Source: a virus (Duplodnaviria > Heunggongvirae > Uroviricota > Caudoviricetes). From it: a stretch of 64,000 bases of DNA. How positions within the stretch are numbered: the stretch's first letter is position 1; each line of letters opens with the position of its first letter. The stretch lies in the IMG/VR virus record IMGVR_UViG_3300011339_000564, positions 14,318 through 78,317 of that record; one strand, written 5' to 3'. Positions 1 to 64,000 of this stretch are shown here, one piece after another. The notes below the pieces were generated by a model, which saw only the letters and a program-made list of their open reading frames with translations, was not told the DNA's origin and did no database searches. Both the position numbers and the translations under genes were made by a program.

Positions 1-378
1 TTTGGAGCGTCAACGTCTGTCTTTGGAAGCGCACAAAACATTAACCAATCAACCGGAAATCAATCAGTACTCACGGGAGCCGCACCAACAAATGCCGCCA
101 GCGGAGCAGACGTATTAGTAGCAAATGATAACACAGATTGGATTAACAAAAAATGGCGTCCAGTTATGGGTTGGGTGTATATGTTAACTTGCACTATGGA
201 CTTTGTTGTATTCCCTATATTATGGAGTTTACTGCAAGCATTGAGTAAAGGTAGCGTTACTATGCAATGGCAACCATTAACATTACAAGGTGCTGGTCTT
301 TACCATATTGCTATGGGTGCAGTTCTTGGTATTGCGGCTTATGGGCGTACTAAAGAAAAGATTGAAGGTAAATCATAA
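1..378 (+). CDS. 5'-partial ORF continuing from upstream of the window; the C-terminal part (166-378) has two hydrophobic helices. Membrane protein, possibly holin-like.
   Basis: Frame 1 is open from nt 1 into the 166-378 ORF. Hydrophobic segments WVYMLTCTMDFVVFPILW and LYHIAMGAVLGIAAY. Confidence 0.4.
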   Translation, partial: FGASTSVFGSAQNINQSTGNQSVLTGAAPTNAASGADVLVANDNTDWINKKWRPVMGWVYMLTCTMDFVVFPILWSLLQALSKGSVTMQWQPLTLQGAGLYHIAMGAVLGIAAYGRTKEKIEGKS

Positions 379-444
379 GTAACACTATGATAATAGATGA
401 AGTTGACCATTTGCGGTAATGGAACAATTAACTAGAAAACTAGT

Positions 445-473
445 TTGACAATTTTAATTGTATAGTATATAAT
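445..473 (+). promoter_or_regulatory. sigma70-like promoter: TTGACA (445-450), 17-nt spacer, TATAAT (468-473). The ATG at 481 lies 7 nt downstream, so the transcript is probably leaderless.
   Basis: Exact consensus hexamers with 17-nt spacing. No SD sequence before the ATG at 481. Confidence 0.55.
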
Positions 474-480
474 ATATGTT

Positions 481-849
481 ATGCATATTTTGTCAACTCA
501 ATTAAAATTCACCAAAGAACAAATACTTGAATTTGGTAAAATAACCGGAGACTCGGGGCCTATACATAGCATTGATTTAATAGTACAAGGCGGATTAATT
601 ATAAGTTGTTTACCAAAAATTCTAAATGATATTATGACTAGAGATAATATTGATGAAGGTTATACTCATAGTGTTAGTATGATTTTAGAAGCAAAATTTA
701 GAAACAAATTGCCAGCCGATACATTAGTTACTGTTGATTTTATCCGCGAAGATACTACCAAATTAATTTCCAGATTTAGTTGGCGTGTATATAGTGTAGA
801 TACTGAATATTGTTTTGGTAAATGGGTAATTTACAAAGCTAAACGTTGA
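481..849 (+). CDS. hypothetical protein (122 aa)
   Basis: ORF immediately downstream of a consensus promoter; AT-rich phage codon usage. Confidence 0.5.
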   Translation: MHILSTQLKFTKEQILEFGKITGDSGPIHSIDLIVQGGLIISCLPKILNDIMTRDNIDEGYTHSVSMILEAKFRNKLPADTLVTVDFIREDTTKLISRFSWRVYSVDTEYCFGKWVIYKAKR

Positions 850-857
850 CTTGATTA

Positions 858-1661
858 ATGGATCATTATGTAACTTTAGGGGTAAACAAAAATGCTACCC
901 CGGACGATATTAAAAAAGCATATCGCAAACTGGCAAGTAAACATCATCCCGATAAAGGGGGCGATACCGCAACGTTTCAACAAATTGAAGAAGCATATCG
1001 TATTCTCAGTGATCCACAACAACGTCAACAATATGACAATCCAATGCCACAAGGCTTTGGGCAGAATTTTAATTTTAACGGTGGACCTGATATCTTCCAA
1101 GACTTTATGAGTCAGGTGTTTAGGCAACAACATCAGCAACATCAACACCGCCAGAGACAAAAACCAGTATTTAGAACCACAGTAACTGTAACACTTGAAC
1201 AGTCATACAAAGGTGAAGAGCAAGTTATCAGACTACAAACACCTACACTTACACATGCGGCAAATATTCAAACTCCGAAAGGGGTTCATAATGGTGACCA
1301 AGTTAAATTTGATAATATCATACAAGAGGCAAGTCTTATTGTAGAGTTTAAAATTATACCACATTTAAAATATGATAGAAATGGAAATGACTTGTTATCA
1401 AATCACCCGATATCAATATTAGATTTAATTACAGGGACATCGTTTGAGTTTACTACTATTTCAGGTAAAACATTTGAAGTTACAGTTAAACCTAAAACGC
1501 AACCATTTATACAATTAAAAATTACAGGACAAGGTATGCCCATACATGGAACCAATCAGTTTGGCGACCAAATAATCTTGTTAAAACCCTATATACCTGA
1601 TATAATTGACGAATCAATTATTAACAGCATTCTACAATCTAAAAATAAGGAATCAATATGA
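858..1661 (+). CDS. J-domain co-chaperone (DnaJ/CbpA-like, no zinc finger)
   Basis: N-terminal J domain with the HPD motif (KHHPDKGG). The context YVTLGV...AYRKLA is typical of J domains. A Gly/Phe-rich linker ([15 protein letters not shown]) follows. Confidence 0.8.
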
Positions 1662-3919
1662 CAAATTCTCCGGAAATAGAAAACATTATCGAACAATCGA
1701 TTGAGTATGCCAAACAACGTAAACATCAATATGTTACAGTTGAACACTTACTTCTTGCATTAATTAATCATCCATCTTTTACTAAATGCGTAGTTGGCTT
1801 TGGCATAGATGTTGAGTCAATGTCACACGAAATCACTGGTTATTTAGATAGCTTACACGCTATTGTTTATACTGAAACTGAAGTAGTTCCACGCAAAACA
1901 AGTAGTTTAGAACGGGTTATGAATCGTTCTGTCACTCAGGTTCTATTCACCGGACGTAGACAAGTTACTACTATTGATTTGTATCTAAGTATTGCAAGTG
2001 AAGGTAACAGTCACGCACATTATTTCATGCTCAAATACGGTATGCAAAAGAATGAGTTTGTTGCGTACTGGCAAAAACACTATAAGAATGAAGGCGCCGG
2101 CAATCTTACTGAAAATCAAGCAGATGAAATTCTTGAAGAATATACTATTAACCTAAGTGAACTTGCTAGTCAAGGTAAACTTGAACCATTGATTGGTCGT
2201 GCAAAAGAACTTGATGATATTATCAATGTGCTTGCTAAACGATTTAAATCAAATGTATTGATGGTGGGTGATCCGGGTGTAGGTAAAACTGCTATTGCCG
2301 AAGGTCTTGCACAAATGATGCACGACAAACAAGTGCCTGAATTTTTAGAAGGTCATCAACTATATTCATTAGAAGTTGGTTCATTACTTGCCGGCAGCAA
2401 ATATCGCGGGGACTTTGAAGAAAAAGTCAAAGCCATTATCGATGCATTGAATACTAAAAAGAAAGCTATTTTATTCATTGACGAAGCACATACTATGCAA
2501 GGTGCAGGTTCAAGCTCCAATGGTAGTGTTGACTTTGCTAATATGATTAAACCAGCAATTACTAAAGGCACATTGAAAGTTATTGCTAGTACTACTTGGG
2601 AAGAATACTACGAAAGTTTTGAGAAGGATCGTGCATTAATGCGTAGATTCTATCGTGTCTCAATTGATGAACCAAGCAACGAATCTACTGTTCGAATTCT
2701 TTCTGGACTAAGCACACGATTGAATGACTTTCATAGTGTTGAAATTCAAGAAGATGCAATTAAAGCATCAGTTGAAATGTCAACACGATACATTCACGAC
2801 CGAAAAAATCCTGATAAAAGTATTGACTTATTGGATGCGGCTTGTGCTAAACAACGTGTTGCAGGTAATAAAGGTGCACATATTACTAAAGACTTAGTGT
2901 TTGACCAAGTAGAGAAGTTTACGGGAGTTCCTGCAGATAAGATGAAGGGTGATAATTTTGACCTTATCAATAACCTTGAGATTAATATCAAAGGTAAATT
3001 ATATGGTCAAGATGAAACCGTTCAGCAAGTGTTAGAACGTATCTATGTTAACTTTGCTGGTATCGGTAATGATACTAAACCAACAGGTAGTTTCTTGTTT
3101 TTAGGCCCAACAGGTACAGGTAAAACAGAATTGGCTAAGTTGTTAAGTAAGAACCTTGACATGCCATTGCTCAAATATGATATGAGTGAATACGGAGAAA
3201 AACATTCAGTATCTAGTTTGATCGGTCCGCCCCCTGGTTATGTTGGCTTCGGTGACAGTCAAGTCGGTGGTGGCCGTTTAATCAACGACTTAAGTAAGAA
3301 CCCACATGCTATCATGTTGTTTGATGAAGTTGAAAAAGCACACCCTGATATATTTAACATCTTCTTACAGATGTTAGACGAAGGTACTATTACAGGAAGT
3401 AATGGTAAGAAGGTTAACTGTAAGAATGCTATTATCATTATGACTAGTAACTTAGGTAGTGCCGATGGTGAGCGCAATAACATTGGTTTTGGATCACAAG
3501 ACAAGCAAGGAGAAGATGATAAAGCATTGAAAGAATTCTTTAAGCCAGAATTCAGAAATCGTGTTGATTTGATTTGCAAGTTTAACAAACTTGATAGCTT
3601 GGCTATTAAGAAAATTGTTATTAAGTTTACTGAAGATTTGAAAAAATCATTAATTGAAAAACACAATATCAATTTAGTATTGACAGAACCAGTAGTTGAG
3701 TATCTAGCTGAACAAGGGTATGACAAGAAAATGGGTGCTAGACCACTAGCACGTAAGATTGACGAATTGATTCGTGTACCACTGAGTAAAAAAGTATTGT
3801 TTGAACGCATTAAAAATGCTACTATTACTGCCAACATTGTTGGTGACACTATTGATTTTGCAGTGACACACAAATTAACAGCTAAGGTGAATGACGATGG
3901 CATTATTGAGGTCAGTTGA
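1658..3919 (+). CDS. clpA: ClpA-like ATP-dependent Clp protease ATP-binding subunit (two AAA+ modules)
   Basis: Two Walker A motifs (GDPGVGKT and GPTGTGKT). An IGF loop (NNIGFGS) sits just before [10 protein letters not shown], as in the ClpA ClpP-docking loop. At 753 aa there is no long ClpB middle domain. Confidence 0.85.
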
Positions 3920-4631
3920 AAATATACCCGGTGTTAATTTTTATGAACATCGGGATCAGCTTTATTATAACAAATATGAATATAGAGCTAGATTTTATCT
4001 AGTGGGAGTTCGGTATACATGGTATATCAAAGATAATATTCAGGAACTAGTTGACAAATTAAATGGCCCTGCAATAGGCTACAGCTACAGTTACATAAAT
4101 GGAGAAACCAATAGAGATGAGATTAAAGAAAATATTCCTAAATTAAAGAAATTTTTACACTGGCGTAACGAAATTAAAAAGAAGAAAAATTCTACTATAA
4201 GAGTTGAGCATAATACTGTTGCGGTGTTCAGTAATGATTTACAAGAATTACACGACATTACAAATATTATTCCTGATATTGAAATAGATATCACACAAGC
4301 ACAAACATCTAATTTTGTTGGGGTTAGGTATTTTGTGCGTAAACCAAAACATAGTTATAGAGTTTATTTAAAATCTAGGCGTATTGAGGGTTCATTTGCT
4401 AAGGATTTACATGAATTGTTTAAAAAGAACAAAAAGTTGTATCCATGCAATTCGCTTAAACATTGGGCTAAGGGTAGTGCAAGCAATACTAATATGTGGA
4501 GGTATCGTTTTAGTAGTGCTACTCACTTTATTGACTATGATGATGAGAGCACCTTAAGCTATCTAGCAATATTGCACGGAGATATGCTTGGAAAACGCTA
4601 TAAATTAGAAAAACGTCCTGATCCTATCTAA
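3891..4631 (+). CDS. hypothetical protein (246 aa)
   Basis: Long ORF that overlaps the end of the ClpA-like gene. Confidence 0.5.
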   Translation: MTMALLRSVENIPGVNFYEHRDQLYYNKYEYRARFYLVGVRYTWYIKDNIQELVDKLNGPAIGYSYSYINGETNRDEIKENIPKLKKFLHWRNEIKKKKNSTIRVEHNTVAVFSNDLQELHDITNIIPDIEIDITQAQTSNFVGVRYFVRKPKHSYRVYLKSRRIEGSFAKDLHELFKKNKKLYPCNSLKHWAKGSASNTNMWRYRFSSATHFIDYDDESTLSYLAILHGDMLGKRYKLEKRPDPI

Positions 4632-4666
4632 AATGATAAATACTCTAATAAAATGGAGTATTTACC

Positions 4667-4831
4667 ATGGCAAAGATTGTCGAAGATGTATTAGTCATCA
4701 AATTCAGTAAAATCGTTAAGGACAGCGAAGAAGGTTCTCCTATCGCTGGTTCTGATGTTCAAGCCGCATTAGAGCAAGTAGCACAGGAACTAGTTGGTTC
4801 GGGTGTTGTTGTTGAGGTTGTTCAAGCATGA
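4667..4831 (+). CDS. small acidic hypothetical protein (54 aa). It is not in the ORF track because it is under 60 aa.
   Basis: ATG at 4667 is preceded by GGAG at 4655-4658. The stop overlaps the next start (ATGA at 4828-4831). It fills an otherwise 195-nt gap. Confidence 0.4.
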   Translation: MAKIVEDVLVIKFSKIVKDSEEGSPIAGSDVQAALEQVAQELVGSGVVVEVVQA

Positions 4832-5202
4832 GCCAAACTACAACATTAATACTGTTGCCGCAAACTACATACCAGAATCCAGGTAACGGAGCACCTTACA
4901 CAGTTGTAGGGAACGCTCAACCAGCCGCTGCCTACTATCTAGGTAACAGAGACTTGCAAACAGTTAATCTTAGTTTAACTAACATGACAGGTAATATTGT
5001 AATTCAAGCTACACTATCAAATCCAGCAACACTTGATAGTCAATGGTTTGATGTATATGAATTAGATGCAAATGCTAATTCATCCGGCGATAACTCAAAC
5101 GCACAAACATATACAAATATAACAGGTAACTTTGTTTATATGAGAGCAAAGATTGTAGACTTCCAAGCTGGAGGCGTTAATTTTGTTAAGCTAAGTTATT
5201 AA
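4828..5202 (+). CDS. hypothetical protein (124 aa)
   Basis: ORF with an ATGA overlap to the upstream small ORF. Confidence 0.5.
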   Translation: MSQTTTLILLPQTTYQNPGNGAPYTVVGNAQPAAAYYLGNRDLQTVNLSLTNMTGNIVIQATLSNPATLDSQWFDVYELDANANSSGDNSNAQTYTNITGNFVYMRAKIVDFQAGGVNFVKLSY

Positions 5203-5203
5203 T

Positions 5204-6487
5204 ATGAAACAAATTGTCATTATGCCGGGAGGCTTTCATCCATTTCATGCAGGGCACGCCGCACTATATCAAAGTGCAGTGAAAGCATTTCCGAGTGCAG
5301 AAGTATATGTTGCCGCTACCAATGACACAAAAACAAGACCTTTCCCCTTTAATATCAAAGAAAAACTAGCAAAACTTGCTGGCGTAGCTCCTGGACATTT
5401 TGTACAAGTTAAAAGTCCTTTTAAAGCAGAAGAAATCACAAGTCAATATAATCCAGAAGAAGATGTATTAATTTTTGTGCGTAGTGAAAAAGATAGAACA
5501 GAACAACCTAAACCAGGTGGCACAAAGAAAGATGGTACACCTGCTTACTTTCAACCATGGACCGGTAAGAATTTACAGCCATTCAGTAAACATGCTTACA
5601 TTGCTTACTTACCAACTGTAGAGTTTGGACCTGGAATTCAGAGTGCGACTGAGATTCGCAACATGTGGCCTAAACTAAACGATAAGCGCAAGACTGCATT
5701 GGTTATGAGTTTATATCCGATAACACAGACAAATCCTAAACTTGCCGCTAACGTTGTTAAGATGTTAGATATAGGCATGGGTGAACGACAAGGTGTGGCG
5801 GAGGATAAAGAATCCGATCCAGTCACAAGTGCTGTATTAAATTTCTATAAGCCAGTAATAAATGATATCCACAAAGAAAAACTACCAGACTATGTTGACC
5901 AAGCTCGTGGATTGTTACAGAAAACAAATGATCCTGATATTCGTAGTAAATTAGTTGATATCTTTAAAAAGGGTAAAGAAAATCCATATATTCAAGGTGG
6001 CATTGTTACTACCGTTGGTGCAGTATTAGCCGGTGGTATATTAACTACAGCACAGAAGATGGGACTAAGCCCTGCACAAACTAACTTAGCATTACAAGCA
6101 ATATTGAATACAGTTATTCCTACAGTTGTTTCACGTATCAATGGTAAAAACTGGAGTGATACAATTAAGTATACATTAGCAAGTGCAGGTATAGGTACAG
6201 GTATTGCCGGCGCAAGTTTAGTAGAAAACGATCCTTGGGGAGATCAAGGTAACTTTGCAGGTGATCGACACGTTGATATTGGTGGAATTTTTACTAGACC
6301 TAAATTAGGTGTAGGTGATATGGTTAAAGTAAATGCAGGTCATTTCAAAGGCATCGGAGAGATATCAGAAATTAAAGGTGACCGTGCAGAAGTTTGGATG
6401 GACAGCTATGCTAAATCCTTCATGTTTGATTTATCTGACCTAGTAAAGTATATACCCGAATCCATAGATTACTTAGAAGAAAAATAA
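5204..6487 (+). CDS. Two-part protein. An N-terminal HxGH nucleotidyltransferase domain (NMN/NaMN adenylyltransferase-like) is followed by a GVAE motif and a Gly-rich hydrophobic C-terminal half.
   Basis: IMPGGFHPFHAGH (the (T/H)xGH motif of the cytidylyl/adenylyltransferase superfamily). RQGVAEDKE at about aa 195. Hydrophobic segment GGIVTTVGAVLAGGILTTA. Confidence 0.6.
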   Translation: MKQIVIMPGGFHPFHAGHAALYQSAVKAFPSAEVYVAATNDTKTRPFPFNIKEKLAKLAGVAPGHFVQVKSPFKAEEITSQYNPEEDVLIFVRSEKDRTEQPKPGGTKKDGTPAYFQPWTGKNLQPFSKHAYIAYLPTVEFGPGIQSATEIRNMWPKLNDKRKTALVMSLYPITQTNPKLAANVVKMLDIGMGERQGVAEDKESDPVTSAVLNFYKPVINDIHKEKLPDYVDQARGLLQKTNDPDIRSKLVDIFKKGKENPYIQGGIVTTVGAVLAGGILTTAQKMGLSPAQTNLALQAILNTVIPTVVSRINGKNWSDTIKYTLASAGIGTGIAGASLVENDPWGDQGNFAGDRHVDIGGIFTRPKLGVGDMVKVNAGHFKGIGEISEIKGDRAEVWMDSYAKSFMFDLSDLVKYIPESIDYLEEK

Positions 6488-6538
6488 TTTGACCCCCTCG
6501 ATAGAGTGTAAATATCTTTATCTTAACAAGAGGACCAA

Positions 6539-7435
6539 ATGGCAACTAAGAAAACCAAAAAAACTGAAGAAAAAACTGTACCCGTAGAAAAGGTACAGGA
6601 AATCGCTGAACAAGCGGCACAAGAACAGCAACAAGCCCCGCAACAGGGTCAAGTTCAAGTTAATGTTGACTTTCTAAAAACTACCCGTGTGCACATTGCT
6701 ATGCCATGTTACGGTGGTATGTTGACAGAATCAACATTTATGTCATTCATCAAGTGGGCTAACACAGCCCGTCAACTTGGTATTGACTGGACATTAGAAA
6801 CAATGGTTAACGAATCATTGATTAGCCGAGCACGTAATACACTAACTGCAAAGTTCTTGGACATGCCAGACGCTACTCACTTGTTCTTTGTTGACGCTGA
6901 CATTGGCTGGGAACCCTGGCATCTATTAGTTCTATTGAACCGTGATGTTGATGTTATTGGTGGACTATATCCAATGAAGACTATGCCTATTAAATGGGTA
7001 GTTAATGGTTTTGAAGGTGCAGAAGAAGGCACTGATGGCCTACAGGAAGTATCTAAAGCAGGTACCGGTTTCTTACTAATGAAGAAGCATGTATTTGACA
7101 AATTGAAGTCTCATCCTGCAGTTAAGCAGTATAAGAACGACATTGGTTTAGATCCAAGATTTGACCAACACTTAAAGACTTACTTTGATACAGCAGTTCG
7201 TCAGAATCGTTACTACAGTGAAGACTGGACATTCTGTGAAAACTGGCGTGATATAGGTGGTAAGATTTGGGTTGACAAGCGTGTACTATTACGTCACAGC
7301 GGCTCATATGTTTTCTGCCAAGAGAACCAAGAACACTTGATGAAGACTATTGGACCCATGTACGTAGACCAATTGACTCAACAAGGTATTAAGCTAGTTG
7401 ACAAAGACGGCAACGAAGCTAAAATCAACAAATAA
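6539..7435 (+). CDS. putative glycosyltransferase (DxD-type); assignment tentative
   Basis: FFVDADIGWEP contains a DXD-like motif in a predicted alpha/beta context. SD-like AAGAGGA lies upstream. Confidence 0.45.
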   Translation: MATKKTKKTEEKTVPVEKVQEIAEQAAQEQQQAPQQGQVQVNVDFLKTTRVHIAMPCYGGMLTESTFMSFIKWANTARQLGIDWTLETMVNESLISRARNTLTAKFLDMPDATHLFFVDADIGWEPWHLLVLLNRDVDVIGGLYPMKTMPIKWVVNGFEGAEEGTDGLQEVSKAGTGFLLMKKHVFDKLKSHPAVKQYKNDIGLDPRFDQHLKTYFDTAVRQNRYYSEDWTFCENWRDIGGKIWVDKRVLLRHSGSYVFCQENQEHLMKTIGPMYVDQLTQQGIKLVDKDGNEAKINK

Positions 7436-7436
7436 A

Positions 7437-7464
7437 ACAAAGCCCCGAAAGGGGCTTTTGTTTG
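7437..7464 (+). terminator. rho-independent terminator
   Basis: aaagccccgaaaggggcttttgttt: a GC stem (AGCCCC/GGGGCT) with a GAAA loop, then a T-run. Confidence 0.8.
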
Positions 7465-7475
7465 ATAAATACACT

Positions 7476-8792
7476 ATGAATTTAAAAGAACTTGATTCCT
7501 TTCGCATCTCTGACGCTATTAGTTTCCATGACAAATTGAACCCTAAGTTATGGAATAATACACGGTTGCGTCCTGAAGTAAAACAACAACTATTAATAAT
7601 AGCAGAAGATTTTTTAGAAGAATTAGGTATTAGTGGATTAGATGTAATAGACATGACTGTATCTGGTTCTAATGCCGCATTTAGTTATACACCCAACAGC
7701 GACCTAGACTTACACATATTAGTTGATATGAGTAAGTTGCCAAATGATGAAGTTTACAGAGAATTATTTACAGCAAAAAAATCATTATACAATGACAGCC
7801 ACGACATAAAAATACACGGGATACCAGTAGAGTTATATGTACAAGACGCCAGAGAACCAGTCGTAAGTCTAGGTGAGTACAGTCTCACAAATGATAACTG
7901 GCTTAAAATCCCATCAAAACGCAGAGCCAATTTTGACCAAACCGCCACCAAGACGAAATATGAAAAGTTATTAACATTAATAGAGCTAGCCCTCAAATCT
8001 AGAAAATACAGTAAAGTAAGTAACATAGCTAAAACAATTAAAAGATATAGACAATCAGGATTAGATAAGGGTGGCGAGTTTGGTCCTGAAAATCTAGCAT
8101 ACAAAGCATTAAGAGCACAGGGTTACATTACTAAGTTATACGATTTGCGTGACAAGTTACATAGTGAGAAGTTAACTATTGAAACGATGTACCAGCCCAT
8201 AAACGATGACTATGATCCAAATGGTCCTCCTCCAGGTCCCGAGTTTAAACCAACTATGCCTAAAGGTACTGTTAAAGTAGACGTAAGTGATGTATATGAT
8301 TGGTATAAGTTAGGACAACATATTAGTAATCTTAAGGGTCTAGGTAAGCACGACTTTGGTAGTGGACCTCCTAGTACTATTTTTTCATTTGGTGATGAAG
8401 ATACAGAACACCAGTACATTAAAGATTTAGAGAAGACCGGATTAACGACAACTGATATTGATCCAGTTGATCCCAAGCAACCCAAGGGTATGAAGCGTCA
8501 GAAAGTTGATCCTACATATAACGTCAATGAATACAACACTATGCAATTTGCGGCTGAAAAAACACCAGCAACAAACCCATATGGTGGTCTTAAAGATAAT
8601 CAATTTCGAGGAAGTATGTCAGAAGCAAGTGGATATATACCTTCAGAAAAACAAAAAAATGATCCTCGTTTTAGTACAGCATTGACAGTGGATGTTCATC
8701 CTGATTCAATCAAAAAGAACGCAAAAGCATTTGGATGGCTCACTAGCAGAGCCGGAATCCCTCCTACAGCGAAAGCAAACGGCAAAATCTGA
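7476..8792 (+). CDS. Pol-beta superfamily nucleotidyltransferase-domain protein (438 aa). The start is taken after the terminator; the track ORF 7398 is an upstream extension.
   Basis: GSNAAFSYTPNSDLDLHIL matches G[SG]-x9-13-D-h-D-h of minimal nucleotidyltransferases. The ATG at 7476 follows the terminator. Confidence 0.55.
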   Translation: MNLKELDSFRISDAISFHDKLNPKLWNNTRLRPEVKQQLLIIAEDFLEELGISGLDVIDMTVSGSNAAFSYTPNSDLDLHILVDMSKLPNDEVYRELFTAKKSLYNDSHDIKIHGIPVELYVQDAREPVVSLGEYSLTNDNWLKIPSKRRANFDQTATKTKYEKLLTLIELALKSRKYSKVSNIAKTIKRYRQSGLDKGGEFGPENLAYKALRAQGYITKLYDLRDKLHSEKLTIETMYQPINDDYDPNGPPPGPEFKPTMPKGTVKVDVSDVYDWYKLGQHISNLKGLGKHDFGSGPPSTIFSFGDEDTEHQYIKDLEKTGLTTTDIDPVDPKQPKGMKRQKVDPTYNVNEYNTMQFAAEKTPATNPYGGLKDNQFRGSMSEASGYIPSEKQKNDPRFSTALTVDVHPDSIKKNAKAFGWLTSRAGIPPTAKANGKI

Positions 8793-8841
8793 TGGTAAAA
8801 AATTCTCTTTTGACTAAATATAAGTATCAAGGGAATTTTCT

Positions 8842-9087
8842 ATGCCAATTGCGAATAGCTATAATAATACACCAAACGTAGTTTTAGGTCCTCCAACTAG
8901 TTCTCCACCTACAGTTGATCCGGGCGCGGCTACAGGAACTAACCCAATAGTTAGAAGACCAACTCCTACAATATCATCTAATACTGAAGTAGCAAGTAAT
9001 GCTATTCCTGAAGCAGTTCCTACTCCGACTGTTAATCTTCCCACCGCAACTAACACAACAATATTGAAGTTGTGGAAAACAGCATAA
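8842..9087 (+). CDS. Pro/Thr-rich low-complexity small protein (81 aa); coding status uncertain
   Basis: ORF with GGGAAT upstream. Low-complexity PT-rich composition. Confidence 0.3.
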   Translation: MPIANSYNNTPNVVLGPPTSSPPTVDPGAATGTNPIVRRPTPTISSNTEVASNAIPEAVPTPTVNLPTATNTTILKLWKTA

Positions 9088-9162
9088 TAAACTAACAAGT
9101 TTGGTGGAATTCCTTGTCTATATAGATTTTTGATAAATACTATATAATATTGGAATTCCATC

Positions 9163-9942
9163 ATGCGTTTTACAGAAATATCAGAATCTACAACATCAGG
9201 CTCAGTATCTACTGTAGCAATGCCACTAGGCAAAACTCAAACACGTACTCAAGTATCTGGTTTAGAACCCGTGAAAAAAGTAATGGGCGGCACTGCTAAG
9301 AAAAAAGGTCCATATGGAAATAGTCTTACTGAAGGTGCTATGAAGCAACTTTCAATGGATCTTAAAGAGTTAAAAGACGAAGAATTCAAAAAGAAATATA
9401 ATATGACTAAGCAGGAAGCCCGTACTGAATTATCTGCAAAGCCTGAACCCATCAAAGAAGCAGAACTATCTGAAGATGATATCATATTAGTTCCAGGACA
9501 GGGACGCAAAATGAAAACTGGATTTGTACCGCATGGTCAAAGTCGTGTAGACCATGAAGTAGAAATGGCACGTAGTGATTTATTCAGTGCGGCAAAGAAC
9601 GCTAAACAAGTATATGAAATGATTCATAGTGTATCTGAAGATGAGGGTCTTGAGGGCTGGGTACAAGAAAAGATTATCAAAGCCAACGACTACCTAAATA
9701 CAGTACGTGAATACTTAGAAGGTAAACAAATTCAACAAGAAGCTAGTAGTCTTACATATGAAGGTAAGATTGACTTTGCCAAAAAGATACAAAAGAATGT
9801 AGATAAGAGTAACAAAGCAGTAGTAAAGACTAGAAAAGAAGTTGGTGCAAGAATTGCTGATATTGGTGCAGGCGGCAAAGAACACAATGTTAAAACTGAC
9901 AAAGCGTGGGACGATGCACAAAAAGCAAAGAAAGCAAAATAA
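9163..9942 (+). CDS. Lys/Glu-rich hypothetical protein (259 aa), possibly virion-associated or scaffold-like
   Basis: Long charged ORF directly upstream of the giant protein gene. Confidence 0.5.
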   Translation: MRFTEISESTTSGSVSTVAMPLGKTQTRTQVSGLEPVKKVMGGTAKKKGPYGNSLTEGAMKQLSMDLKELKDEEFKKKYNMTKQEARTELSAKPEPIKEAELSEDDIILVPGQGRKMKTGFVPHGQSRVDHEVEMARSDLFSAAKNAKQVYEMIHSVSEDEGLEGWVQEKIIKANDYLNTVREYLEGKQIQQEASSLTYEGKIDFAKKIQKNVDKSNKAVVKTRKEVGARIADIGAGGKEHNVKTDKAWDDAQKAKKAK

Positions 9943-9943
9943 A

Positions 9944-12900
9944 ATGAGCAATATTCTACAAGGCTTAAACGAAACACAAAAACATGACGGTGTATTCTTG
10001 TTAACAGAATCTCGTACATACAAGTTATGGGAGAGTGCTGGACAAAAGATTAGTGAAGCACAACTAACTGCCGATCAGATTAATCAAATCTTTAAACAAG
10101 TTGAACAAGGTGCTACTGCCGCAGGTGGTAATCGTACAATGCTCGGTAAAGGTAAAGACGCAGCCGGCGCAGTAAAGCAAGCATATGATGATTTGGTGAG
10201 TAAAGCACAGAACTCAGGACCTATTAAAGGTGTTGATGCGATGTACGACAAAGCCGCCGAAAAATTAAAACAAGCAACTGGTGGCGATCAGGGTGTAATG
10301 AAATATGTACAGAAATATCGTGACTTTGCTAAAGAACACCCAGTAGCACAAGGTTTAATATATTCAGCATTAATTGCAGCCGCTGGTATCAGTGGTGCAG
10401 GTATTGGTGGTGCAGCCGCACTAGGTTTGTTTAAGATGGTAGACAAATTGTTACAGGGTGAGAAGTTTAGTACTGCTGTAGGTAAAGGCGTAACTACTGG
10501 TGCAATGGCTTATGGTGCAAGTAAAGTTGGTGATCTTTTCAAAGGTTCACCGCAAGGCGCACCTACTACTGCTGGATCAGACGCTACCGCAGGTGCGGCA
10601 CAAGATACATTGTCTGCGACTAGACAAGCAGTGGAAAAAGAAGCTATGGATGCCATTAAGTCTAGAATTGCCAATGGAGAAATAGCACCCGGCGATCAAG
10701 GTGCCATACGATATTTGGCATACAAAATGCTAGCTGGATCATGTATGCCGCCGCCGTCTATAGAAACTTCTGTAGAAAAATTAATAACACGATCTATGGG
10801 TGATGTAGGAACTAGCGCAACTAATACAGTGTCCGGCACATTGTCAGGTGTTACCGGAGAACAGATGGCTAGTCATCCTGCATACCAAGCAATGATTCAA
10901 AAGTTTGGCAATACACCCGGCGCTCGTCAGGCGGCTATGGCTGCTGCCAAGTCAGCAATTCTTAAGGGACAAGTCAATGAAAGTATCAATTTATCAGAAT
11001 CTCAAATCTTTCTATTGATAGGTAAGATTGTTGAACGTCAACGTAAACTTGACGAAGGCATCATGGATACACTTAAAGGCGCCGCAGGTAAAGCCGCCGA
11101 TTGGGCACAAACTAAAGGAACTAATTTAACAACTAAAGTTACTGCTGACAAATTATTACAAGCGTGGAAGAAAGCTGGTAGTCCAACAGATAGTTTAGAT
11201 GTTGCAAGCATTATTCAAAAAGCTGGTGTACCATCTGATTCAATCAAACAAGTATACACTACAATGCAAATACCTTTTGCAGGTGAAAAAGGTGCAGGTG
11301 CGAGTACAAAACGTAATATAGATGTTGATCCATCAAGTGTTGCACCAGCCGCTCCAACAAGTACACCCACTGCTTCTGCACCGTCAGCTACAGCAAATGC
11401 GCCGGCGGCAGATGCATCACAGCCTGCTACGGCCGCAACTGGCTCTTTAGCACAAGCACAAGAACTCATTGCAAAATTAGATCCAGAAACTAAAACAAAA
11501 CTTATATCAACATTGAAACAAGAGTTGAGTGTAGCTGAAAGTCGAATCAATGAATTATCTAATGAAAAATTAGGACAATACAAAAAAGCCGCAAGTGCTG
11601 ACGCTACTGCCGCTGACAAAGCAGGTGACTATAAGCGTGGTGATAAACGTTTCAGTGGTATTGTTCGTGCAACTAACAAACAGTTTGCTAATGATACTAA
11701 AAAACATGGTCAGCAAGGTGTGGCGGAAGGCTTAGAGCAATCATTATCGTCAATGGTAAGACAAGATCAGACTGAGCGGAATGAGTATGCAACCTTTGTA
11801 AAATCACAAGCAGGTGGTGATTGGTCCAAAGGGGCTAAAATGTATGCTCAACTCAAAAAAAGACCCATCGATGATATATTTGGTGATGCAATAAGATTAA
11901 ACCAGTTTATGAAAATGAAGTTTGATTTTGATAAATTTACCAATGAAGATTGGGACAATTATTGGTTGTTAGCACAGCATTGTGATAATAATCGTGACTT
12001 TCAAAAGAATGCTTTATCAATAATTAAAAAATATCAAGGTACAGATCATTCGCACTACAAATATCTATACGATAGAATCAGTATGGGTCTAACTGGTAAA
12101 CAGAAATACGGAACACAGAATATTAAAGAGCAAGGCGTGGCAGAAGGCTTCCCTCATGATGTTGACCATATGCCGGGTCCTGTGATTCGCAATGCTGATA
12201 TGACTACAGATAATGTCAAGACCAAAGACAAAGCAGAATGGGACAGAGCCACTGATAGCATCAACGCACGGGTGTTTGATGATATGAGTGAATTTCGCAC
12301 TGACAACAACGGTGAAACAGTTGTCGGTGATAGCGCAGTTTGGGCCAAGTGGGACAATGCTACACAAACAGGTTGGTTCAATGCCAAAGGTCGCCCATTA
12401 AAGCCTTGGCCTGTTAAAGAGCAAGGTGTGGCGGAAGGTGATGGGCCAAGATATATTGATAACATAATGAACCAGTATAAGGCAGGCTTGCCTGGCCAAA
12501 ACCCGGCGGCCTTATCTAAACCAACTAGAGCAGTTGATGCCAGAGGTCGCACACAAGAACAATGGGCACAATTAGTTAGGAGCAAGTTTCCGGGTGCTAA
12601 AATTACACAGGCTAAAATGATTGACGGGCCTATGCAAGCAACCTTACCTGATGGTAGAAAACTTGGATGGAAAAAAGTTGAACAAATTGATGAAATTATT
12701 GATCCTAGCACAAAGATGGCATGGGCATTACGCCACATCGCCGGGTTCCTTACTAGATTATTTCCTTACGCAGTGGGCGCCGGAACTTTGTGGGCAGCCA
12801 GTGGACTGTTGGCCCCACTAGTGGCTGCATCCGGTGGAGTGGCCGCGGCAATTTCTGCATTAGGCGGTTCAATGGGATCAGCTACAGGCGCGGCTGCAGG

Positions 12901-13795
12901 AGCAGTTGGCGGTGCCAGTATAATGCAAATTATTAAAAACTTATTTGCCGCAGACGAGAATAGTATACAAGCAGGAATTAAAAAGTGGGTAGAAAGACAA
13001 GTAGGTGACGAAGCCGATGTACAAGAATTTTTACTAACTCATGCCAAAGCCGCATATGACGGTAAACCTGGTTTCCGTTGGAGGGCTAAAGAGTGGCCTG
13101 TTAAATTAAGTAAAGATCAAGCAGAAGCATATTTAGAAAAGAAAGATAAATCTTGGCTTGATTATGAAAAGCAAAAAATAATCGATGCTGAAAAAGCGAA
13201 GGCTGAAAAAGATAAAGAAGGTATGATGGAAGAACAACTTGATGAACTAAATTGCTGGTCAGGTTACCATAGAGTTGCCGGCACTAAAGCAGGCTTTCCA
13301 GGTAGTTGTGCTAAAAATAAAACAAATGAATCAGAACATAAATGCCCACATTGCGGTGGCGAGATGGTTAGTGAAGAACTAATGAATGAAAAGAAAGATG
13401 CTTGCTACTATAAAGTAAAGAGCCGTTATAAAGTATGGCCAAGTGCTTATGCTAGTGGTGCGTTAGTTAAGTGCCGTAAGAGTGGTGCTGATAGCTGGGG
13501 CAACGGTGGAAAGAAGAATGAAGGTTCTATACTAGAAGGTATTAACCGAGCAGACGAAAGTTTGCATGATTGGTTTAATAAAGAAAAGTGGGTTCGCATG
13601 GATACTAAAGGAAAGATTAAAGGTCCGTGTGCTAGAGAACCAGGAGAAGGTAAACCTAAATGTTTACCTCAAGCAAAGGCACATAGTTTAGGCAAAAAAG
13701 GTCGTGCAAGCGCGGCTGCTAGAAAACGCAGAGAAGATCCCAATCCAGAACGTAGTGGTAAAGCCATCAATGTTAATACTAAAAAGAAAGACTAA
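9944..13795 (+). CDS. giant protein (1283 aa). Features are Gly/Ala-rich hydrophobic segments, three EQGVAEG motifs, coiled-coil and a C-terminal Cys cluster. Putative virion internal/ejection protein.
   Basis: ATG at 9944 lies just after the TAA of the upstream ORF; the track start 9842 is an in-frame upstream extension. Motifs: QQGVAEGLEQ, KEQGVAEGFPHD, KEQGVAEGDGPRY; CPHCGG...C...C near the C-terminus; hydrophobic block AVGAGTLWAASGLLAPLVAASGGVAAAISALGG. Confidence 0.75.
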   Translation: MSNILQGLNETQKHDGVFLLTESRTYKLWESAGQKISEAQLTADQINQIFKQVEQGATAAGGNRTMLGKGKDAAGAVKQAYDDLVSKAQNSGPIKGVDAMYDKAAEKLKQATGGDQGVMKYVQKYRDFAKEHPVAQGLIYSALIAAAGISGAGIGGAAALGLFKMVDKLLQGEKFSTAVGKGVTTGAMAYGASKVGDLFKGSPQGAPTTAGSDATAGAAQDTLSATRQAVEKEAMDAIKSRIANGEIAPGDQGAIRYLAYKMLAGSCMPPPSIETSVEKLITRSMGDVGTSATNTVSGTLSGVTGEQMASHPAYQAMIQKFGNTPGARQAAMAAAKSAILKGQVNESINLSESQIFLLIGKIVERQRKLDEGIMDTLKGAAGKAADWAQTKGTNLTTKVTADKLLQAWKKAGSPTDSLDVASIIQKAGVPSDSIKQVYTTMQIPFAGEKGAGASTKRNIDVDPSSVAPAAPTSTPTASAPSATANAPAADASQPATAATGSLAQAQELIAKLDPETKTKLISTLKQELSVAESRINELSNEKLGQYKKAASADATAADKAGDYKRGDKRFSGIVRATNKQFANDTKKHGQQGVAEGLEQSLSSMVRQDQTERNEYATFVKSQAGGDWSKGAKMYAQLKKRPIDDIFGDAIRLNQFMKMKFDFDKFTNEDWDNYWLLAQHCDNNRDFQKNALSIIKKYQGTDHSHYKYLYDRISMGLTGKQKYGTQNIKEQGVAEGFPHDVDHMPGPVIRNADMTTDNVKTKDKAEWDRATDSINARVFDDMSEFRTDNNGETVVGDSAVWAKWDNATQTGWFNAKGRPLKPWPVKEQGVAEGDGPRYIDNIMNQYKAGLPGQNPAALSKPTRAVDARGRTQEQWAQLVRSKFPGAKITQAKMIDGPMQATLPDGRKLGWKKVEQIDEIIDPSTKMAWALRHIAGFLTRLFPYAVGAGTLWAASGLLAPLVAASGGVAAAISALGGSMGSATGAAAGAVGGASIMQIIKNLFAADENSIQAGIKKWVERQVGDEADVQEFLLTHAKAAYDGKPGFRWRAKEWPVKLSKDQAEAYLEKKDKSWLDYEKQKIIDAEKAKAEKDKEGMMEEQLDELNCWSGYHRVAGTKAGFPGSCAKNKTNESEHKCPHCGGEMVSEELMNEKKDACYYKVKSRYKVWPSAYASGALVKCRKSGADSWGNGGKKNEGSILEGINRADESLHDWFNKEKWVRMDTKGKIKGPCAREPGEGKPKCLPQAKAHSLGKKGRASAAARKRREDPNPERSGKAINVNTKKKD

Positions 13796-13804
13796 AGGAC
13801 AATA

Positions 13805-14245
13805 ATGTTATCAGATAATCTAAAAGTACTTTTAGCTAGTACACAAAGTTTTGCTATTAAAACACAAAACTTTCATTGGAATGTTGAGGGGAGTAATTTT
13901 CCACAGTATCATGCATTTTTTGATACGTTATACGGTGATGTAAGTGCTACTATCGATCCTATCGCTGAATATATCAGAATATTAGGTGCTTACACACCCG
14001 GCAGTTTACAACGTTATGCTGAACTAAGTATCATTCAAGACCAAATCAAAATCCCACGTGCTCAACTAATGTTTGCTGAATCACTACAAGATTGTGAAAA
14101 AATGAGTGAATTAGTCGTTGCTATGTTTGACGAAGCAACAAACGAACGTCAGCAAGGCATTGCTAATTACATGGCTGAACTACAAGACCTATACGGTAAG
14201 AAAGCATGGTTCATTCGTTCTACATTGAAAACAGAACGTGAGTAA
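13805..14245 (+). CDS. dps: Dps-like ferritin-fold DNA-protection protein
   Basis: LKVLLASTQSFAIKTQNFHWNVEGSNFPQYHAFFDTLY matches the Dps N-terminal signature (HWNVxGxxFxxLHxxF). About 146 aa, typical Dps length. Confidence 0.7.
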   Translation: MLSDNLKVLLASTQSFAIKTQNFHWNVEGSNFPQYHAFFDTLYGDVSATIDPIAEYIRILGAYTPGSLQRYAELSIIQDQIKIPRAQLMFAESLQDCEKMSELVVAMFDEATNERQQGIANYMAELQDLYGKKAWFIRSTLKTERE

Positions 14246-15515
14246 ATTAGAATTTACCCAGAAAGAATGGGAAAAGATAGAAAATAACGGGACTTATTGT
14301 CCCGGTTTATTTAACAGCAAATACATAGAAACTGACGGTGGACTGAGAGCATGTTGTGTTCAAGATTTAAAAGGTGAACATTATACAAATACAGAATCCT
14401 ATAACACCACTTCGTTAAAACAAGCCAGACAAAATTCATTATCAGGGATTAAAGATTCCAGTTGCGCTAGATGTTGGGAAAATGAATCATTAAACACCAG
14501 ATCATATAGACAAGGTCTAGTAGAGTCTGCTATTCACTGGAAAAGTAAAATCAAAGATAATATAAATGTTGACTATTCCATCACAGAACCCACCATAGAC
14601 TACTTAGACATTAGATTTGATAATATCTGTAATTTAAGATGTAGATATTGCAGTACTATTTTTAGTTCTAGTTGGAGACACGAAACTGAGTTACTAGAAA
14701 AAGAATTACCAATATTTAAATATATAAAAAGAAGATCAGTAGATACAAAAATATTGAATAGTGTAACCGATATTGACACGATATTAGCTGACCTTAGAAC
14801 AGTTAAAAAAATATTTTTTGCGGGTGGCGAGCCATTAGTAAACGATAAACATTATGAAGTGTTAGAATATCTAATAGATAATAATAGAACCAACATTGAA
14901 ATAACGTATAATACTAATTTTACAAACATTAAAAAAGTTATTCCTTATTGGAAAAAGTTTTCAAACATACACGTGGGTGCAAGTTTAGATGCAAATTATA
15001 AAAGAGGAGAATACATTCGTAAAAATCTCGTATGGGACCAGATTGTAGAAAATAGAAAATTAATGATTGCCGAAGTTCCTCATGTTCAATTTGAAATAAA
15101 TGCGTCAATGAGTATATTGAATGCGTATAATGTAGTAGATTTTCATAAAGAATGGATTAATGATAAATTAATTGGACCTTTTGATTTAACTGCATGGAAT
15201 TTTGTATCTAAACCTGAACATTATGATATTAGGAATTTACCTGACCATCATAAGATTAAATTAAAAGAAATATATCAAACTCATATTGATTGGTTAAACT
15301 CCCTCACATCAGGCAATGATATTAAGTTTAAAAGTAAAAATGATTCTAGTTTTGCTATTCAATCATATCAAGGTATAATTAATAGGTTAAATTTAAGTAG
15401 AAATTCATCTTTTGACAAATTTTGGGAATTTGACAAATGGTTAGATAATAATAGAGATGAAAACTTTTTTGATGTGTTTCCTGAGTATGAGGACTTTGCT
15501 AGATATTTTAGCTAA
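14238..15515 (+). CDS. radical SAM domain protein with an N-terminal Cys-rich extension
   Basis: CNLRCRYC is a CX3CX2C radical SAM cluster motif. Additional N-terminal cysteines (CPG...ACC...CARC). No C-terminal SPASM cysteines. GTG start assumed at 14238. Confidence 0.65.
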   Translation: MSKLEFTQKEWEKIENNGTYCPGLFNSKYIETDGGLRACCVQDLKGEHYTNTESYNTTSLKQARQNSLSGIKDSSCARCWENESLNTRSYRQGLVESAIHWKSKIKDNINVDYSITEPTIDYLDIRFDNICNLRCRYCSTIFSSSWRHETELLEKELPIFKYIKRRSVDTKILNSVTDIDTILADLRTVKKIFFAGGEPLVNDKHYEVLEYLIDNNRTNIEITYNTNFTNIKKVIPYWKKFSNIHVGASLDANYKRGEYIRKNLVWDQIVENRKLMIAEVPHVQFEINASMSILNAYNVVDFHKEWINDKLIGPFDLTAWNFVSKPEHYDIRNLPDHHKIKLKEIYQTHIDWLNSLTSGNDIKFKSKNDSSFAIQSYQGIINRLNLSRNSSFDKFWEFDKWLDNNRDENFFDVFPEYEDFARYFS

Positions 15516-15544
15516 ATATTATTATAAGAACAATAGAGAGTAAC

Positions 15545-15982
15545 ATGAAAAAAATTATAACAACAATACTATTGGCATTAGCCACTGTAACATATGCACA
15601 GAAAACACCTCAAGGTGTTACATACGATGCAAACATCATTAAAGTAAGTGACGGTGACACTATTGTTATTGCCGCACCTTTTTTACCAGCTCCATTAAAG
15701 CCACAGTTAGCAGTTAGAATATTTGGTGTTGACACCCCTGAAAAAGGATTCAGAGCTAAATGTGAATCAGAAAATCAACGTGGTTTAGCCGCTAGCGAGT
15801 TTACTAAGAAACTCGTAGGTGCTAGTCAGAAGCGTCAAGTGATATTATATGATTGGGATAAGTTTGGCGGCCGTGTCTTGGGTGACATTATATTAGACGG
15901 CAAAAGCCTACGACAACAATTGATTGCTAATGGCTTTGCCCGTGAGTATTTTGGTGAAGCCAAGCAATCTTGGTGTAATTAA
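15545..15982 (+). CDS. secreted staphylococcal-nuclease-like thermonuclease (SNase fold)
   Basis: Signal peptide MKKIITTILLALATVTYAQ. VSDGDTIVI...RIFGVDTPEKG matches the SNase catalytic region. Confidence 0.7.
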   Translation: MKKIITTILLALATVTYAQKTPQGVTYDANIIKVSDGDTIVIAAPFLPAPLKPQLAVRIFGVDTPEKGFRAKCESENQRGLAASEFTKKLVGASQKRQVILYDWDKFGGRVLGDIILDGKSLRQQLIANGFAREYFGEAKQSWCN

Positions 15983-16707
15983 TTCTTAGTATAAACAAAG
16001 TATAATCTATCGTTATTGTCTTTCTTAAAGGTATCTAACTTTAGATTGTATTTCTCAGCAAACTCATTTACAACTTCAAAGCTCCAAGGGAAGATTTCTA
16101 CATAAGGTCCATTTTTGTGAGGAATTCCTGGATTGGCTCGTAGATAAAATTTTCCACCTACCTTTAGCAAACTAACACAGTGTTCAAATCGTGTTTCAAT
16201 CTCATCTTTGCTATTGAAGTTAATTGAACCAAGAGCCAGAATTACATCGTGTGATTCTGGTTTTACTTTGTACTCTAATATATCAACTTCATAATCAGCT
16301 TGATTATTGTATGGATCAATGCCAATCAGATTCTGAATGCGACCCTTGAATGGGTGATATCCGCAACCAACATCAAGTACTTTTTCTGGGTTTAGTTTGT
16401 TAACTTCATCAGCTAGTTCCCAACCAGTGTGTTCATAGTCACCTGTGCGTGGTTTCCAAATCTCACTAAAAAAACGTAAGATATAACGTTCACTTAAGTC
16501 ATGTACAATTTCTTTTAATGTACCCACATAGTCGCAGGGTAGACTTAATTCAGCTTCCACCGCGTTTTTAAACTTGCTATATCGTGCAGGAGTCCAGGGT
16601 AAGTCTTGGACAATAGTGTTTTCATCAATAGAAATTTTGGAATACTTAGGTAAATTAAACGCAAGTTCTAAATTTTCCTTGACTAACTTAAAAATTTTTG
16701 TGTTCAT
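15979..16707 (-). CDS. class I SAM-dependent methyltransferase
   Basis: Motif I VLDVGCGYHPF. A lone minus-strand gene among plus-strand genes. Confidence 0.65.
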   Translation of the reverse strand: MNTKIFKLVKENLELAFNLPKYSKISIDENTIVQDLPWTPARYSKFKNAVEAELSLPCDYVGTLKEIVHDLSERYILRFFSEIWKPRTGDYEHTGWELADEVNKLNPEKVLDVGCGYHPFKGRIQNLIGIDPYNNQADYEVDILEYKVKPESHDVILALGSINFNSKDEIETRFEHCVSLLKVGGKFYLRANPGIPHKNGPYVEIFPWSFEVVNEFAEKYNLKLDTFKKDNNDRLYFVYTKN

Positions 16708-16787
16708 AGTAATTTTTTCTATATTTTGTAAATTTTTATGCCAAATGGAATAAATATATGTTCATCATATTTATTATCGGAGGACAG

Positions 16788-17747
16788 ATGAGAAAACTTT
16801 TAGTATTATTAGCATTTATACCGTTAGTTGCTTTTGCTTGGCAACCAACAAAACCTGTAACAGTTATATTCCCAAATGGCCCGGGAGCAGGAAATGAAAT
16901 ATCATTTCGTATTGTAGCAGAGATTGTAGAAAAACAAACTGGTGCAAAATTTGTACCTGAATATAGGCCGGGAGCTGATGGCAATATAGCTATCAATCAC
17001 TTTGTAACAGTTCCTACTGATGGGCACACTATCAGTGTTCCGGCATGTCAGTCAAATTGGGTCACCCCTGAAGTGTGGTATCCAAAGGTAATCAAGTATA
17101 ACCCAATGGATTTAGAACCCATTGCTAATATTGCACGTAGTCCATTAGCATTCTGGGCGCATCCTAGCAGTAAGATTAATACTCCCGAAGAACTAGTAGC
17201 CGCTATTCGCAAAAAAGAGCGCCCTATTACAATAGCAATAGGTGGCGGCGGTCATAAGTTAGCAGTTGAATATCTTGCTGCCAAACTAAATGTACCGGGC
17301 GGTGATCGAATAGAAACAGCTATGTATAAAGGTCCAGCACAAGCGTTATTAGATGTAATGGGAGGTCACGTTGAATTTGGAGTGACCCCGGTTGCTGTTG
17401 GATACCCTCACGTACAAACAGGAAAACTAAAGTTAATTGGTATTGCTGATACTAGACCATTGCCTGGATTAGAAACAGCACCATTGATGAATAAGGCAGC
17501 ACCTGGATTAAGCATACATGGTTGCTGGAATATAGTTCTACCTCCCAATACCCCGCAGGATATACAAAAATGGTATGCTGAACACTTTGTTCCTGCAATA
17601 CGTAGCGCGGAAGCAGGCGCTAAATTCAAAGAAAACATGATGTACATTACACCCGAAGAACATAGCCCAGCAGGTGTTCGTGCTAGTATGTCGAGACTAC
17701 AGCAAGTTTGGCAACCGATTGCTAGAAGAATAGATCCTAATAAATGA
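16788..17747 (+). CDS. TctC/Bug-family periplasmic solute-binding protein (tripartite tricarboxylate transporter receptor-like)
   Basis: Signal peptide MRKLLVLLAFIPLVAFA. Length and motifs (PNGPGAGNEISFRIVAE, EYRPGADGNIAI) resemble the Bug/TctC family. Start chosen at the internal ATG 16788 with GGAGGA upstream. Confidence 0.55.
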   Translation: MRKLLVLLAFIPLVAFAWQPTKPVTVIFPNGPGAGNEISFRIVAEIVEKQTGAKFVPEYRPGADGNIAINHFVTVPTDGHTISVPACQSNWVTPEVWYPKVIKYNPMDLEPIANIARSPLAFWAHPSSKINTPEELVAAIRKKERPITIAIGGGGHKLAVEYLAAKLNVPGGDRIETAMYKGPAQALLDVMGGHVEFGVTPVAVGYPHVQTGKLKLIGIADTRPLPGLETAPLMNKAAPGLSIHGCWNIVLPPNTPQDIQKWYAEHFVPAIRSAEAGAKFKENMMYITPEEHSPAGVRASMSRLQQVWQPIARRIDPNK

Positions 17748-18319
17748 AAATAGGTTTATCAATGGAGATGACCCGCAAGTTGCGTGATACGTGGCATGCG
17801 GCTATCAATTACGAATGGTATGACTTTTTATCAGAGCATGATACTGTTCCTTTATCCTGTCATGGAAAAGTTCCGCAGACAGATGAGTTTGACTTAATCA
17901 TATTGGCAGGTGGTAATGACATGCACGGCATTAAAACATGGCGTGACAATCATTATCCAATACGTGACCACTATGAGCATAGTTTGATTCAACAATGTTT
18001 GTTAACTAACACCCCTGTTGCTGGCATATGCAGAGGAGCTCATTTTATCAATCATGTTATGGGTGGCACACATAAGTTAATGGATCACCCATACGACAAT
18101 GTTAAAGTTCAATTGCCTCAGTTTGAAGTAACTTGCCATCACACAATTCAACTTGATACATTAGCTCCTGGCTTTGAAGTGTTACAACAAGATAAAAATG
18201 GTATTGTTGAATTAGCAGTAAATAAATCACAACGTATGTTAGGTATTGGTTGGCATCCAGAACGTGAAGTTAACAAACATACTAGACAATACATTTTAGA
18301 TTTGATTAAGGACTTATGA
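17744..18319 (+). CDS. class I glutamine amidotransferase-like protein
   Basis: GICRGAHFINHV (nucleophile-elbow-like Cys) and GWHPERE (His-Pro-Glu of the GATase triad). Confidence 0.5.
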   Translation: MKIGLSMEMTRKLRDTWHAAINYEWYDFLSEHDTVPLSCHGKVPQTDEFDLIILAGGNDMHGIKTWRDNHYPIRDHYEHSLIQQCLLTNTPVAGICRGAHFINHVMGGTHKLMDHPYDNVKVQLPQFEVTCHHTIQLDTLAPGFEVLQQDKNGIVELAVNKSQRMLGIGWHPEREVNKHTRQYILDLIKDL

Positions 18320-18936
18320 AATACATATTTGTAGCAGGTGCACCGGGCAGTAAGTGGAGTAGTGTGGTAAAGAACATTTACTATAGCCCTAGTGTTGACC
18401 AATCAGACTATAGTGATGATAGAACATATTATCACGATGCCAGTGGTAAGTTGGAGTTGATGCATCTAGGTGCATACTATGATCCTGGTATGGAGTTTGG
18501 TAAATTGTTTCACAGACTACCTATGTATGACAAAGAAACATTAGAACGTGACTTTGATGAAGCATTTACTGGTGAAGGTGTTCGTATTATTAAGTCACAC
18601 GTGTTTAGTAATCACATTGACTATATCAAAGAAACATGGCCTGAATGTCCATTAGTTCTGGTGCATCGTCCCGATGACGCATGTTTAGGATGGTGGGTGA
18701 AGTGCGGGCATTTCAACATCACATACCCTGACTATAGTGAATATTATCAGAACTTGAAAGTAATGGCTGAAAAGATTAAAGAACAGAATCAGGGTATTAT
18801 CAAAGCAACATATAAGTATCCAGGTCGAGCACCATTAACTAATCACATGCTGTGTAAGATGCTAAATATAGAACTACCACCGAGTGAGTATGAACAAAAT
18901 TACGGTGTATCAAACATAAGGGTAACAGTAATATGA
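18316..18936 (+). CDS. hypothetical protein with a P-loop-like N-terminus (possible sulfotransferase/kinase fold)
   Basis: FVAGAPGSKWSSV resembles the sulfotransferase PAPS-binding or kinase P-loop; not conclusive. Confidence 0.4.
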   Translation: MKYIFVAGAPGSKWSSVVKNIYYSPSVDQSDYSDDRTYYHDASGKLELMHLGAYYDPGMEFGKLFHRLPMYDKETLERDFDEAFTGEGVRIIKSHVFSNHIDYIKETWPECPLVLVHRPDDACLGWWVKCGHFNITYPDYSEYYQNLKVMAEKIKEQNQGIIKATYKYPGRAPLTNHMLCKMLNIELPPSEYEQNYGVSNIRVTVI

Positions 18937-19619
18937 TAAGCAGTTGGGAACAAAGTAAGAAAAAAAGTAATTATCATTTTGATAATTTCAAAAATGATTT
19001 ACAAGTTGACAAAGTAACTAAGTTGGGTAAGATAGTTGCAGACTACAGTGAGGATGTTAAACATGCAATAGAATCTTCAAAGCCAGCAACATGGCGTACA
19101 CGTGGTGCAGTGGGTAAAACAAGACCTGAAGAAGAATTAGCCGCAGAAGACTATGATTTGGAACAATTTGGTTATGGTAAAGATTATCAAATCACTCACT
19201 TAAATTGGGAAATAACTCCTAACTTGAAAAAGATTAGTGATTTGTTCGGTCTATCAGATTGCATGGAACGTATACATGTTCAAAAGCCCGGTGAAGTTTG
19301 GAATCTGCATTTAGATAAATTAGAGAAGTGGGCACCCGATTCACCTTGGACAGTCATGCGTGTGCAAGTAGCATTGACTGATTGGGAGCAAGGTCATTTC
19401 TGGAGTTATGGTAATTACAATCATCAGCAATGGCATGCAGGCGATGTGACAACATTTGACTGGCATAATTTACCACATTGTACTGCAAATGCAGGACATA
19501 ACCCTAGAGTCACGTTTCAATTAACTGGTGTTATTACTGAAAAAACTAAAGAGTTTTTAAGTAGATTAAAGAGATTTGATAATTATACCTTGAATTTGTC
19601 AGAGAATTCTTGGTTCTGA
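18933..19619 (+). CDS. hypothetical protein (228 aa)
   Basis: ORF overlapping the previous stop. Confidence 0.5.
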   Translation: MISSWEQSKKKSNYHFDNFKNDLQVDKVTKLGKIVADYSEDVKHAIESSKPATWRTRGAVGKTRPEEELAAEDYDLEQFGYGKDYQITHLNWEITPNLKKISDLFGLSDCMERIHVQKPGEVWNLHLDKLEKWAPDSPWTVMRVQVALTDWEQGHFWSYGNYNHQQWHAGDVTTFDWHNLPHCTANAGHNPRVTFQLTGVITEKTKEFLSRLKRFDNYTLNLSENSWF

Positions 19620-19741
19620 ACACACCTTAGGACCGGTACTTGTTACCGCGGTGTAGCCGGCTGCTGGCTTGACGTATGAATTCGCTACTCAGAAGTCTAA
19701 AGTGAGCTTTAATGATAAATAGTATACAAAGGACATTTATT

Positions 19742-19981
19742 ATGAAAGAACATATCTACACATCATCCAAAGGAGAGAGTTTTTTATCATGGGATGATTG
19801 GGCACTCCAAACACTAAACGAAAGTGATTTGAGTGTTTATCTTAGCCCCCAAGTAGAAGGTTCAACATTATCTGCTGATAAATTGGCTTTATATGCACGT
19901 TGGGTAGACGAAGAACAAATATTAACACACGTTGTTAAAGAAGATGATGTTATAATACAACAATCAAATGCACTCAAGTAA
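19742..19981 (+). CDS. hypothetical small protein (start moved to the internal ATG at 19742)
   Basis: AAGGA lies upstream of the ATG at 19742. The track start at 19712 lacks an SD. Confidence 0.4.
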   Translation: MKEHIYTSSKGESFLSWDDWALQTLNESDLSVYLSPQVEGSTLSADKLALYARWVDEEQILTHVVKEDDVIIQQSNALK

Positions 19982-20540
19982 TTTTATTACAGAATCTGCC
20001 GTAGATGAGTTAGCAAAAAAACTACCCTCATTGACTAAACACGACTATGATACCATTGATACATTAATGAGAAGTATTGCCAGTAGACATAGCATGAGTG
20101 GTAATGCATTACATGATTTGTTTGTAAAAAAATATAAAAGAACACCCGATAACTGGATTAAACATAAATTAGACGAAGGTGATGATTCAGATTTGCAACA
20201 AGAAGTTGATAAATTCTGCGATTGGGCATGTAAACGATTGCATATAAAATCTAAACCTGAAATTGAACTCAGTATGGATACTGAAGAAGCACAAAATAAT
20301 CATCATACAGGTGGTCATCAAATGGGCGCTGATAGTATTTGGGTATATGTAAATAATCGTAACCTAGTTGATATACTACGCACAGTATTTCATGAATTGG
20401 TTCATGTGCGCCAAGGTGAATTAGATATGATTAAGCCGGGTGATAGTTACCCAGGTAGCCCAATTGAAGCAATGGCAGATATGCTTGCGGGCAAATACAT
20501 CAAAATTTATGGTGAACAGAACCATCATATCTTTCAATAA
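19968..20540 (+). CDS. putative small zinc metallopeptidase (HExxH)
   Basis: FHELVHVRQGE contains HExxH in a short (190 aa) protein. Confidence 0.45.
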   Translation: MHSSNFITESAVDELAKKLPSLTKHDYDTIDTLMRSIASRHSMSGNALHDLFVKKYKRTPDNWIKHKLDEGDDSDLQQEVDKFCDWACKRLHIKSKPEIELSMDTEEAQNNHHTGGHQMGADSIWVYVNNRNLVDILRTVFHELVHVRQGELDMIKPGDSYPGSPIEAMADMLAGKYIKIYGEQNHHIFQ

Positions 20541-20560
20541 TTGATTATTTGTGCTATAAT
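20532..20560 (+). promoter_or_regulatory. sigma70-like promoter (TTTCAA-17-TATAAT). The ATG at 20567 is 6-7 nt downstream, so the transcript is probably leaderless.
   Basis: TATAAT at 20555-20560. The -35-like hexamer TTTCAA sits 17 nt upstream. Confidence 0.4.
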
Positions 20561-20566
20561 GCACAG

Positions 20567-21163
20567 ATGATTAAGATTACAGTTCCATTACCCAAACAAA
20601 TTACTGTTGCATGTAGCGGCGGTGTTGATAGTATGGCTGTAGTTGACTTTCTAAGTCGCAAACACGATGTAACTATTGCCCATTTTAATCATAGAACACA
20701 AAACGGTGAACGTGCCGCCCAATTTGTTTCTGGGTATTGTGGTGATAATAATATTCCTATGCTATACGGATCACCTCGCAGTGAACGCGGAACAAAAGAA
20801 TCAATGGAAGAATATTGGCGCAGAGAACGATATGAATTCCTAAGCGAATTAGGACCGGTCATCACTTGTCATCATCTGGATGACTGTGTTGAGACATATG
20901 TTTGGTCTAGTTTACATGGTACAGCCAAAGTTATCCCACTCACTCGCAAAAATGTATTGCGCCCATTTTTAACTACACGTAAGAGTGAATTTGTTCGATG
21001 GTGTGAACAACATAAAGTTCCTTGGATTGAGGACGAATCAAACAAAGATACCAAATACACAAGAAATTACATTCGCAACGAAATGATGCCACATATATTG
21101 AAAGTCAATCCGGGCATTCATACTTTGGTCAAGAAGATTGTAGAAGGTAAGCAAAATACTTGA
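20567..21163 (+). CDS. tilS: TilS-like PP-loop ATPase: the tRNA(Ile)-lysidine synthetase catalytic domain only (about 198 aa)
   Basis: SGGVDS PP-loop. CHHLDDCVETYVW matches the TilS AHHLDDQxETFL block. RPFL...WIEDESNKDTKYTRNYIRNEMMP matches TilS RPLL...WIEDESNQD..Y.RN.LR. It lacks the QueC C-terminal Zn cysteines, so it is not QueC. Confidence 0.7.
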   Translation: MIKITVPLPKQITVACSGGVDSMAVVDFLSRKHDVTIAHFNHRTQNGERAAQFVSGYCGDNNIPMLYGSPRSERGTKESMEEYWRRERYEFLSELGPVITCHHLDDCVETYVWSSLHGTAKVIPLTRKNVLRPFLTTRKSEFVRWCEQHKVPWIEDESNKDTKYTRNYIRNEMMPHILKVNPGIHTLVKKIVEGKQNT

Positions 21164-21187
21164 CTTCTCTACGCAAGCCAAGTACAA
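21159..21187 (+). promoter_or_regulatory. sigma70-like promoter TTGACT-17-TACAAT
   Basis: Hexamers with 17-nt spacing. Followed by AAGGAG and the ATG at 21212. Confidence 0.5.
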
Positions 21188-21211
21188 TAACTAATTATTT
21201 AAGGAGAAACT

Positions 21212-21478
21212 ATGTCAGATTATAACAGAACCTTTAACGGTGAGGCAAAAATTAAACTAACTCAACTAGTAAATGAGGGCATGACAGTCCTACATGAGAT
21301 TGATACATTGAATGGTGGATTGAATGACACTATTAAAGCAGTCGCAGAAGAACTTGAAATCAAGGCTTCTACTTTGAAGAAAGCAATTAAAATTGCTCAC
21401 AAAGCAAGTCTCGGTCAGACTAACAAAGACCACGATGAACTCAACACTATCTTGGAAACTGTGGGCAAAACACTTTGA
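21212..21478 (+). CDS. hypothetical protein (88 aa)
   Basis: Strong SD (AAGGAG) and ORF. Confidence 0.5.
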   Translation: MSDYNRTFNGEAKIKLTQLVNEGMTVLHEIDTLNGGLNDTIKAVAEELEIKASTLKKAIKIAHKASLGQTNKDHDELNTILETVGKTL

Positions 21479-24183
21479 GTTACGTTGACGCTATTCATAG
21501 TAGGGATGAAGACCGTATCTACGTGGTAGAACGTGATAAGAATGGCGTACGCCAGTATAAAGAATATCCTACTAACTATGTGTTGTATTACCCTGACCAC
21601 AAGGGTAAACATCGTAGTATCTATGGCAATCCAGTTAGTCGTTTCAGTACACGCAAACGCACCGAGTTTGAAAAAGAAAAGCGCATCCACTCAGGTAAAA
21701 CATTGTTTGAATCTGATATCAATGTAGTCTTTCGTTGTCTAAGCGAAAACTATCTTAAAGTTGATGCACCTAACCTTCATACTTGCTTCTTTGACATTGA
21801 AGTGGACTTTGATCCAGTCAAAGGATTCAGTCCTACAAGTGATCCATTCAATCCCGTAACTGCTATCAGTTGTTACTTAGATTGGCTTGACCAATGTATT
21901 ACATTAGTTATTGCTCCTAAGCACATGACCACTGAGACTGCGTGGGAAATAGTTAGAGAGTTTCCTAATTGTTTTCTTTGCAATAACGAAAAGGAAATGT
22001 TTGATACATTCTTTGAATTAATTGAAGATGCTGATGTATTAACTGGCTGGAACTCAGAAGGATACGATATTCCATATATGGTCAATCGTGTTACTAGAGT
22101 AATGAGTAAAGATGATACACGCAAGTTTTGCTTGATGGGTCAGCTTCCTAAACCTCGTGAGTACGAACGATTTGGTAAGAAAGAAATGACTTACGATTTA
22201 GTCGGTAGAATTCACCTTGACTATTTACAACTTTACAAAAAGTATAACTATGAATCTCGACATTCATATAAGTTAGATGCTATCGGTGAGATGGAAGTTG
22301 GTGAAAACAAAACACAATATGAAGGTACTCTTGACCAGTTGTATAACAAAGACTTTAAAAAGTTCATTGAATACAATAGGCAAGATACAATGTTGTTGGT
22401 GAAGATTCACAACAAACTTAAGTTTTTAGAATTAGCTAATCAACTTGCACACGAAAATACAGTACTGCTTCCAACAGTAATGGGTTCAGTGGCAATGATT
22501 GAGATGGCAATTTTTAATGAGGCCCACGAACGTGGGTTAGTTGTCCCAGATAAAAAACGAAAGGTTGAAAATGCAGAAGAAATCCAGCAGGCAGCAGGTG
22601 CCTATGTTGCTACGCCCAAAAGAGGTATGCACGAATGGGTCGGCGCCGTCGACATTAACTCGCTCTATCCCTCGGTTATTCGTGCCGTCAACATGGGAGG
22701 AGAAACGATTGTCGCACAAGTCAGACAAACATTAACCGATCACTACATAAAAGAAAAGGGTCGTAATCTTGCTGAAGGAAAGAAATATTTCAAAGAAGGT
22801 GATGAAGATGTGACTGGTGCTATATTATGGGAGAACTTGTTCGGCTCATTAGAATATACTGCTATTATGAACCAAGAGCGTGGCACAATGCTTACTGTAG
22901 ATTACGAAGATGGTCGTAGTGAAGAAATGAGTGCGGCAGAAGTATGGAAGATGATTTTTGATAGTCACAAACCCTGGATGCTCTCTGCAAACGGAACAAT
23001 CTTCACATATGAAAAAGAAGGTGTTGTTCCTGGTCTACTCACACGCTGGTATACAGAACGTAAAGTAATTCAAAAACAAGCAAAAGAAGCATATGGCACA
23101 GATATGTATGATTATTACGACAAGCGACAACTAGTTCGTAAGATTTTATTGAACTCCGCGTATGGTGCATTGTTGAACGAACATTGTCGTTTCTATGATA
23201 AGCGCATTGGTCAAAGTGTTACATTGAGTGGGCGTCAAATCGTGCGACACATGATGAGTACAATCAATGAATCAGTAACTGGTGATTATAATCACGAAGG
23301 TCCTGCAATTGTTTATGGTGATACTGACTCATGTTATTTCACAGCATATCCTATTCTTAAACAGCAAATTGAGAGTGGCGAACTAACTTGGGATAAAGAA
23401 ACTTGTATCGGATTGTATGATGGCATCGCTGACCAAGCTAATGAATCGTTCCCTGCATTTATGGAACGTGCATTTCATGCACCTCGCAAGAATGGTGAGA
23501 TTATTAAAGCTGGTCGTGAACTGATCGGTGATCGTAGTATCTTTATCACTAAGAAACGTTATGCTATTAACATCTTTGACAAAGAGGGCAAGCGTAAAGA
23601 TAAAGACGGTGCTCTTGGTGATATCAAAGCTATGGGTCTTGACTTGAAACGTGCTGATACACCTAAGTATGTACAAGAATTCTTAATGGATGTGCTTGAG
23701 ATGGTTCTTCAACGAGGTAAAAATCGTGAGGATGTAATTGAACGTGTTAAGGAATTTAAACGTGTTATGGTAGCACAGGACAGCTGGACTAAAGGTTCTC
23801 CTAAATCAGTTAATAATTTAACTAAGCATACACAAATATTTGACAAAACAGGTAAGTGTGGTGTTGGTCACGCACGTGCCGCAATCAATTGGAACTATCT
23901 ACGCAGAATGAATGGGGACAACTACAGTCAACAAATTGTTGATGGTATGAAAATTATTGTATGTAAACTTAAATCTAACCCATTAGGCTTTAATAGTATT
24001 GCTTATCCGGTTGATGAATTACGATTGCCTACATGGTTCAAAGAATTACCATTTGACGATAGTGCAATGGAATCAACATTGGTTGATGAAAAGATTGACA
24101 ACTTGCTTGGTGTTCTTAATTGGGACATTAAGAGTAACATTGATGTTAAATCTACGTTTGATGACTTATTCAGTTTCGGTTAA
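21475..24183 (+). CDS. family B DNA polymerase with 3'-5' exonuclease domain
   Basis: Exo I FFDIEVD; Pol motif A DINSLYPSVI; motif B KILLNSAYGAL; motif C VYGDTDSCYF. Confidence 0.95.
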   Translation: MSYVDAIHSRDEDRIYVVERDKNGVRQYKEYPTNYVLYYPDHKGKHRSIYGNPVSRFSTRKRTEFEKEKRIHSGKTLFESDINVVFRCLSENYLKVDAPNLHTCFFDIEVDFDPVKGFSPTSDPFNPVTAISCYLDWLDQCITLVIAPKHMTTETAWEIVREFPNCFLCNNEKEMFDTFFELIEDADVLTGWNSEGYDIPYMVNRVTRVMSKDDTRKFCLMGQLPKPREYERFGKKEMTYDLVGRIHLDYLQLYKKYNYESRHSYKLDAIGEMEVGENKTQYEGTLDQLYNKDFKKFIEYNRQDTMLLVKIHNKLKFLELANQLAHENTVLLPTVMGSVAMIEMAIFNEAHERGLVVPDKKRKVENAEEIQQAAGAYVATPKRGMHEWVGAVDINSLYPSVIRAVNMGGETIVAQVRQTLTDHYIKEKGRNLAEGKKYFKEGDEDVTGAILWENLFGSLEYTAIMNQERGTMLTVDYEDGRSEEMSAAEVWKMIFDSHKPWMLSANGTIFTYEKEGVVPGLLTRWYTERKVIQKQAKEAYGTDMYDYYDKRQLVRKILLNSAYGALLNEHCRFYDKRIGQSVTLSGRQIVRHMMSTINESVTGDYNHEGPAIVYGDTDSCYFTAYPILKQQIESGELTWDKETCIGLYDGIADQANESFPAFMERAFHAPRKNGEIIKAGRELIGDRSIFITKKRYAINIFDKEGKRKDKDGALGDIKAMGLDLKRADTPKYVQEFLMDVLEMVLQRGKNREDVIERVKEFKRVMVAQDSWTKGSPKSVNNLTKHTQIFDKTGKCGVGHARAAINWNYLRRMNGDNYSQQIVDGMKIIVCKLKSNPLGFNSIAYPVDELRLPTWFKELPFDDSAMESTLVDEKIDNLLGVLNWDIKSNIDVKSTFDDLFSFG

Positions 24184-24191
24184 ATTGCTCA

Positions 24192-24220
24192 TTGACATTT
24201 GCAATAAATGCCATTATAAT
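24192..24220 (+). promoter_or_regulatory. sigma70 consensus promoter TTGACA-17-TATAAT
   Basis: Exact consensus hexamers. Followed by SD AAAGGAAA and the ATG at 24265. Confidence 0.6.
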
Positions 24221-24264
24221 ACACAACATAACTACCTAAATAGTACTATACATAAAGGAAAAAC

Positions 24265-24993
24265 ATGAAAGACTATCTTAAAGACTTAATCGACCATACA
24301 CATGGTCTTGGTATTGATTTGATTAAAATCACAGGTACCGACACAGAAACACAATTCAATGCTATTGCAGAAGATAAAAGTGTTATTGTTAGTGGAACAT
24401 TTAAAAACCCAATTCACGATTTCATCGGTGTATTTGGTATGCCTAACTTAAGCAAACTAAAAACAATCGTTGGCTTTGATGAGTATGATGAACATGCTAA
24501 AATCAATGTGTCTAAAACACAACGTGACGGTGAAGATGTTCCCGGAGCAATTCACTTTGAAACAAAGGCAGGTGACTTCATTAATGACTATCGTTTGATG
24601 TATAGAACAGTTGTTGAAGAAAAGATTAAATCTGTTGGCTTTAAAACTCCACCATGGAACGTTAGCTTTGAGCCTACTATTGCTGGCATTCAACGTTTGA
24701 AAAAACAAGCAAGTGCTAATAGCGAAGAAGAACATTTTGTTGCAAAAACTGACGGTGATGACTTGAAATACTATTTTGGTGACCCATCAACACACAGTGG
24801 TAGTTTTGTGTTTCATCCACAAGTAGGTGGTACATTATCTAAGAGTTGGTACTGGCCTGTTAAACAGGTTATTGGCATCATGGATCTAGTCGGTGATAAA
24901 ATTGTTCGTATCAGTGATGCTGGTGCAACAGAAATTATTGTTGATAGTGGTTTAGCTACATATTGCTATAGACTCCCAGCACAAGCAAAATGA
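24265..24993 (+). CDS. hypothetical protein (242 aa). A sliding-clamp-like role is possible from position and size only.
   Basis: ORF directly downstream of the polymerase. No motif support. Confidence 0.45.
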   Translation: MKDYLKDLIDHTHGLGIDLIKITGTDTETQFNAIAEDKSVIVSGTFKNPIHDFIGVFGMPNLSKLKTIVGFDEYDEHAKINVSKTQRDGEDVPGAIHFETKAGDFINDYRLMYRTVVEEKIKSVGFKTPPWNVSFEPTIAGIQRLKKQASANSEEEHFVAKTDGDDLKYYFGDPSTHSGSFVFHPQVGGTLSKSWYWPVKQVIGIMDLVGDKIVRISDAGATEIIVDSGLATYCYRLPAQAK

Positions 24994-25382
24994 TAGACTA
25001 TATACATGGTGGCGAGTATCTTAATGTTGTTAGTAACAAAGGTGCTCAGCCTTATATCAATATGAGTAGTACTCAGCCCATGATTGGTGCATTGTCTTAT
25101 GACCATAGTAGTCAACATATGAAAGTATATGATGGTAATGGGTGGATGACTATTGGCGGTGGCAGTGCTACTGTCAATCTAGCACCAAATGCTATCAATA
25201 TTTTAAAGTGGGCTGAACAGAAAATGCTAGAAGAAGCCGAGCGCAACAAATTAGCAGAAACAACCCCCGCTATTAGAGATTTGATGGACCAGATAAAAGA
25301 AAAAGAAGAACAGATAAAAATGGTCATGACTTTAATTAAAAGTACTGGTAATGATGCAATTAAACCCTCAATGGTACCCTAA
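24990..25382 (+). CDS. hypothetical protein (130 aa)
   Basis: ORF with overlapping stop/start codons. Confidence 0.5.
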   Translation: MIDYIHGGEYLNVVSNKGAQPYINMSSTQPMIGALSYDHSSQHMKVYDGNGWMTIGGGSATVNLAPNAINILKWAEQKMLEEAERNKLAETTPAIRDLMDQIKEKEEQIKMVMTLIKSTGNDAIKPSMVP

Positions 25383-26935
25383 TGGAACAAGATAATCTAT
25401 CAGCAAAACAAAACCCAGAGTGGGCATTGTTCTTACCCGCAGTTAGTAGTTTTTATATTAGTGGTTTGGGTAAGCAACGTAAAGGTGAGGAGTACTTTGA
25501 TAAGGCTCGTATCCCTACTCAGTTCAACGGTGATGTTGAGAAATTAAATTTCTTAAACAGTAGTGAAGGTCTCTATTATTATAAATGGGGCTTGTACAGT
25601 GCTGGTCACGCTAACTTAGATACTACTAAAGACGATGCTAGTGAATCAATCATTAGAGAACGTGAAGAAGGTACATTTATGTTGGGTGACAGTGGTGGAT
25701 TTCAGATTCTTAAAGGTCAATGGCCAGCAGACTGGAAAGATCCTAACTGCCCACGTGCTATGATTAAGCGTAAAGCTGTGTTGAATTGGATGGATACATA
25801 TATGGATTATGGTATGTGTTTAGATATCCCAAGTCAATCACTAACAACGTTTGGCATGAAAGATAAGAATGGTAATAGTCTGCATGGTATCAGTACTATT
25901 GAAGAAGCTATTACTGCCACTCACATTAACAACGAATACTTTATTAAGAATCGTAATGGGAAATGTAAGTTCTTAAATGTACTTCAAGGTCGTAATCATG
26001 GTCAGTCGGAAGACTGGTACAATGAAATGAAGAAGTACTGTGATCCAAACGTATATCCGGACAATCATTTCAATGGCTGGGCATTCGGTGGTCAGAACAA
26101 GATTGATGTACACTTGATGTTAACACGTATGGTTGATATTATCCATGATGGATTGTTGGTAGAAGGTAAACATGATTTGATTCATTGTTTGGGTACAAGT
26201 ATCTTAGAGTATGCGGTATTGTTTACTGATATTCAAAAAGCTATACGTAAATATCATAACTCAAAACTTCAGATTACATTTGACTGTGCTAGTCCATTTT
26301 ATAGTGCGGCTAAAGGATTAGCATATTTCAATACTAACATTGAGCATAATAAAAAATGGTCATACAGTATGGAAAAGACTGCTGAAAAGAAAAGTTATGC
26401 TAATGATACACGTAAATACCGTGATGCTGTGTTAGCAGAAGGCATCCATAAACTCTTTACAGATAGTCCAGTTACTGATAAACTACTACTTAAGGACATG
26501 TGTTATCGTGGTCAAGGGTTCATAGGACAACATGGTAAAGAAACTAAAACTAGTTGGGATACATTAAGTTACACATTGATTCAAAGTCATAATGTTTGGA
26601 TGCATATGAATGCAGTTCAAGAGGCTAATCGTCAATATGAAACAGGTATTACTCCTAAAATGCTTATTCATAAATTTGAAGGTAGTAAGTTTTTTGGTGA
26701 AATAGTTGATGAAATTTTCTCAAAGAAAACTAAACAAGAAGCTATTGACTTGATTGATTATCATCGTAGTTATTGGATGCAATTTCAATCAGGTAGTCAG
26801 GGTATTAGTGGTAAGCGTACAGTTAATGCTATGACAATGTTTGACCAATTATTTGAAGTAAATACAGATGAACCGGAAGTTGATGAAGTCATTGAGGACA
26901 GTGATGATGAAATTTTCAAAGTACTAGGAGAATAA
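25382..26935 (+). CDS. dpdA: DpdA-like DNA transglycosylase (TGT / tRNA-guanine transglycosylase superfamily)
   Basis: FMLGDSGGFQ matches the TGT catalytic-Asp motif (DSGGFQ). ITFDCASPF matches the TGT second catalytic Asp block (MFDCVxPT). No CxCxxC zinc site, as in many phage DpdAs. Confidence 0.7.
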   Translation: MEQDNLSAKQNPEWALFLPAVSSFYISGLGKQRKGEEYFDKARIPTQFNGDVEKLNFLNSSEGLYYYKWGLYSAGHANLDTTKDDASESIIREREEGTFMLGDSGGFQILKGQWPADWKDPNCPRAMIKRKAVLNWMDTYMDYGMCLDIPSQSLTTFGMKDKNGNSLHGISTIEEAITATHINNEYFIKNRNGKCKFLNVLQGRNHGQSEDWYNEMKKYCDPNVYPDNHFNGWAFGGQNKIDVHLMLTRMVDIIHDGLLVEGKHDLIHCLGTSILEYAVLFTDIQKAIRKYHNSKLQITFDCASPFYSAAKGLAYFNTNIEHNKKWSYSMEKTAEKKSYANDTRKYRDAVLAEGIHKLFTDSPVTDKLLLKDMCYRGQGFIGQHGKETKTSWDTLSYTLIQSHNVWMHMNAVQEANRQYETGITPKMLIHKFEGSKFFGEIVDEIFSKKTKQEAIDLIDYHRSYWMQFQSGSQGISGKRTVNAMTMFDQLFEVNTDEPEVDEVIEDSDDEIFKVLGE

Positions 26936-26936
26936 T

Positions 26937-27146
26937 ATGCCATATAAAAGCCGTATTAAAACATTAGAAGAATCACATAGATTAGTAGAAAATCAACTTT
27001 TTCAATTAGAAAAATCAAATGGTGATCCTGAAAAAATTAAAAAGTTGAGAGAGGCTAAGGAAAAGTATTTCACTGAATTACGTGCAATGAATCGGGCTCA
27101 ATGGGATCATGACCATGAAACTGTAGATTTGAACGATGACCGATGA
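26937..27146 (+). CDS. hypothetical small protein (69 aa)
   Basis: ORF with SD and overlap. Confidence 0.45.
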   Translation: MPYKSRIKTLEESHRLVENQLFQLEKSNGDPEKIKKLREAKEKYFTELRAMNRAQWDHDHETVDLNDDR

Positions 27147-27711
27147 TATTAAATTAATTCCCAATATACTAAAACCAGAGGTAGAGTGGGATATTAATAA
27201 ACGAGTTATTGTTATTGATAACGCAATTAGCCCGGATATGTGTGATAGTATTATTAATTTTGCAACTGATAGAGTAGCAAAAGGAGTAAACAAATATCCA
27301 CATGTATTTGGTATTAGTTTTCATTCATGTCTACTTCAGTTAGAACATGAAGTTCATCAATTGTTGCAACCAATATGGCAACAATCAATTAATCAATTGG
27401 GATTTGATATTGATTTCGTTGAACCATATGAAGTTAAAAAGTATACTTCTAAAGATTTCTTTGGTAAACACGTAGATAATTACTACAGTTTGACCAAAGA
27501 CATAGACAGAAAGATAACAATGAGTGTACAATTGACTGACAAATCAGAATATACTGGTGGTGAGCTATTAGTGTTAGGTAGAGACATGGGTGCTAAGTCT
27601 AAAGGTAGCGTCACTGTGTTTCCTAGCATTTTTTCACATGAAGTAAAACCCATTACTTTTGGTACACGATGGTCATTAATAAGTTGGGCTTGGGGCCCTT
27701 ATTGGAAATAA
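27136..27711 (+). CDS. 2OG-Fe(II) oxygenase-like protein
   Basis: HVDN (HxD) plus a distal SHEV...R (second His/Arg), spaced as in prolyl-hydroxylase-type dioxygenases. Confidence 0.5.
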   Translation: MTDDIKLIPNILKPEVEWDINKRVIVIDNAISPDMCDSIINFATDRVAKGVNKYPHVFGISFHSCLLQLEHEVHQLLQPIWQQSINQLGFDIDFVEPYEVKKYTSKDFFGKHVDNYYSLTKDIDRKITMSVQLTDKSEYTGGELLVLGRDMGAKSKGSVTVFPSIFSHEVKPITFGTRWSLISWAWGPYWK

Positions 27712-27712
27712 C

Positions 27713-28165
27713 ATGGAACAACATATTCAAGCAGAAACAGAAAAACGAGTACGCATTAAGCATCATGCAAAGCGTATGATTTTCGTAACATTTCAAAAAG
27801 AGGGTATTCATATGTACCCGGCGGCGGCAACAGATCCAGCACTCGCAACGGGTGATGAATATGATGTTCGCTTTTTAGGAACTCCACATCGTCACATCTT
27901 TCACTTTAACGTGGCGATTGAAGTATTTCACAACGACAGGGATATTGAATTCATTCAATTTAAACGCTGGTTAGAGAATCTCTATAAAGGCGGTACACTT
28001 GAATTGAATTACAAGAGTTGTGAAATGATTAGTGATGACCTCTATGAAGTTATTGCTACTCGCTATCCCGATCGTAACATTGAGATTACCGTCAGTGAAG
28101 ATGGTGAGAACGGTGCTACGATTTATTACAACACAATTAGACCTTATCTTTCAACCGCTATTTAA
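27713..28165 (+). CDS. hypothetical protein (150 aa)
   Basis: ORF. Confidence 0.5.
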   Translation: MEQHIQAETEKRVRIKHHAKRMIFVTFQKEGIHMYPAAATDPALATGDEYDVRFLGTPHRHIFHFNVAIEVFHNDRDIEFIQFKRWLENLYKGGTLELNYKSCEMISDDLYEVIATRYPDRNIEITVSEDGENGATIYYNTIRPYLSTAI

Positions 28166-28177
28166 AGGATTATCAAA

Positions 28178-28384
28178 ATGGCAAAACCAACATTTCAAAC
28201 TAACCCACGTGTTCATCAAATATTTGAGGACTTGGAAAAGTATCTTGAATTCTGTCAAGAGTATGGATATAAGTATAATGAGGCAGACCTCTATGACCAA
28301 CGCAGTTATGTGTTTCGTCAGTTTGCAAAATGCATGACAGGTAAGCCTGCAAAAAATCAATGGACAGAACACTCACGTCCATGA
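28178..28384 (+). CDS. hypothetical small protein (68 aa)
   Basis: AAGGA SD lies upstream. Confidence 0.4.
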   Translation: MAKPTFQTNPRVHQIFEDLEKYLEFCQEYGYKYNEADLYDQRSYVFRQFAKCMTGKPAKNQWTEHSRP

Positions 28385-29133
28385 AGATAGTATTAGTAAC
28401 TGGTGGATTTGATCCATTACACAGCGGTCATATTGAATATTTCAAAGCCGCAAAACAACTCGGTGTCAAGTTAGTTGTCGGGGTAAACAGTGATGCATGG
28501 TTGGCTCGTAAAAAGGGCCAACCTTTTATGCCTAGCATTGAGCGTATGTCAATAATTGAAAATTTAAAAATGGTAGATCATTGTGTTATCTTTAATGATG
28601 ATGATGGTTCTAGTATTGAAGCTATCAATAATGTAAAGATGATGTATCCTGATTCTGAAATCATCTTTGCTAATGGAGGGGATAGAACATCAGCCAACAT
28701 TCCAGAAATGATCTTTGATGATGTAGAATTTGTTTTTGGTGTAGGTGGCGAGAATAAAATGAACAGTAGTTCATGGATACTACGTGAATGGAAACAACCT
28801 AAAACATTGCGGCAATGGGGTTATTATCGTATACTACATGATGTGCCCGGGACTAAAGTAAAAGAACTAACAGTAGAATCTGGAAAGAGTTTGAGTTTAC
28901 AACGACACAAACATAGAGCAGAATACTGGCATGTATCAGAGGGAAGATGTGCAGTAGAACAAAGAATGCCTAATGGCTATCAACTACCTACTCTAGAATT
29001 AGATACACTAAGTCAAATAGTTATTCCTATGAATGATTGGCATAGGCTATACAATCCGTTTGATGTCCCATGTAGAATTATTGAAGTTCAATATGGTACT
29101 ATGTGCGAAGAAGAAGATATAGAACGCAAATGA
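28360..29133 (+). CDS. bifunctional-looking cytidylyltransferase-fold nucleotidyltransferase with a C-terminal cupin (PMI type II-like) domain
   Basis: VLVTGGFDPLHSGHIEYF (HxGH). C-terminal QRHKHRAEYWHVSEGRCAVE matches the cupin motif of mannose-6-P isomerase/GMP domains. Confidence 0.6.
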   Translation: MDRTLTSMKIVLVTGGFDPLHSGHIEYFKAAKQLGVKLVVGVNSDAWLARKKGQPFMPSIERMSIIENLKMVDHCVIFNDDDGSSIEAINNVKMMYPDSEIIFANGGDRTSANIPEMIFDDVEFVFGVGGENKMNSSSWILREWKQPKTLRQWGYYRILHDVPGTKVKELTVESGKSLSLQRHKHRAEYWHVSEGRCAVEQRMPNGYQLPTLELDTLSQIVIPMNDWHRLYNPFDVPCRIIEVQYGTMCEEEDIERK

Positions 29134-29858
29134 ATCGTGCTATCTGTGCCCCGTGCGGTGGTTTAATGAATCATGTCAGATGGTTAACATTAATGTCATC
29201 TGAATTTAAACTTCCTTTTAAAGGTAAGTTAGAATTTATGAAGGGTGTTTACGCTACCAACAGATCGCCATTTGTATGGTTAAAAAATGAATATTTTTAT
29301 AGGGAACGACCTTTTATAAAGGATTTGGTATTTGGAACTCATCACATTGAAGACTGCCTAACATTAGAAAGTCCTAGAAAAATTTTAATATTGGTTCCTT
29401 CCCCTGAATTAAGTTTCACCCATTATTTAAAGTTTAATCCATCATTGAATGGATTATTAAAACTACGAATCAATCAGCCCTACCTTACAGTAGAAGATAT
29501 AAAAAATCTGTATTTGCTTGGCATTTCGGATCACAATTACCGTAATAAGTTGCATGATACCTCAACTAATGATATAATTACTTCAAATATTGATAAATTA
29601 TATACTAATAGAGAATTAGATGTGGACACGTATCGTACTATAACTGATTTTTTTGAGATATCAAATGAATACAACTTAGCAAATGAAGTTCACAATATGT
29701 GGTTTGATTTACAAGAACATGGTAAAAAATTAATGCTAACACTCTCAGAAAACGCAAAAGATGTAGAGAATTATTGGAGATTGAATCATATTGAAGCAAT
29801 CAACCAATCTGATTATAATATTGCACTTAAACTTATTAAAGAGACATACGGAGAATAA
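29130..29858 (+). CDS. hypothetical protein (242 aa from the ATG at 29130)
   Basis: ORF. Internal ATG chosen to give an ATGA overlap with the previous stop. Confidence 0.45.
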   Translation: MNRAICAPCGGLMNHVRWLTLMSSEFKLPFKGKLEFMKGVYATNRSPFVWLKNEYFYRERPFIKDLVFGTHHIEDCLTLESPRKILILVPSPELSFTHYLKFNPSLNGLLKLRINQPYLTVEDIKNLYLLGISDHNYRNKLHDTSTNDIITSNIDKLYTNRELDVDTYRTITDFFEISNEYNLANEVHNMWFDLQEHGKKLMLTLSENAKDVENYWRLNHIEAINQSDYNIALKLIKETYGE

Positions 29859-31058
29859 ATGAAAACATTATATTATATGGGACTAGAACCCTACAAAGCA
29901 CGTTACACTCTACAGTTACAAGAGTGGAATGAACGGGTCTTTAAACAACGTGGTATTAACTATGTCATTGTACCCGGTGAAACACTAACTAATGACCAAG
30001 CTATTGTAACTGGTCAAGTACTAGATGCACATGGTCGTACATACTTTGGTATGAGTCAACTTATGAATCTAGTTAAGATGATGAAGCAAGGTGAAGTAGG
30101 TGCAGGTGATATCGTATACTTTGAAGATATGTTTCAGCCGGGCATTGAGTCATTGCCATACATTATGAAACAGATTCCGATCACAAGTCGTCCTAAGATT
30201 TTTGTTCGCTGTTTAGCACAAAGTATTGACCCAGATGACTTTGTTCATGTCTGGGGTATGAGTGAATTCATGGGTCACTATGAGAAGATGGTTGATTCGT
30301 TTGTTGATGGTGTGCTTGCTAGTAACGAAGAAATGGTAATGCACATGAAGATTGCGGGTTGGAAAGCTCCTATCTATAATATATCAGGTCTAGCATTTGG
30401 TAAAGATGAAGTTCGTAGTCGTATTAATAATAATATTAAACCCTTTGATGAACGTAAAATGCGTATTGCTTTTAGTGCAAGATGGGACCAAGAGAAACAA
30501 CCTGACTTCTACATGGATGTGATTGAAGAATTCTTTAATCGGTATGGTGAGAAGGATCGTCACGGTATATATCGTGGTGTAGAATTTTGTGTATTCAGTG
30601 GTAGCAAATTAAAAAGCAATAACGATAGTTATATGAAACGCACACACGACTTTCAAGGTCGTGGATTGTTGACAGTTTATGAAGACTTGGACAAGAATGC
30701 ATATTATGAATTATTAAATGATACCAGAGTATTGTTTAATTGTGCATTACAAGATTGGGTAAGTAATACAGTTAGTGAAGCAGATAGTTTGGGTTGTAAT
30801 GTGTTGTATCCAGCATATCGCAGTTTTCCAGAAACGTTTGCAAACGACTATACAAGAATGTATGCGCCCTGGTCAGTTGAAGATGCGGCAATAAAGTTGT
30901 ATAATATGTTACATCAGCCACATATAAATCAAGGAAAGATTAGTGATTGGACTGATGGTACTATTGATAGAATCTGTGATATCTTAGAAGGTAAGGGACA
31001 ACAATGGTTGCGTATGGACAAAGATTATCGCAAACATACTAGAGAAAATAAATACTAA
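29859..31058 (+). CDS. hypothetical protein (399 aa)
   Basis: Long ORF. Confidence 0.5.
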   Translation: MKTLYYMGLEPYKARYTLQLQEWNERVFKQRGINYVIVPGETLTNDQAIVTGQVLDAHGRTYFGMSQLMNLVKMMKQGEVGAGDIVYFEDMFQPGIESLPYIMKQIPITSRPKIFVRCLAQSIDPDDFVHVWGMSEFMGHYEKMVDSFVDGVLASNEEMVMHMKIAGWKAPIYNISGLAFGKDEVRSRINNNIKPFDERKMRIAFSARWDQEKQPDFYMDVIEEFFNRYGEKDRHGIYRGVEFCVFSGSKLKSNNDSYMKRTHDFQGRGLLTVYEDLDKNAYYELLNDTRVLFNCALQDWVSNTVSEADSLGCNVLYPAYRSFPETFANDYTRMYAPWSVEDAAIKLYNMLHQPHINQGKISDWTDGTIDRICDILEGKGQQWLRMDKDYRKHTRENKY

Positions 31059-31070
31059 AAGGAGAAAATT

Positions 31071-31760
31071 ATGTTTGAAACAACTTATACAGATAATGTA
31101 AATTACCGTTCTGCTAGCGAAATTAACTCAGCAATGGGCCGTGTTTATGGTCACATGAGTCTAGCTGTCATTGTATCAATGTTAGTTAGCTATTTTGTAG
31201 GCTCTAGTCCAGAGTTACTACAATTCTTTTTTACAGGTGTATTGAAATGGATTGTGATCTTTGCCCCATTAGCGGCAATATTTGGTGTTGCTATGGTCCT
31301 AGGTAACAACCCTAGTAAGGGCGTAGCACAACTATGTTTACATGGATTTGCCGCACTAATGGGATTAAGTTTTGCTACAATCTTTGCTGTATTCAACATG
31401 GGTAGTATTGTAAGCTCATTTATGGGAGCAGCCATATTGTTTGGCGTTATGAGTGGCTATGGTTATTTTACTAAACAAAGTTTAGACAGTCTTGGCAAGT
31501 TTATGTTTGTTGGATTGATTGCAATAGTTATTGCCAGCATTGTCAATATCTTTATCGGCAGTACCGTAATGCAAATGGTTATCAGTGCGTTGGCTATCAT
31601 TATCTTTTTAGGATTGACTGCTTACGACACACAAAAGATTCGTGAAGAATTAAGTCTAGAAACCAGTGATAGTGCAGAAGTACGCGGTGCATTAACATTG
31701 TACATGGACTTCATTAATTTGTTTATTAACCTCTTACAACTATTTGGTGATAGGAAATAA
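31071..31760 (+). CDS. Bax-inhibitor-1/YccA-family integral membrane protein
   Basis: Seven predicted TM segments, about 229 aa. N-terminal AMGRVYGHMSLAVIVSML resembles the BI-1/YccA signature. Confidence 0.5.
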   Translation: MFETTYTDNVNYRSASEINSAMGRVYGHMSLAVIVSMLVSYFVGSSPELLQFFFTGVLKWIVIFAPLAAIFGVAMVLGNNPSKGVAQLCLHGFAALMGLSFATIFAVFNMGSIVSSFMGAAILFGVMSGYGYFTKQSLDSLGKFMFVGLIAIVIASIVNIFIGSTVMQMVISALAIIIFLGLTAYDTQKIREELSLETSDSAEVRGALTLYMDFINLFINLLQLFGDRK

Positions 31761-31762
31761 TC

Positions 31763-32179
31763 ATGGCAACATGGATATTAAAAACACTGCACAAAAAGAG
31801 TGCATATGAAAGACAGCATTGGTACAAAGATGGTAAAGAAATCATCCGTGAAGAAGGTTACCGTTGGGGCACATTTTACTGTGAAAGTGATGAGAAACCT
31901 GATATTGACCTAACTAATGATGATGGTTATGAAATTGGTCAAGATGAGTATGAGTGGGAGCTTGATAGCCTCGATGACGGTTGTTGGGCTGATTGGGAAT
32001 TCCCCGATGACATGAGTGAAGAAGAACAAGAAGAAATTCAAAATGCTTGGGATGAAAATTATTTTGAAGGCATGGAAGAATTAGGTTGGAGTTGCGATGA
32101 TACAGATTATATCTTGCAAGGTCCGTTAGAATTATCAGATGAAGATGGTAATGTAGTAGGTTCTGGTGATACAGAATAA
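31763..32179 (+). CDS. acidic small protein, 'WEF' paralog family member 1
   Basis: CWADWEFPDDMSEEEQEEIQ. Paralogous to 32575-33060 and 63727-end. Confidence 0.5.
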   Translation: MATWILKTLHKKSAYERQHWYKDGKEIIREEGYRWGTFYCESDEKPDIDLTNDDGYEIGQDEYEWELDSLDDGCWADWEFPDDMSEEEQEEIQNAWDENYFEGMEELGWSCDDTDYILQGPLELSDEDGNVVGSGDTE

Positions 32180-32202
32180 GTTCATTTCAAATAGGAGAAA
32201 AC

Positions 32203-32397
32203 ATGAGCGCACAAAATGATATCGAAACAAGTTTGGCAGCATACAACGCTGAAAACGATAAGTTTAACAAAGGAAATGCAGCCGCAGGTACACGTGCCCG
32301 CAAAGCATTAGCAGAACTAGCTAAAGCAGTTAAGGCTCGCCGTAACGAAATTACAGCAGAAAAAGCCGCACGTGCTGAAGCAAAGGTAAAGGCTTAA
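32203..32397 (+). CDS. Lys/Ala-rich histone H1-like DNA-binding protein (64 aa)
   Basis: AAGTRARKALAELAKAVKARRNEITAEKAARAEAKVKA resembles bacterial H1-like nucleoid proteins. SD AGGAGAAAA lies upstream. Confidence 0.45.
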   Translation: MSAQNDIETSLAAYNAENDKFNKGNAAAGTRARKALAELAKAVKARRNEITAEKAARAEAKVKA

Positions 32398-32574
32398 TAT
32401 GACCTGCAGAGGCTATGATAGCAGGGCAATTAAATTGCCAAAAGAGATAAAATGCAGAGCGGCAACTATTTTAGATAATCATCAGCGAGGTGAATTTATA
32501 CGTAGTTGGGTAGCAATATATAAAGAGGCCGCACATTCAAGGGGCTCCAATAAAAAACATTCTAAGGATTAATA

Positions 32575-33060
32575 ATGGCTAATGTCTACTGTATTAAACC
32601 ACTAGAGAAGAAAAGTATTAGCTGGCGGGTAGAAATGTACCGTGAGAATAGTGACGGATCTTTCAGTTGGTTTAATATGGAAGAATTATATCGTTGGGGT
32701 CAGGGTTTTATTGAAGAAGACCTTGATTGCAACCTGCCTTGGAAAGGTTCTAACTCTGCACATTGCAAAACAGATGCAGGTTGGGGATGTGAGTTTGAAG
32801 ATTCTATCAGTATTGACTGGGAATTTTCAGACGATATCACAGAATTGGAACAACAAGAAATTAAAGAATCATACTATGATGGTGGCGCGGCTTGGTTGTT
32901 TGACGGTGAACATGATTGGCAAACTGAAGATGATTATGTCATAGTCTTGGCGCCCTTTAGTGTTGACTATGCTAGTGACAACGGTGATATAATCACTGAG
33001 AACGTAGAATTAAAAGAACGTCCACCATTAGACCCAAATGCGGCATGGCCTTTTTCTTAA
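32575..33060 (+). CDS. acidic small protein, 'WEF' paralog family member 2
   Basis: SIDWEFSDDITELEQQEIKE. Confidence 0.5.
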   Translation: MANVYCIKPLEKKSISWRVEMYRENSDGSFSWFNMEELYRWGQGFIEEDLDCNLPWKGSNSAHCKTDAGWGCEFEDSISIDWEFSDDITELEQQEIKESYYDGGAAWLFDGEHDWQTEDDYVIVLAPFSVDYASDNGDIITENVELKERPPLDPNAAWPFS

Positions 33061-33144
33061 ACAAACACACACTAAGATAAATAAAGATGTAACACAAAGG
33101 TTACAAAATTTCAAAACAAAAACCATCACAAAGGAAGGTTATCT

Positions 33145-33825
33145 ATGAGTTATAATAAAACAAAAACAGATCCAGAGTTGGGTCAACGAGTACACGAACA
33201 TCTAGTTAAGATGGGTGTTGAAACTCCCACTAATCCAAACAACTATGACCGTAAAGAAAAGATAGATCATATTGAAGCGCATTTTACACACATTATGCGT
33301 ATCTTGGGTCTTGACTTAACAGACGATAGTTTGATTGAAACCCCTAAGCGTGTTGCCAAGATGTATGTCAACGAAATCTTTTGGGGACTTGACTATGACG
33401 CATTCCCTAAATGTACAACAGTTGACAACAAGATGCAATACAACGAAATGGTTGTAGAGCGTAATGTTAACGTTCAATCTAACTGCGAACATCATTTTGT
33501 AGTCATCGATGGACTAGCTACTGTAGCTTATGTCCCTAAACAAAAAGTTCTAGGGCTTAGTAAGATAAACCGTATCGTAGAATATTTTAGCAAAAGGCCT
33601 CAAATCCAAGAGAGGTTAACAGAGCAAATTTTTCACACCTTACAGTTCATCCTTGAAACAGAAGATGTTGCAGTTATGATTGATGCACAACACTATTGTG
33701 TAAAATCACGTGGTGTAGAAGATACGGGATCTAGTACTGTTACTTGTCGTTTAGGTGGCGGTTTCAAATCAGATCCTGCGGCAAGACAAGAGTTTTTACA
33801 GATTGCTAACAAAGGTTGCAAATGA
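33145..33825 (+). CDS. folE: GTP cyclohydrolase I (FolE)
   Basis: NCEHHFVVI (CEHH zinc site) and overall FolE-like length; SD AAGGAAGG. Confidence 0.85.
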   Translation: MSYNKTKTDPELGQRVHEHLVKMGVETPTNPNNYDRKEKIDHIEAHFTHIMRILGLDLTDDSLIETPKRVAKMYVNEIFWGLDYDAFPKCTTVDNKMQYNEMVVERNVNVQSNCEHHFVVIDGLATVAYVPKQKVLGLSKINRIVEYFSKRPQIQERLTEQIFHTLQFILETEDVAVMIDAQHYCVKSRGVEDTGSSTVTCRLGGGFKSDPAARQEFLQIANKGCK

Positions 33826-33953
33826 TTATTACAATATTAGTTACAATAGCAGTAATAATAGCTATTGTTATAATGATTGCTACGATGCCAAATGCTAGTA
33901 GATGTAACGGAGACTGCAATCAAGGTCGTAACTGTACTTGTAGGGAGCAATAA
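33822..33953 (+). CDS. tiny hydrophobic peptide (43 aa) with a Cys-rich tail (CNGDCNQGRNCTC); speculative
   Basis: ATGA overlap with the folE stop. The TAA overlaps the next ATG (33953). One TM helix. Confidence 0.3.
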   Translation: MIITILVTIAVIIAIVIMIATMPNASRCNGDCNQGRNCTCREQ

Positions 33954-34171
33954 TGGCACTGATATATAAAGAAGTAGAAGTTGATATTGATCTGAGCGAT
34001 TTTGATACTGACGAATTAGTTGAAGAATTGGAAAACCGTGGCTCAGGTGTTATGGACTACGATGACGGCAAGGAAGTACTACAGTCGATTTACGAAAAAC
34101 GTAGACTTGGACAAGACTATCAGCAAGAACTAGACCAATTAATTTGGTTAGGATTAGGGAGAGTTGTATGA
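33953..34171 (+). CDS. acidic hypothetical protein (72 aa)
   Basis: ORF. Confidence 0.45.
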
Positions 34172-34362
34172 TGAAATTTAAATTAGGTGACATGGTTAAA
34201 AAAGTGTCTGGTTCACAATGGCATGGAAAAGTAGTTGGTACATACTCAACTGAGTTAACGCCTGAAGGATATGCAGTTGAGAGTCATACAGAAAAAGGTT
34301 CTGTACAAATATACCCTGCAAAGGCTCTTGAGTTATGGGAGTTGAATAATGGGATTTCGTAA
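34168..34362 (+). CDS. hypothetical small protein (64 aa)
   Basis: The ATG at 34168 overlaps the previous stop, with AGGGAGAG upstream. Confidence 0.4.
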
Positions 34363-34585
34363 ACAAATGGACTACAATGCAGTACATCATCAAATCTATA
34401 TGAGTGGTGTAGAATTACATAGTAATTACAATGATGGTTACAATCAGTTTGAAATCAAAAAAGATTTACATCGTATCAAGTGGTTGTTAGATGAGATTAT
34501 GGCTGACAGCCCTACATTTGCAGGGGAAGACGAATTCTTAAAAGAACATGAACAAACTAAGATGTGGAGAACTCTTTCAAAATGA
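34349..34585 (+). CDS. hypothetical protein (78 aa)
   Basis: ORF. Confidence 0.45.
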
Positions 34586-35055
34586 TTTTCAATCACATTA
34601 AAAAACTCAAACAAGATGGAAAGAAGATAGGTATTACTTTTAGTACATTCGACCTACTTCACGCAGGTCATATTGCTATGTTAAGTGAAGCAAAAAATCA
34701 TTGTGATTATCTTATTTGTGGATTACAAACTGACCCCACGATTGATCGACCTGAAACAAAGAATAAACCCATTCAAAGTATCGTAGAACGACAGATTCAA
34801 CTTGCGGCTTGCCGCTATGTCGATGAAGTTGTTGTTTATCAAACTGAACAGGACCTTATTGACTTGTTACTTATTCTACCACTAGATGTTCGCATTTTGG
34901 GTGTAGAGTATGCAGATAAAGACTTTACCGGAAGATATGAAGGTAGTGAGCGTGGCATTGAAATTGTATTCAATGGTCGTGACCACAGTTTCAGCAGTAG
35001 TAGTTTACGAAAACGGGTAGCTGATGCCCAGATTATTAACGTTCTTAATAAATAA
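34582..35055 (+). CDS. cytidylyltransferase (TagD/glycerol-3-phosphate cytidylyltransferase-like)
   Basis: IGITFSTFDLLHAGHIAMLSEAK closely matches the TagD-type GTFDLLHxGH motif. About 158 aa. Confidence 0.7.
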   Translation: MIFNHIKKLKQDGKKIGITFSTFDLLHAGHIAMLSEAKNHCDYLICGLQTDPTIDRPETKNKPIQSIVERQIQLAACRYVDEVVVYQTEQDLIDLLLILPLDVRILGVEYADKDFTGRYEGSERGIEIVFNGRDHSFSSSSLRKRVADAQIINVLNK

Positions 35056-35084
35056 CTATAGCGGTCTTTGGACATCATCCCGCT

Positions 35085-35112
35085 TTACAAATTCTGCTGC
35101 CTATGCTATAAT
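35085..35112 (+). promoter_or_regulatory. sigma70-like promoter TTTACA-16-TATAAT upstream of queD
   Basis: Hexamers found; AGGAGAAA SD and the ATG at 35130 follow. Confidence 0.45.
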
Positions 35113-35129
35113 CAACATAGGAGAAATTC

Positions 35130-35612
35130 ATGGCAAACAAAAAATTCTTTTCAACAAAGACATACAGACAAATAGGTCCTGTCGCTTATCGTCAATGGCG
35201 TGCTGACAGTCATTGTAACTTAATTCATGGCTATGCTATGAGTTTTCACTTTGAGTTTGAGGCTGATACGTTAGACGCACGTAACTGGGTAACTGACTTC
35301 GGTGGATTACGACCTCTCAAAGATAAACTAGAAGAATGGTTTGACCATACATTACTAGTTGCACAAGATGACCCAATGCGTGAACATCTATTAGAACTAG
35401 GTCGTTTAAAGCTAGCTAAAATTACAGAAGTAGAACGTACTGGGTGTGAAGGTATTTCTGACTTTTTATATGAATACATTAACACAATTTTTTTGCCTAA
35501 CTGCGGTAGTGAAGAAGCTAAACGTGTATGGTGCTGTAGAGTAGAAGTCCGCGAGACTGATAGTAACATGGCAGGACGTAGTGGTCATAGGGAAGATAGA
35601 GAGTTTGAATAA
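35130..35612 (+). CDS. queD: 6-carboxy-5,6,7,8-tetrahydropterin synthase (QueD)
   Basis: SHCNLIHGYAMSF (the Cx3HGH zinc/catalytic motif of QueD/PTPS). About 160 aa. Confidence 0.7.
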   Translation: MANKKFFSTKTYRQIGPVAYRQWRADSHCNLIHGYAMSFHFEFEADTLDARNWVTDFGGLRPLKDKLEEWFDHTLLVAQDDPMREHLLELGRLKLAKITEVERTGCEGISDFLYEYINTIFLPNCGSEEAKRVWCCRVEVRETDSNMAGRSGHREDREFE

Positions 35613-36235
35613 TGTTAGAAACAATTTGCGATACATTAGTTGAAGCATATAAACGCAACTGGATTACCAGTCGTGATGGCAATGTAAGTATTCGTCATCA
35701 TGATCGGGATCATTTTTACATCACACCCAGTGGTGTGCGTAAGCAGACAATGCAACCGGATCAGTTTAAGAAGATTCGTATTGTTGGTAGTATGTTATGG
35801 GAAGAGCAACCATACACTGATATCAGTGCTAATCTTAAACCGTCAGGTGAGCTACCACTACACCTCGGACTACAGCGAAAAATGGGACAGCACAATAATG
35901 ATGTTAGAGTAGTAGTACATTTACATCCCACATACTGTGTTGCCGCTATGCACCGCGGCATTGAGTTGAGTAGTCTGGCTAATGACTTTCCTGAACTCAG
36001 TCGCTATACTAGCGTGGCACCCAATGTGGGTGATGTGCCTCCTATTAGCCAGGAACTTGCAGACCGCTGTCATGAAAATTTGGGACTAGATAAGAATGGT
36101 ACTATTGCTTATGACATTGTAGGTATCAAAGGTCACGGTGTGGTCGCTATAGATACTAGCCCATGGAGGGCTTTTGAACATATTGAACGATTAGAACATA
36201 TTTGTCAAATCGTATTAGCATCAGGGAAATATTAA
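35612..36235 (+). CDS. class II aldolase/adducin-domain-like protein
   Basis: SRDGNVSIR...FYITPSG resembles the fuculose-phosphate aldolase N-terminal signature (GNxSxR...TPSG). Confidence 0.5.
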   Translation: MLETICDTLVEAYKRNWITSRDGNVSIRHHDRDHFYITPSGVRKQTMQPDQFKKIRIVGSMLWEEQPYTDISANLKPSGELPLHLGLQRKMGQHNNDVRVVVHLHPTYCVAAMHRGIELSSLANDFPELSRYTSVAPNVGDVPPISQELADRCHENLGLDKNGTIAYDIVGIKGHGVVAIDTSPWRAFEHIERLEHICQIVLASGKY

Positions 36236-36236
36236 A

Positions 36237-36650
36237 ATGTTAGACTGTATAATTATAGGTGATAGCATTGCAGTTGGTACAGCTATGGCTCGTCCAGAGT
36301 GTGTAAGTTATTCAAAAGGCGGCTGGAACAGTTGGCAATGGAACAAGGATTACTTAGCCAAAGCCTCTGCTCAACCTGCTCAAACTATAATCATTAGTCT
36401 TGGAGCCAACGACCACAAGGGTGTTAAGACTGAGCTTGAGTTACGTAAAATGCGAGAAGCAGTTAAGGGCCAGCGTGTGTTTTGGATCGATCCAGGTCAA
36501 GACCGTAAACCTATTCCACACGATGCAATTATTCGCATTGCTAAAGAATATGGTGATACAGTATTGCCTAGGCCAAAGAATCATATGAGTGCTGACGGAG
36601 TACATCCAACTGGTCGAGGTTATAAGATTTTAGGAGAGATGGCAAAATGA
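36237..36650 (+). CDS. short SGNH/GDSL-like hydrolase
   Basis: IIIGDSIAVG (GDS block I). SLGANDH (GxND block III). DGVHP (DxxH block V). Confidence 0.5.
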   Translation: MLDCIIIGDSIAVGTAMARPECVSYSKGGWNSWQWNKDYLAKASAQPAQTIIISLGANDHKGVKTELELRKMREAVKGQRVFWIDPGQDRKPIPHDAIIRIAKEYGDTVLPRPKNHMSADGVHPTGRGYKILGEMAK

Positions 36651-37282
36651 GTTATATTGTAGGATCATTACCTCCTATTAAGTGTTGGATAAAACGTGAA
36701 TTTCTTTACAACTTTGAAAAAGGTCACGGAGAATTAGAACCTGCCATATGGGTAAGTCTTAAAGCATTACGTGGACAAGTGTTTCGTATTGAATCATTAT
36801 TACCCAATTACGGAGCACTCTACGATAAACTGCCCATTCATGCCTATGTATGGCAAGACAACTACACAGGCAATCTACCTATAGATACTTTACAACTCTG
36901 GGACTGCATGGGTTATCGCTTTACTATCATTGAAAAAATAGGTTTACGTAATCTAGGTGTTAAGTTCTTGGGCAAAGATAAAGAATGGCATCACGGAACT
37001 TATTTATTTACAGTAGATTTTTGTGCTGATGGAATGGATGTAGATACAGGTTTTACTGAAGTAGCAGAAGAACACAAGTCGTTTAATTTTATTAGATTAG
37101 AAAATGGACAGTTTGCTTGTCAACCCAATAATCGATGTTTGTGGTACGACCAAAGTTTGATTTCAGGTACAGTGAAATTTCCAGACTTTAAAGCCGCACA
37201 GACCATATTTACAGTAGATGGTACTCGCAAGTGGAGTGCAGGAGATGATTGGTTTTATTCTATTGAGGAAAAAAATGAATAG
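36647..37282 (+). CDS. hypothetical protein (211 aa) inside the que module
   Basis: ORF with overlaps on both sides. Confidence 0.5.
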   Translation: MSYIVGSLPPIKCWIKREFLYNFEKGHGELEPAIWVSLKALRGQVFRIESLLPNYGALYDKLPIHAYVWQDNYTGNLPIDTLQLWDCMGYRFTIIEKIGLRNLGVKFLGKDKEWHHGTYLFTVDFCADGMDVDTGFTEVAEEHKSFNFIRLENGQFACQPNNRCLWYDQSLISGTVKFPDFKAAQTIFTVDGTRKWSAGDDWFYSIEEKNE

Positions 37283-37466
37283 TTTAGAAAAAATATGGGC
37301 TAGAGCAACTGGTCATTTAATGGGTAACACTGATGATGATAGACCCGATGTACCTATTCTTACTTTACGAGAAGCAAGAATTGCATTGTTCCTAAAAACT
37401 TTCTGGATTATACTACATGTGATAACATGTTGTTTCATCATAGCAAATACATTACGTCATTGGTAA
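37275..37466 (+). CDS. small membrane protein (63 aa from the internal ATG)
   Basis: Hydrophobic FWIILHVITCCFIIANTL. The ATG at 37275 overlaps the upstream stop. Confidence 0.35.
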   Translation: MNSLEKIWARATGHLMGNTDDDRPDVPILTLREARIALFLKTFWIILHVITCCFIIANTLRHW

Positions 37467-37469
37467 AAT

Positions 37470-37667
37470 ATGAACAAAAAAATTACAGAACTATGGGAAC
37501 AGGCCGCTCAACGAGATGACTTACTAGACGAAAAACGGTATGAGCATTTTGCTGAATTATTAATTAGAGATTGTGCAAAACAAGTTAATCATCTGGCTAA
37601 ACAAGGTGGCGGAACTTGGGGCGAAGTCATTCTAGAAAACTACAATATAAGTGTATATAAAAAATGA
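37470..37667 (+). CDS. member of the small 'FAELIVREC' paralog family (65 aa)
   Basis: HFAELLIRDCAKQV is shared with six other small ORFs in the window. Confidence 0.45.
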   Translation: MNKKITELWEQAAQRDDLLDEKRYEHFAELLIRDCAKQVNHLAKQGGGTWGEVILENYNISVYKK

Positions 37668-38512
37668 GTCATTTAAAAGTATCAGAATTATTTTACAGTA
37701 TCCAGGGAGAAGGTCGCTATATGGGAGTGCCAAGTATTTTCCTAAGAACATATGGATGCAATTTTACATGCGGTGGCTTCGGTATGCCTAAGGGAGAAAT
37801 GAGTAATGAGAGAGATGTTATCGCAATTAAAGCAGAAGATTATACAGATTATAAATCCTTACCACTTGTCAGTACTGGATGTGATAGTTACGCATCTTGG
37901 GACCCTCGCTTTAAACATCTTAGTCCTGTTATCTCTACCGATTCTATTGCTGACAGTATTATGGATATACTTCCTCACAAGCGTTGGATGGATGAACATC
38001 TTGTTATTACAGGTGGTGAACCTTTGCTTGGATGGCAAAGAGCGTATCCAGACTTACTTTCAAACGAGAAAATGAGAGCATTGAAAGAGATTACATTTGA
38101 AACTAATGGCACACAAGAACTAAGTAAAGACCTTACTAACTATCTTCATCAATGGAAGATCAGCCGTGAAAATAACGCACTTACATTCAGTGTGAGTCCT
38201 AAACTTAGTATCAGCGGTGAGAAGTGGGAAGAAGCAATATGTCCACAAGTTGTTCGTCAATATGAAAGTGTTGGCTTTGTATATCTTAAATTTGTTATTG
38301 CTACTAAAGAAGATGCGATTGAGGCAGATAAAGCAGTTAAAGAATTTCGTACAGCTGGATTCAGAGGTCCAATATACTTCATGCCATGCGGTGGTGTAGA
38401 AAGTATCTATAATTTAAATGCTAGAAATGTTGCTATTGAAGCAATGAATCGTGGCTATCGCTATAGTGATAGATTACAGGTGCCTCTATTTAAAAATGAA
38501 TGGGGGACATAA
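37664..38512 (+). CDS. queE: QueE-like 7-carboxy-7-deazaguanine synthase (radical SAM) with atypical cysteine spacing
   Basis: YSIQGEGRYMGVPSIFLRTYGCNFTC matches the QueE N-terminus (QGEG...GCNxxC). The third cluster Cys is displaced by a long insertion. Confidence 0.65.
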   Translation: MSHLKVSELFYSIQGEGRYMGVPSIFLRTYGCNFTCGGFGMPKGEMSNERDVIAIKAEDYTDYKSLPLVSTGCDSYASWDPRFKHLSPVISTDSIADSIMDILPHKRWMDEHLVITGGEPLLGWQRAYPDLLSNEKMRALKEITFETNGTQELSKDLTNYLHQWKISRENNALTFSVSPKLSISGEKWEEAICPQVVRQYESVGFVYLKFVIATKEDAIEADKAVKEFRTAGFRGPIYFMPCGGVESIYNLNARNVAIEAMNRGYRYSDRLQVPLFKNEWGT

Positions 38513-38715
38513 TGACAGAAACAAAAAAACGCACAGTGGTAAGGATGCTTACCTATAGATTGACAGCATGGTTATTCACAATCTTTTGGACTTATCTGTT
38601 TACAGGTAATCTAGGTAACTCAGCCGGCTTTGCTACTGCATTACATATATTATTAAGTATAGACTATTACATTCACGAACGCATTTGGTTGAGAATCAAA
38701 TGGGGTAAGGAATAA
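38500..38715 (+). CDS. small membrane protein (71 aa)
   Basis: Two hydrophobic helices. Confidence 0.4.
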   Translation: MGDIMTETKKRTVVRMLTYRLTAWLFTIFWTYLFTGNLGNSAGFATALHILLSIDYYIHERIWLRIKWGKE

Positions 38716-38716
38716 T

Positions 38717-38941
38717 ATGCCATTAGATCAAGTCCAATCATATGATTACTTTTATGACAAATTGATAGGTACTGAACTTAAGTTTACTTGGCTACCCCAA
38801 ACTTGTGACATATCAGGTAAGCGTATTTGGTTAAAGTATGGGTATAGGATGACTAGGATGATTACTGGACCGGGCACACCTGTCTTTGAGTATAGATGGC
38901 ACGATAAGAATACCCATATTATATGGAAACTAAAAAGGTGA
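38717..38941 (+). CDS. hypothetical protein (74 aa)
   Basis: ORF. Confidence 0.4.
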   Translation: MPLDQVQSYDYFYDKLIGTELKFTWLPQTCDISGKRIWLKYGYRMTRMITGPGTPVFEYRWHDKNTHIIWKLKR

Positions 38942-38945
38942 ATAT

Positions 38946-39125
38946 ATGTATGAATTAAGATATCTTGTCCGAAACGGTTGGGATGGACCTGAACAAGTGT
39001 TACAATATAGAACTCAACATGAAGTAACAGACTATAGTGGCACAGATCCTAAAACAGGTGGATTCATTAGAAAAATAGAATGGACTGAATGGAAGTATGT
39101 CCCCACCGTAGATGAAACAAAATGA
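38946..39125 (+). CDS. hypothetical small protein (59 aa; below the ORF-track threshold)
   Basis: ORF with an ATGA overlap to the next gene (39122). Confidence 0.35.
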   Translation: MYELRYLVRNGWDGPEQVLQYRTQHEVTDYSGTDPKTGGFIRKIEWTEWKYVPTVDETK

Positions 39126-40471
39126 AATTATACGATAAACGAATTGCTTTTTTGATTAGTGACCAACATTTTATACCGCATGGTGGTATAGGTAGTTTTG
39201 CTAAAGGCTTTACTGAGATGTGTGGTCGTATCGGGTGGAAGGTTGATATTATATTAGACAAAGCACCTACTAATTTATTCAGTGATTTAATTATTAGTCT
39301 AGGTGCTAACATTGTTTACCCTGATGAACCACTACGATACAGTGACCATACTGCTACGTTTGCATTTAGCGATACTATCAACTTTGAAAAGATTATCAAC
39401 TTCCGTAAAGCAATATTAAAAGCATTTGAAACAAATGTATACGACATGATTGTGTGTAATACACAAGAGGCAATGACTGCTAGTTATGCCATGACGGTTA
39501 ACAAGTATATACCTGTTGTATTCTATACTCATTTGCACAGTATGATTTTTCGTGAAAGTCAAGGTAGTGATGTATTTTTAGACAGCTATCACAATTTCTA
39601 TAACAAACATATGGAGTTTACTGATATCATTATAGGCACACAAAGTCAAAAGAACATTGACGAACTAACTAAGTTTGGTGCAACTAACTGTCAGTTATTG
39701 CGTATGCCAATGAGTGAACGTGGTCTATTAGAACGATACAATGGATCTAAGAAGGGTGTACTATTCATTGGACGATGGGAAGAAGGTAAGAACCCTGAAG
39801 CATATATTCGTGTAATGAAAGAATGTAAATTACCATGTAAGGTAATGACAAATAGTAACGGTGCAAAAAAGTTTGAGAAGGCATTCAGTGACGCAGGTAT
39901 TACTGATTATGAAATCAAAGCCGGTATTACTGGACAAGAGAAAGTAGATTTTGTTCGTGGTGCTAATGTATTCTTTATGCCCAGCCTTCGTGAAAACTAT
40001 CCATTTGCATTTTTAGAATGTCTTGGTCATATGCCTTGTGTTGTGCTTGATAATCAAGATTGGTCAGACAACTTTGAGCGAGAATACTATCATCAAGTTT
40101 CAATTGGTTCAGCAGCCGACATGATTAAAACATTGTATGGCACAAATCAATTATCTTCAGTATTAGACTATGTGAAACAATTAGATGATGAGGTAGCTCA
40201 AGGTTGGATTACATTCTTAGATAATTTTGCAGGCAAGCGTAGCAACACAAATGCCGCAAAGATTAATACATATGATACAGTTAAGTATAGTGATTATATC
40301 AAGGATTTAAATCGTACACATTTAGCACGTGAGGACTTTGAAAGCGTACTCGCAAACAAATATAAGTTTTTAAATGTCTGCTACACAGATAGTGACACTT
40401 ACCTAAGCAAAGACCCAACATATAAACCAGTCGAGGAAGAAACAGCATTAAGTCTGTTTGAAGGATTATGA
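39122..40471 (+). CDS. GT4-family (GT-B) glycosyltransferase
   Basis: FIGRWEEGKNPEAYI and FFMPSLRENYPFAFLECLGHMPCVV match the C-terminal motif of group-1 glycosyltransferases (E..G...EA...G.P). Confidence 0.6.
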   Translation: MKLYDKRIAFLISDQHFIPHGGIGSFAKGFTEMCGRIGWKVDIILDKAPTNLFSDLIISLGANIVYPDEPLRYSDHTATFAFSDTINFEKIINFRKAILKAFETNVYDMIVCNTQEAMTASYAMTVNKYIPVVFYTHLHSMIFRESQGSDVFLDSYHNFYNKHMEFTDIIIGTQSQKNIDELTKFGATNCQLLRMPMSERGLLERYNGSKKGVLFIGRWEEGKNPEAYIRVMKECKLPCKVMTNSNGAKKFEKAFSDAGITDYEIKAGITGQEKVDFVRGANVFFMPSLRENYPFAFLECLGHMPCVVLDNQDWSDNFEREYYHQVSIGSAADMIKTLYGTNQLSSVLDYVKQLDDEVAQGWITFLDNFAGKRSNTNAAKINTYDTVKYSDYIKDLNRTHLAREDFESVLANKYKFLNVCYTDSDTYLSKDPTYKPVEEETALSLFEGL

Positions 40472-41298
40472 AAAAAGTTTTAATTACAGGTAACTCAGGT
40501 TACATTGGCAGTCATCTAAGTAAGATGTTAATGGATACAATGAAATATGAAGTTCATGGATTAGATATCCGTGACCCGCAATATGCATTGAATAGATTTT
40601 ATCGTCAAGATATCAATAGACAATTTTCATTAGATGAAGAATTTGATGCAGTCATTCACTTAGCCGCATTAGTTAATGTAGGTGAAAGTGAACAGATACC
40701 CATTCAATATTATATCACTAACTTAAATGGCACAATGAATGTCATTAACAAAGTAAAGACTAAAAACTTTATATTTGCAAGTACGGGTGCCGCAGTTGGT
40801 TGCGAAAGTGCTTATGGTATCAGTAAACGTGCCGCAGAAGATGTAGTCAAAGAATACTGCACACATCACAATAAAAAAGATTATACTATCTTTAGATTTT
40901 ATAATGTGATTGGTACTACCGTTGTTCCACCTACAAATCCAGATGGATTAATGTATAACTTAATGAAAGCACGTGAAACAGGTGAGTTTACTATCTTCGG
41001 TAATGACTATGACGTTAGTGATGACGGTACATGTGTGCGTGATTATGTACATGTGAATGAAATTTGTGACTCATTAGCACAGGCTATCGAAAAGCCTAGT
41101 AACCAAATTGAATCATTGGGTCACGGAGTGGGATGGACAGTTAAAGAGATTGTCGATGAGTTTCAAAAAGTCAATCACGTTGACTTTGAAGTAAAATACG
41201 GCCCAAGAAGAAAGGGTGATCTTGCTAGTTCTGTACTAGAAGATGTTTCACCCTATATGCGTAATCTATATACTATGGATGAGTTGCTTAAGGTTTAA
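40468..41298 (+). CDS. NAD-dependent sugar epimerase/dehydratase (SDR superfamily, GalE-like)
   Basis: ITGNSGYIGSHL (GxxGxxG Rossmann motif). YGISK (YxxxK catalytic dyad). Confidence 0.8.
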   Translation: MKKVLITGNSGYIGSHLSKMLMDTMKYEVHGLDIRDPQYALNRFYRQDINRQFSLDEEFDAVIHLAALVNVGESEQIPIQYYITNLNGTMNVINKVKTKNFIFASTGAAVGCESAYGISKRAAEDVVKEYCTHHNKKDYTIFRFYNVIGTTVVPPTNPDGLMYNLMKARETGEFTIFGNDYDVSDDGTCVRDYVHVNEICDSLAQAIEKPSNQIESLGHGVGWTVKEIVDEFQKVNHVDFEVKYGPRRKGDLASSVLEDVSPYMRNLYTMDELLKV

Positions 41299-41299
41299 T

Positions 41300-41773
41300 T
41301 TATAGACCAATCTTGGGTGGATACATTGGGCCAGACTTTATTCGTTCACCACCGTCAAAGTAACTAATTTCTACTGGTAATTCTTTCCAGCCTAATCTAT
41401 GTGCAGCCATGATACGATGATTACCTTCGTTTACCCAGGCACTGCCATCATAGGCCACATTGATAAAAGGTTTGTATTCTTCACTAGAGTGTGAATGTAA
41501 TGGTAGCTTGCCGGTGTCCTTCATTATTTTCATAATTGCAATAAGATCACCTTGACGCACATTTTGTTGTTCGTTTCGCATACCGGGTATTTGTCTTAGT
41601 AAGTTAACAGGAATTTCAACTTTTCTGACAGTAGCAGTTGTCTTTCCCATGTAGGGCAAACCATTACGATCAGGACTTTTTTGCTTGGCATACGCAATAG
41701 CATCGTTTAGCCATTCCTCATTAGGCACATCAACACTAAGTGTTCCTTCAGTTATAAATTCTTTTGCTCTCAC
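41300..41773 (-). CDS. hypothetical protein (157 aa)
   Basis: ORF on the minus strand. Its stop abuts the plus-strand epimerase stop within 1 nt. Confidence 0.5.
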   Translation of the reverse strand: MRAKEFITEGTLSVDVPNEEWLNDAIAYAKQKSPDRNGLPYMGKTTATVRKVEIPVNLLRQIPGMRNEQQNVRQGDLIAIMKIMKDTGKLPLHSHSSEEYKPFINVAYDGSAWVNEGNHRIMAAHRLGWKELPVEISYFDGGERIKSGPMYPPKIGL

Positions 41774-42444
41774 ATTGATCCTTTAGAATTAACAAACCAG
41801 GGGTCAACTATAACTAATTCTCCATTACTACGTTGCATGACATTTTCGGTGTGCAAGTCCCAACCAAATTTGTTTATTCTACCCGATTGATATAATAGTT
41901 TCATTACACTAAACAAGGTAGCATACGTCTTATAAAAAGTAACACCTTGCTGTGTCATTGCATTATCTATAAGTTTAGCCATTTTAGATGATATTGGGCT
42001 AGAGAAGAATTTCCAAGTTTCAGGATCAGTTAGTGAAGGTAAGATTTGTTGCCAAGTCTCACCTGTAACAGCATAGTCACTTAATATCCAGACCATTGCT
42101 TCTTCAACACTGTTCTTTTTAATAGGCTGAAGATGTTCCATGTCAATTTGTATGTAATCCTCACCGGCAATATCGATTGTATTCATTTCATTAAATATAG
42201 GTAAACAAGAAATCTCAGGATGATTTTCACAGAATTCGTAAAACTTTTTAAATACTTTTTCAGCGTGACCACTAGGATCATCTGGCATTAATATTTTAAT
42301 CACATGACTAGTATCTTTAGCCCATACTCTTGCATCAGCTCCGCTACCAATATGTTTGTAACCTAGTGATTTTAAATGCGCGGCAATTTCTTTGAAGGCT
42401 GGTCCTGTTGCAGCCTCATCTACTGCAAATTCATTGGCTCTCAT
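41770..42444 (-). CDS. hypothetical protein (224 aa)
   Basis: ORF. Confidence 0.5.
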   Translation of the reverse strand: MRANEFAVDEAATGPAFKEIAAHLKSLGYKHIGSGADARVWAKDTSHVIKILMPDDPSGHAEKVFKKFYEFCENHPEISCLPIFNEMNTIDIAGEDYIQIDMEHLQPIKKNSVEEAMVWILSDYAVTGETWQQILPSLTDPETWKFFSSPISSKMAKLIDNAMTQQGVTFYKTYATLFSVMKLLYQSGRINKFGWDLHTENVMQRSNGELVIVDPWFVNSKGSM

Positions 42445-42623
42445 TTCTTGCGACCCCTAAACCCTACTGGCATCTGCAAATCATTAACGGGAAACATTGC
42501 TTTGAACCACTCATCAGTACCAGGCTTAGCAGTAATTTTGCTACGGTCTATAGGCACAGAAGATGTAGGTTTTCCTCTATGGTCGGTAACTCCTGCAAGT
42601 CTTTTAAGTTGATCTATGTTCAT
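42441..42623 (-). CDS. hypothetical small protein (60 aa)
   Basis: ORF that fills the gap, with overlaps on both ends. Confidence 0.35.
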   Translation of the reverse strand: MNIDQLKRLAGVTDHRGKPTSSVPIDRSKITAKPGTDEWFKAMFPVNDLQMPVGFRGRKK

Positions 42624-43174
42624 AGACTCTTACCCCAGCGTGTGTTAATCACATTCCAGTTGATAATCTTCCACTGTTCAGCCAAATACTTTTTCTTATC
42701 AGCACCGTAGTCTAATATCCACGCATGTTCCCACCAATCAACTAATAACAATATATCATTGCGTACTTCATGGTTCTTAATTGTTTTAATTTTACCATCA
42801 GTTGCTAAATATACCCACCCACTACCTTGTATCTTCATTGCTTCAGTTTCAAACTGTGACTTCATATTATCGTATGAGCCAAAATGTTTGTTAATAAAGC
42901 CCATCATGGGGCCGTTTGGATTGTTTTTATTTCTTACTTCACGGAACTGAGGGAACAATGTATTATGTAAGAATGCACCTGCATAGTTAAATTCTTTATC
43001 TCCGATATCTTTGTTATATCTTTCAGCATAGCCATGTGCTAACTTGCCATAGTGTAAGTCTATAGTGTCTACCGACAAAACCGGACTTAGTTCTTTTGGC
43101 TCAAAATTAAGCTGAATGATTTCTATATCTTGAGGTTTTGACTTATCCTCAAGTAACTGAATTAAATCACGCAT
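42620..43174 (-). CDS. sodA: Fe/Mn superoxide dismutase
   Basis: N-terminal LHYGKLAHGYAERYNK matches H..KHH..YV. C-terminal VDWWEHAWILDY matches the SOD signature DxWEHAYY. Confidence 0.8.
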   Translation of the reverse strand: MRDLIQLLEDKSKPQDIEIIQLNFEPKELSPVLSVDTIDLHYGKLAHGYAERYNKDIGDKEFNYAGAFLHNTLFPQFREVRNKNNPNGPMMGFINKHFGSYDNMKSQFETEAMKIQGSGWVYLATDGKIKTIKNHEVRNDILLLVDWWEHAWILDYGADKKKYLAEQWKIINWNVINTRWGKSL

Positions 43175-44955
43175 CAGTGTTTCAATAATAATGTAGAAAT
43201 GATGTTAGGATCGTTAGCACTGATATCACCTTCACCGGGTGCAACGATAACATTGTACTTCATACCGGCTGGTATTGATTTACGTTTAGCCATGTACTGA
43301 TTATAGTCTAATATAGAGTTGGCACTTAATCCATACTCTTTTGCAAGACGATTCTTTAGTTCAGGTAACTTATCAGGTTGTACTTGCCATTGGCCTTCTG
43401 ACCCCTTAACTAAGTTTTTCTTTTCGTCCTTAACTAATAAATCTTGGAACAAGTCATCTGGAACAATACGACTATTCTTAGTTTTATCTAAGTTAGCATC
43501 ACTTGCCTTAACTTGTTTCTCTTGTGATGTATGAGCACCTTCACTCCAATTGATAATAAAGTTAGGTGGCTTCTGACCTAATGCGGCACCAGCCATCTTT
43601 GTGTAAGCATAGAACTTAGTATCAGGATGCTTTGCAGCCATCTTTAATGCCAAGTCTAAATATTCTGGGCTGAAGAAGTCACCAGCATCATGCCAACGAA
43701 TAGTAGTTTGCCAACCTTTAGGGAATTTCTTATCACCCTTTTGACCAGCTTGTTCTTCTTTGCTAATCTCACTACTTAATTGATTGAAGAACCCGTCTGG
43801 ATCATTCAATAGATATGTTAATATTCTTCCGTCACTTTGCCATGCGTTCTTAAACTGAATTTTTCCGCCCTTCATAGCAAAACAATCTATTTTACATGAG
43901 CCTGCGCCCGGGCATGTATTAACAATGATTAGTTTATTTGTTTGTTCGTCTAGTGCAATACCAGTCAATGCCGCAAAGCCAACGTTGAAGAATTGTTCAA
44001 ACTCTCCGTTACTATGCTTCATCTTTTCGTTTTGCTTTAGTAATGATTTAGGGCGTTGTGACAATGTTTTCTTAACTGCATCCTCATCATATGTTGCACC
44101 ATCTGGACCTAAGTATTCAACTACACTACTACGGTGGATATAAGGCATTTTGTATCTATCTGTTTTTGTTTTACCAGATACATATTTTTCATTACCCTTT
44201 TTATCTACCTTAACATTACCTGCTTTGTCTGTATCAGGAGTACCAACAATACGTTTCATGTAATCTTGGAACTCATCGCCACCAAACTCACGGCTACTTG
44301 CTGGCAGTTTAGTTGCTTCTTCTAAGCCAGATAGTTTGCGAATTCTATCTAAGCCTTCCGCCACACCTTCATTTGCACTTTGACTAGCCAATTTATAAAT
44401 ATACGCAGTACCGTTGGGTAATAGATACGTAGTATAATTTCCTATACCCCTCTCACCCATTTGAGCCTGTTGAATTGTTATCATTTTTGCGCCGCGCGGC
44501 GTTGGGCCATCATTAGGTACCAGCATACCTTTATATTCTTTGCCTCCATGGTGCACAACTATACCAGTGTCGCTTCGTTCTACTTTTTCTGCTGTATCAA
44601 CATTTTGATTTGGCATCTGACCACCAGATTTTTCTGCACTGGCTTGAAATCCTTGTTGAGCCATTTGTTGTGCGGCACTAGGTGACATTTGGCCATCAGC
44701 ACCAAGACTAACTCTTGCGTGTGCAGAGCCAGCTGACCCTAACGCACCCATTGCACCTAATGCCATTGCACCTGTTGCGGCTGCTTTTTTCCAATTAATT
44801 TCGTCAAGTTGCTCTTCCGTCATACCTTCTTCTGATTCTTCATCGGGCATATCACCCGCTTTAGTAACGAATTGCTGAGGTGTCATAATTTGGATGCCAC
44901 TAGGTGCTCCAGGCATTTTTGGCTCTACGCCTTCGAATAGTTCTTTGAAATTCAT
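43174..44955 (-). CDS. large hypothetical protein (593 aa) with a Gly/Ala-rich N-terminal region and a GVAEG motif; candidate packaged virion protein
   Basis: NEGVAEGLDRI at about aa 200. AATGAMALGAMGALGSAGSA block. Confidence 0.55.
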   Translation of the reverse strand: MNFKELFEGVEPKMPGAPSGIQIMTPQQFVTKAGDMPDEESEEGMTEEQLDEINWKKAAATGAMALGAMGALGSAGSAHARVSLGADGQMSPSAAQQMAQQGFQASAEKSGGQMPNQNVDTAEKVERSDTGIVVHHGGKEYKGMLVPNDGPTPRGAKMITIQQAQMGERGIGNYTTYLLPNGTAYIYKLASQSANEGVAEGLDRIRKLSGLEEATKLPASSREFGGDEFQDYMKRIVGTPDTDKAGNVKVDKKGNEKYVSGKTKTDRYKMPYIHRSSVVEYLGPDGATYDEDAVKKTLSQRPKSLLKQNEKMKHSNGEFEQFFNVGFAALTGIALDEQTNKLIIVNTCPGAGSCKIDCFAMKGGKIQFKNAWQSDGRILTYLLNDPDGFFNQLSSEISKEEQAGQKGDKKFPKGWQTTIRWHDAGDFFSPEYLDLALKMAAKHPDTKFYAYTKMAGAALGQKPPNFIINWSEGAHTSQEKQVKASDANLDKTKNSRIVPDDLFQDLLVKDEKKNLVKGSEGQWQVQPDKLPELKNRLAKEYGLSANSILDYNQYMAKRKSIPAGMKYNVIVAPGEGDISANDPNIISTLLLKH

Positions 44956-45644
44956 TTCTTGTGGTTCCTAATAAATTGTTCTGCTAGCATTACTAATTCT
45001 TGCATTTGCTCAATAGATTCACAATGCCATCTACGTAAACTCTTATTAATATTGCTGTTTGGATCACGTGCTGTTTTAGCACTTGTACGATGTTTCTTCA
45101 TACCGCGCATTCTAGCGCAAAAACTAGCACGGCGCTTTGCGTCCTTGCTACCCTTTTTAATCTTGCTTGGCTTTTTAGTAACTGCTGTTTGAATCTTGCT
45201 ACCAGGATGACTACGGCGATAACTACTTACAGATTTTTTACTCATCCCACCTACACGTTTGTTATTGTGCTTTGACCAATTCTCGCCTTCCGCCACACCT
45301 TGACTTAATAATTTTTTAACAGATATTGGACCTGATTGATTTTCTGCACCGGTTAAAAATTCATTTCCCCATGGGGTTATCCAACCATCAAATTCAATAT
45401 CATTGCCTTGAACCATAATATCATTATTACCATCAAGGTTTTGATATCCATTCAACTCTTTGTACCATTTTCTTAATGATTGTAACTTGTATGGACCTTT
45501 GTAGCCTTGTTTTTTCAAAATAGAAATAATTTCCGGAGTAAATCCAACTGGTTGACCCTCAGATACTTTCTCTTTTTTGCTAATAGCAATAGCGGCTTGT
45601 TGTGCTGGATTTGCGGCTTCTGTTAAAATTTCTGTTATTCTCAT
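44952..45644 (-). CDS. hypothetical protein (230 aa). A GVAEG motif is followed by a highly basic C-terminal half. Internal-protein-like.
   Basis: SQGVAEGENW, then a Lys/Arg-rich tail (KKPSKIKKGSKDAKRRASF...KKHRTSAKTARD). Confidence 0.55.
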   Translation of the reverse strand: MRITEILTEAANPAQQAAIAISKKEKVSEGQPVGFTPEIISILKKQGYKGPYKLQSLRKWYKELNGYQNLDGNNDIMVQGNDIEFDGWITPWGNEFLTGAENQSGPISVKKLLSQGVAEGENWSKHNNKRVGGMSKKSVSSYRRSHPGSKIQTAVTKKPSKIKKGSKDAKRRASFCARMRGMKKHRTSAKTARDPNSNINKSLRRWHCESIEQMQELVMLAEQFIRNHKK

Positions 45645-45662
45645 AATGGTATCCGTAAATAG

Positions 45663-45691
45663 TTGACTTTATTGCGTAGTTGTGCTACACT
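45663..45691 (+). promoter_or_regulatory. sigma70-like promoter TTGACT-17-TACACT in the divergent intergenic region
   Basis: Hexamers with 17-nt spacing upstream of uvdE (ATG 45721). Confidence 0.4.
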
Positions 45692-45720
45692 GTATATATT
45701 ATTTATCACTTTGGGCTTTT

Positions 45721-46749
45721 ATGTACACAAATCAATCAGTCAAACGTATCGGCTTTGCTTGCAAATGGGCAGAAATCAACAAGAAAGGTGAAATTGCTTC
45801 AGCCGAAGGTCTTAACACTGGCGGCACAACTCATGCTTGGGCAAAGCGTAATAGTCGTAATGTAGTAGAAGAAAAGATTATGGATGTTGCAAAACGCAAT
45901 ATTATGAATACACATGCACTAGTTAAACGTGTCGCTACACTAGAACCACAATTACGTATGTTGCGTCTTACTAGCGATATGCTGAGTTTTTACACACTAG
46001 ATGAATATAAAGGCTTTTGGCAAAGTAGTGATGTACAAAACAGCTTGGCTCGATGGTTTGCCCCGATCGGGGAAACAGCACGTGCCAATGATGTTCGTCT
46101 TAGTTTTCACCCTGACCAGTTTGTAGTTTTAGCAAGCGACCGTGAAGAAGTAGTAAATAAGAGTATTGAAGAATTTGAATATCATTGTGACATGGTTCGT
46201 TGGATGGGCTATGGCAAAGAGTTTCAAGACTTCAAAGTAAATGTACATATCTCGGGACGTAAAGGCCCACAAGGCATCAGGGATGTGTACAACAGATTGT
46301 CGCCAGAAGCGAGAAACACACTAACACTAGAGAATGAGGAATACACACATGGACTTACTGACTGCTTATCATTATCTGACCTCGTACCTACGGTCATGGA
46401 CATACATCACAATTGGATTCGTGAGGGAGAATATATTTCCCCCAATGATGACAACGTTAAAAAGGTTATTGATAGTTGGCGCGGTATTAGGCCTACTTTA
46501 CATTACTCCGTCAGCCGTGAAGATGTACTTGTCGGGCATTCCGGATCACAGTTACCCGATCATGGTGCGTTGATTGAATCTGGATACAGTAAGCAAAAAC
46601 TTCGGGCACATAGTGATTACTATTGGAACGAAGCTGTGAACGATTGGGCATTGACATTCATTGATAAATTTGATATGATGTGTGAATCGAAGGCAAAGAA
46701 TCTTGCCAGCTTTAAATTATTAGAGAGATATAAATGTTTGACAAAATAA
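45721..46749 (+). CDS. uvdE: UV-damage endonuclease (UvdE/UVDE family)
   Basis: RLSFHPDQFVVLAS, VNVHISG, LTLENEE, MDIHHNW and RAHSDYYW align with conserved UvsE/UVDE blocks (RTSFHPNQF, INIHIGG, MTLENDD, FDFHH, RSHADYV). Confidence 0.8.
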   Translation: MYTNQSVKRIGFACKWAEINKKGEIASAEGLNTGGTTHAWAKRNSRNVVEEKIMDVAKRNIMNTHALVKRVATLEPQLRMLRLTSDMLSFYTLDEYKGFWQSSDVQNSLARWFAPIGETARANDVRLSFHPDQFVVLASDREEVVNKSIEEFEYHCDMVRWMGYGKEFQDFKVNVHISGRKGPQGIRDVYNRLSPEARNTLTLENEEYTHGLTDCLSLSDLVPTVMDIHHNWIREGEYISPNDDNVKKVIDSWRGIRPTLHYSVSREDVLVGHSGSQLPDHGALIESGYSKQKLRAHSDYYWNEAVNDWALTFIDKFDMMCESKAKNLASFKLLERYKCLTK

Positions 46750-47165
46750 AAAACTTATTTAAAAAGCCAGAACCTGTAAAGCCTGTACAGCAAAAGAAAC
46801 CACGACAGCCTAAAAAGAAGAAGGAAGATACACCTCTTTCAGAAAAAGAAAAAGCTACAATGGAAGGCATGCCCTATGTTAATATTCTTAAAATGGAACT
46901 AGATCCATACGATATTAATACAGGTGCATTTGAATTAGATTGGAACGATAAGTTTGTATTGAACTTAATCAAATCTGGATTTAAGATTCGTGAGGATGAT
47001 ACTGATACAATGATTGTTGAACGTTGGTTTCAAACAGTATGCCGCAATGTCGCACTAGAACTCTATGAACAGCAACAAGCTGATCCAGAGAATCGTACAA
47101 TGGCTAGTGAAATGCGTGTGGTCCGTGCTAAAGATTTGGGCGATGGCCGTACTGAGGTAAGCTAA
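46734..47165 (+). CDS. hypothetical protein (143 aa)
   Basis: ORF. Confidence 0.5.
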   Translation: MFDKIKNLFKKPEPVKPVQQKKPRQPKKKKEDTPLSEKEKATMEGMPYVNILKMELDPYDINTGAFELDWNDKFVLNLIKSGFKIREDDTDTMIVERWFQTVCRNVALELYEQQQADPENRTMASEMRVVRAKDLGDGRTEVS

Positions 47166-47191
47166 TTTACCCAAAATCTTAACGAATAAAG

Positions 47192-47220
47192 TTGACATAT
47201 ATTCCATTTAACTGTATAAT
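47192..47220 (+). promoter_or_regulatory. sigma70 consensus promoter TTGACA-17-TATAAT
   Basis: Exact hexamers. SD AAGGGG and the ATG at 47256 follow. Confidence 0.6.
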
Positions 47221-47255
47221 ACTATTTCTTTCAACAACTCTTAAGGGGTAAACAA

Positions 47256-48440
47256 ATGGCTTATTTCTATAAATGGAAAAACAATAGTCAAAAACGCAAA
47301 CTTGTCCCAATCGACAATAAACTCAAACGTGAGAAGAATACCTTTAAGGTTAAGGATGTTGTTGGATTAGCAAAAGAATTGAATGATCCTTCCAATACAG
47401 GATGGCATGACAACATTGCACACTATACTGCAAACAATATTTATTTTGAACTTAACAAGCGTCCTAAGCATGACCAAATTGAATTGCGTCTGTTACTTAG
47501 TGACGAGGACATTCAACGGTTGTTAGATGGTGGACACTGTGCTGACATTTCGGCCCCGGGAGTATTTGATGAGCGCAGACTTAATCCCATTTTTGCTGTA
47601 AAATTACCTAACGAAGATTATTTTCACGTTACTGATGGCCAACACACTCTTGCAGTTATTGCTGGATTAGCACTAGCAGGTAGATTGAAACTTAATGGTA
47701 AAATCATTGAGTCAAAAGATTGGTTGAGCGTTAAGGTTGATGTGATGTATGTAGAAAGTGATAGCCTAAGTTTTGCACGTAAACACTTCCTATATATCAA
47801 TGGTGAAGGTAAGAAACCAATTGAAGAATATGATACTCATGCAGTTAATACATTATGTGTTCGTTTAGATAGTGATACTGATCCAGATTCTCTCAAAGCA
47901 GAAGAATTGCAGGCTATTGCAGAAGAATATGGTATTACTACATTACCTAAAAATCATTCTCAATCAGAAGAACCAAACGCAGTAACTCACATTAGTGGTA
48001 TGAATAAGATGACTGCTGAGGCATGGCGCTTCTTATGTGCAAATCACGCAAAATATTGGTCAAGCGAGAAAGTTGACAATGCTGAATTTGGTTTGTTTGG
48101 TGGACTGTATGAACATTGTACTAAAACTAAATCTGGAATACGTACTGATACTAAAGCATTCACTGAATTTCTCCGTGATTTTAATGCTACAGTAAAAGAA
48201 GTTTTTGTAAATCCAAATGGATTAAAGGAAGCTACTACTGAAGCATATAAAAAGTATTCACTGCAAACAGTTAAGTATGAAAAAAGTCCTGATAAAACAG
48301 TTGCATTGGCAATCGTACTAAAGATTTACAAAAAAGCAGGTGGCACACATATTGTTCCCGGAGTTATTATGGCTCACGCACAAGATGGGTACGATGTTAC
48401 TGATTTTCTTTCTGATGAAATTAAGGCAAAGTTACCATGA
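47256..48440 (+). CDS. DGQHR/ParB-like (DndB-like) domain protein
   Basis: HVTDGQHTLAVIAG resembles the DGQHR motif of DndB/ParB-like proteins. Confidence 0.45.
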   Translation: MAYFYKWKNNSQKRKLVPIDNKLKREKNTFKVKDVVGLAKELNDPSNTGWHDNIAHYTANNIYFELNKRPKHDQIELRLLLSDEDIQRLLDGGHCADISAPGVFDERRLNPIFAVKLPNEDYFHVTDGQHTLAVIAGLALAGRLKLNGKIIESKDWLSVKVDVMYVESDSLSFARKHFLYINGEGKKPIEEYDTHAVNTLCVRLDSDTDPDSLKAEELQAIAEEYGITTLPKNHSQSEEPNAVTHISGMNKMTAEAWRFLCANHAKYWSSEKVDNAEFGLFGGLYEHCTKTKSGIRTDTKAFTEFLRDFNATVKEVFVNPNGLKEATTEAYKKYSLQTVKYEKSPDKTVALAIVLKIYKKAGGTHIVPGVIMAHAQDGYDVTDFLSDEIKAKLP

Positions 48441-48859
48441 AATGGTTCTATGTTATTAAAACAAGTCACAATGACACACTAGGATTTGGAATTACTATTC
48501 ATTTGTCTAAACGATTAGTTGATGGTTATTGTAATCCTAGTGCGGCAAAACAACAATTTTCAAAATTGTATTATGGAGAAAATCTCCATATCAATCAATT
48601 AGAAAAATATATCAAACAGGTATATAGTAATAAACGATTAAACTTTACTAACACACGTACCCGTAAATTAGAATGGATAGATCCAAAATATGACATTTCA
48701 ATTGAGGATTTGATTGATACTGTTGAGGATCGTATTTTGGGCTACCCATTACCTATCAAACGTATCAGGGATAAATTCTTACCATACACCCTTGATAATC
48801 CGGATATCTTTAAAACAATCAATGAGAATCCTGATTTGTTTTTGGAACAACTCGGTTGA
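48437..48859 (+). CDS. hypothetical protein (140 aa)
   Basis: ORF. Confidence 0.5.
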   Translation: MKWFYVIKTSHNDTLGFGITIHLSKRLVDGYCNPSAAKQQFSKLYYGENLHINQLEKYIKQVYSNKRLNFTNTRTRKLEWIDPKYDISIEDLIDTVEDRILGYPLPIKRIRDKFLPYTLDNPDIFKTINENPDLFLEQLG

Positions 48860-48884
48860 CAACATCTAAATAGTAGTATATAAT
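48856..48884 (+). promoter_or_regulatory. sigma70 consensus promoter TTGACA-17-TATAAT. The ATG at 48891 is 6 nt downstream, so the transcript is probably leaderless.
   Basis: Exact hexamers; no SD. Confidence 0.55.
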
Positions 48885-48890
48885 AGACAC

Positions 48891-49889
48891 ATGAAATACG
48901 CACTCATTGACACAGCAAATACATTCTTCCGTGCCCGTCACATTGCATCACGTAATAGTGATACATGGGAAAAGATCGGCATGGCCCTACACTTGACATT
49001 GGCAAGTACTAATCAAATTGTTCGCAAGTTTGGTGTGGATCACGTTGTGTTTTGTTTAGAGGGTCGTAGCTGGCGCAAAAGTTTCTACGAGCCATACAAG
49101 AAAAATCGCATTGTTGATACACTATCACAAACAGAAGCCGAGATTGAAGAAAATAAAATGTTCTGGGAGACGTATGAAGTATTTACAAATTTTTTACGTG
49201 AGAAAACTAATGTTAGTGTCCTTCGTCATGCTGAGGCTGAGGCTGATGACTTAATTGCACGTTTCATTCACTTGCATCCCGATGATGAACATTTTATTAT
49301 CAGTAGCGATAGCGACTATGTGCAATTGATTACCGAAAATGTAAAACAATATAATGGGGTAGCTAATCAACTGATTACGTTAGATGGTTACTTTGATGAC
49401 AAGGGTAAGATTGTCAAAGATAAGAAAACTAAAGAACCCAAGCTACTAGAAGATCCACAATATTTGCTATTTAAAAAATGTATGCGGGGTGATGGTACTG
49501 ACAATGTGTTTAGTGCTTATCCTGGTGTGCGTGAGAAAGGTAGCAAGAATAAAGTTGGCTTGATGGAAGCATATGCTGATAGAGAAAAACAGGGCTACCA
49601 GTGGAACAATCTACTACTTCAACGCTGGCTAGACCATAATGGAGTAGAACATCGTGTACGTGAGGATTATGAACGTAATCGTATACTAATTGATTTGACT
49701 GCACAACCTCAGGATATCAAAGACAAGGTTGATGCTAGTATCATTGAGGGTGTTCGTACAACTACTACCCCTCAAGTTGGTATTCACTTTATGCGATTCT
49801 GTGGCAAATATGAGTTGACTAAGATTAGTGAACAAGCAGAAACATATGCGAAATGGTTGAATAGTCCTTACATGGGAAGTTTAGTATGA
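48891..49889 (+). CDS. 5'-3' exonuclease / flap endonuclease (RNase H / FEN family)
   Basis: EADDLIARFIH and IISSDSDYVQL match the conserved acidic blocks of T4 RNase H / T5 D15-type exonucleases. Confidence 0.75.
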   Translation: MKYALIDTANTFFRARHIASRNSDTWEKIGMALHLTLASTNQIVRKFGVDHVVFCLEGRSWRKSFYEPYKKNRIVDTLSQTEAEIEENKMFWETYEVFTNFLREKTNVSVLRHAEAEADDLIARFIHLHPDDEHFIISSDSDYVQLITENVKQYNGVANQLITLDGYFDDKGKIVKDKKTKEPKLLEDPQYLLFKKCMRGDGTDNVFSAYPGVREKGSKNKVGLMEAYADREKQGYQWNNLLLQRWLDHNGVEHRVREDYERNRILIDLTAQPQDIKDKVDASIIEGVRTTTTPQVGIHFMRFCGKYELTKISEQAETYAKWLNSPYMGSLV

Positions 49890-50092
49890 ATGAAATAATT
49901 AAAGAACTAATGAAACATGCCGGTACTGATACTAGTGGTAAATGGATGGGTGTAGAACACGCTGAAAAGTTCACCGAATTGATTGTGCAGGAATGTGCTG
50001 ATGTTCTATTAAAGTGGAAGGGTGAACCCTTTCCATTTGATGAAGACCTTGCGGCAAGTCTAATTAAAGAACATTTCGGAGTTGGATCGTGA
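49886..50092 (+). CDS. small 'FAELIVREC' family paralog
   Basis: KFTELIVQECADV...KEHFGVGS. Confidence 0.45.
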   Translation: MNEIIKELMKHAGTDTSGKWMGVEHAEKFTELIVQECADVLLKWKGEPFPFDEDLAASLIKEHFGVGS

Positions 50093-50292
50093 ACGAACGA
50101 ATTAAACAGATTGCAGATGACTGCGGATTGTATATTGCCTACGACAATAGAGAAGTGACTAACAAAGAGTTATCATTTTTTGCCGAGACAATCGTGCGAG
50201 AATGTATGGATGTTGTTAGTAAAGCCACTGCCAGTCCAAACGGATATCAGGCTCTTATGAAACATTTCGGAGTTGATAATGTGGGCACGTGA
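50089..50292 (+). CDS. small 'FAELIVREC' family paralog
   Basis: MNERIKQIADD...FFAETIVRECMDV...MKHFGVDN. Confidence 0.45.
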   Translation: MNERIKQIADDCGLYIAYDNREVTNKELSFFAETIVRECMDVVSKATASPNGYQALMKHFGVDNVGT

Positions 50293-50479
50293 ACAAAGTA
50301 TACACTATCTCAAACAGTATATTCATGCCAGGAAAACAACACCATGGGTTGTGAGTATGTGTCCCAATAGTGAAGAACGTGCTAGATGTGCTATACAATA
50401 CTTAGGTGGCATGGCCGGAGATTGGTATGGTAACCGAAATGACTGTCACTACTATTATTCTCAACAGGTAAAAGAATGA
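50273..50479 (+). CDS. hypothetical small protein (68 aa)
   Basis: ORF. Confidence 0.4.
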   Translation: MIMWAREQSIHYLKQYIHARKTTPWVVSMCPNSEERARCAIQYLGGMAGDWYGNRNDCHYYYSQQVKE

Positions 50480-50619
50480 AACTATACAAACACAGCAACG
50501 GTAAGTCAAGTCTCTTCCCCGAGCATATCCCTAAGGGTTGGGAAGTTATGTTGAAGCCAACTACATTCGAAATTGTATGGCGTAGAATTAAATCAGGCCT
50601 ACTGCATATCAAGCGTTAA
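50476..50619 (+). CDS. tiny basic ORF (47 aa); speculative
   Basis: ATGA overlap with the previous stop. Otherwise the region is a 160-nt gap. Confidence 0.3.
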   Translation: MKLYKHSNGKSSLFPEHIPKGWEVMLKPTTFEIVWRRIKSGLLHIKR

Positions 50620-50641
50620 TGGAACATTGGAGTATTGAAGA

Positions 50642-50869
50642 ATGAACTACTCATTCCCTGACAAAATTATCAAAACGATTAGGAAAGATGATCCAGACTT
50701 TCATATTGTTAATGGCATCACTATGGCACCACGTGCAGGGTTTGAGATTAGTAACAAATGTCCGAGTCAATATAAATTTATGATTATAGAAGCTATTAAC
50801 AATGGTTGGCTCAAACCCATAGCATACATGAAAGATTCTGAATATATGTGGGAAAAACTAGGAGAATAA
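50642..50869 (+). CDS. hypothetical small protein
   Basis: ORF. Confidence 0.4.
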   Translation: MNYSFPDKIIKTIRKDDPDFHIVNGITMAPRAGFEISNKCPSQYKFMIIEAINNGWLKPIAYMKDSEYMWEKLGE

Positions 50870-50870
50870 T

Positions 50871-51113
50871 ATGAATGATGAAGGACGAGAATACATTATC
50901 AATGGATTAACCCCAGCAGAAGTTAAAATGCTTGAAATAATGTGGAATATCCAATCGTCTGACGATATGGAAGATTGGTTAATGAGCCTTAGTCGTAAAA
51001 AACGTGTAATGGCGCATCGTCTTAAAATGTTGTTGCTCATTGAAATGATTGATTATGATGCAATAAAAGATTTGTCTATAGCCAAAACTTACTTGAAAAA
51101 GTTTCAATTATGA
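50871..51113 (+). CDS. hypothetical small protein
   Basis: ORF. Confidence 0.4.
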   Translation: MNDEGREYIINGLTPAEVKMLEIMWNIQSSDDMEDWLMSLSRKKRVMAHRLKMLLLIEMIDYDAIKDLSIAKTYLKKFQL

Positions 51114-51574
51114 AAAAAATATTTTATGAAAAGGTAGGTCGTAGATACGTACCAGTGTACGAATACGACCAAACCATGATGGATGCTTTTCCCAAAGGTA
51201 ATCACATTGTGATGTGCTACCCAGGGGGACAAAGCCGTCGGTACAATATTGATCCCAACTATGCGGCTATGATTGCCGCAGGGCGTGTAGCTGAGGATGC
51301 TATTAGCAGTGCTATTCACAAAGCAAGCGAACTAAGTCCACAACGAACACCACTAACTAAGAGTCAACTTAAGGCTTGGCAGAACTTGGCTAAAGAGTTT
51401 GGTGAAGAGCTTTGCACCTTGCAAGGGGCAAGCACCCGAGACATTGCGGAAGCAGGCGTAAAGGCTATGATGGAAGAGGCTAATAAATTGATGTCAAATC
51501 CAGCCGCTAAAAAAGCATTCGAACATTTTCTTTTAGTGTGTGAATTAACTAAAGAACAACATGAACCTAGCTGA
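51110..51574 (+). CDS. hypothetical protein (154 aa)
   Basis: ORF. Confidence 0.45.
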   Translation: MKKIFYEKVGRRYVPVYEYDQTMMDAFPKGNHIVMCYPGGQSRRYNIDPNYAAMIAAGRVAEDAISSAIHKASELSPQRTPLTKSQLKAWQNLAKEFGEELCTLQGASTRDIAEAGVKAMMEEANKLMSNPAAKKAFEHFLLVCELTKEQHEPS

Positions 51575-51839
51575 TTACTTTGATAAACATCGGTACAAGC
51601 CCAAATATGAGTTTATGGCTAGGGTAACCGGAATGCACGGAAAAATCAGATGGATTGGTAGTGTGGGTAATGACACTGTTATAAGTGAACAGCGTGGACC
51701 CGAATTACATATCCATCTAGATTTACCATTAAAGATTGACAATAGATACACAAATGTGTTAGTATGTACACATAAGGGCGTAACAAGATTAACTAATTTT
51801 GATGACGAGCCTTCAACAAAGAAAAGAAAAAAATTATGA
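51561..51839 (+). CDS. hypothetical small protein
   Basis: ORF. Confidence 0.4.
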   Translation: MNLADYFDKHRYKPKYEFMARVTGMHGKIRWIGSVGNDTVISEQRGPELHIHLDLPLKIDNRYTNVLVCTHKGVTRLTNFDDEPSTKKRKKL

Positions 51840-52297
51840 CTAATAAAATACTAATTGCAAAACCAGTAGTACAGAACCAGTTCTGGATAGTAACAGACGG
51901 AAACGAAAAAGTCGGTAACGTATTAGCTGATGGTTCCGGGTTTGAAGTTAAACTGAATGGTAACAAAACTCATTTTAAAAATACAAATGCTATTGAGAAG
52001 CAAACTAAAATTGAATTCCAGAAGGTTAAGAAAGAAAAAGTTAAAAAAGATATTCCTTTCAGTGAATACCCAACAACTAAAAAGGTATATAATTCTATCT
52101 TAGATATCAAACGTAAGATTCACTTGTTTACAAAGACACCAAAAAGTAAGTGTTATTATGCCGCAGGATGGTATATTGTTAGTCAGGGTAGTGAACCTAC
52201 TATAGAATTTTGCCCTAAATATATCTTTATTCAGCGTTATGACTACGTTGGTCCATTTAAAACAGAAGATGAAGCAAAAGACTTGATAAATATCTAA
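51836..52297 (+). CDS. hypothetical protein (153 aa)
   Basis: ORF. Confidence 0.45.
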   Translation: MTNKILIAKPVVQNQFWIVTDGNEKVGNVLADGSGFEVKLNGNKTHFKNTNAIEKQTKIEFQKVKKEKVKKDIPFSEYPTTKKVYNSILDIKRKIHLFTKTPKSKCYYAAGWYIVSQGSEPTIEFCPKYIFIQRYDYVGPFKTEDEAKDLINI

Positions 52298-52494
52298 TGA
52301 TTCAAATTAAGCGGTTTATTGAGAGAGTATCGTTAATTGAGGGGCGCCAAGGTAAGGATGTGGTTATTCCAGTATCTGACGCTAGAGGCCTACGTGATGA
52401 ATTATCTAAGCTATTAGCAGACCACTATGAAATGAAAAAGGATTCCCCGAATGAGGTAATTCAAGTTCAAGTAACCGGGGGAACATTTAAATGA
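52297..52494 (+). CDS. hypothetical small protein
   Basis: ORF. Confidence 0.4.
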   Translation: MIQIKRFIERVSLIEGRQGKDVVIPVSDARGLRDELSKLLADHYEMKKDSPNEVIQVQVTGGTFK

Positions 52495-52784
52495 GTAGAA
52501 CACAACCAAAAGTCTTACTAGAATTAGTAGATAAAGTAACATACAAGTGCGATCAGATTGTTGAAGCAAGTGGCATCTGGGCTGTATTCTATGATGGACA
52601 ACCAATTAATCTAAAATCACAACATTACTTAGATAACGAGGCTACACCCAAGTATAAGAAGACAAGTTTTAGTAATCCCGGTCACGCAAGAAACTTATGT
52701 AGAAAATTAAACGCACAATTTAAATCTGATAAATTTACTGTCGTGTTTATGAATAATGGTACTATTGTGTACCCCAATGAGTGA
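52491..52784 (+). CDS. hypothetical small protein
   Basis: ORF. Confidence 0.4.
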   Translation: MSRTQPKVLLELVDKVTYKCDQIVEASGIWAVFYDGQPINLKSQHYLDNEATPKYKKTSFSNPGHARNLCRKLNAQFKSDKFTVVFMNNGTIVYPNE

Positions 52785-53169
52785 TAGCAAATCAAATAAG
52801 CAACGTATCACTGAGGCTGTACTTAAACAGTTGCCGCCCACAGATCAACCTATAGATAAAATAATTAACGAATGGTGGTTCACTAGATCCAGTGAGGGAC
52901 TACGATTATCTGCCATTGGTGATTTAAGTTTTCGTCACGCACAAATAGAATTCTTTAATCTCCCATTAAAAATTACTCAGGACAATTGGCATAAGTTTAT
53001 AGTTGATTGTAGTAAGAAGATTAAATGTCCATATTACTTTGGTGTCAATAAAAATGAATTAAAAGAAAAAGAGGCATACATAAGATTGTATGACAGTAAA
53101 ATTGCTATGATGATACAATTATATGGGGATATACACAGTTATTTAGAATCAGTAAAGGCAAGAAAATGA
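52777..53169 (+). CDS. hypothetical protein (130 aa from the ATG at 52777)
   Basis: ORF; 8-nt overlap with the upstream stop. Confidence 0.4.
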   Translation: MSDSKSNKQRITEAVLKQLPPTDQPIDKIINEWWFTRSSEGLRLSAIGDLSFRHAQIEFFNLPLKITQDNWHKFIVDCSKKIKCPYYFGVNKNELKEKEAYIRLYDSKIAMMIQLYGDIHSYLESVKARK

Positions 53170-53333
53170 CAGAAGAAAAGAAAAGTAAAAATCCGTTTAT
53201 TAATTTAGCTAATGCCGCTAAGAAAGATAGTAAGCATCCTGGATTAGGTAAAGCTCCTAAATCACAAGGACCTAAACCAACTAAGGGTAACGGTGGTGCA
53301 ACGGTTGTTCGTAGAAGCGGTCGCGGTGGTTAA
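53166..53333 (+). CDS. small basic Gly/Lys-rich protein (55 aa); speculative
   Basis: ATGA overlap with the previous gene. Confidence 0.3.
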   Translation: MTEEKKSKNPFINLANAAKKDSKHPGLGKAPKSQGPKPTKGNGGATVVRRSGRGG

Positions 53334-53818
53334 TACCATCTACCTTCATTACGCATACGTTTAATGAGAGTTAGATAAGTGCTACATACACCATAGCATT
53401 TTAATTGCACAGTACTAAACAAACTACGGTCATCTATTTCGGGAAGAAAGATAATACTAGTATTGTTTATAGCAACAGTACCCGGAGTGATTAGTTTCCC
53501 ACTACTTGTAGTAACTGGGGTACTCTCAGTAGCATCGGGAAACCAAAAGTAATTAGGATATAATTTACTCGGTTGAGTAGTTAACCAAGTTTGCATGTCT
53601 GTATTTCTAGCGTTGATCCAAAAACGTACACCTTGTAGATATTTTTCGGTCACTTCAGTAGTTGGTTCAAAACTACCCAAATATAGTTTTCCATCTACTC
53701 TCCAAACATCTACCATGCAGGAATATCCGGCGTTGAATGCTTTTCCTATTTGTGCTGGGGTATTAGCATCTTCAAAATTTTGGCTATCAAAGATACCCTG
53801 GTAAGATATATATAACAT
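53330..53818 (-). CDS. hypothetical protein (162 aa) on the minus strand
   Basis: ORF. Confidence 0.4.
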   Translation of the reverse strand: MLYISYQGIFDSQNFEDANTPAQIGKAFNAGYSCMVDVWRVDGKLYLGSFEPTTEVTEKYLQGVRFWINARNTDMQTWLTTQPSKLYPNYFWFPDATESTPVTTSSGKLITPGTVAINNTSIIFLPEIDDRSLFSTVQLKCYGVCSTYLTLIKRMRNEGRWY

Positions 53819-53916
53819 AATATGTATTTATGTCAACGGAATACATAGCTGCCGCGTTATATATATGTAGACACAAAAAATGTTGTTCTACTTTCATTAA
53901 CATAAAGGAAATCAAA

Positions 53917-54237
53917 ATGAAACAACTTATCGCTCTATTTGCCGCTGTTGCAGTTGGCACCGCTTTTGCTCAAGCTCCTGCTAAAAAGGAAGAAGCCAAG
54001 CCAGCCGCGGCTGCTCCTGCTAAAAAGGAAGAAGCCAAGCCAGCCGCGGCTGCTCCTGCTCCAGCTAAAGCAACAGCGCCGGCTGCACCTGCTAAAGCAG
54101 AAGCACCAAAAGAAGAAATGAAATTAGCTAAGAAGAAAGAAGACAAAAAAGCTGATGCCACTAAAAGTGAAGCAAAGCCTGCTAGTCCAGCGCCAGCAAA
54201 AGCTGACGATAAAAAAGCCGAAGCTCCTAAGAAGTAA
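53917..54237 (+). CDS. secreted Ala/Pro/Lys-rich repeat protein (106 aa from the ATG at 53917)
   Basis: AAGGAAA SD before the ATG at 53917. Signal peptide MKQLIALFAAVAVGTAFAQA. Tandem KKEEAKPAAAAPA repeats. Confidence 0.55.
   Translation: MKQLIALFAAVAVGTAFAQAPAKKEEAKPAAAAPAKKEEAKPAAAAPAPAKATAPAAPAKAEAPKEEMKLAKKKEDKKADATKSEAKPASPAPAKADDKKAEAPKK
53975..54052 (+). repeat. 39-bp perfect tandem direct repeat x2 (gctcctgctaaaaaggaagaagccaagccagccgcggct) inside the secreted repeat-protein gene
   Basis: Identical 39-mers at 53975-54013 and 54014-54052. A partial third copy may follow. Confidence 0.8.
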
Positions 54238-54520
54238 TCCATATAGGCTCACTGCAATTAGAATCTGGGGTTTCGATCCCAATAAGGTTCTAGTTGATGA
54301 TGAGGATATATTAGTTAATTCCCGTCGTATCATATTAAAGATTAAAACTTCTTTAGATAATGATGTGGAATTAACTGATTATGTCAAGTTAAGATTGTTT
54401 CTGGCCAGAGAAATGGCTATGTCAAAATATAGAGAAATCTATCAGACGGCATAAATATACATGAAGTTATGAGTTCTTCATAAAAACTCAATTTTTAAAC
54501 ACACACATAGGAGATATAAA

Positions 54521-54796
54521 ATGTTTAACACAGCAACTTACGCCTTTATTGACGGCGTTTCAGACTTCAAAAAGAAATTCGTAGAACAAACAGTTCAACA
54601 CGATGGCATCAAAACAGCATTAAACGGTTTTGTTGATGCACAATCAAAATACACAAAAGCAGCCGCAGATGCAGGAATGCAATCTATGATGGCTATGGGT
54701 ATGATTTTTAGTAGCAAAGAATTCTACACACAATTAGCTGACCAGTATAAAGCAATGGTTCCTGCTTTCAACGCTAAAAAAGCTAAGGCTAAGTAA
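54521..54796 (+). CDS. hypothetical protein (91 aa)
   Basis: SD TAGGAGAT lies upstream. Confidence 0.5.
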   Translation: MFNTATYAFIDGVSDFKKKFVEQTVQHDGIKTALNGFVDAQSKYTKAAADAGMQSMMAMGMIFSSKEFYTQLADQYKAMVPAFNAKKAKAK

Positions 54797-54798
54797 TT

Positions 54799-54963
54799 AT
54801 GAAACTTTTAGGAATGCTAATAGCGTTCCTAGGTTTCTCTACAGACACCTACGGAACTGAGTTGGAAAAATATATAGTCGGCCGAAATCCACAAGATGTA
54901 GGTGACATTGAACGATTAACATACGAGTTCCATCGCAAACAATCTGATTGGAGATTTCTATGA
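54799..54963 (+). CDS. tiny ORF (54 aa), first of a chain of three ATGA-coupled micro-ORFs (54799-54963, 54960-55043, 55039-55140)
   Basis: Serial ATGA overlaps; no other ORFs fill 54797-55169. Confidence 0.3.
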   Translation: MKLLGMLIAFLGFSTDTYGTELEKYIVGRNPQDVGDIERLTYEFHRKQSDWRFL

Positions 54964-55169
54964 ACACACTTAAACAACTTTTTAACAGCCTACTAGAGGC
55001 AATACAATCTATCAAAGACTACAAAGCGAGTAAAATGAAATGAATCAATGGCAACCTATGACTGACGAAGATTGGGAATGGGTTAATCATGGTACATTAC
55101 CAAAACCGGTTGACATCCCAGTCAAAACAAACTATAATTAACACACATACACTTTTTTAAGGAAATAAA

Positions 55170-55445
55170 ATGACAGACTTTACACCAAAATTGCCAGAAG
55201 TTAAATTTAACAAAAATGGCTACGAACTACGTACAGATATTTTAGCTATGGCTAAAGATGTTGTTCAACAAGAATATCAAATGAAATTTCAAGGTTGGGA
55301 ACTAACAGCAAAACGTGATGAGAAAACAGGTCAACTAGTAACAACAGTTGGTATGCCTGAGTTTCCAGGTCTAGATAAGGTCCTTGAAACTGCTGAAAAA
55401 ATGTACGGCTTTGTAAATCAAGGTCAAACACAATCTAAGAAGTAA
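55170..55445 (+). CDS. hypothetical protein (91 aa)
   Basis: SD AAGGAAAT lies upstream. Confidence 0.5.
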   Translation: MTDFTPKLPEVKFNKNGYELRTDILAMAKDVVQQEYQMKFQGWELTAKRDEKTGQLVTTVGMPEFPGLDKVLETAEKMYGFVNQGQTQSKK

Positions 55446-55456
55446 TTCTTAACATG

Positions 55457-55479
55457 AAGGCTCTTTGTGAGCCTTCCTT
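55457..55479 (+). terminator. hairpin terminator (GAAGGCTC tttgt GAGCCTTC)
   Basis: Perfect 8-bp inverted repeat directly after the stop at 55445, followed by a T-rich tract. Confidence 0.55.
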
Positions 55480-55498
55480 TACGGCTATAAATAATTTT

Positions 55499-56122
55499 AT
55501 GAAATATCATATTTTAGGAAGACCGGGCGGAAGCAGACCACTAGTATCAACTATTTTTAATATGATGGGATACAATTCGTATTACGGCTCTTTAGATAAA
55601 CCCAATGACAATGATACAGCAATATTAATAACATATCAATACGATATGTTCGCATGGGTAATGACCTCTAGATACGTTGAAGATATATTATACAATTATA
55701 ATTTAGGTAATAAAGAAAACTTTAATCATTGGCTTACTCACTATGTGGGTCCAGGCACACCGTCAACCCCAGATGATATCAGCATGAGTGATTGGGCGGC
55801 GCACGTAGTGAACAGTTATAAACACATAGGAATGTTTGCTCCTTTAAACGGTATCTATGAAGATTTAGAATTATATTGTAAAGATTCAAAATGTATGCGA
55901 CACGAATTGCCGTTAGAATTAATTGTAGATAGTCCAAATCAGGCTATAATTAGGATAGAAGAAATTACAGAAAAAGTTATGGATCAACAAATTAAGAATT
56001 TTTTCTTAAAAGAAGTTGAGAAACAAAAAATATTACTTTCTCCATGGATGGATGATTACTATAAAGCAAAAGAAAAATCCACAGACAGTTATCTGTGGCT
56101 TAAAAAGCAATCCTCAATTTGA
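55499..56122 (+). CDS. hypothetical protein (207 aa from the ATG after the hairpin)
   Basis: The track ORF 55454 would run through the hairpin, so the internal ATG 55499 is preferred. Confidence 0.45.
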   Translation: MKYHILGRPGGSRPLVSTIFNMMGYNSYYGSLDKPNDNDTAILITYQYDMFAWVMTSRYVEDILYNYNLGNKENFNHWLTHYVGPGTPSTPDDISMSDWAAHVVNSYKHIGMFAPLNGIYEDLELYCKDSKCMRHELPLELIVDSPNQAIIRIEEITEKVMDQQIKNFFLKEVEKQKILLSPWMDDYYKAKEKSTDSYLWLKKQSSI

Positions 56123-56153
56123 CATAAATTCCAAATAGTGTTACAATAAGGGT

Positions 56154-57455
56154 ATGAAAAAATTTATACTCATACTATCTATTGTTCTATCCGGTTGTGG
56201 GGGCGGTGGTGGCACCAGTACTGGCGATAGTTCGCAGGCAGTATCAGTAAAATCAACGTGTACCCTTGCTGTAAATTCAAATACAGTTCCACAATCATAT
56301 TATGGCACTAATTCAATACCCACACCATTATCAAAATTTGATAATACTATTCTAAGAGGTATTGGTCTTAAAGATTATCATCCTAGATTTAATCTGGCAA
56401 ATACAAATTGCACTCAAGATGAACATTCCAGATTACTATATCAAAAAACACTAGACAGATTAAAACTATTAAACGTAGATTATGTTGAAGTATATCAATA
56501 TGGCCCGGTAGTTGATTTTAATGCTACTACTTGGGTAGTAGATAAATCTACATGGCAAATACCAGAAAGTGAATTGATCTGGTTTATTAAAGAGGCTAAT
56601 AGTAGAAACATTAAAGTAAATATTATTTGGCAATTATGGCCAACTGATAGTAAAGGTAATACTATAAATTCAAGTTATGATATGTCAGAAGCGGAAATGT
56701 TAAAAGTATTGCGGGGATGGCATAATATTATTGTAGATTTAGCTAAGTTTGGTGGTAGTAATGGTTTGAATATATTAACCGTACATTGGAATGCATTTCA
56801 TTTTCCAGTAACTAACAAATATAAAGAATCTGCCACCTTAGAATTTTTATCAATCATTAATGATGTGCGACAACATTTTAATGGTAAATTATTTATGGGA
56901 GCATCGCCTGTATTTTTTGATAAGAGAATTGTTGAAAAGGTCGATGGTATTATTATTCCATTAACTCCTAGTAATTGGTCTAGAAATGATGATATTAATA
57001 TATCTGTCAGTTTGTTAAAAAGCCGATATTTAGATAATATATTAGGAAAAGCATTAGAACTTTCTATGGCTACTGGATTAGATTTAAAAAGTATTCCGGT
57101 TATCTGGGATTTTAATATTCAGAGCAGAGATAAAGCATTGAGTGAAGGTTGGGTAGAAGATGGATTTTGTATTAAAGAAGGTGGCGATGGTGCCCCTGTA
57201 AGTTGGGGTAATCCTGAATGTGCCAAACAAATGAATTATATAACCGATTTTAGTATTCAAGCATTAGCTATTGAAGGTGCATTTCAGGCTATTAAAGAAC
57301 AAACATTAATTAAAACATATGGTATTAACTTTAGTACTAGTTATTGGCATACTGATACGTTAGTACCCGGGCAAGAAGGCTTTCCCAACTTGTCGCAATC
57401 TATTCGAGGAAAACCTGCTGAGAATGTAGTCAAACATTGGTTCTCCAAAAATTGA
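56154..57455 (+). CDS. lipoprotein (433 aa), function unknown
   Basis: Signal peptide plus the lipobox LSGC, followed by a poly-Gly linker (CGGGGGTSTGDSS). Confidence 0.6.
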   Translation: MKKFILILSIVLSGCGGGGGTSTGDSSQAVSVKSTCTLAVNSNTVPQSYYGTNSIPTPLSKFDNTILRGIGLKDYHPRFNLANTNCTQDEHSRLLYQKTLDRLKLLNVDYVEVYQYGPVVDFNATTWVVDKSTWQIPESELIWFIKEANSRNIKVNIIWQLWPTDSKGNTINSSYDMSEAEMLKVLRGWHNIIVDLAKFGGSNGLNILTVHWNAFHFPVTNKYKESATLEFLSIINDVRQHFNGKLFMGASPVFFDKRIVEKVDGIIIPLTPSNWSRNDDINISVSLLKSRYLDNILGKALELSMATGLDLKSIPVIWDFNIQSRDKALSEGWVEDGFCIKEGGDGAPVSWGNPECAKQMNYITDFSIQALAIEGAFQAIKEQTLIKTYGINFSTSYWHTDTLVPGQEGFPNLSQSIRGKPAENVVKHWFSKN

Positions 57456-57480
57456 CAATAAATGGGTATTGTGCTATAAT
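57452..57480 (+). promoter_or_regulatory. sigma70 consensus promoter TTGACA-17-TATAAT
   Basis: Exact hexamers. The shared flanks (ttgacaataaat...gggtaTATAAT) recur at 57789 and 58112. Confidence 0.6.
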
Positions 57481-57512
57481 AGAATCTTAAACAGTAAAGA
57501 AAAGGAAACGAA

Positions 57513-57785
57513 ATGTCAGCACTCACAGAATACACATTGGAAATTTACAAAACTGACAAGCGTACCAAAGAAGGTAAGCGTTTGGTTTCAAAGCAAGATT
57601 TTGCACCAGTAACAGTAGACTACATTAATGCCGTTGCAGACGGTAAGCGTAGGTTGGGTTTTGTTGTTGAAGTGTTCGAAACCTTTGTTACCCGCAAAAA
57701 CTTGATGGCAGGTAAGTCATTCCAAGAACGTTATGACACCCCTTACTTTTGTTCACCAAGTTCCGAATCTTACTGGTCAATGTAA
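57513..57785 (+). CDS. hypothetical small protein (90 aa)
   Basis: SD AAAGGAAA; downstream of a consensus promoter. Confidence 0.5.
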   Translation: MSALTEYTLEIYKTDKRTKEGKRLVSKQDFAPVTVDYINAVADGKRRLGFVVEVFETFVTRKNLMAGKSFQERYDTPYFCSPSSESYWSM

Positions 57786-57788
57786 AGG

Positions 57789-57817
57789 TTGACAGTAATT
57801 GGATTTGGGTATATAAT
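57789..57817 (+). promoter_or_regulatory. sigma70 consensus promoter TTGACA-17-TATAAT
   Basis: Exact hexamers. Confidence 0.6.
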
Positions 57818-57848
57818 ACTTGTATTGACTTGATTAAAGGACTACAAA

Positions 57849-58115
57849 ATGGCTAAGAAAATCTCTATCAAAGTGTTTGCAGACCCCGGACATGCTTGGG
57901 CACGTTTTCCCAAAGCAAAATTGGTCAGTCTCGGTATTGCTGACAAAATTAGTACTTATAGTTACATGAATGGTTCCAATGCATTCTTGGAAGAGGACTG
58001 TGATTTGTCTGTATTGCTGGTTGCTCTCCGTAATCGTGGCTATGAGATTAAATTTAACGAAAGTCACACAAACCGTCAAAGCAAAATCCGCAATTATTTT
58101 ACCTACAAGGCTTGA
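57849..58115 (+). CDS. hypothetical small protein (88 aa)
   Basis: SD AAAGGA; downstream of a consensus promoter. Confidence 0.5.
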   Translation: MAKKISIKVFADPGHAWARFPKAKLVSLGIADKISTYSYMNGSNAFLEEDCDLSVLLVALRNRGYEIKFNESHTNRQSKIRNYFTYKA

Positions 58116-58140
58116 CAATAAATCACTTTGGGTATATAAT
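58112..58140 (+). promoter_or_regulatory. sigma70 consensus promoter TTGACA-17-TATAAT
   Basis: Exact hexamers overlapping the end of the previous ORF. Confidence 0.6.
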
Positions 58141-58174
58141 AGAGTCTTATTCAGTCAAACAACAGGAGTTAAAA

Positions 58175-58378
58175 ATGGGTCTCGAAAAAGACGTTCTCGC
58201 TAAGGTTGCTAGTGTTATCGGTGATGACAAATCTGCCGCGTTTGAATATGGTACTTTGTTTGTTATGTGTGAAGAAAGTCAGGCCCGTTCAGTGTTTCAC
58301 AAACTGAGCAAAGACTACGGTTTTGGTAAAGTACGTGTTTCTAAAACCCCCTTTGAATATGCTTTTGATTTTGTTTAA
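58175..58378 (+). CDS. hypothetical small protein (67 aa from the ATG at 58175)
   Basis: SD ACAGGAG before the ATG at 58175. The track start 58112 lies inside the promoter. Confidence 0.45.
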   Translation: MGLEKDVLAKVASVIGDDKSAAFEYGTLFVMCEESQARSVFHKLSKDYGFGKVRVSKTPFEYAFDFV

Positions 58379-58387
58379 GGAGTAATC

Positions 58388-59041
58388 ATGGCTCGCTATC
58401 AAAAACCCGTTCTCAATATCCCTGCTGAAAACGTCTGGGGTGCGGCATGTCAGGCACAACGCATTAACGGTGCCTATGTTAAACTGAGTGTGTTGACAGA
58501 GGCTGACAAGACAGAGAACAAATTGTCCAATCGTCAACTGGTCGAAAGTTTCATGGTTGACCCTAGCTTGATTACCGAAGAAGATATGGAGCAAGGTAAA
58601 AAAGTTCGTGCATTTTATCAGGCATTCACTTTCAAAATCTTGCAAGGCAAACGATTGAATGAATTTGACAACACCGCAATGTTGCTTGCCAATCGTGATG
58701 TTATTACTGGTAGTTATGATGTTGCGGTTATTGCTAGTTTGCCAAGTTGCTATGAGCGTGGTATGAAACGTCAAACAGCAGACCAACGTGTTAATTTTGC
58801 TAGCGGTGGATTTGTGGGTTCAGTTGGTGATAAAGTTTCAACTACTATTGAAGTATTGAAATCTGTATTCTCAATGAAATGGGGCACACACTATGTTACC
58901 GGCATCACTAGTGATGACCAAGTAGTGTTCTTTGCTTACAAAAGTGAATTACCAATTGGTAAGATATATGATATTTATGGTACTGTTAAAGCACACCGAG
59001 ATAACACTACCCAACTTAATCGTGTAAAGGTTATTGTATGA
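58388..59041 (+). CDS. hypothetical protein (217 aa)
   Basis: SD AAGGAG lies upstream. Confidence 0.5.
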   Translation: MARYQKPVLNIPAENVWGAACQAQRINGAYVKLSVLTEADKTENKLSNRQLVESFMVDPSLITEEDMEQGKKVRAFYQAFTFKILQGKRLNEFDNTAMLLANRDVITGSYDVAVIASLPSCYERGMKRQTADQRVNFASGGFVGSVGDKVSTTIEVLKSVFSMKWGTHYVTGITSDDQVVFFAYKSELPIGKIYDIYGTVKAHRDNTTQLNRVKVIV

Positions 59042-59325
59042 ACGAACGAATTCGACAACTGGCTCTACAGGCTGATGAATATGCTGAACAAACTGTTCAT
59101 TATTATATGGGTCAGTTTGATGGATTGACTTGGGAAGGCAAAATCAAACAAACAAGAGATACAAAGTTCGCCGAGTTGATTGTTAGGGAATGTATTGACA
59201 AGATTACAACTTATGATTTGGTTCCAGGTCATTCAGCCAAATGGGAAGATATCTACGATATCCATACTAGGCTGCTACAAGACTTAGGTGAAGAATTGAA
59301 AGAACATTTCGGAGTTGAAGAATGA
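59038..59325 (+). CDS. small 'FAELIVREC' family paralog
   Basis: MNERIRQLALQ...KFAELIVRECIDK...KEHFGVEE. Confidence 0.5.
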   Translation: MNERIRQLALQADEYAEQTVHYYMGQFDGLTWEGKIKQTRDTKFAELIVRECIDKITTYDLVPGHSAKWEDIYDIHTRLLQDLGEELKEHFGVEE

Positions 59326-59549
59326 ATACAGAATTGATTCAGAAATTGAAGTCACAATGTATCTTCCGTGAAATGCGTGGTACTACTGCGTTTAACAGTT
59401 ATATGGTAGATCGGTTTGATAGTGAAAAGTTTGCAGAACTGATTGTACGAGAGTGTGACCGTTATGCCCGTAGTGTATGGGAACATGGTCCATTGTTAGG
59501 TAAGGATTTGTTAATACATTTTGGAATTGAGGAGATGAGTGATGAGTAA
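59322..59549 (+). CDS. small 'FAELIVREC' family paralog
   Basis: KFAELIVRECDRY...IHFGIEE. Confidence 0.5.
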   Translation: MNTELIQKLKSQCIFREMRGTTAFNSYMVDRFDSEKFAELIVRECDRYARSVWEHGPLLGKDLLIHFGIEEMSDE

Positions 59550-59670
59550 ATTAATTATTGGTTTTATTCTTGGTATTGTTGTATCAACGGTTGGCTTTAG
59601 TGGCATCGCTAGAATGGCTGATAAAGGCGTAGACAAGGTTAAAGAAGTAACCATCGAACAAGCAAAGTGA
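59542..59670 (+). CDS. tiny single-TM peptide (42 aa); speculative
   Basis: GGAG lies 8 nt upstream. Hydrophobic LIIGFILGIVVSTVGF. Confidence 0.3.
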   Translation: MSKLIIGFILGIVVSTVGFSGIARMADKGVDKVKEVTIEQAK

Positions 59671-59699
59671 AATTTAAACGTAAACAGGTGGAGGATAAA

Positions 59700-60122
59700 A
59701 TGGGACTAGATATGTATGCTTATGTTGCCAGCAGAAAAGGTCAGTATGATGAATTCCATGAAAAGGCTGAATGGGATGAGACTATAAAAGATTTTACCTC
59801 TCCTATCAGTAAGCCATTGGAGATTGCTTATTGGCGTAAGCATCCTAACTTGCATGGTTGGATGGAACAACTATGGGAACGCAAAGGCAAACCCGGTGCA
59901 GGCCCTAAAGAAATATTCAATGGCATTGAATTGGAACTGACATGGGATGATTTGGATGAGCTTGAACGAGCTATTCTCCGTGGTCAACTCCCGGATACTC
60001 AAGGTTTCTTTTTTGGTAAACCAGCAGATAATCGTTATTATGAACAAGACCTAGAGTTTGTAGACAACGCTAAGGCGGAAGTGTTTTTGGGATTGAAAGT
60101 ATTTTACAACAGTAGTTGGTAA
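59700..60122 (+). CDS. hypothetical protein (140 aa from the ATG at 59700)
   Basis: GGAGG SD before 59700. Confidence 0.45.
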   Translation: MGLDMYAYVASRKGQYDEFHEKAEWDETIKDFTSPISKPLEIAYWRKHPNLHGWMEQLWERKGKPGAGPKEIFNGIELELTWDDLDELERAILRGQLPDTQGFFFGKPADNRYYEQDLEFVDNAKAEVFLGLKVFYNSSW

Positions 60123-60225
60123 TGTATATTACAAATAAATATCATTCAATTAAGTTGCCATATAGTGAAGATTTATTAGAATGGCTGATTGAAACATATC
60201 CTAAATCAGAATATAGAGTAGTAAA

Positions 60226-60564
60226 ATGAACGAAAATATTAAAGCAGGTGGAGACATTCACGCAGGTGATGGTGGTTACTCTATTGGCACCAAAGAAAAA
60301 TATGATGAATTTGTGAAGAATAGGAATCGTATGAACGACCGAATTCGACAACTTATAGAGCAAGCTACGGATACTATAGAAATTGTTAATCCAGATACTG
60401 GAATCACTCATTATCGTGAGTTTTTTGATAAGGAAAAATTTGCCGAGTTGATTGTGTGGGAATGTATGGAACAGGTTTGGTATAGTCGTGAAGATAGTAT
60501 CAACGGCAATGTTTCCGAAGTTATCAAAGACAGGATTAAGAAACATTTCGGAGTTGAAGAATGA
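60226..60564 (+). CDS. small 'FAELIVREC' family paralog. The true start may be the internal MNDRIRQL at 60331.
   Basis: MNDRIRQLIEQ...KFAELIVWECMEQ...KKHFGVEE. Confidence 0.45.
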   Translation: MNENIKAGGDIHAGDGGYSIGTKEKYDEFVKNRNRMNDRIRQLIEQATDTIEIVNPDTGITHYREFFDKEKFAELIVWECMEQVWYSREDSINGNVSEVIKDRIKKHFGVEE

Positions 60565-60956
60565 ACTTAACAAAATACAGTAAAAACAAAATGTTGCAAA
60601 CATTTGCACGTTGGGAAGTTCCCAAAGAGTTTGTTGAACCTTTCTATAACTATCTAGTCTGGGGATTTAGGCCAGGTAGTTGTTTTGAAGCAATACTGGC
60701 TAATGATTTTGCCAAGGCAATCTCACGTAGTCATCCTAGTAATACTATAGAAGCGTACAAAGCCTTGGTAGGTTGGATTGACAGCACAGTACCGAAAGTA
60801 GCACGTGGCAGTCATAAACAGATTCTGCTTTGGTCTAGTATTGATGAAGAACAACGTAGAAGTATTTTAGAAGAACATCGCTTGATCTTCACCAGCAAGG
60901 AAGAAGTTATGTTGATTCTAAAAGATGAACGTATAGTTGAACCACACTTATATTAA
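60561..60956 (+). CDS. hypothetical protein (131 aa)
   Basis: ORF with ATGA coupling. Confidence 0.45.
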   Translation: MNLTKYSKNKMLQTFARWEVPKEFVEPFYNYLVWGFRPGSCFEAILANDFAKAISRSHPSNTIEAYKALVGWIDSTVPKVARGSHKQILLWSSIDEEQRRSILEEHRLIFTSKEEVMLILKDERIVEPHLY

Positions 60957-60996
60957 GGTAACATAATCACTAACTAAATATGCTACTAGGTGTAGT

Positions 60997-61230
60997 ATGT
61001 TCCACAAATTGTTTAAAGATGTAATTATAATAATATTATCAATATTAGCAATATACTTTTGGTTGGGAAATGAAACAGAATATTATGAATATGATAACTC
61101 CGATGATGTTACCATTGAATATAAATGTAGTGTAATTAAAGAATACCAACATGTTCCAGCCGAAGTTCTTAAGGAATGTAGGAAACGGAAAAACGTACCC
61201 GAAGATATTGACGATAAAACAGCAGTGTGA
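60997..61230 (+). CDS. small membrane protein (77 aa)
   Basis: N-terminal TM helix IIIILSILAIYFWL. Confidence 0.4.
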   Translation: MFHKLFKDVIIIILSILAIYFWLGNETEYYEYDNSDDVTIEYKCSVIKEYQHVPAEVLKECRKRKNVPEDIDDKTAV

Positions 61231-61265
61231 TATAATATAACATATTATTAACTTAAGGAATTTTC

Positions 61266-62603
61266 ATGTCAGCATCGTGGATTCGTAAACTAAATGAATC
61301 AGACAGCCGCCTTCACAAGGAAGACGTAATCAAACAAGCATTAGAGGCAAGTGTCCTTGGTAGCACAAATGCTATTAATTTCCTCTCATTCACTAAAGCC
61401 TGTTATAACCCGTATGTAACATTTGGTGTTCGTCAAATACCAGAACTGGTAGGGATCACTAACGCAGAAAATCCCTGGGAAGAATTTAATGAGTTGATGT
61501 TACAACTTAGTCAACGTAGATTGACTGGTCATGCCGCACGTGATGCTATTCAAAGTATGGCTGAACGTTTTGATAGTGACGAATGGAATACATTCTTAGC
61601 ACCTGTATTGCGTAGAGACTTACGTGCAGGCATTAGCGACAAAACAATCAATAAAATTTGTAAGAAAACAGATTATGAAATTCCAATCTTTGGTTGTCAA
61701 TTAGCGACCAACAGTGAAGGTCGTCCTGAGATGAAAGGCATCAAACGTCTTGAACCTAAGTTAGACGGTGTTCGCATGTTGATGATGGTCATCCCAAGCG
61801 ATTTTGGTGATGTGACTATTATCTGTTTTAGTCGCAATGGCAAACAGTTTGATAACTTCATTGACATTGAAAAACAAGTGCGTGATAATTGGGTCAAGAT
61901 GGTTCGCAAGGCCGCAACGTCAAACTTGAGTATGGGATTTGTACTTGATGGTGAAGTGATTGGTAATAGTTTCCAAGAACTAATGCGACAAGCCCGCCGC
62001 AAGACTGATGTACGAGCAGAAGATAGTGTCTATAATGTGTTTGACATTTTACCTCTAGATGCTTTCCGTGAAGGTCATTGGAATGCTCAACTTGAAAAGC
62101 GCATCAAAATCTTAGATGACATGCGCCCGATCATTGATACTATGCCTAATGTCGAATTGCTTCCGCACATCATGGTTGACCTTGATACGGCCGCAGGTAA
62201 GGATCAACTTGAACGCTATGCCAAAGATAATGTGAACGCAGGGTTTGAGGGCATTATGATTAAAGAATTAGAAGCACCATATATCTGTAAGCGTAGTACA
62301 GATTGGATGAAATGGAAACCTACGATTACAGTAGACTTGGAGGTAGTAGGTGTTGAAGAAGGAACTGGTAGAAATTTGGGAAGACTTGGAGCACTTGTTT
62401 GTCATGGAGTTGACGACGGGAAAGAAATTACAGTCAATGTGGGTAGTGGCTTTAGTGATACTGATAGAGATGACTATTGGACTAACCGTAATTTGGTCAT
62501 TGGTCGTACTGCTGAAGTCCTGTGTGATGTGATTACACAGAACCAAGATGGAACATACAGTTTACGTTTTCCTCGATTTGTTAGATTTAGGGATGACAAA
62601 TGA
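61266..62603 (+). CDS. ATP-dependent DNA ligase
   Basis: Motif I EPKLDGVRML (KxDGxR). Adenylation-domain-like downstream blocks. Confidence 0.85.
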   Translation: MSASWIRKLNESDSRLHKEDVIKQALEASVLGSTNAINFLSFTKACYNPYVTFGVRQIPELVGITNAENPWEEFNELMLQLSQRRLTGHAARDAIQSMAERFDSDEWNTFLAPVLRRDLRAGISDKTINKICKKTDYEIPIFGCQLATNSEGRPEMKGIKRLEPKLDGVRMLMMVIPSDFGDVTIICFSRNGKQFDNFIDIEKQVRDNWVKMVRKAATSNLSMGFVLDGEVIGNSFQELMRQARRKTDVRAEDSVYNVFDILPLDAFREGHWNAQLEKRIKILDDMRPIIDTMPNVELLPHIMVDLDTAAGKDQLERYAKDNVNAGFEGIMIKELEAPYICKRSTDWMKWKPTITVDLEVVGVEEGTGRNLGRLGALVCHGVDDGKEITVNVGSGFSDTDRDDYWTNRNLVIGRTAEVLCDVITQNQDGTYSLRFPRFVRFRDDK

Positions 62604-62776
62604 TTAAAGTAGTATTTGCATTCATTGTTATTTTTGCACTATTCTTTTTGGGCATCAAAACTATCAGAAATATGTCCGGTAAAGATGCATTGGCATTGAC
62701 AAAAATAGTAGGTTATAGTATACTATGTTCACTACTGACGATTGCGATATTAATTTCAATCGTTGTTATTTTTTAA
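62600..62776 (+). CDS. small two-TM membrane peptide (58 aa); speculative
   Basis: ATGA overlap with the ligase stop; hydrophobic. Confidence 0.3.
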   Translation: MIKVVFAFIVIFALFFLGIKTIRNMSGKDALALTKIVGYSILCSLLTIAILISIVVIF

Positions 62777-62874
62777 GGACTATAATATGTTTCCTGACTT
62801 TCTTATTAGACCTTTGTATTTTATACTTGGGTTTGTTTTTTGTTTTTTTCTTTTTGTAAAAGGTATTATCTAAA

Positions 62875-63672
62875 ATGATTCGCTCTATTAAAATTGGTTT
62901 TGTTCTCACCGCAGTTGCACTGGTTAGTGCATGTACTCGCATTGAGACTGGTGAGGTTGGTGTACGTGTTGGTTTTGATAAACAAGTGCAAAGTGGTGAA
63001 CTCTTACCCGGCTCATTTAATCAAACCTTTATTGGTGACGTTCTTACATTTCCAATCAAAGACGTTAATGTTAAACTGGATGATATGACTCCAGTTGCTA
63101 AAGATAACAGCACCATGAAAGACTTTGATGCTGTGGTTATCTATAACATCAATCAAGCACAGGTTGCTGAATTGTACTCAACTAAGAGTCAAGCATTCCA
63201 CGCTCGGCATAACGGTGATATTTACTTGATGTACAACTATATTGTTCAAGCTACACGTAATGCTATCTACAAAGAAGCACGTAAGTATGAAGCACTGGAT
63301 ATGGCAGACAATCGCCAGGCTATGGAACAGGCAATTAAAGAACAAGTTCAAAAGTCACTAGCTGATGAAAAACTTGACGGTAGTTTAATTATTGGACAGG
63401 TATTGATTCGAAATATTGTACCTGCAGATTCAGTTGTTGCTAGTGCAAATGAGTTGGTTCGTGCTAAGAATGAATTGAAACAAAAAGAAGTTGAAGTTAA
63501 GACAGCAAAGATGGAAGCTGAACGTATGCAAGCATTGAGTAATCAAGGTGCTCAAAGTATTGCTTACATGCAAGCGCAGGCCATGATGAATATTTCTGAA
63601 GGTATTAAGAACGGCAAGGTGCAGACTATTGTTGTTCCAAGTAACTTCAATGCATTGATGATGAGCAGGTAA
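62875..63672 (+). CDS. SPFH/Band-7 (prohibitin/HflKC-like) domain lipoprotein
   Basis: Signal peptide with the lipobox LVSAC. GEVGVRVGF...DAVVIYNINQAQVAELY is typical of SPFH domains. Confidence 0.65.
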   Translation: MIRSIKIGFVLTAVALVSACTRIETGEVGVRVGFDKQVQSGELLPGSFNQTFIGDVLTFPIKDVNVKLDDMTPVAKDNSTMKDFDAVVIYNINQAQVAELYSTKSQAFHARHNGDIYLMYNYIVQATRNAIYKEARKYEALDMADNRQAMEQAIKEQVQKSLADEKLDGSLIIGQVLIRNIVPADSVVASANELVRAKNELKQKEVEVKTAKMEAERMQALSNQGAQSIAYMQAQAMMNISEGIKNGKVQTIVVPSNFNALMMSR

Positions 63673-63679
63673 TAAAAAT

Positions 63680-63697
63680 AGGGGAGATTCTCTCCCT
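63680..63697 (+). terminator. hairpin (AGGGGAGA ttc TCTCCCTT) followed by a T-rich tract
   Basis: Inverted repeat immediately after the stop at 63672. Confidence 0.5.
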
Positions 63698-63726
63698 TAT
63701 TCCTTAATTTTTGAAAGGACCATATT

Positions 63727-64000
63727 ATGGTAACAATCGTTAAACATGAATGGCATCAACATGATAGACAATATGCTATTGAACTTGATGAAGCACTATT
63801 GAGTGAGATTTATCCCGACAAGGAAGAAGATGAGATTAAAGTAATACTAGATGGTATTGCTGATGGCACATATGATTATGAAGATGTTATTAATGATGCC
63901 TATGAGAATGACGTAGAGATTGAATGGGAGTTTCAATATGATGATTGTTGGACTGACCGCAAAGGTGGTTACGATGTTACATACGAACTAGGTGATGAGG
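63727..64000 (+). CDS. acidic 'WEF' family paralog 3 (3'-partial at the window edge)
   Basis: VEIEWEFQYDDCWTD; SD AAAGGA lies upstream. Confidence 0.45.
   Translation, partial: MVTIVKHEWHQHDRQYAIELDEALLSEIYPDKEEDEIKVILDGIADGTYDYEDVINDAYENDVEIEWEFQYDDCWTDRKGGYDVTYELGDE

Follow-up and report, generated by a model that had tools for sequence, protein, structure and literature searches.

The analysed window is a stretch of 64,000 nucleotides (positions 14,318 to 78,317 of IMG/VR record IMGVR_UViG_3300011339_000564) and represents part of the genome of an uncultivated member of the T4 superfamily, a jumbo phage with a PolB 44-49% identical to those of Phosso, Atu_ph07 and RaK2 and a FEN exonuclease 49% identical to that of PA5oct. 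Its GC content is 36-38%, and a clear Shine-Dalgarno (SD) sequence is missing in approximately half of its genes. The genes considered in most detail are ORF481, the first gene ahead of a DnaJ-like and a ClpB-like gene, a TilS-like gene, whose product matched PF01171 (1.8e-35) and TIGR02432 (126 bits, cut-off 93.6), the FEN gene (PF02739, 9.5e-18) and a lipoprotein gene. Please refer to Table 1 for the coordinates of these genes and of the promoters.

Table 1. Promoters, genes and hairpins of the window
Feature	Position	Strand	Details
Exact TTGACA-N17-TATAAT promoter	445..473	+	TATAAT 468-473, 7 nt, ATG 481; leaderless class
ORF481, 122 aa	481..849	+	no family match
DnaJ-like gene	858-1661		downstream of ORF481
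ClpB-like gene	1658-3919		downstream of ORF481
Extended -10 promoter, TilS-like gene	20532..20560	+	-10 ends 6 nt before ATG 20567
Conserved RNA hairpin, TilS-like locus	20541..20574	+	predicted fold, relatives
TilS N-terminal-domain-like PP-loop ATPase gene, 198 aa	20567..21163	+	predicted leaderless
TTGACT-N17-TACAAT promoter	21160..21188	+	23-nt leader, AAGGAG SD, ATG 21212
Exact promoter	24192..24220	+	just 3' of PolB stop; 44-nt leader, AAGGA SD, ATG 24265
TTTACA-N17-TGcTATAAT promoter	35084..35112	+	17 nt to ATG 35130 (QueD-like), AGGAG SD
Weak variant TTGACT-N17-TGcTACACT	45663..45691	+	9/12; divergent gap before UvdE-like gene, which probably starts at ATG 45727
TTGACA-N17-TATGAT promoter with TG	46651..46679	+	54 nt to ATG 46734; weak SD GAGAG
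Exact promoter	47192..47220	+	35-nt leader, AAGGGG SD, ATG 47256
Exact promoter	48856..48884	+	TATAAT 48879-48884, 6 nt, ATG 48891; leaderless class
FEN / 5'-3' exonuclease (T4 RNase H-like) gene	48891..49889	+	predicted leaderless
Terminator-like hairpin	54807-54833		upstream of the 55110..55138 promoter
Exact promoter	55110..55138	+	31-nt leader, AAGGA SD, ATG 55170
TTGACA-N17-TGtTACAAT promoter	56119..56147	+	6 nt to ATG 56154; leaderless candidate
Lipoprotein gene, lipobox (MKKFILILSIVLSGC...)	56154..57455	+	possibly leaderless; no family match
Exact promoter with TG	57452..57480	+	32-nt leader, AAGGA SD, ATG 57513
Exact promoter	57789..57817	+	31-nt leader, AAGGA SD, ATG 57849
Exact promoter	58112..58140	+	34-nt leader, AGGAG SD, ATG 58175
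TTGACG-N17-TGaTATAAT promoter	61208..61236	+	29-nt leader, AAGGA SD, ATG 61266 (ATP-dependent DNA ligase)
TTGACA-N17-TATACT site	62696..62724	+	within 58-aa ORF; target gene uncertain

A family of sigma-70-type promoters

Eight exact TTGACA-N17-TATAAT sites were found in the window against 0.06 expected from dinucleotide shuffles, a number reached in none of 100 shuffles; the exact bipartite motif is approximately 130-fold above chance and strand-specific, and 16 sites against 1.5 expected were obtained when one mismatch was allowed. All eight exact sites lie on the plus strand, in the direction of the genes, and are placed within or at the edge of short intergenic gaps, and in diverged relatives the positions of the -35, TG and -10 elements are kept while the flanks vary. 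At the level of sequence, this over-representation, co-orientation, gap placement and conservation support the view that the sites, approximately 14 in the window, behave like real housekeeping-sigma promoters.

Seven of the exact sites had been listed in an earlier sequence-only reading and all were recovered in place; the eighth (55110-55138) had been missed. The variants listed there do exist, but two were displaced (21160-21188 instead of 21159-21187, and 35084-35112 instead of 35085-35112) and the third, correctly located at 45663-45691, is a weak match. Further one-mismatch sites begin at 46651, 56119, 61208 and 62696. The TilS-like promoter, which had been taken as near-perfect, is not: its -35 element, TTTCAA (20532-20537), matches at only three of six positions, so that it is classed here as an extended -10 promoter (TGcTATAAT at 20552-20560, composed of TG at 20552-20553 and TATAAT at 20555-20560).

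Lytic phages use host housekeeping-sigma promoters to express genes prior to reprogramming of the polymerase. The approximately 14 promoters of the window are presumably served by the sigma factor of the host and would be active early. It is distinctly unlikely that they form a middle-type class read by a polymerase that the phage has modified, or by a factor that it encodes, in place of the unmodified host sigma-70-type holoenzyme. Such a polymerase would concern especially the TilS-like promoter, with its TGnTATAAT and a weak -35 element that reads TTGCTA or TTGCAA in relatives, and phage BF, a cultured relative, has a conserved promoter type of its own (TGGAAC/TGAAAC...TGGTATAAT) and encodes a late sigma factor. 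However, the eight exact sites match the full bipartite consensus at 12 of 12 positions with the optimal 17-bp spacing, an extended -10 element (TGn) is established to offset a weak -35 with ordinary sigma-70, and the approximately 25 of some 100 ORFs of the window that were scanned revealed none resembling MotA, AsiA or a sigma factor. Were the polymerase modified, timing and factor would differ and the leaderless geometry described below would hold.

Promoter-to-start distances and predicted leaderless genes

At the 14 strong promoters, -10 hexamer and ATG were 6, 6, 6, 7, 17, 23, 29, 31, 31, 32, 34, 35, 44 and 54 nt apart, with none between 8 and 15 nt. The close class (6-7 nt) comprises the TilS-like, FEN and lipoprotein genes and, as the 7-nt case, ORF481, with neither an SD before their ATGs nor room for one, and the distant class (17-54 nt) mostly carries an SD of the AAGGA(G) type. 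Finding four of 14 pairs at 6-7 nt has a probability of P = 9e-4 if the -10 hexamer is placed uniformly 0-60 nt upstream of a gene, and of P = 9e-8 against random genomic placement. After pooling the distinct strong promoters of the window and of 166 related loci, 25 were found at 6 nt, one at 7 nt, one at 9 nt, none at 10-15 nt and two at 1 nt, the rest lying at 16-60 nt, and an SD core was present in most of the leadered gene families.

The two translation-initiation modes that the sequence-only reading had suggested are thus supported in silico, the distances being either 6-7 nt without an SD or 17-54 nt mostly with one. Its three leaderless spacings (promoters at 445, 20532 and 48856) are correct at 7, 6 and 6 nt, without an SD, and a fourth, that of the lipoprotein gene (56119-56147, ATG 56154), had escaped it. 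The strong SDs that it placed after the other promoters are mostly there (AAGGA(G), AGGAG or AAGGGG before the ATGs at 21212, 24265, 35130, 47256, 55170, 57513, 57849, 58175 and 61266), but at 45727 and 46734 the signal is weak or missing; the 54-nt distance of the 46651..46679 promoter is kept in relatives.

The start codons are secure, with homologue alignments beginning at residues 1-3 (residue 3 for FEN), and are backed by in-frame stops just upstream, namely a TAA 9 nt before the FEN ATG and, in many relatives, a TAG directly before the TilS-like ATG. With a 6-nt spacing, the A of the ATG is the seventh base past the hexamer, the position at which E. coli-type RNA polymerase most often starts. 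Assuming that the host shares this start-site preference and is able to translate leaderless mRNAs, transcription from the close-class promoters would be predicted to start at the A of the ATG, giving mRNAs that lack a leader and would be translated via recognition of the 5'-terminal AUG, and transcripts of the distant class would carry a leader of 17-54 nt with an AAGGA(G) SD for the usual 30S initiation. Folding predictions gave unstructured 5' ends for all four putative leaderless RNAs, in the case of ORF481 over the first 50 nt. The missing SD itself is weak evidence and not diagnostic here, since about half of the window genes have no clear one.

Related phages keep the layout for three of the genes (TilS-like, FEN and ORF481), retaining the 6-nt spacing though the sequence of the 6-mer varies; these relatives are mutually related, so that the counts which follow do not represent independent events. 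Among 56 distinct contexts upstream of the TilS-like gene, taken from relatives at 65-100% protein identity, 52 place the -10 hexamer at a distance of exactly 6 nt from the start (TG in 50 of these, an ATG start in 51), across three or more unrelated upstream neighbourhoods and with at least 12 different 6-mers; in homologues of 59% identity or less the layout is absent and starts are SD-type or overlapping. For FEN, whose promoter overlaps with the stop codon of the preceding ORF (48437-48859), the -10 hexamer lies exactly 6 nt before the ATG in 20 of 41 distinct contexts, with 11 different 6-mers and the same layout at related locus L170, and three more contexts show the 6-nt spacing with an ATG two codons further upstream. 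The exact promoter and the ATG, at a spacing of 6 nt instead of the 7 nt of the window, are kept in two of the three homologues of ORF481 (L161 and L163, 79% and 53% identical in protein), and the third, L162, counts against the layout by having a hairpin where the promoter would be. The layout of the lipoprotein gene is not conserved, as its only full-length homologue (L164) has a promoter 32 nt upstream. In the cultured relatives PA5oct, XaC1 and BF, FEN has an ordinary SD leader, and none of approximately 10 promoters in 50 kb of phage BF lies at 6-7 nt.

These data bear on a second explanation, in which the promoters are real and ribosomes reach the four ATGs chiefly on longer read-through transcripts, by SD-independent initiation at an unstructured A/U-rich start or after termination of upstream translation, while the adjacent promoter mainly serves downstream genes. 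Many window genes have no SD, there is no terminator between the FEN or the TilS-like gene and its upstream gene, and approximately half of the FEN relatives have their promoter 26-29 nt upstream with a leader mostly devoid of an SD, from which it follows that ribosomes can start on FEN internally in an RNA with no SD to guide them. All 200 shuffles were more structured than the FEN start region; such a lack of structure would favour internal initiation as well, and FEN may be translated from read-through transcripts. We nevertheless regard this explanation as rather unlikely for the four genes together, because a spacing fixed at 6 nt across unrelated neighbourhoods, with a variable 6-mer, is nothing that internal initiation needs. 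Variants with the 6-nt spacing almost all start with ATG, and in the single FEN variant whose start is GTG a leader containing AGGTG is present, which fits a need for a 5'-AUG in the leaderless class (Brock et al. 2008, as cited in PMC5312081). Moreover, a transcript starting at the ATG would have to be translated from that ATG, or else its first gene would stay untranslated.

A predicted hairpin around the TilS-like promoter

Around the TilS-like promoter, a conserved RNA hairpin of 14 bp is predicted (-16.4 kcal/mol, z = -4.5), which is newly described here. Its 5' arm (20541-20554) coincides with the promoter spacer, the -10 hexamer makes up the loop (20555-20560), and the 3' arm (20561-20574) consists of the 6 nt past the hexamer, the AUG and the bases after it. 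Across 31 variants the mean z was -2.8, the AUG was predicted to be paired in nearly all and the sense RNA was more stable than the antisense in 30; 84% of cells were paired, compared with 15-65% when the partners were slid. Stem sequences differ among relatives at 65-78% identity, and cells changed on both sides numbered 18 against 8.2 in shuffles, with none of 500 shuffles as high. Pairs with a compensatory change numbered three, no excess over the shuffles (355/500), and RNAalifold predicted no consensus structure for the region.

A read-through transcript would hold both arms and bury the SD-less AUG, and a transcript begun at the TilS-like promoter, without the 5' arm, would have its AUG free at the 5' end, so that translation would depend on where the transcript starts. 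The predicted pairing of the AUG in nearly all variants argues against translation from read-through RNA at this gene; however, in the window the stop codon of the preceding gene sits right at the base of the hairpin, and a terminating ribosome could open the stem.

The double role of the TilS-like hexamer as hairpin loop, together with the low GC content and the only small excess seen 6-7 nt upstream of ORF starts when -10-like hexamers are counted irrespective of a -35 or TG, would also be compatible with TATAAT-like hexamers that are not promoters at all, being AT-rich chance occurrences, a hairpin loop or an A/U-rich translational enhancer. This is scarcely credible, as all but one of the four pair the hexamer with a complete TTGACA at a spacing of exactly 17 bp, the conserved TG marks the remaining one, there is no reason for a hairpin loop to read TAnAAT after TG, and the strand-specific excess of the exact motif is far above chance.

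Relation to known systems

The T4 early, T5 and T7 A1-A3 promoters are consensus-like host sigma-70 promoters followed by ordinary leaders. The window promoters resemble them in their near-perfect -35 and -10 elements, 17-bp spacing and many co-oriented copies, each before a small gene or short operon and often with TG or TA preceding the -10, and differ in that four of the 14 directly adjoin a start codon. Among phage mRNAs, the classic leaderless case is that of lambda cI transcribed from PRM, which serves in the literature as a model leaderless mRNA. In Deinococcus, experiments have validated that leaderless mRNA arises where a -10 motif precedes the ORF by 6-7 bp (PMC12340547), and the close class shares with leaderless genes of Deinococcus-Thermus and Actinobacteria a TANNNT-type -10 at 6-7 bp from the ATG and the lack of an SD. 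Unlike these and lambda cI, the window genes belong to a lytic jumbo phage, the promoters have a full consensus -35 and not a -10 box alone, and the leaderless type is a minority among the promoters of the phage. No report of leaderless genes in lytic jumbo phages was found in the literature; PhiKZ has none (PMC8244752) and the leaders of AR9 measure 26-491 nt (PMC5312081).

For the TilS-like locus, the closest likeness is to T4 genes e, soc, 49, I-TevI and segB and to Aeh1 mobE, in which the start is masked by a promoter-containing hairpin, so that long transcripts sequester it and internal-promoter transcripts without the 5' arm are translatable (PMC3014915, PMC2988022). The predicted TilS-like hairpin would follow the same logic as in T4 e, soc, 49 and I-TevI. 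However, in place of a T4 late TATAAATA its internal promoter is a sigma-70-type extended -10, the loop is formed by the -10 hexamer, and, whereas the T4 hairpin masks an SD and the freed transcript keeps a leader, the freed TilS-like transcript would have neither leader nor SD. Taken together, we consider it probable that this phage uses host-sigma promoters of two classes, with four leaderless genes and an additional hairpin layer at the TilS-like gene, which constitutes a new example of known mechanisms and not a new mechanism.

Consensus promoters and their distance to start codons

A pattern search recovered all seven exact TTGACA-N17-TATAAT sites listed in the sequence-only reading, as well as an eighth that had been overlooked there. 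The resulting eight sites in 64 kb, all on the + strand, compare with 0.06 expected, and allowing one mismatch gave 16 sites (eight exact and eight with a single mismatch) against 1.5 expected, expected counts being derived from dinucleotide-preserving shuffles. The variant promoters of the same reading were found to exist, with one-base shifts in their coordinates (see table). All exact sites are located in short intergenic gaps or straddle their edges, and each is directed at the next gene. The sites combine TTGACA and TATAAT hexamers at 17 +/- 1 bp or, for the TilS-like gene, consist of an extended -10 element (TGnTATAAT), and per-position conservation profiles calculated for FEN and the TilS-like gene revealed hexamers that are kept in diverged relatives and flanks that are variable. 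They are predicted to be housekeeping-sigma (sigma-70-type) promoters. An antisense, 11/12 promoter-like sequence (TTGACA-N16-TATTAT) overlapping the promoter and start of ORF481 probably arises from the palindromic, TATA-rich character of the sequence at this position. A 10-bp inverted repeat bracketing the same promoter and start was taken as chance, because it is not conserved in the related locus L161.

Coordinates of features in the window
Feature	Coordinates	Strand	Details
RNA hairpin, TilS-like gene	20541-20574	+	34 nt; 14 bp, -16.4 kcal/mol, z = -4.5; loop = -10 hexamer
Extended -10, TilS-like gene	20552-20560		TGnTATAAT
TilS-like (TilS-N-like) gene	20567-21163	+	
ORF481	481-849	+	
FEN gene	48891-49889	+	
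Lipoprotein gene	56154-57455	+	lipobox at residues 12-15 of product
Close arrangement, lipoprotein gene	56119-56154		
Eighth exact promoter	55110-55138	+	TTGACA-N17-TATAAT
Variant promoter	21160-21188		
Variant promoter	35084-35112		
Variant promoter	45663-45691		
Antisense promoter-like sequence	469-496	-	
Inverted repeat around ORF481 start	451-460, 499-508		10 bp
Co-oriented run headed by ORF481	481-4631		
DnaJ-like gene	858-1661		
ClpB-like gene	1658-3919		AAA+ disaggregase
TctC/Bug-family gene	16758-17747		PF03401, 1e-21
T4-late-promoter-like motif	53825-53832	-	CATAAATA; 6 nt before ATG 53818
Gene following this motif	53330-53818	-	
Shared small-ORF ends	59302-59324, 60541-60563		...GAACATTTCGGAGTTGAAGAATG
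Similar small-ORF ends	near 50070-50092, 50255-50275		

Fourteen strong promoters could be assigned to a gene downstream, and for each of them the nucleotides separating the -10 hexamer from the ATG were counted. Two classes were obtained, a close class of 7 nt (ORF481) and 6 nt (TilS-like, FEN and lipoprotein genes) and a leadered class of 17, 23, 29, 31, 31, 32, 34, 35, 44 and 54 nt, with the 8-16 nt interval empty. Even for promoters placed uniformly within 60 nt of their genes, the probability that four of 14 would fall at 6-7 nt is 9e-4. The lipoprotein gene is a fourth close case missed by the earlier reading, whose description of the close starts as lacking a Shine-Dalgarno sequence (SD) applies to all four genes, none of which has room for one. 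Its further statement that the other promoters are followed by strong SDs was borne out for nine leadered genes (AAGGAG, AAGGA, AGGAG or AAGGGG near the ATG). When distinct strong promoters of the window and of 166 related loci were pooled, 25 were located at 6 nt, one at 7 nt, one at 9 nt, none at 10-15 nt, two at 1 nt and the rest at 16-60 nt, and an SD core was present in most leadered gene families of the window and its relatives.

Sigma-70-type polymerases usually start at the seventh base after the -10 hexamer. With the hexamer ending 6 nt before the ATG (7 nt for ORF481), the A of the ATG is the seventh base past it (the eighth for ORF481); on this geometry, transcription of the close class is predicted to start at that A. 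In Deinococcus, a -10-to-start geometry of 6-7 bp has been validated as that of leaderless genes (PMC12340547). A 5'-terminal AUG serves as the recognition signal of leaderless mRNAs. All four close genes of the window use ATG as start codon, and their annotated starts are backed by homologue alignments beginning at residues 1-3 and by in-frame stops immediately upstream. The first 50 nt of the four predicted leaderless RNAs are unstructured, with folding energies (-0.1 to -5.3 kcal/mol) that do not improve on those of shuffles.

The phage and the close promoters in its relatives

Its proteins assign the window to the T4-superfamily jumbo phages. Its family-B DNA polymerase shares 44-49% identity with those of Sinorhizobium phage Phosso, Agrobacterium phage Atu_ph07 and Klebsiella phages RaK2 and K64-1, its FEN / RNase H-like nuclease has 49% identity with the protein of Pseudomonas phage PA5oct, and other genes encode DnaJ-like, ClpB-like, TilS-N-like, QueD-like, UvdE-like and TctC-like proteins and an ATP-dependent ligase. 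Hundreds of related contigs were found in IMG/VR and JGI metagenomes. A megablast comparison of 12 kb of the window with 50,697 phage records detected no near-identical DNA, so that the window does not correspond to a known phage, and an exact-protein look-up found no identical FEN protein on record. No tRNA genes were detected in the window by a tRNA scan and no Rfam families at gathering thresholds, and no Pfam, PHROG or NCBIfam function was assigned to ORF481, the lipoprotein or the small ORFs 3' of promoters. Several neighbouring small ORFs share one end sequence, in which the GAACATTTCGGAGTTGAAGAATG stretch provides a GGAG and the overlapping ATG for the next ORF; these ORFs have the appearance of small paralogues arranged in tandem in the promoter-rich region.

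The TctC/Bug family of periplasmic solute receptors is strongly expanded in Burkholderiales, and the homologue encoded in the window is a weak hint of a host in this order; a scan of the TctC-like protein against bacterial genomes found no close relatives. The sole match of FEN in such a scan was a 2.1-kb contig (L170, CAIUKX010000078.1) in a Flavobacteriales MAG bin, which carries the FEN promoter and start of the clade (TTGACA-N17-TATAAT, 6 nt, ATG). Flavobacteriales were discounted as host and the placement regarded as a likely binning artefact, since composition-based binning readily misplaces contigs so small, and since TTGACA/TATAAT promoters combined with AAGGAG SDs are at odds with Bacteroidota.

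Conservation of the close arrangement was followed for the TilS-like gene in 56 distinct upstream contexts from relatives at 65-100% protein identity. The -10 hexamer ends exactly 6 nt before the start in 52 of these and at 5 or 7 nt in the remaining four. Among the 52, the extended -10 TG is present in 50 and the ATG in 51, the 6-mer between hexamer and start being variable (GCATAG, AGATAA, ACATGA, GCACAG and others) and the upstream neighbourhoods being of at least three kinds. In many variants an in-frame TAG directly precedes the ATG, making an alternative start impossible. The -35 element, where present, is TTGCTA or TTGCAA at 17 bp; a reading of the TTGCTA variants as MotA boxes was rejected on their spacing, as read from the sequence. 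In homologues of 59% identity or less, some of them marine, the arrangement is absent and starts are of the SD type or overlapping, which marks the layout as derived within a single clade. A further candidate for the close class, the 190-aa gene that lies upstream of the TilS-like gene, was rejected, its -10-to-ATG distance being 7 nt in one related locus (L091) and 11 nt in the window and the element not being conserved as a sigma-70-type site.

For FEN, 41 distinct upstream contexts were compiled. In 20 of them the ATG follows the -10 hexamer after 6 nt, with 11 different 6-mers and several different upstream genes, and in three more the 6-nt spacing is found with an ATG two codons farther upstream; the remaining contexts have a promoter 26-29 nt upstream and a leader mostly without SD. 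All 6-nt variants use ATG, and a single GTG lineage is leadered with AGGTG. Ordinary SD leaders precede FEN in the cultured relatives PA5oct, XaC1 and BF. The main rival explanation, that the close genes are translated from read-through transcripts, is most plausible for this gene. Contrary to the TilS-like start described below, the FEN start region has less structure than any of 200 shuffles, and FEN may therefore also be translated from such RNA. A common SD-less leader, CATATTAAYA..TACCTTTAT, was observed in a group of FEN relatives (L013-L024, L072-L079), in which the ACCTTT stretch resembles an anti-SD rather than an SD.

A perfect promoter, the 6-nt spacing and the ATG are kept in two of three ORF481 homologues (79% and 53% identity). 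In the third (L162, 1970-2012), the place of the promoter is taken by a perfect hairpin of 12 bp (CAAGCGATACAT / ATGTATCGCTTG), with the ATG at the beginning of its 3' arm. In the window, ORF481, predicted to be leaderless, heads a co-oriented run with the DnaJ-like and ClpB-like genes that looks like a phage-borne chaperone module. The only full-length homologue of the lipoprotein gene has its promoter 32 nt upstream, so that support for leaderless expression of this gene comes from the window itself.

In silico, the leaderless interpretation already put forward from the sequence is supported. Leaderless expression is considered probable for three of the genes (TilS-like, FEN and ORF481) and less so for the lipoprotein gene.

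A predicted hairpin over the TilS-like start

The TilS-like promoter is embedded in DNA encoding a predicted, conserved RNA hairpin that the sequence-only reading does not mention, the 3' arm of which comprises the paired AUG, the bases after it and the predicted +1. Across 31 distinct variants the mean z was -2.8, with the AUG predicted to be paired in nearly all. RNAalifold returned no consensus structure for the region, and explicit pair counts and per-sequence folds were used instead. With the sequences aligned without gaps, standard pairs made up 84% of the cells of the inner eight pairs, versus 15-65% with partners slid. Among these sequences, which are akin to one another, 18 cells were changed on both sides versus 8.2 in shuffles and the covariation score was 0.264 versus 0.192 (0/500 shuffles as high in either case), three pairs being changed on both sides and the pair count alone not exceeding that of shuffles. 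Distant members retain the same loop with different stems (CATAG/CTATG, TTACGT/ACGTGA, GTGC/GCAC).

A DNA cruciform and the site of a dimeric repressor were considered for the palindrome around the -10 hexamer. Both were rejected, as the arms show covariation in place of conservation, contain G-U pairs and are more stable as sense than as antisense RNA in 30/31 variants, the latter two features favouring a structure formed by RNA over a site in DNA. An intrinsic terminator of the upstream gene was likewise rejected, there being no U-tract after the stem.

Because its 3' arm contains the AUG, the hairpin would mask the TilS-like start only in read-through RNA. No terminator intervenes between the upstream gene and the TilS-like gene, and in a read-through transcript the SD-less AUG would be buried in the hairpin. 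As the promoter lies inside the hairpin DNA, transcripts originating from it would lack the 5' arm and present the AUG free at the 5' end. TilS-like translation would then depend on transcript origin, the switch being made up of a sigma-70 promoter and a leaderless AUG. The same logic of hairpin and internal promoter is found in T4 genes e, soc, 49 and I-TevI (PMC3014915, PMC2988022). As modelled, the TilS-like hairpin would resemble the T4 hairpin-masked starts in sequestering the AUG and in having a promoter inside the hairpin DNA. Unlike the gp55-dependent late promoter of T4 (TATAAATA), however, its promoter is TGnTATAAT with a TTG-type -35, and the released mRNA would have neither leader nor SD, whereas that of T4 retains an SD-containing leader. 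The hairpin would therefore work like the T4 cases but stand outside that set.

Other promoter types, known systems and implications

A T4-late-promoter-like motif was observed on the - strand of the window. In relatives (e.g. L119, L143, L087, L099, L103), 12/18 distinct ORF-preceding (C/T)ATAAATA sites lie 4-7 nt before the first ATG, and sites at this distance occur in five gene families; from their position, these motifs may constitute a second promoter class with leaderless transcripts. Exact copies of TATAAATA are rarer in the window than expected (2 versus 8). The relative Serratia phage BF encodes a late sigma factor, and a 50-kb stretch of its genome (170-220 kb) contains approximately ten (A/T)TG(G/A)AAC...TGGTATAAT sites 13-81 nt before gene starts, which are a separate conserved promoter type in this cultured phage. 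None of these promoters is located at 6-7 nt, and no leaderless class was found in the stretch.

Consensus host-type promoters are ordinary in a lytic phage. Leaderless genes adjacent to a -10 element are well known in Deinococcus-Thermus and Actinobacteria, with lambda cI as the classic phage case, and leaderless mRNAs are known for temperate-phage repressors and for bacteria rich in leaderless genes. A literature search for leaderless mRNAs in jumbo, lytic or T4-like phages yielded only two phages, both without them: phiKZ, which has no leaderless transcripts (PMC8244752), and AR9, whose UTRs span 26-491 nt (PMC5312081). The promoters and predicted leaderless genes described here are a further case of known kinds, and the TilS-like hairpin varies the T4 design.

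That an abundant uncultivated jumbo-phage clade employs leaderless mRNAs as a regular mode, from sigma-70 sites with or without T4-late-like sites and including the TilS-like switch, is put forward tentatively and is the less likely outcome. Under this clade-wide reading, FEN, the TilS-like gene, ORF481 and others would be used leaderlessly from host-type sigma-70 promoters. 

The predicted leaderless genes would be mis-scored by gene callers and by start prediction based on the RBS, and the 6-nt rule offers a simple start correction for them across a widespread metagenomic phage clade. With the TilS-like hairpin, a regulatory design classic for T4 would extend to another promoter class and another translation mode. 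The conserved leaderless set, comprising FEN, a TilS-like tRNA-modification enzyme and ORF481 as the first gene ahead of those for the DnaJ-like and ClpB-like proteins, points to a route for making some phage proteins that is independent of SD or 30S binding; a possible benefit, which is speculation, is that the leaderless route would go on working while phage or host disturbs normal initiation.

Follow-up and report, generated by a model that had tools for sequence, protein, structure and literature searches.

The locus described here raises the question of why a phage would carry a gene for a J-domain protein (Hsp40) directly upstream of a gene for a Clp-type unfoldase, and of which protease and which Hsp70 would work with the two products. 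The window, defined here as the whole stretch of 64 kb (64,000 nucleotides) of a Caudoviricetes record of IMG/VR that was analysed, contains the following features at this locus:

445..473, + strand: sigma-70-type consensus TTGACA-17-TATAAT (12/12 match), a putative promoter heading the gene string
481..849, + strand: ORF of 122 amino acids between the promoter and the J-protein gene (ORF call; no Pfam match)
858..1661, + strand: class-B J-domain protein (Hsp40) of 267 amino acids (Pfam, NCBIfam, best solved-structure match, HPD conservation)
1658..3919, + strand: ClpA-type Hsp100 unfoldase of 753 amino acids with N-domain, D1 and D2 and no M-domain (Pfam, NCBIfam, phmmer)
3482..3490, + strand: predicted ClpP-docking IGF tripeptide, residues 609-611 (ungapped alignment to the IGL of E. 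coli ClpA)
3891..4631, + strand: conserved ORF of 246 amino acids, third member of the clade's gene string (29-nt overlap with the 3' end of the ClpA gene)

The phage origin of the locus was also considered. In the alternative view, clpA and dnaJ would be cellular genes from a mis-binned contig or a piece of bacterial DNA, and several records deposited as phage that contain ClpA, ClpP, DnaK and DnaJ are evidently bacterial contamination. Examples of such contaminated records are Acinetobacter phage MD-2021a and the Listeria phage LM records. The window, however, encodes a T4-type family-B DNA polymerase, GP88 and PHROG-only families, its best relatives are jumbo phages, the locus has 333 relatives in IMG/VR, and its synteny is kept with the cultured phages PA5oct, Atu_ph07 and Phosso. 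On these grounds a bacterial origin was effectively refuted and is given practically no credence.

Domain analyses of the first gene of the pair revealed a match of residues 2-60 to Pfam DnaJ (E 4e-23) and of residues 106-247 to the full length of Pfam DnaJ_C (E 4e-23). The HPD motif lies at residues 30-32 (nt 945-953) and is invariant in the J-protein homologues (83/83), in agreement with the sequence-only reading, which had described a DnaJ/CbpA-like J-protein with HPD. The J-domain is followed by a G/F- and Q-rich linker, in which G and F make up 34% of residues 62-90, and the protein contains no cysteine at all, thus indicating that it has no zinc finger (no CxxCxGxG). Its best match among solved structures was the zinc-finger-less DnaJ2 of Thermus thermophilus (residues 2-248, E 2e-24). 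The phage protein shares with DnaJ2, E. coli CbpA and yeast Sis1 the HPD J-domain, the G/F-rich linker, the absence of a zinc finger and two C-terminal beta-sandwich client-binding domains, but its C-terminus is shorter, and its NCBIfam scores were far under the equivalog cut-offs of DnaJ_bact (148.9 against 377.2 bits) and CbpA (77.4 against 403 bits).

The second gene had been read as a full-length ClpA homologue with an N-domain, D1 (GDPGVGKT) and D2 (GPTGTGKT), and Pfam, NCBIfam and phmmer all agreed with this assignment. The Pfam matches were Clp_N (residues 16-55, E 1.6e-9), AAA, AAA_lid_9, AAA_2 and ClpB_D2-small. The NCBIfam ClpA model (TIGR02639) aligned as a single stretch over residues 5-722 (783.8 bits), whereas the ClpB, ClpV, ClpK and ClpG models were each split into two stretches, and the ClpB, ClpC, ClpV and Hsp104 models or structures broke near residue 401-404. 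In the phmmer alignment with E. coli ClpA (1KSF) the phage protein was covered in one stretch (residues 6-719, about 40% identity), without an insertion at the M-domain site; alignment to ClpA, ClpC and ClpB thus showed a ClpA architecture from which the ClpB-type M-domain is absent. The protein is close in length to E. coli ClpA (753 and 758 amino acids, respectively) and has the same order of N-domain, D1, D2 and D2-small as the ClpA of the ClpAP(S) protease (PDB 1KSF, 6W1Z, 7UIV), with the Walker, pore-loop, sensor and Arg-finger motifs in common. In D1, the motifs are [15 protein letters not shown] and KYR, with the Walker A at nt 2267-2290 and the KYR pore loop at nt 2399-2407; in D2, they are [14 protein letters not shown] and GYVG, with the Walker A at nt 3104-3127 and the GYVG pore loop at nt 3236-3247. 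Walker A and B, pore loops, Arg fingers and sensors were kept in 80-82 of 82 ClpA homologues. The scores remained under the NCBIfam ClpA equivalog cut-offs (783.8 against a trusted cut-off of 993.15 for TIGR02639; 671.5 against 1350 for NF008263), and the protein is therefore ClpA-like by architecture and not a certified orthologue. In bacteria clpA normally follows clpS, whereas the phage gene is preceded by the J-protein gene.

The motif that would connect this unfoldase to a protease is the IGF loop. Residues I609-G610-F611 fall without gaps on I617-G618-L619 of E. coli ClpA (phmmer, 1KSF), as proposed from the sequence alone, so that the phage has IGF at the position where E. coli has IGL. 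The tripeptide and the next G (IGFG, nt 3482-3493) were invariant in 82 of 82 homologues, in a loop where positions 602, 604, 607 and 613-617 vary, and IGFG also occurs in the ClpA of Atu_ph07, Phosso and PA5oct, in relatives down to 39% identity. The AlphaFold model of the protein was poor (pLDDT 57.6, pTM 0.41; the alignment used by the predictor was shallow, at >=84% identity); in this low-confidence model the IGF lies in a coil (597-618) between a strand (592-596) and a helix (619-627), and Foldseek retrieved ClpC and ClpA chains at E ~1e-43 with a global TM of only ~0.2. Comparison of the homologous sequences indicates that the ATPase motifs, the pore loops and the IGF loop of the clade's unfoldase are under strong purifying selection.

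Analysis of the gene organization revealed that the J-protein and ClpA genes, both on the + strand, overlap by ATGA (1658-1661), with an AAGGA 8 nt upstream of the ClpA start. The consensus at 445..473, which from its sequence probably works as a sigma-70 promoter, is separated by 7 nt from the ATG at 481. It recurs in about 60 of 80 relatives, where its end lies at a distance of 5-10 nt, most often 6 nt, from the ATG of the J-protein. Spacing of this kind would point to a leaderless start. The intervening ORF (481..849) gave no tblastn match in 82 related loci, and relatives with a 99%-identical ClpA have a different gene of 211 amino acids in its place; being absent from related loci, it is probably outside the conserved module. 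The downstream ORF of 246 amino acids, in turn, was found in most of 80 loci and overlaps the ClpA gene by 29-32 nt in 58 of them. It has at least 522 unnamed environmental homologues, belongs to no Pfam or PHROG family, and its AlphaFold model (pLDDT 65.5) gave no Foldseek match in the PDB at E <= 0.001.

The pairing of Hsp40 and Clp unfoldase genes had been regarded as unusual for a phage, which is not what the comparison with other phages revealed. The J-protein gene lies directly upstream of the ClpA gene in 80 of the 80 related IMG/VR loci examined, and existing annotations list the pair in three cultured phages, namely Agrobacterium phage Atu_ph07 (gp293/gp292) and Pseudomonas phage PA5oct (EST35_0297/0298), where the genes are adjacent, and Sinorhizobium phage Phosso (CDS 193/195); that of Atu_ph07 was discussed by Attai 2018 (PMC6102473). 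The locus adds no new kind of system. Identity among the related loci was 73-88% for ClpA, 42-68% for the J-protein and 27-71% for the downstream ORF, which makes ClpA the most constrained of the three genes. In the three cultured phages the order and strand of the two genes are as here, but ClpA is only 39-40% and the J-protein only 25-27% identical to those of the window; in Phosso the two are separated by a peptide deformylase gene, the J-protein of PA5oct is without a G/F region, and the ATGA overlap and the conserved 246-amino-acid ORF set this freshwater clade apart. PA5oct and this clade also share a PhoH gene, located a few genes upstream and on the other strand. A near-identity DNA search with the first 6 kb against deposited phages returned only a trivial match of 68 bp. 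RaK2, GAP32 and a Vibrio jumbo phage have a ClpA without an adjacent J-protein and with loops IGV or LGM, indicating that the J-protein is not needed for ClpA function in general. Among Moraphage (PMC12619734), with genomes of 200-307 kb and described as outside the T4 group, ClpA is near-core, and DnaJ and DnaK occur.

Searches of the 64-kb window by tblastn did not find ClpP, ClpS, DnaK, GrpE or GroES, and profiles for ClpP and ClpS did not find these two either. A canonical ClpP is, however, encoded by Atu_ph07 and Phosso (about 64% identical to E. coli ClpP) and by PA5oct (46%), and the ClpP of the window's clade is also about 64% identical to that of E. coli. Ten IMG/VR contigs of this clade carry both the clade ClpA and the ClpP, with ClpP located +58 to +76 kb (downstream) from ClpA in 8 of 11 pairings. 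The expected position is thus just beyond the reach of the window, which would explain why the gene is not in it; a comparison of the 3' end of the window with the 3-kb flanks of the ClpP loci gave only two weak synteny matches. From these relatives we infer that a ClpP is present in this phage's own genome. The clade ClpP keeps Ser-His-Asp in 83 of 83 sequences as well as the pocket residues Y62, F82, I90, M92 and L114, and the ClpP of PA5oct is not the head-maturation enzyme, since this phage has a separate prohead protease, gp152. ClpS genes are present in Atu_ph07, Phosso and PA5oct, while a ClpS scan of the clade, covering the 80 listed of 325 relatives, found none on a ClpA-bearing contig.

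These results bear on the proposal that the phage unfoldase docks onto host ClpP and redirects host proteolysis, with no ClpP of its own. The part of this proposal that concerns the IGF tripeptide stood, since it is at the docking position, but the host as partner did not fare as well. The loop is generic and fits a ClpX-type motif, the docking pockets of ClpP are widely conserved, the window is without ClpP, and in the proposal of Iyer 2021 a phage ClpS gives some jumbo phages the use of the ClpAP of their host. On the other hand, a canonical phage ClpP is present in all the complete relatives checked and on ten contigs of the same clade, and the window stops short of the expected clpP position. 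A phage-encoded ClpAP is therefore the simpler reading, and exclusive use of host ClpP is considered unlikely.

In a further alternative, the unfoldase would work without ClpP in virion assembly or replication, as a chaperone or translocase that acts by itself or together with the J-protein and DnaK. E. coli ClpA alone reportedly showed chaperone activity in the work of Wickner in 1994, P1 RepA is remodelled by E. coli ClpA without ClpP, and the RaK2-type homologues have degenerate loops. ClpB requires its coiled-coil M-domain for DnaK activation and has no ClpP loop, whereas the phage unfoldase has the loop and no M-domain; the suggestion that it might be a disaggregase is accordingly disfavoured in the ClpB sense. 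The genomic association of Hsp100 and Hsp40 is nevertheless shared with the ClpB-DnaK-DnaJ bi-chaperone, a function of which type was invoked for Atu_ph07 by Attai 2018 (PMC6102473), who suggested aggregate removal with DnaJ and ClpB, and Iyer 2021 suggests that the ClpA and ClpX of phages may function in translocation or assist assembly. A strict IGFG in an otherwise variable loop is hard to explain without ClpP docking, and ClpP co-occurs in the same genomes; together with the absence of an M-domain for ClpB-type DnaK coupling, these observations make ClpP-independent action rather improbable.

The reading that we prefer, and hold to be probable, is that the phage makes a ClpA-ClpP protease of its own together with an Hsp40 that works with the DnaK of the host, and that the module is expressed from a sigma-70 promoter of the host type. 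Host RNA polymerase would transcribe the module from the consensus promoter, and the host-type promoter suggests that expression is probably early. The unfoldase hexamer, judging from its sequence, would dock through the IGF loops into the hydrophobic pockets of the ClpP tetradecamer, unfold proteins and feed them to ClpP for degradation; the likeliest partner would be the phage's own canonical ClpP, encoded outside the window, although host ClpP may also serve. The J-protein is predicted to hold clients by its C-terminal domains and to switch on DnaK through HPD. DnaK is absent from the Atu_ph07, Phosso and PA5oct genomes, and since an Hsp70 gene is missing from the complete relatives checked, host DnaK is proposed as the partner. 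Two purposes can be envisaged for the module: it may remodel or destroy proteins of the host, or it may maintain the fold of the phage's own proteins, whose load is very large. A literature search found no experiment on a phage ClpA or ClpP, and Clp and DnaJ are not mentioned in the main text of the PA5oct omics paper, nor in the MIJ3 and RaK2 papers.

In a stronger form of this scheme the J-protein would select host or phage proteins for the phage ClpAP, either through hijacked host DnaK or as an adaptor of the ClpA N-domain that replaces ClpS, and thus define a dedicated viral degradation pathway. This is suggested by the J-ClpA adjacency, which is kept at ~39% ClpA identity with a strict IGFG and a co-resident ClpP, but we regard it as a rather doubtful extension. 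A study of Arabidopsis (PMC4729485) describes that J20 gives misfolded clients to Hsp70, after which they go to a ClpP-docking Hsp100 for degradation, and this J20 pathway may be taken by analogy as a working example of an Hsp40 that is functionally linked to a Clp unfoldase. The likeness to the plastid J20-Hsp70-ClpC1/ClpP pathway is functional only, with no homology beyond the family level.

Taken together, the J-ClpA pair is the Hsp40/Hsp100 part of a proteostasis toolkit common to several jumbo myophage lineages related to Rak2-like phages, which include PA5oct, Atu_ph07, Phosso and this freshwater clade, with a version lacking the J-protein in RaK2 and GAP32. Jumbo phages carry part of the bacterial protein-quality-control machinery. 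If the phage ClpA-ClpP is an active early protease, it could be a device for host takeover or anti-defence, and the J-protein would show how phages tap host Hsp70. The J-ClpA pair, the IGF loop and the co-resident ClpP are conserved across a very abundant clade of freshwater phages, and this conservation makes the cultured phages PA5oct and Atu_ph07 sensible experimental models.

Pfam and NCBIfam searches identified the ORF at 858-1661 as a J-protein gene and the ORF that follows it as a ClpA-like gene. The features of the window are given below.

Features of the window
445-473, perfect match to the sigma-70 consensus (TTGACA-17-TATAAT), leading to the ATG at 481
481-849, + strand, ORF of 122 amino acids between this promoter and the J gene
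858-1661, + strand, J-protein of 267 amino acids (Pfam J-domain and DnaJ_C)
1658-3919, + strand, ClpA-like protein of 753 amino acids (NCBIfam ClpA match)
3891-4631, + strand, ORF of 246 amino acids whose first 29 nt are shared with the 3' end of the ClpA-like gene
5204-6487, + strand, ORF of 427 amino acids starting with GGFHPFHAGH, typical of HxGH nucleotidyltransferases
14238-15515, + strand, radical-SAM protein (PF04055, E 7e-11)
21475-24183, T4-type family-B DNA polymerase
48856-48884, sigma-70 promoter consensus abutting the ATG at 48891
56119-56147, sigma-70 promoter consensus abutting the ATG at 56154

Residues 2-60 of the J-protein matched the Pfam J-domain, with the HPD motif at residues 30-32, and residues 106-247 gave a full-length match to DnaJ_C, while the linker is rich in G/F and Q. 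The protein lacks any cysteine and therefore a zinc finger, and among solved structures it was best matched by the zinc-finger-less DnaJ2 of Thermus thermophilus (residues 2-248, E 2e-24). It is therefore classed by sequence as a class-B Hsp40; its profile scores fell far short of the equivalog cut-offs that NCBIfam sets for DnaJ and CbpA. The ORFs form a tight + strand string, in which the start of the ClpA-like gene overlaps the J stop codon (ATGA) and is preceded, 8 nt upstream, by AAGGA.

The NCBIfam ClpA model covered residues 5-722 of the ClpA-like protein in one stretch (783.8 bits) and the E. coli ClpA structure aligned in one piece over residues 6-719, whereas the ClpB, ClpV, ClpK and ClpG models matched only as two separate stretches and the alignments to ClpB, ClpC and Hsp104 structures broke near residue 401-404, the site of their middle domain. 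The protein is therefore without an M-domain. Both Walker A motifs are present, and 80-82 of 82 ClpA homologues retain Walker A and B, the pore loops KYR and GYVG, the arginine fingers and the sensor motifs. The J-protein with HPD and the full ClpA homologue with two Walker A motifs proposed by the sequence-only reading were confirmed in every detail.

The same reading had placed an IGF tripeptide at the ClpA docking loop, and this position also held. The sequence alignment, which is free of gaps over the D2 sensor-1 strand, the loop and the next helix, put I609-G610-F611 on I617-G618-L619 of E. coli ClpA, the tripeptide that docks into ClpP in solved ClpAP complexes (6W1Z-6W24, 7UIV). In an alignment of 82 sequences (the window, Atu_ph07, Phosso and 79 complete homologues from the 80 related IMG/VR loci, one incomplete protein being left out), I, G, F and the following G were invariant (82/82), while loop positions 602, 604, 607 and 613-617 varied freely. 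The predicted model was poor (pLDDT 57.6, pTM 0.41; input sequences all at least 84% identical); it placed IGF within a long coil flanked by strand 592-596 and helix 619-627, and Foldseek recovered ClpC and ClpA chains by local similarity, with a global TM of only about 0.2.

The J gene lies directly upstream of the ClpA-like gene in all 80 IMG/VR loci (the best 80 of 333), with a gap of -8 to +28 nt and the ATGA overlap in 18 of them. The same order is annotated in the cultured phages Atu_ph07, Phosso, where a peptide deformylase gene lies between the two, and PA5oct (EST35_0297 then EST35_0298, 9 nt apart). Atu_ph07 carries ClpA (gp292), DnaJ (gp293), ClpB, ClpX, ClpP (gp676) and ClpS (gp708), and ClpA is conserved in Rak2-like phages (Attai et al., 2018, PMC6102473); J-domain co-chaperones, ClpA, ClpX, ClpP and ClpS are known in jumbo phages (Iyer et al., 2021), and in freshwater "moraphages" ClpA is near-core, with DnaJ and DnaK also present (2025 paper, PMC12619734). 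The locus thus belongs to an already annotated kind of J-ClpA pair, and of the sequence-only interpretation the domain architecture and IGF position stand but the claim of an unusual pairing does not. In both PA5oct (L246, 190683-195842) and the window's clade (L332), a PhoH gene on the other strand precedes the pair by a few genes, which suggests inherited synteny. ClpA homologues without an adjacent J-protein occur in RaK2, GAP32 and Vibrio phage 2.275.O, which read IGV, LGM and IGV at the docking-loop position; PA5oct reads IGFG, as do the other jumbo phages with an adjacent J-protein and the clade.

ClpP of the clade, like that of Atu_ph07 and Phosso, shares about 64% identity with E. coli ClpP, against 46% for PA5oct. 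ClpP is more divergent in GAP32 and in the E. coli and Serratia jumbo phages; that of GAP32, the one of the three J-less phages examined for ClpP, is 38% identical to the clade's. This pattern of loop, J-protein and ClpP may reflect co-evolution of the docking interface. Ser-His-Asp is kept in 83/83 clade ClpP sequences, and of the residues that we take, from ClpP structures, to form the docking pocket (Y60, Y62, F82, I90, M92, L114), all are kept except Y60, mostly Ser. PA5oct has a separate prohead protease, and therefore its ClpP is not simply a head-maturation enzyme. Atu_ph07, Phosso and PA5oct each have a ClpS gene and lack DnaK; for the window's clade, none of the 80 ClpS relatives listed (of 325) lay on a contig with ClpA. 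The PA5oct ClpS gene adjoins a small "heat shock protein" gene (L251).

Taken together, we consider it fairly probable that the pair represents a phage-borne ClpA-ClpP protease with a class-B Hsp40 acting via host DnaK, within a proteostasis toolkit of several jumbo-phage lineages related to Rak2-like phages; the unfoldase would dock phage ClpP, and the Hsp40 would work through host DnaK. The data themselves establish what the genes are, their architecture, the conservation of their motifs, the synteny and the presence of ClpP alongside them in relatives, from which docking, partner, timing and purpose are inferred. That host ClpP is the sole partner is unlikely: the clade's ClpA-like gene and ClpP occur together on ten contigs, and in 8/11 pairings ClpP shares the strand of ClpA and lies 58-76 kb downstream of the ClpA start, with a position 33 kb upstream in two others. 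In the 64-kb window, tblastn and profile searches found no ClpP, ClpS, DnaK or GrpE, an absence expected for ClpP because the window spans only -1.6 kb to +62 kb around ClpA. Even less probable is a ClpP-independent chaperone or translocase, which would leave the invariant IGFG to be explained. A ClpB-like disaggregase role is disfavoured, since the M-domain coupling ClpB to DnaK is absent.

Cellular contamination is scarcely credible for a stretch whose polymerase has its closest relatives in Phosso (Sinorhizobium phage, 49%), Atu_ph07 (Agrobacterium phage, 46%) and RaK2-like Klebsiella jumbo phages (44%), and which also carries a radical-SAM gene, a GP88-family gene and many PHROG-only families; the 427-aa ORF had no match in the Pfam search. 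The window belongs to an environmental jumbo-phage clade that is very abundant: 333 IMG/VR contigs encode a protein related to the ClpA-like one, the best 80 showing 73-88% identity, some of them on contigs of 300-365 kb, and a large protein collection has a 99%-identical copy, automatically named ClpA by JGI, on a 64,323-bp contig. On IMGVR_UViG_3300027749_002876 (524,565 bp; L044, L047, L165, L169) the ClpA-like gene is present in two different copies (79% and 80% identical to that of the window), as is ClpP (100% and 93% to each other); this contig is probably not a single 524-kb genome but two related ones in a concatenation or chimera. Several deposited "phage" records, among them CAKLQH02/CAKLQF02 (Acinetobacter phage MD-2021a) and OR84xxxx (Listeria phage LM 4-11-1, 4-14-1), contain near-bacterial genes for ClpA, ClpP, ClpS, DnaK and DnaJ; they appear to be contaminating bacterial sequence, which inflates counts of phages with ClpA or ClpP in the phage collection.

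About 60 of the 80 relatives have the sigma-70 consensus in front of the J gene, with its end 5-10 nt (mostly 6 nt) from the ATG, so that transcription would start on or beside the start codon. In the window, the non-conserved 122-aa ORF takes this promoter-proximal place, and the J gene, which lacks a Shine-Dalgarno sequence, begins 8 nt downstream of the stop codon of that ORF. The 122-aa ORF had no Pfam match and no counterpart in 82 related loci; relatives with a 99%-identical ClpA carry a 211-aa gene in its place (weak GTA_holin_3TM match), and the ORF appears to be a strain-specific insertion or replacement. At 7 window sites, versus 1.1 +/- 1.1 in shuffles, a consensus match of 12/12 or 11/12 ends 6-7 nt short of the start codon of a sizeable ORF, implying leaderless or near-leaderless mRNAs. 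From promoter consensus and placement, the module is probably transcribed by host RNA polymerase, and early. The 246-aa ORF is found in most of the 80 loci (overlap with ClpA about 29-32 nt; 27-71% identity; at least 522 environmental homologues), matched neither a Pfam nor a PHROG family, gave no significant match in a fold search with its model (pLDDT 65.5), and may or may not be a functional part of the chaperone module.

The present analysis adds the strict docking-loop conservation, the co-resident ClpP, the breadth of J-ClpA synteny and the promoter arrangement. In plastids a J-protein feeds a ClpP-docking Hsp100 via Hsp70 (PMC4729485), a working precedent for what would be a putative hand-off in the phage. 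The finding would have greater significance if the J-protein turned out to serve the phage protease as its dedicated targeting factor.

Follow-up and report, generated by a model that had tools for sequence, protein, structure and literature searches.

A 16-nt DNA word, AAGGTGTGGCGGAAGG, recurs inside unrelated reading frames of the window (the 64,000-nt stretch analysed here, positions 14,318 to 78,317 of IMG/VR record IMGVR_UViG_3300011339_000564) and of many other phages. In its general form, xAA GGT GTG GCG GAA GG[C/T], read as [Q/E/K]-G-V-A-E-G, it would be a conserved joint that links exchangeable protein cassettes in frame. We favour, with somewhat more confidence than doubt, the reading that the word at once joins cassettes, encodes a protease cut site and serves as a recombination patch in capsid-targeted polyproteins that are probably injected. 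A literature search found no paper describing the word, which is apparently undescribed.

The window contains six copies of the word, compared with 0.02 expected from dinucleotide shuffles, and none of 100 shuffled windows had six or more matches. The initial annotation had reported GVAEG at six sites in four otherwise unrelated open reading frames (ORFs); all six are present within 1 nt of the positions it gave, and all are in frame (Table 1). The flanks of the six copies are unrelated save for a few extra bases, with 22 identical nt between 11715-11736 and 44348-44369 in the self-comparison of the window, and 92% identity over 25 nt between the copies at 12123 (12123-12147, junction 2) and 12414 (junction 3). 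Because the window shows no enrichment of 7-9-nt sub-words outside the word sites, a generic repeat is ruled out, and a search for the 17-mer outside coding motifs found none. Two further copies, EGMMEE and EGMTEE, are decayed, and EGSILEG is a possible third. The window also carries repeated sigma-70 promoter cassettes between small ORFs (repeat families D1 and D9).

Table 1. Word copies, the genes that carry them and related genes of the window. A slash marks the putative cut after Glu.
Feature	Position	Strand	Remarks
Cytidylyltransferase-like enzyme with Gly/Ala-rich C-terminal extension (NTase fusion)	5204..6487	+	Fused via decayed word
Decayed word CAAGGTGTGGCGGAGGA (QGVAED; RQGVAED)	5789..5805	+	2 mismatches; joint of enzyme and C-terminal extension
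259-aa protein	9163..9942	+	Directly upstream of giant gene; leader MRFTEISESTTSGSVSTV
Giant modular protein	9947..13795	+	1282 aa from ATG at 9947; at least 6 cassettes
Canonical word CAAGGTGTGGCGGAAGG (QGVAEG), giant protein junction 1	11714..11730	+	Exact match
Word copy (EQGVAEG), giant protein junction 2	12131..12147	+	2 mismatches, synonymous (GGC, GCA); repeat family D10
Canonical word (EQGVAEG), giant protein junction 3	12422..12438	+	Exact match
Decayed word GAAGGTATGATGGAAGAA (EGMMEE), giant protein	13218..13233	+	4 mismatches
Possible decayed junction GAAGGTTCTATACTAGAAGGT (EGSILEG), end of DUF5872-like module	13520..13540	+	Based on position in relatives
Free-standing cassette	41300..41773	-	GTG start codon; targeting-type leader RAKEFITE/G
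Kinase-like protein	41770..42444	-	Weak Kinase-PolyVal match; leader MRANEFAVDE/A
593-aa protein	43174..44955	-	Leader MNFKELFE/G, leader domain, variable cassette, word, GP88 domain
Word GAAGGTGTGGCGGAAGG (EGVAEG), 593-aa protein	44354..44370	-	1 mismatch; border of variable cassette and GP88-type C-terminal domain
Decayed word GAAGGTATGACGGAAGAG (EGMTEE), 593-aa protein	44813..44828	-	End of conserved N-terminal leader domain; repeat family D11
230-aa basic protein	44952..45644	-	Leader MRITEILTE/A, module, word, DUF6321
Canonical word (SQGVAEG), 230-aa protein	45286..45302	-	Exact match; border of N-terminal module and DUF6321

In all four proteins, homology boundaries coincide with the motif positions. 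The mechanically called ORF of the giant protein begins at a TTG (9842), and the N-terminus from the ATG, MSNILQGLNE, has L-x-E at residues 8-10. At junction 1, where the motif starts at residue 591, protein matches of relatives end at 585-595, and the upstream DNA is 76-77% identical to that of contigs L110 and L116, with no downstream homology. Relatives' matches begin at about residue 725 at junction 2 (motif at residue 730) and at about residue 1095 at EGMMEE, which starts a second shared linker block of 51 nt (EGMxEEQLDE[IL]N); here, 13204-13254 is 80% complementary to 44792-44842 (repeat I1). At the possible junction EGSILEG, some matches end at residues 1185-1195 and others begin at 1200, and two relatives (L032 and L064) have ...WGNK..EGVAEG in this position. 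The C-terminal cassettes of the giant protein correspond to a single gene of cyanophage P-SSM2, in a different order.

In the 593-aa protein, matches to the N-terminal domain stop at residues 35-50, and relatives have EE[GVAEG] in the position of the decayed EGMTEE. In about 94 related loci, the match begins at residues 185-210, and at this word the DNA is 83% identical to L085 downstream, with no upstream homology. The leader and C-terminal domains are common among the relatives, with 0-4 different word-bounded cassettes between them, and GVAEG precedes the GP88 domain in 52 of the 120 homologues listed. In the 230-aa protein, with the motif at residue 116, relatives' matches begin at 105-120, and identity to L023 is 87% downstream of the word and 32% upstream. 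Homologues of residues 1-190 of the NTase fusion, found in seven loci, end there or run into unrelated sequence. The domain encoded by the free-standing cassette gene, which shares a minus-strand cluster with the kinase-like gene, follows a QGVAEG word in contig L102 (...QGVAEGKLSVDVPNEEWLQDK, compared with ...ITEGTLSVDVPNEEWLNDA in the window). An AlphaFold model of low confidence (mean pLDDT 49.7) weakly suggests that the word region could be a disordered linker.

Beyond the window, the exact 16-mer is present in at least 120 IMG/VR phage contigs, often in 2-6 copies per ORF, and, except for a few high-GC chance matches, is read there in frame as [Q/E/K]GVAEG between unrelated flanks. The carriers are uncultured phages, probably of the T4 superfamily, and include giant ones like that of the window. 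For an unbiased sample, we chose 80 loci by protein similarity, independently of the word. These yielded 107 unique contexts within two mismatches of the 14-mer core (fewer than one expected), in none of which a stop codon interrupts the GVAEG frame within 10 codons; positions -2 to +13 are conserved at 0.86 or higher and those beyond are random, and the fourfold-degenerate T of GGT is kept in 106 contexts. Thus, the conservation of the DNA beyond the peptide, noted from the window by the initial annotation, holds in other phages. The single recent spread of a cassette within the genome that had been offered as one explanation does not fit the at least 120 contigs and hundreds of unrelated contexts.

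Were GVAEG only a protease site or flexible linker, the identity of the DNA would reflect codon preference or chance. This reading accords with the T4-type hydrophobic-x-Glu rule, which the motif obeys, and with the P1 Glu, which is nearly invariant at an orthologous junction. However, it is already contradicted by the codon census of 70 unique GVAEG peptides, from loci likewise obtained independently of the word, and by the binomial tests (p from 1e-15 to 1e-67), and we consider it highly improbable. GGT is used in 70/70 peptides, GTG and GCG, the rarest Val and Ala codons (13% and 8% background), in 64 (91%) and 66 (94%), and GGC for the last Gly in 46 (22% background), whereas GTT and GCT are absent (0/70). 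Word variants are exclusively G-to-A transitions from one master word, and peptide variants (such as GVAEA, GMAEG and GVAES) lie 1-2 nt from it and keep GTG and GCG. Variation per synonymous site is similar to that per non-synonymous site. In contrast, a protein family with a genuinely conserved peptide (...GGSRQGVAEGVMAGEYGRMA) drifts synonymously (GTT GCT, GTG GCA and GTT GCA). Furthermore, a given junction imposes only a loose requirement on the peptide, with TFKES, AANES, ILPEA and TTEG also occurring at the orthologous one.

In 59 contig pairs, DNA homology ends no more than 10 nt from the word, and in 4 it continues across; at control positions shifted by 90 or 150 nt, the corresponding counts are 46 and 84 (Fisher p = 7e-16). 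The breakpoints often lie 0-1 nt from the word, and identity drops from 96% upstream to 21% downstream in L002/L044 and from 100% to 28% in L011/L111, and rises from 27% to 100% in L093/L102. Only 10 of 257 canonical junctions have a partner in another contig homologous on both flanks, 7 of these pairs being near-identical, and one cassette family has up to 7 different left neighbours. The exact coincidence of the word with the homology breaks between contigs indicates a recombination junction that persists; as explanations of the conserved DNA, the recent spread and the RNA- or DNA-level constraint considered in the initial annotation are too narrow. We infer the recombination mechanism from these breakpoints; their clustering by itself is no proof that crossover uses the word, because selection for functional chimeras after random recombination would also leave breakpoints at domain linkers. 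By the standards of several characterised systems, 16 nt is a short stretch for homologous recombination to be efficient; T4-type phages can recombine over homologies of 2-10 bp.

Chimeric contigs joined at a shared k-mer would also show homology on one side only, up to a short shared repeat, and the material is wholly metagenomic. Nevertheless, an assembly artefact, or a recent intragenomic duplication, is extremely improbable. Duplication is excluded because the six window flanks are unrelated. As for chimeras, the 16-22 nt of identity is below the usual final k-mers of assemblers, reading frames are always kept, and the 1808 homologues come from many projects. In addition, an identical 230-aa gene is found in independent samples and sources (ENA and Logan), and the complete 593-aa gene follows it in at least two of the three places shown.

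A dedicated DNA enzyme (a site-specific recombinase, homing-type nuclease or recombination hotspot factor) might recognize the word and actively move the cassettes, in effect as an integron or shufflon inside reading frames. The uniform conservation over 16 positions, including the fourfold GGT site, with sharp edges, and the breakpoints next to the word would fit such a site. Homing-endonuclease-like genes are also common in these phages, and in contig L038 a basic 240-aa ORF, GIY-YIG homing endonuclease-like by eye, lies between the capsid and GVAEG genes. We nevertheless regard this as unlikely: the word is neither internally symmetric nor flanked by inverted repeats and has no predicted structure, a Pfam scan of 18 window ORFs revealed no recombinase, T4-type phages recombine well at short homologies without a dedicated enzyme, and passive exchange equally predicts the cloud of mutational variants. 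In shufflons and invertible tail-fibre segments (Rci, Gin and Cin), too, short conserved repeats within genes let one C-terminal segment replace another in frame, also by inversion between oppositely oriented copies. However, these are intragenomic switches with a dedicated adjacent site-specific recombinase, whereas exchange at the word is seen between genomes across a metapopulation, and we know of no recombinase for it.

Constraint at the RNA or translation level, by which a G-rich word would slow ribosomes at cassette borders or form a small G-quadruplex so that cassettes fold one by one, appears quite improbable. The pattern of the word is GG-N3-GG-N1-GG-N2-GG, with a weak Shine-Dalgarno-like AAGG/GGTG, and the two unusual third-position Gs create precisely the four GG runs; every copy of the word is found on the coding strand, at the border of a domain. 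Nonetheless, RNA structure was looked for at the word and none was found: a consistent hairpin is absent, and a two-layer quadruplex is predicted at no more than -1.4 kcal/mol and enters the minimum-energy fold at just 2 of 6 sites. Moreover, positions that do not matter to a quadruplex, such as the AA before GGT and its T, are equally conserved, and the end of homology at the word between contigs would be left unexplained.

The initial annotation also proposed that the motif-bearing proteins are packaged and cut at V-A-E/G. This proposal is partly supported, strongly but indirectly, by leaders and gene neighborhoods, and runs against the NTase fusion, whose N-terminus lacks a targeting-type leader. 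Leaders near the T4 capsid-targeting sequence (MRAKEFITE/G, MRITEILTE/A, MNFKELFE/G and MRFTEISESTTSGS) start window genes that carry the word or cluster with word genes, and the type M[RKN]xx[ED][FIL]xxE occurs both in the window and on GVAEG proteins across IMG/VR (L093 has MRATEFIIEGVAEG). In T4 (NC_000866), ipII and ipIII start with MKTYQEFIAE/A, their first 32 nt being identical, and ipI with MKTFKEFTSTTTPVSTITE/A, which the leader of the 259-aa protein resembles; residues 8 and 10 of the T4 leader control processing, with the cut after Glu. Some word-bearing contigs carry T4-type portal, gp21 protease and capsid genes. GVAEG genes lie beside those for a gp21-type protease and the gp23 capsid protein in L016, beside gp20, gp21 and gp23 genes in L038 and beside a gp23 capsid gene in L061, and the capsid proteins of these three contigs have N-termini ...EAL[LM]E/G. 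A T4 gp21 query had no match in the window, which may encode a distant homolog. By this analogy, we infer that GVAEG is a T4-type hydrophobic-x-Glu protease site and that the word-bearing proteins are probably packaged in the capsid.

The gp21-processed T4 proteins IPI, IPII, IPIII and Alt are thus close parallels. They have similar short N-terminal leaders ending in hydrophobic-x-Glu and, as for the word, the conservation extends to the DNA, in the leaders of the paralogs ipII and ipIII; the mature parts of internal and word-bearing proteins are diverse, fast-evolving and often basic, and an injected anti-host role is proposed for both. Unlike a T4 internal protein, with one leader and one mature domain, the word-bearing proteins, which are predicted to be packaged and cut, have an internally recurring cut-site motif, in which an invariant 16-nt word joins 2 to at least 6 cassettes per ORF and is common to at least 120 contigs. 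Promoter-early stem-loops (PeSLs) of T4-type phages are conserved linkers that drive shuffling. Like the Botstein-type linkers of modular phage evolution and the word, they are short conserved sequences flanking variable cassettes and preferred recombination sites, so that shuffling avoids non-viable products. However, PeSLs are intergenic, about 100 bp long, contain a promoter and stem-loop and shuffle whole genes, whereas the word, of 16 nt, is a translated part of ORFs, has no predicted structure and shuffles protein domains in frame.

The median internal cassette is about 72 aa long. Among the cassettes are GNAT acetyltransferases, a ParB-like domain, a deaminase, lysozyme-like domains and many unknown small domains. 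Some match PHROGs annotated as virion structural protein, and cyanophage homologs lie between gp15 and gp16. A Pfam census of 62 GVAEG proteins recovered ParB_N, GNAT, deaminase and lysozyme-type domains and no metallopeptidase family. Together with the kinase-like neighbor, these domains recall the polyvalent proteins of phages and conjugative elements (Iyer et al. 2017, PMC5512222), also large polypeptides, each combining multiple unrelated domains of effector type that are believed to pass into the host along with the DNA. Proteolytic release of their units was proposed, via an in-built metallopeptidase domain, and the word "linker" is nowhere in that text.

To conclude, a leader ending in hydrophobic-x-Glu would bring the word-bearing protein into the prohead, where a gp21-type protease would cut after Glu in V-A-E/G, so that every cassette would become a small protein of its own and be ejected along with the DNA; the cassette types fit injected effectors. 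Since the same 16 nt stand at every joint, the word would offer recombination a patch of microhomology. Exchange at this patch, whether between genes of one genome or between co-infecting phages, and by inversion also between oppositely oriented copies, would swap everything to one side of it. Extant junctions would be young products of such exchange, with synonymous positions invariant despite the loose peptide requirement because copies with a mutated word no longer take part in the exchange. The nucleotide sequence itself may also be under direct selection, as a passive process may not explain the 99% conserved T of GGT. Every such exchange would always keep the reading frame and the cut site.

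We identified the 17-mer CAAGGTGTGGCGGAAGG, with up to two mismatches, six times in the window, against 0.02 occurrences in shuffled sequences. These are the six sites, in four proteins, reported by the initial annotation; all six were recovered, and each copy lies in frame, encoding [R/Q/E/N/S][Q/E]GVAE[G/D] in four open reading frames (ORFs) with unrelated flanks, within a sequence of about 37% GC. Decayed copies were also found (Table). A Chi-like or generic repeat, the latter already named as an alternative in the initial annotation, was rejected because in a search of the window the 7-9-nt sub-words of the word were not enriched outside the word sites. The giant and 593-aa proteins share, in addition, a second linker block of 51 nt with 80% identity, which encodes EGM[MT]EEQLDE[LI]N.W. 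A decayed word stands at the start of this block, which may represent another type of junction.

Table. Positions of the word-bearing genes, decayed words and other features of the window.
Feature	Coordinates	Strand
Cytidylyltransferase-like (NTase) fusion protein with word	5204-6487	+
259-aa gene upstream of the giant gene	9163-9942	+
Giant protein with word	9947-13795	+
593-aa protein with GP88 domain and word	43174-44955	-
Basic 230-aa protein with DUF6321 and word	44952-45644	-
Decayed word EGMMEE	13218-13233	+
Decayed word EGMTEE	44813-44828	-
Possible third decayed word	13520-13540	+
51-nt linker block, giant protein	13204-13254	+
51-nt linker block, 593-aa protein	44792-44842	-
Free-standing cassette gene	41300-41773	-
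Fe/Mn superoxide dismutase	42620-43174	-
ClpA/ClpB-type unfoldase	1658-3919	+
TctC-family solute-binding protein	16758-17747	+
35-56-nt repeat family	47187-47221, 57447-57481, 57784-57818, 58107-58141	
Small paralogous genes	49881-50646, 59033-59327, 60326-60566	
Tandem 39-nt units	53974-54090	+

The window comes from an uncultured giant phage of the T4 superfamily, of which it covers a replication and auxiliary region. The family-B DNA polymerase encoded there shows 49% identity to its counterpart in Sinorhizobium phage Phosso, 46% to that in Atu_ph07 and 44% to those in RaK2-like phages, and several metagenome assemblies made independently contain exactly the same genes as the window. When the giant gene and the minus-strand genes were compared by megablast with 50,697 phage records, no close cultured relatives emerged, and protein searches produced matches in cyanophages and pelagiphages to single cassettes only, with no word in the one homologue read. 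The window contains no tRNA genes, which were checked for tRNA supply as a cause, and the T4 late promoter TATAAATA was discarded as a candidate, with just two occurrences in the window, neither upstream of the relevant genes. Unusual auxiliary genes include a full-length ClpA/ClpB-type double AAA+ unfoldase (Clp_N, AAA, AAA_2, ClpB_D2-small) and a TctC-family periplasmic solute-binding protein. Between small ORFs lies a family of 35-56-nt repeats containing TTGACA-N17-TATAAT sigma-70-type promoters, which recalls the promoter cassettes (PeSL) found in T4-type phages. The small paralogous genes form a repeated family of unknown function, with conserved starts ATGAACGA.CGAATTCGACAACT, an internal FAELIV.EC block, ends AAACATTTCGGAGTTGAAGAATGAA and the next start codon within a base of the stop codon. 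Three tandem 39-nt units, two of them identical, would read APAKKEEAKPAAA in the putative frame, a low-complexity Ala/Lys/Pro repeat.

Beyond the window, the exact 16-mer AAGGTGTGGCGGAAGG is present in at least 120 IMG/VR contigs, many with two to six copies at spacings that are multiples of three. Among the matches listed, 168 contexts with dissimilar flanks read [Q/E/K]GVAEG, except for a few high-GC chance matches. When the third base of the Val and Ala codons was left as N, a scan recovered at least 120 contigs, taken in scan order; among the matches listed, G occupied both positions in 58 of 120 contigs, and each of the 15 other combinations had two to nine matches, many of them chance occurrences in GC-rich DNA or in other proteins. 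Cellular genomes totalling 596 Gb contain the 18-nt form of the word in just 56 stretches, mostly single matches in high-GC actinomycetes. Contig L315 (CAILDT010000116.1, 8,950 bp), from the metagenome-assembled genome of an uncultured Bacteroidetes bin, carries three copies of the word within ~900 nt and is probably a mis-binned phage contig.

Conservation at the DNA level was assessed in 80 loci chosen because their proteins resemble other regions of the 593-aa protein, which avoids word-based ascertainment bias. These loci contain 107 unique contexts within two mismatches of the 14-mer core (fewer than one expected), all of them free of GVAEG-frame stop codons over a distance of 10 codons. 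Positions -2 to +13 are conserved at 0.86 or more, conservation is random beyond them, and variation per synonymous site is about equal to that per non-synonymous site. All 70 unique GVAEG peptides use GGT for the first Gly (background 54%), 64 use GTG for Val (13%), 66 use GCG for Ala (8%) and 46 use GGC for the second Gly (22%), with binomial p values from 1e-15 to 1e-67; GTT and GCT, the commonest Val and Ala codons, are never used in this set, and every codon variant is a G-to-A transition. The peptide variants GVAEA, GMAEG and GVAES lie one or two substitutions from the master word and retain GTG/GCG, so that the word variants are a mutational cloud around one DNA sequence. As a natural control, in a conserved family of proteins with ...GGSRQGVAEGVMAGEYGRMA, the codons for this peptide have drifted synonymously in the ordinary way. 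The peptide requirement itself is loose, because at one orthologous junction TFKES, AANES, ILPEA and TTEG also occur, with the P1 Glu nearly invariant, which sharpens the contrast with the invariant DNA. Thus, the codon data contradict selection on the peptide alone as the explanation of the conservation, and the earlier proposal that the DNA is conserved, not only the peptide, holds in other phages sampled independently of the word. A comparison of synonymous conservation in the word and its flank at one junction was uninformative, the adjacent module being near-identical in DNA among those loci. At the fetched loci L187-L266, the first codons of the GP88-type module, AGA ATT CGT AAA CTA TCT GGC TTA (RIRKLSGL), are near-invariant at synonymous positions as well (10 unique sequences); therefore, DNA-level conservation may reach into some module edges, or the GP88-type module may have spread very recently.

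The positions of the motif coincide with homology boundaries in all four window proteins. The more than 1800 homologues of the 593-aa protein have two domains in common, an N-terminal leader domain, MNFKELxE↓G...QQFVAKAGDMPGEESEE[GVAEG] (the arrow marks a putative prohead protease cut), and a C-terminal domain, [GVAEG]EEHLxRIRKLSGL...GP88, between which lie zero to four unrelated cassettes, each bounded by the word; in the window protein, the first leader-side word has decayed to EGMTEE. The giant protein comprises at least six cassettes with independent homology boundaries, and homologues of the NTase fusion protein either end just before the word or carry a different sequence beyond that point. 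Word-bearing ORFs in IMG/VR reach 1570 aa and contain up to six words. The median length of internal cassettes, taken over all loci, is 72 aa. A cassette family can have up to seven different left neighbours, as counted from small clusters alone, given that single-linkage clustering also produced one large merged cluster through decayed words that were left unsplit. The domain of the free-standing cassette gene follows the leader RAKEFITE↓G in the window and a QGVAEG word in contig L102; therefore, cassettes move between stand-alone and internal positions. In Prochlorococcus phage P-SSM2, PSSM2_123 (locus L183, 1940-2755), a single gene without a GVAEG word between gp15 and gp16, holds four small basic Cys-containing modules (LHDWFNK..., CW.GY, DUF5872 and DUF6321) that correspond, in a different order, to the end of the giant protein and the 230-aa protein of the window. 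A low-confidence AlphaFold2 model of the 593-aa protein built with 60 homologues (mean pLDDT 49.7) places the motif after a small beta module, in a stretch with pLDDT below 50 (residues 189-239).

We then compared 300 nt on each side of every word between different contigs, considering homology of at least 60 nt abutting the word. Such homology stops at the word in 59 pairs and passes through it in 4, whereas at control sites 90 or 150 nt away it stops in 46 and continues in 84 (Fisher p = 7e-16). For example, over 75 nt per side, the upstream and downstream identities are 96% and 21% between contigs L002 and L044, 27% and 100% between L093 and L102, 100% and 28% between L011 and L111, and 32% and 87% between the window copy at 45286 and L023. 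Under a strict site definition (a looser one was diluted by chance sites), only 10 of 257 canonical junctions have a partner in another contig with homology on both flanks, 7 of these pairs being near-identical and 3 coming from the control family. Conserved two-sided junctions hardly exist, and therefore individual junctions are young, even though the word is universal.

The initial annotation had offered two explanations for the invariant DNA, a recent spread or a constraint at the nucleic acid level. An assembly artefact or a recent local duplication is contradicted by the preserved reading frame, the recurrence of word-bearing genes in independent samples and the unrelated flanks of the word. 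An RNA pause or a G-quadruplex at the word is weakly supported at best and would leave the homology breakpoints unexplained. The predicted quadruplex is worth only -1.4 kcal/mol and the six window sites have no common fold, so that RNA structure was discarded as the principal cause.

Recombination at microhomologies of 2-10 bp is known in T4-type phages, as is the shuffling of their genes at conserved intergenic PeSL linkers. As in PeSL, a conserved sequence flanks variable cassettes and contains the breakpoints; however, PeSL are intergenic, with an early promoter and a stem-loop, whereas the word is always within an ORF, translated and without a stable predicted structure. Alternatively, the word could be the target of a dedicated phage enzyme or a recombination-hotspot mechanism that actively cuts and pastes cassettes in frame, an integron-like system inside ORFs that would build and reshuffle injected anti-defence polyproteins across the phage metapopulation. 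The concentration of breakpoints at the word would suit such a system, but, unlike the structured or partly palindromic sites of shufflons and integrons, the word has neither dyad symmetry nor a consistent fold, and no site-specific recombinase was seen among the 18 window ORFs scanned; we regard this possibility as quite unlikely.

Leaders of the form M[RKN]xx[ED][FIL]xxE open word-bearing or word-clustered genes in the window and in IMG/VR, where targeting-type leaders head most complete GVAEG ORFs. Those in the window are MRAKEFITE↓G, MRITEILTE↓A, MRANEFAVDE↓A, MNFKELFE↓G, MRFTEISES... and MSNILQGLNE↓T, and the 259-aa protein encoded upstream of the giant gene begins with MRFTEISESTTSGSVSTV. 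In T4, a 10-residue capsid-targeting sequence sends proteins into the prohead; the gp21 protease then removes it by cleavage after Glu, a step that depends on its residues 8 and 10. The T4 leaders (NC_000866) are MKTYQEFIAE↓A in ipII and ipIII, which share 32 identical nt across their leaders, and MKTFKEFTSTTTPVSTITE↓A in ipI. Like these internal proteins, the window proteins, except the NTase fusion protein, which lacks a targeting-type leader, have a leader of ~10 residues that includes hydrophobic ones and ends in hydrophobic-x-Glu.

The VAE↓G site was previously proposed to fit the specificity of T4-like prohead proteases, and at the sequence level it indeed matches the rule for T4 and giant phages, a hydrophobic residue (L/I)-x-Glu followed by a small residue; G[VIM][ATS]E[GAS] variants occur at GVAEG sites, and contig L093 has MRATEFIIEGVAEG. 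T4-type head genes adjoin the word in three contigs (gp21 and gp23 in L016; gp20, gp21 and gp23 in L038; gp23 in L061), in which the capsid proteins begin with ...EAL[LM]E↓G and the neighbouring GVAEG gene is rich in G[VIM][ATS]E[GA] sites. The gp21 homologue of L038 lies at 4794-5420. A T4 gp21 query gave no match in the 64 kb of the window, a replication and auxiliary region. Within the minus-strand cluster of leader-bearing genes lies an Fe/Mn superoxide dismutase (Sod_Fe_C by Pfam), the N-terminal extension of which (~15 residues, MRDLIQLLEDKSKPQD) resembles capsid-targeting-type leaders, with L-L-E at residues 7-9; of three independent metagenome contigs displayed, two have the gene order 230-aa, 593-aa, superoxide dismutase. 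The enzyme may be packaged in the capsid.

Among 62 GVAEG proteins, we detected 16 Pfam families, including GP88, DUF6321, GNAT acetyltransferases, LysM, family-19 glycoside hydrolase, deaminase and ParB_N. Most PHROGs matches of the cassettes have no known function, some carry the annotation virion structural protein, and one cyanophage homologue is annotated as a structural protein. Polyvalent proteins carry 2-15 unrelated effector domains in a single phage or plasmid polypeptide, with a zincin-like metallopeptidase for self-processing (Iyer et al. 2017). GVAEG proteins are similarly multi-cassette, with effector-type Pfam domains, but no metallopeptidase was found among the 16 families or in the window proteins; by this analogy, their domain content matches the idea of injected multi-effector polyvalent proteins, minus the metallopeptidase. 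The window yielded a weak, sub-threshold match to Kinase-PolyVal (18.1 bits against a cut-off of 27).

For a word that is in frame, conserved at the nucleotide level, located at cassette borders and homology breakpoints and associated with targeting-type leaders, we propose a dual role. The prohead protease would cut at VAE↓G, freeing the cassettes inside the head for ejection, and the identical 16 nt would provide the microhomology at which co-infecting phages, or genes of one genome, recombine. Exchange at the word would swap cassettes, with the reading frame and the cut site kept, and the word could be held invariant by continual exchange, in which copies that have mutated no longer take part. 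The separate components are known, namely targeting leaders, Glu-specific prohead proteases, linker-mediated shuffling and polyvalent proteins. We found no earlier description of a translated, nucleotide-invariant linker, present in hundreds of phage contigs, that would be at once a cut site and an in-frame crossover point; in the literature searched, the string GVAEG appears in four papers, none of which concerns phages.

With the word as a probe, hundreds of candidate injected effectors could be retrieved from metagenomes and their domain boundaries delimited, and it suggests a natural design rule for packaging foreign proteins in phage heads and releasing them. If the proposed dual role is true, the word would be the clearest natural example yet of the linkers predicted by the modular theory of phage evolution, acting one level down, between protein domains instead of genes, with a single 16-nt sequence doubling as protease site and crossover point. 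This would account for the way in which T4-like and giant phages build up, and quickly reshuffle, their collections of small injected proteins, likely counter-defence effectors.
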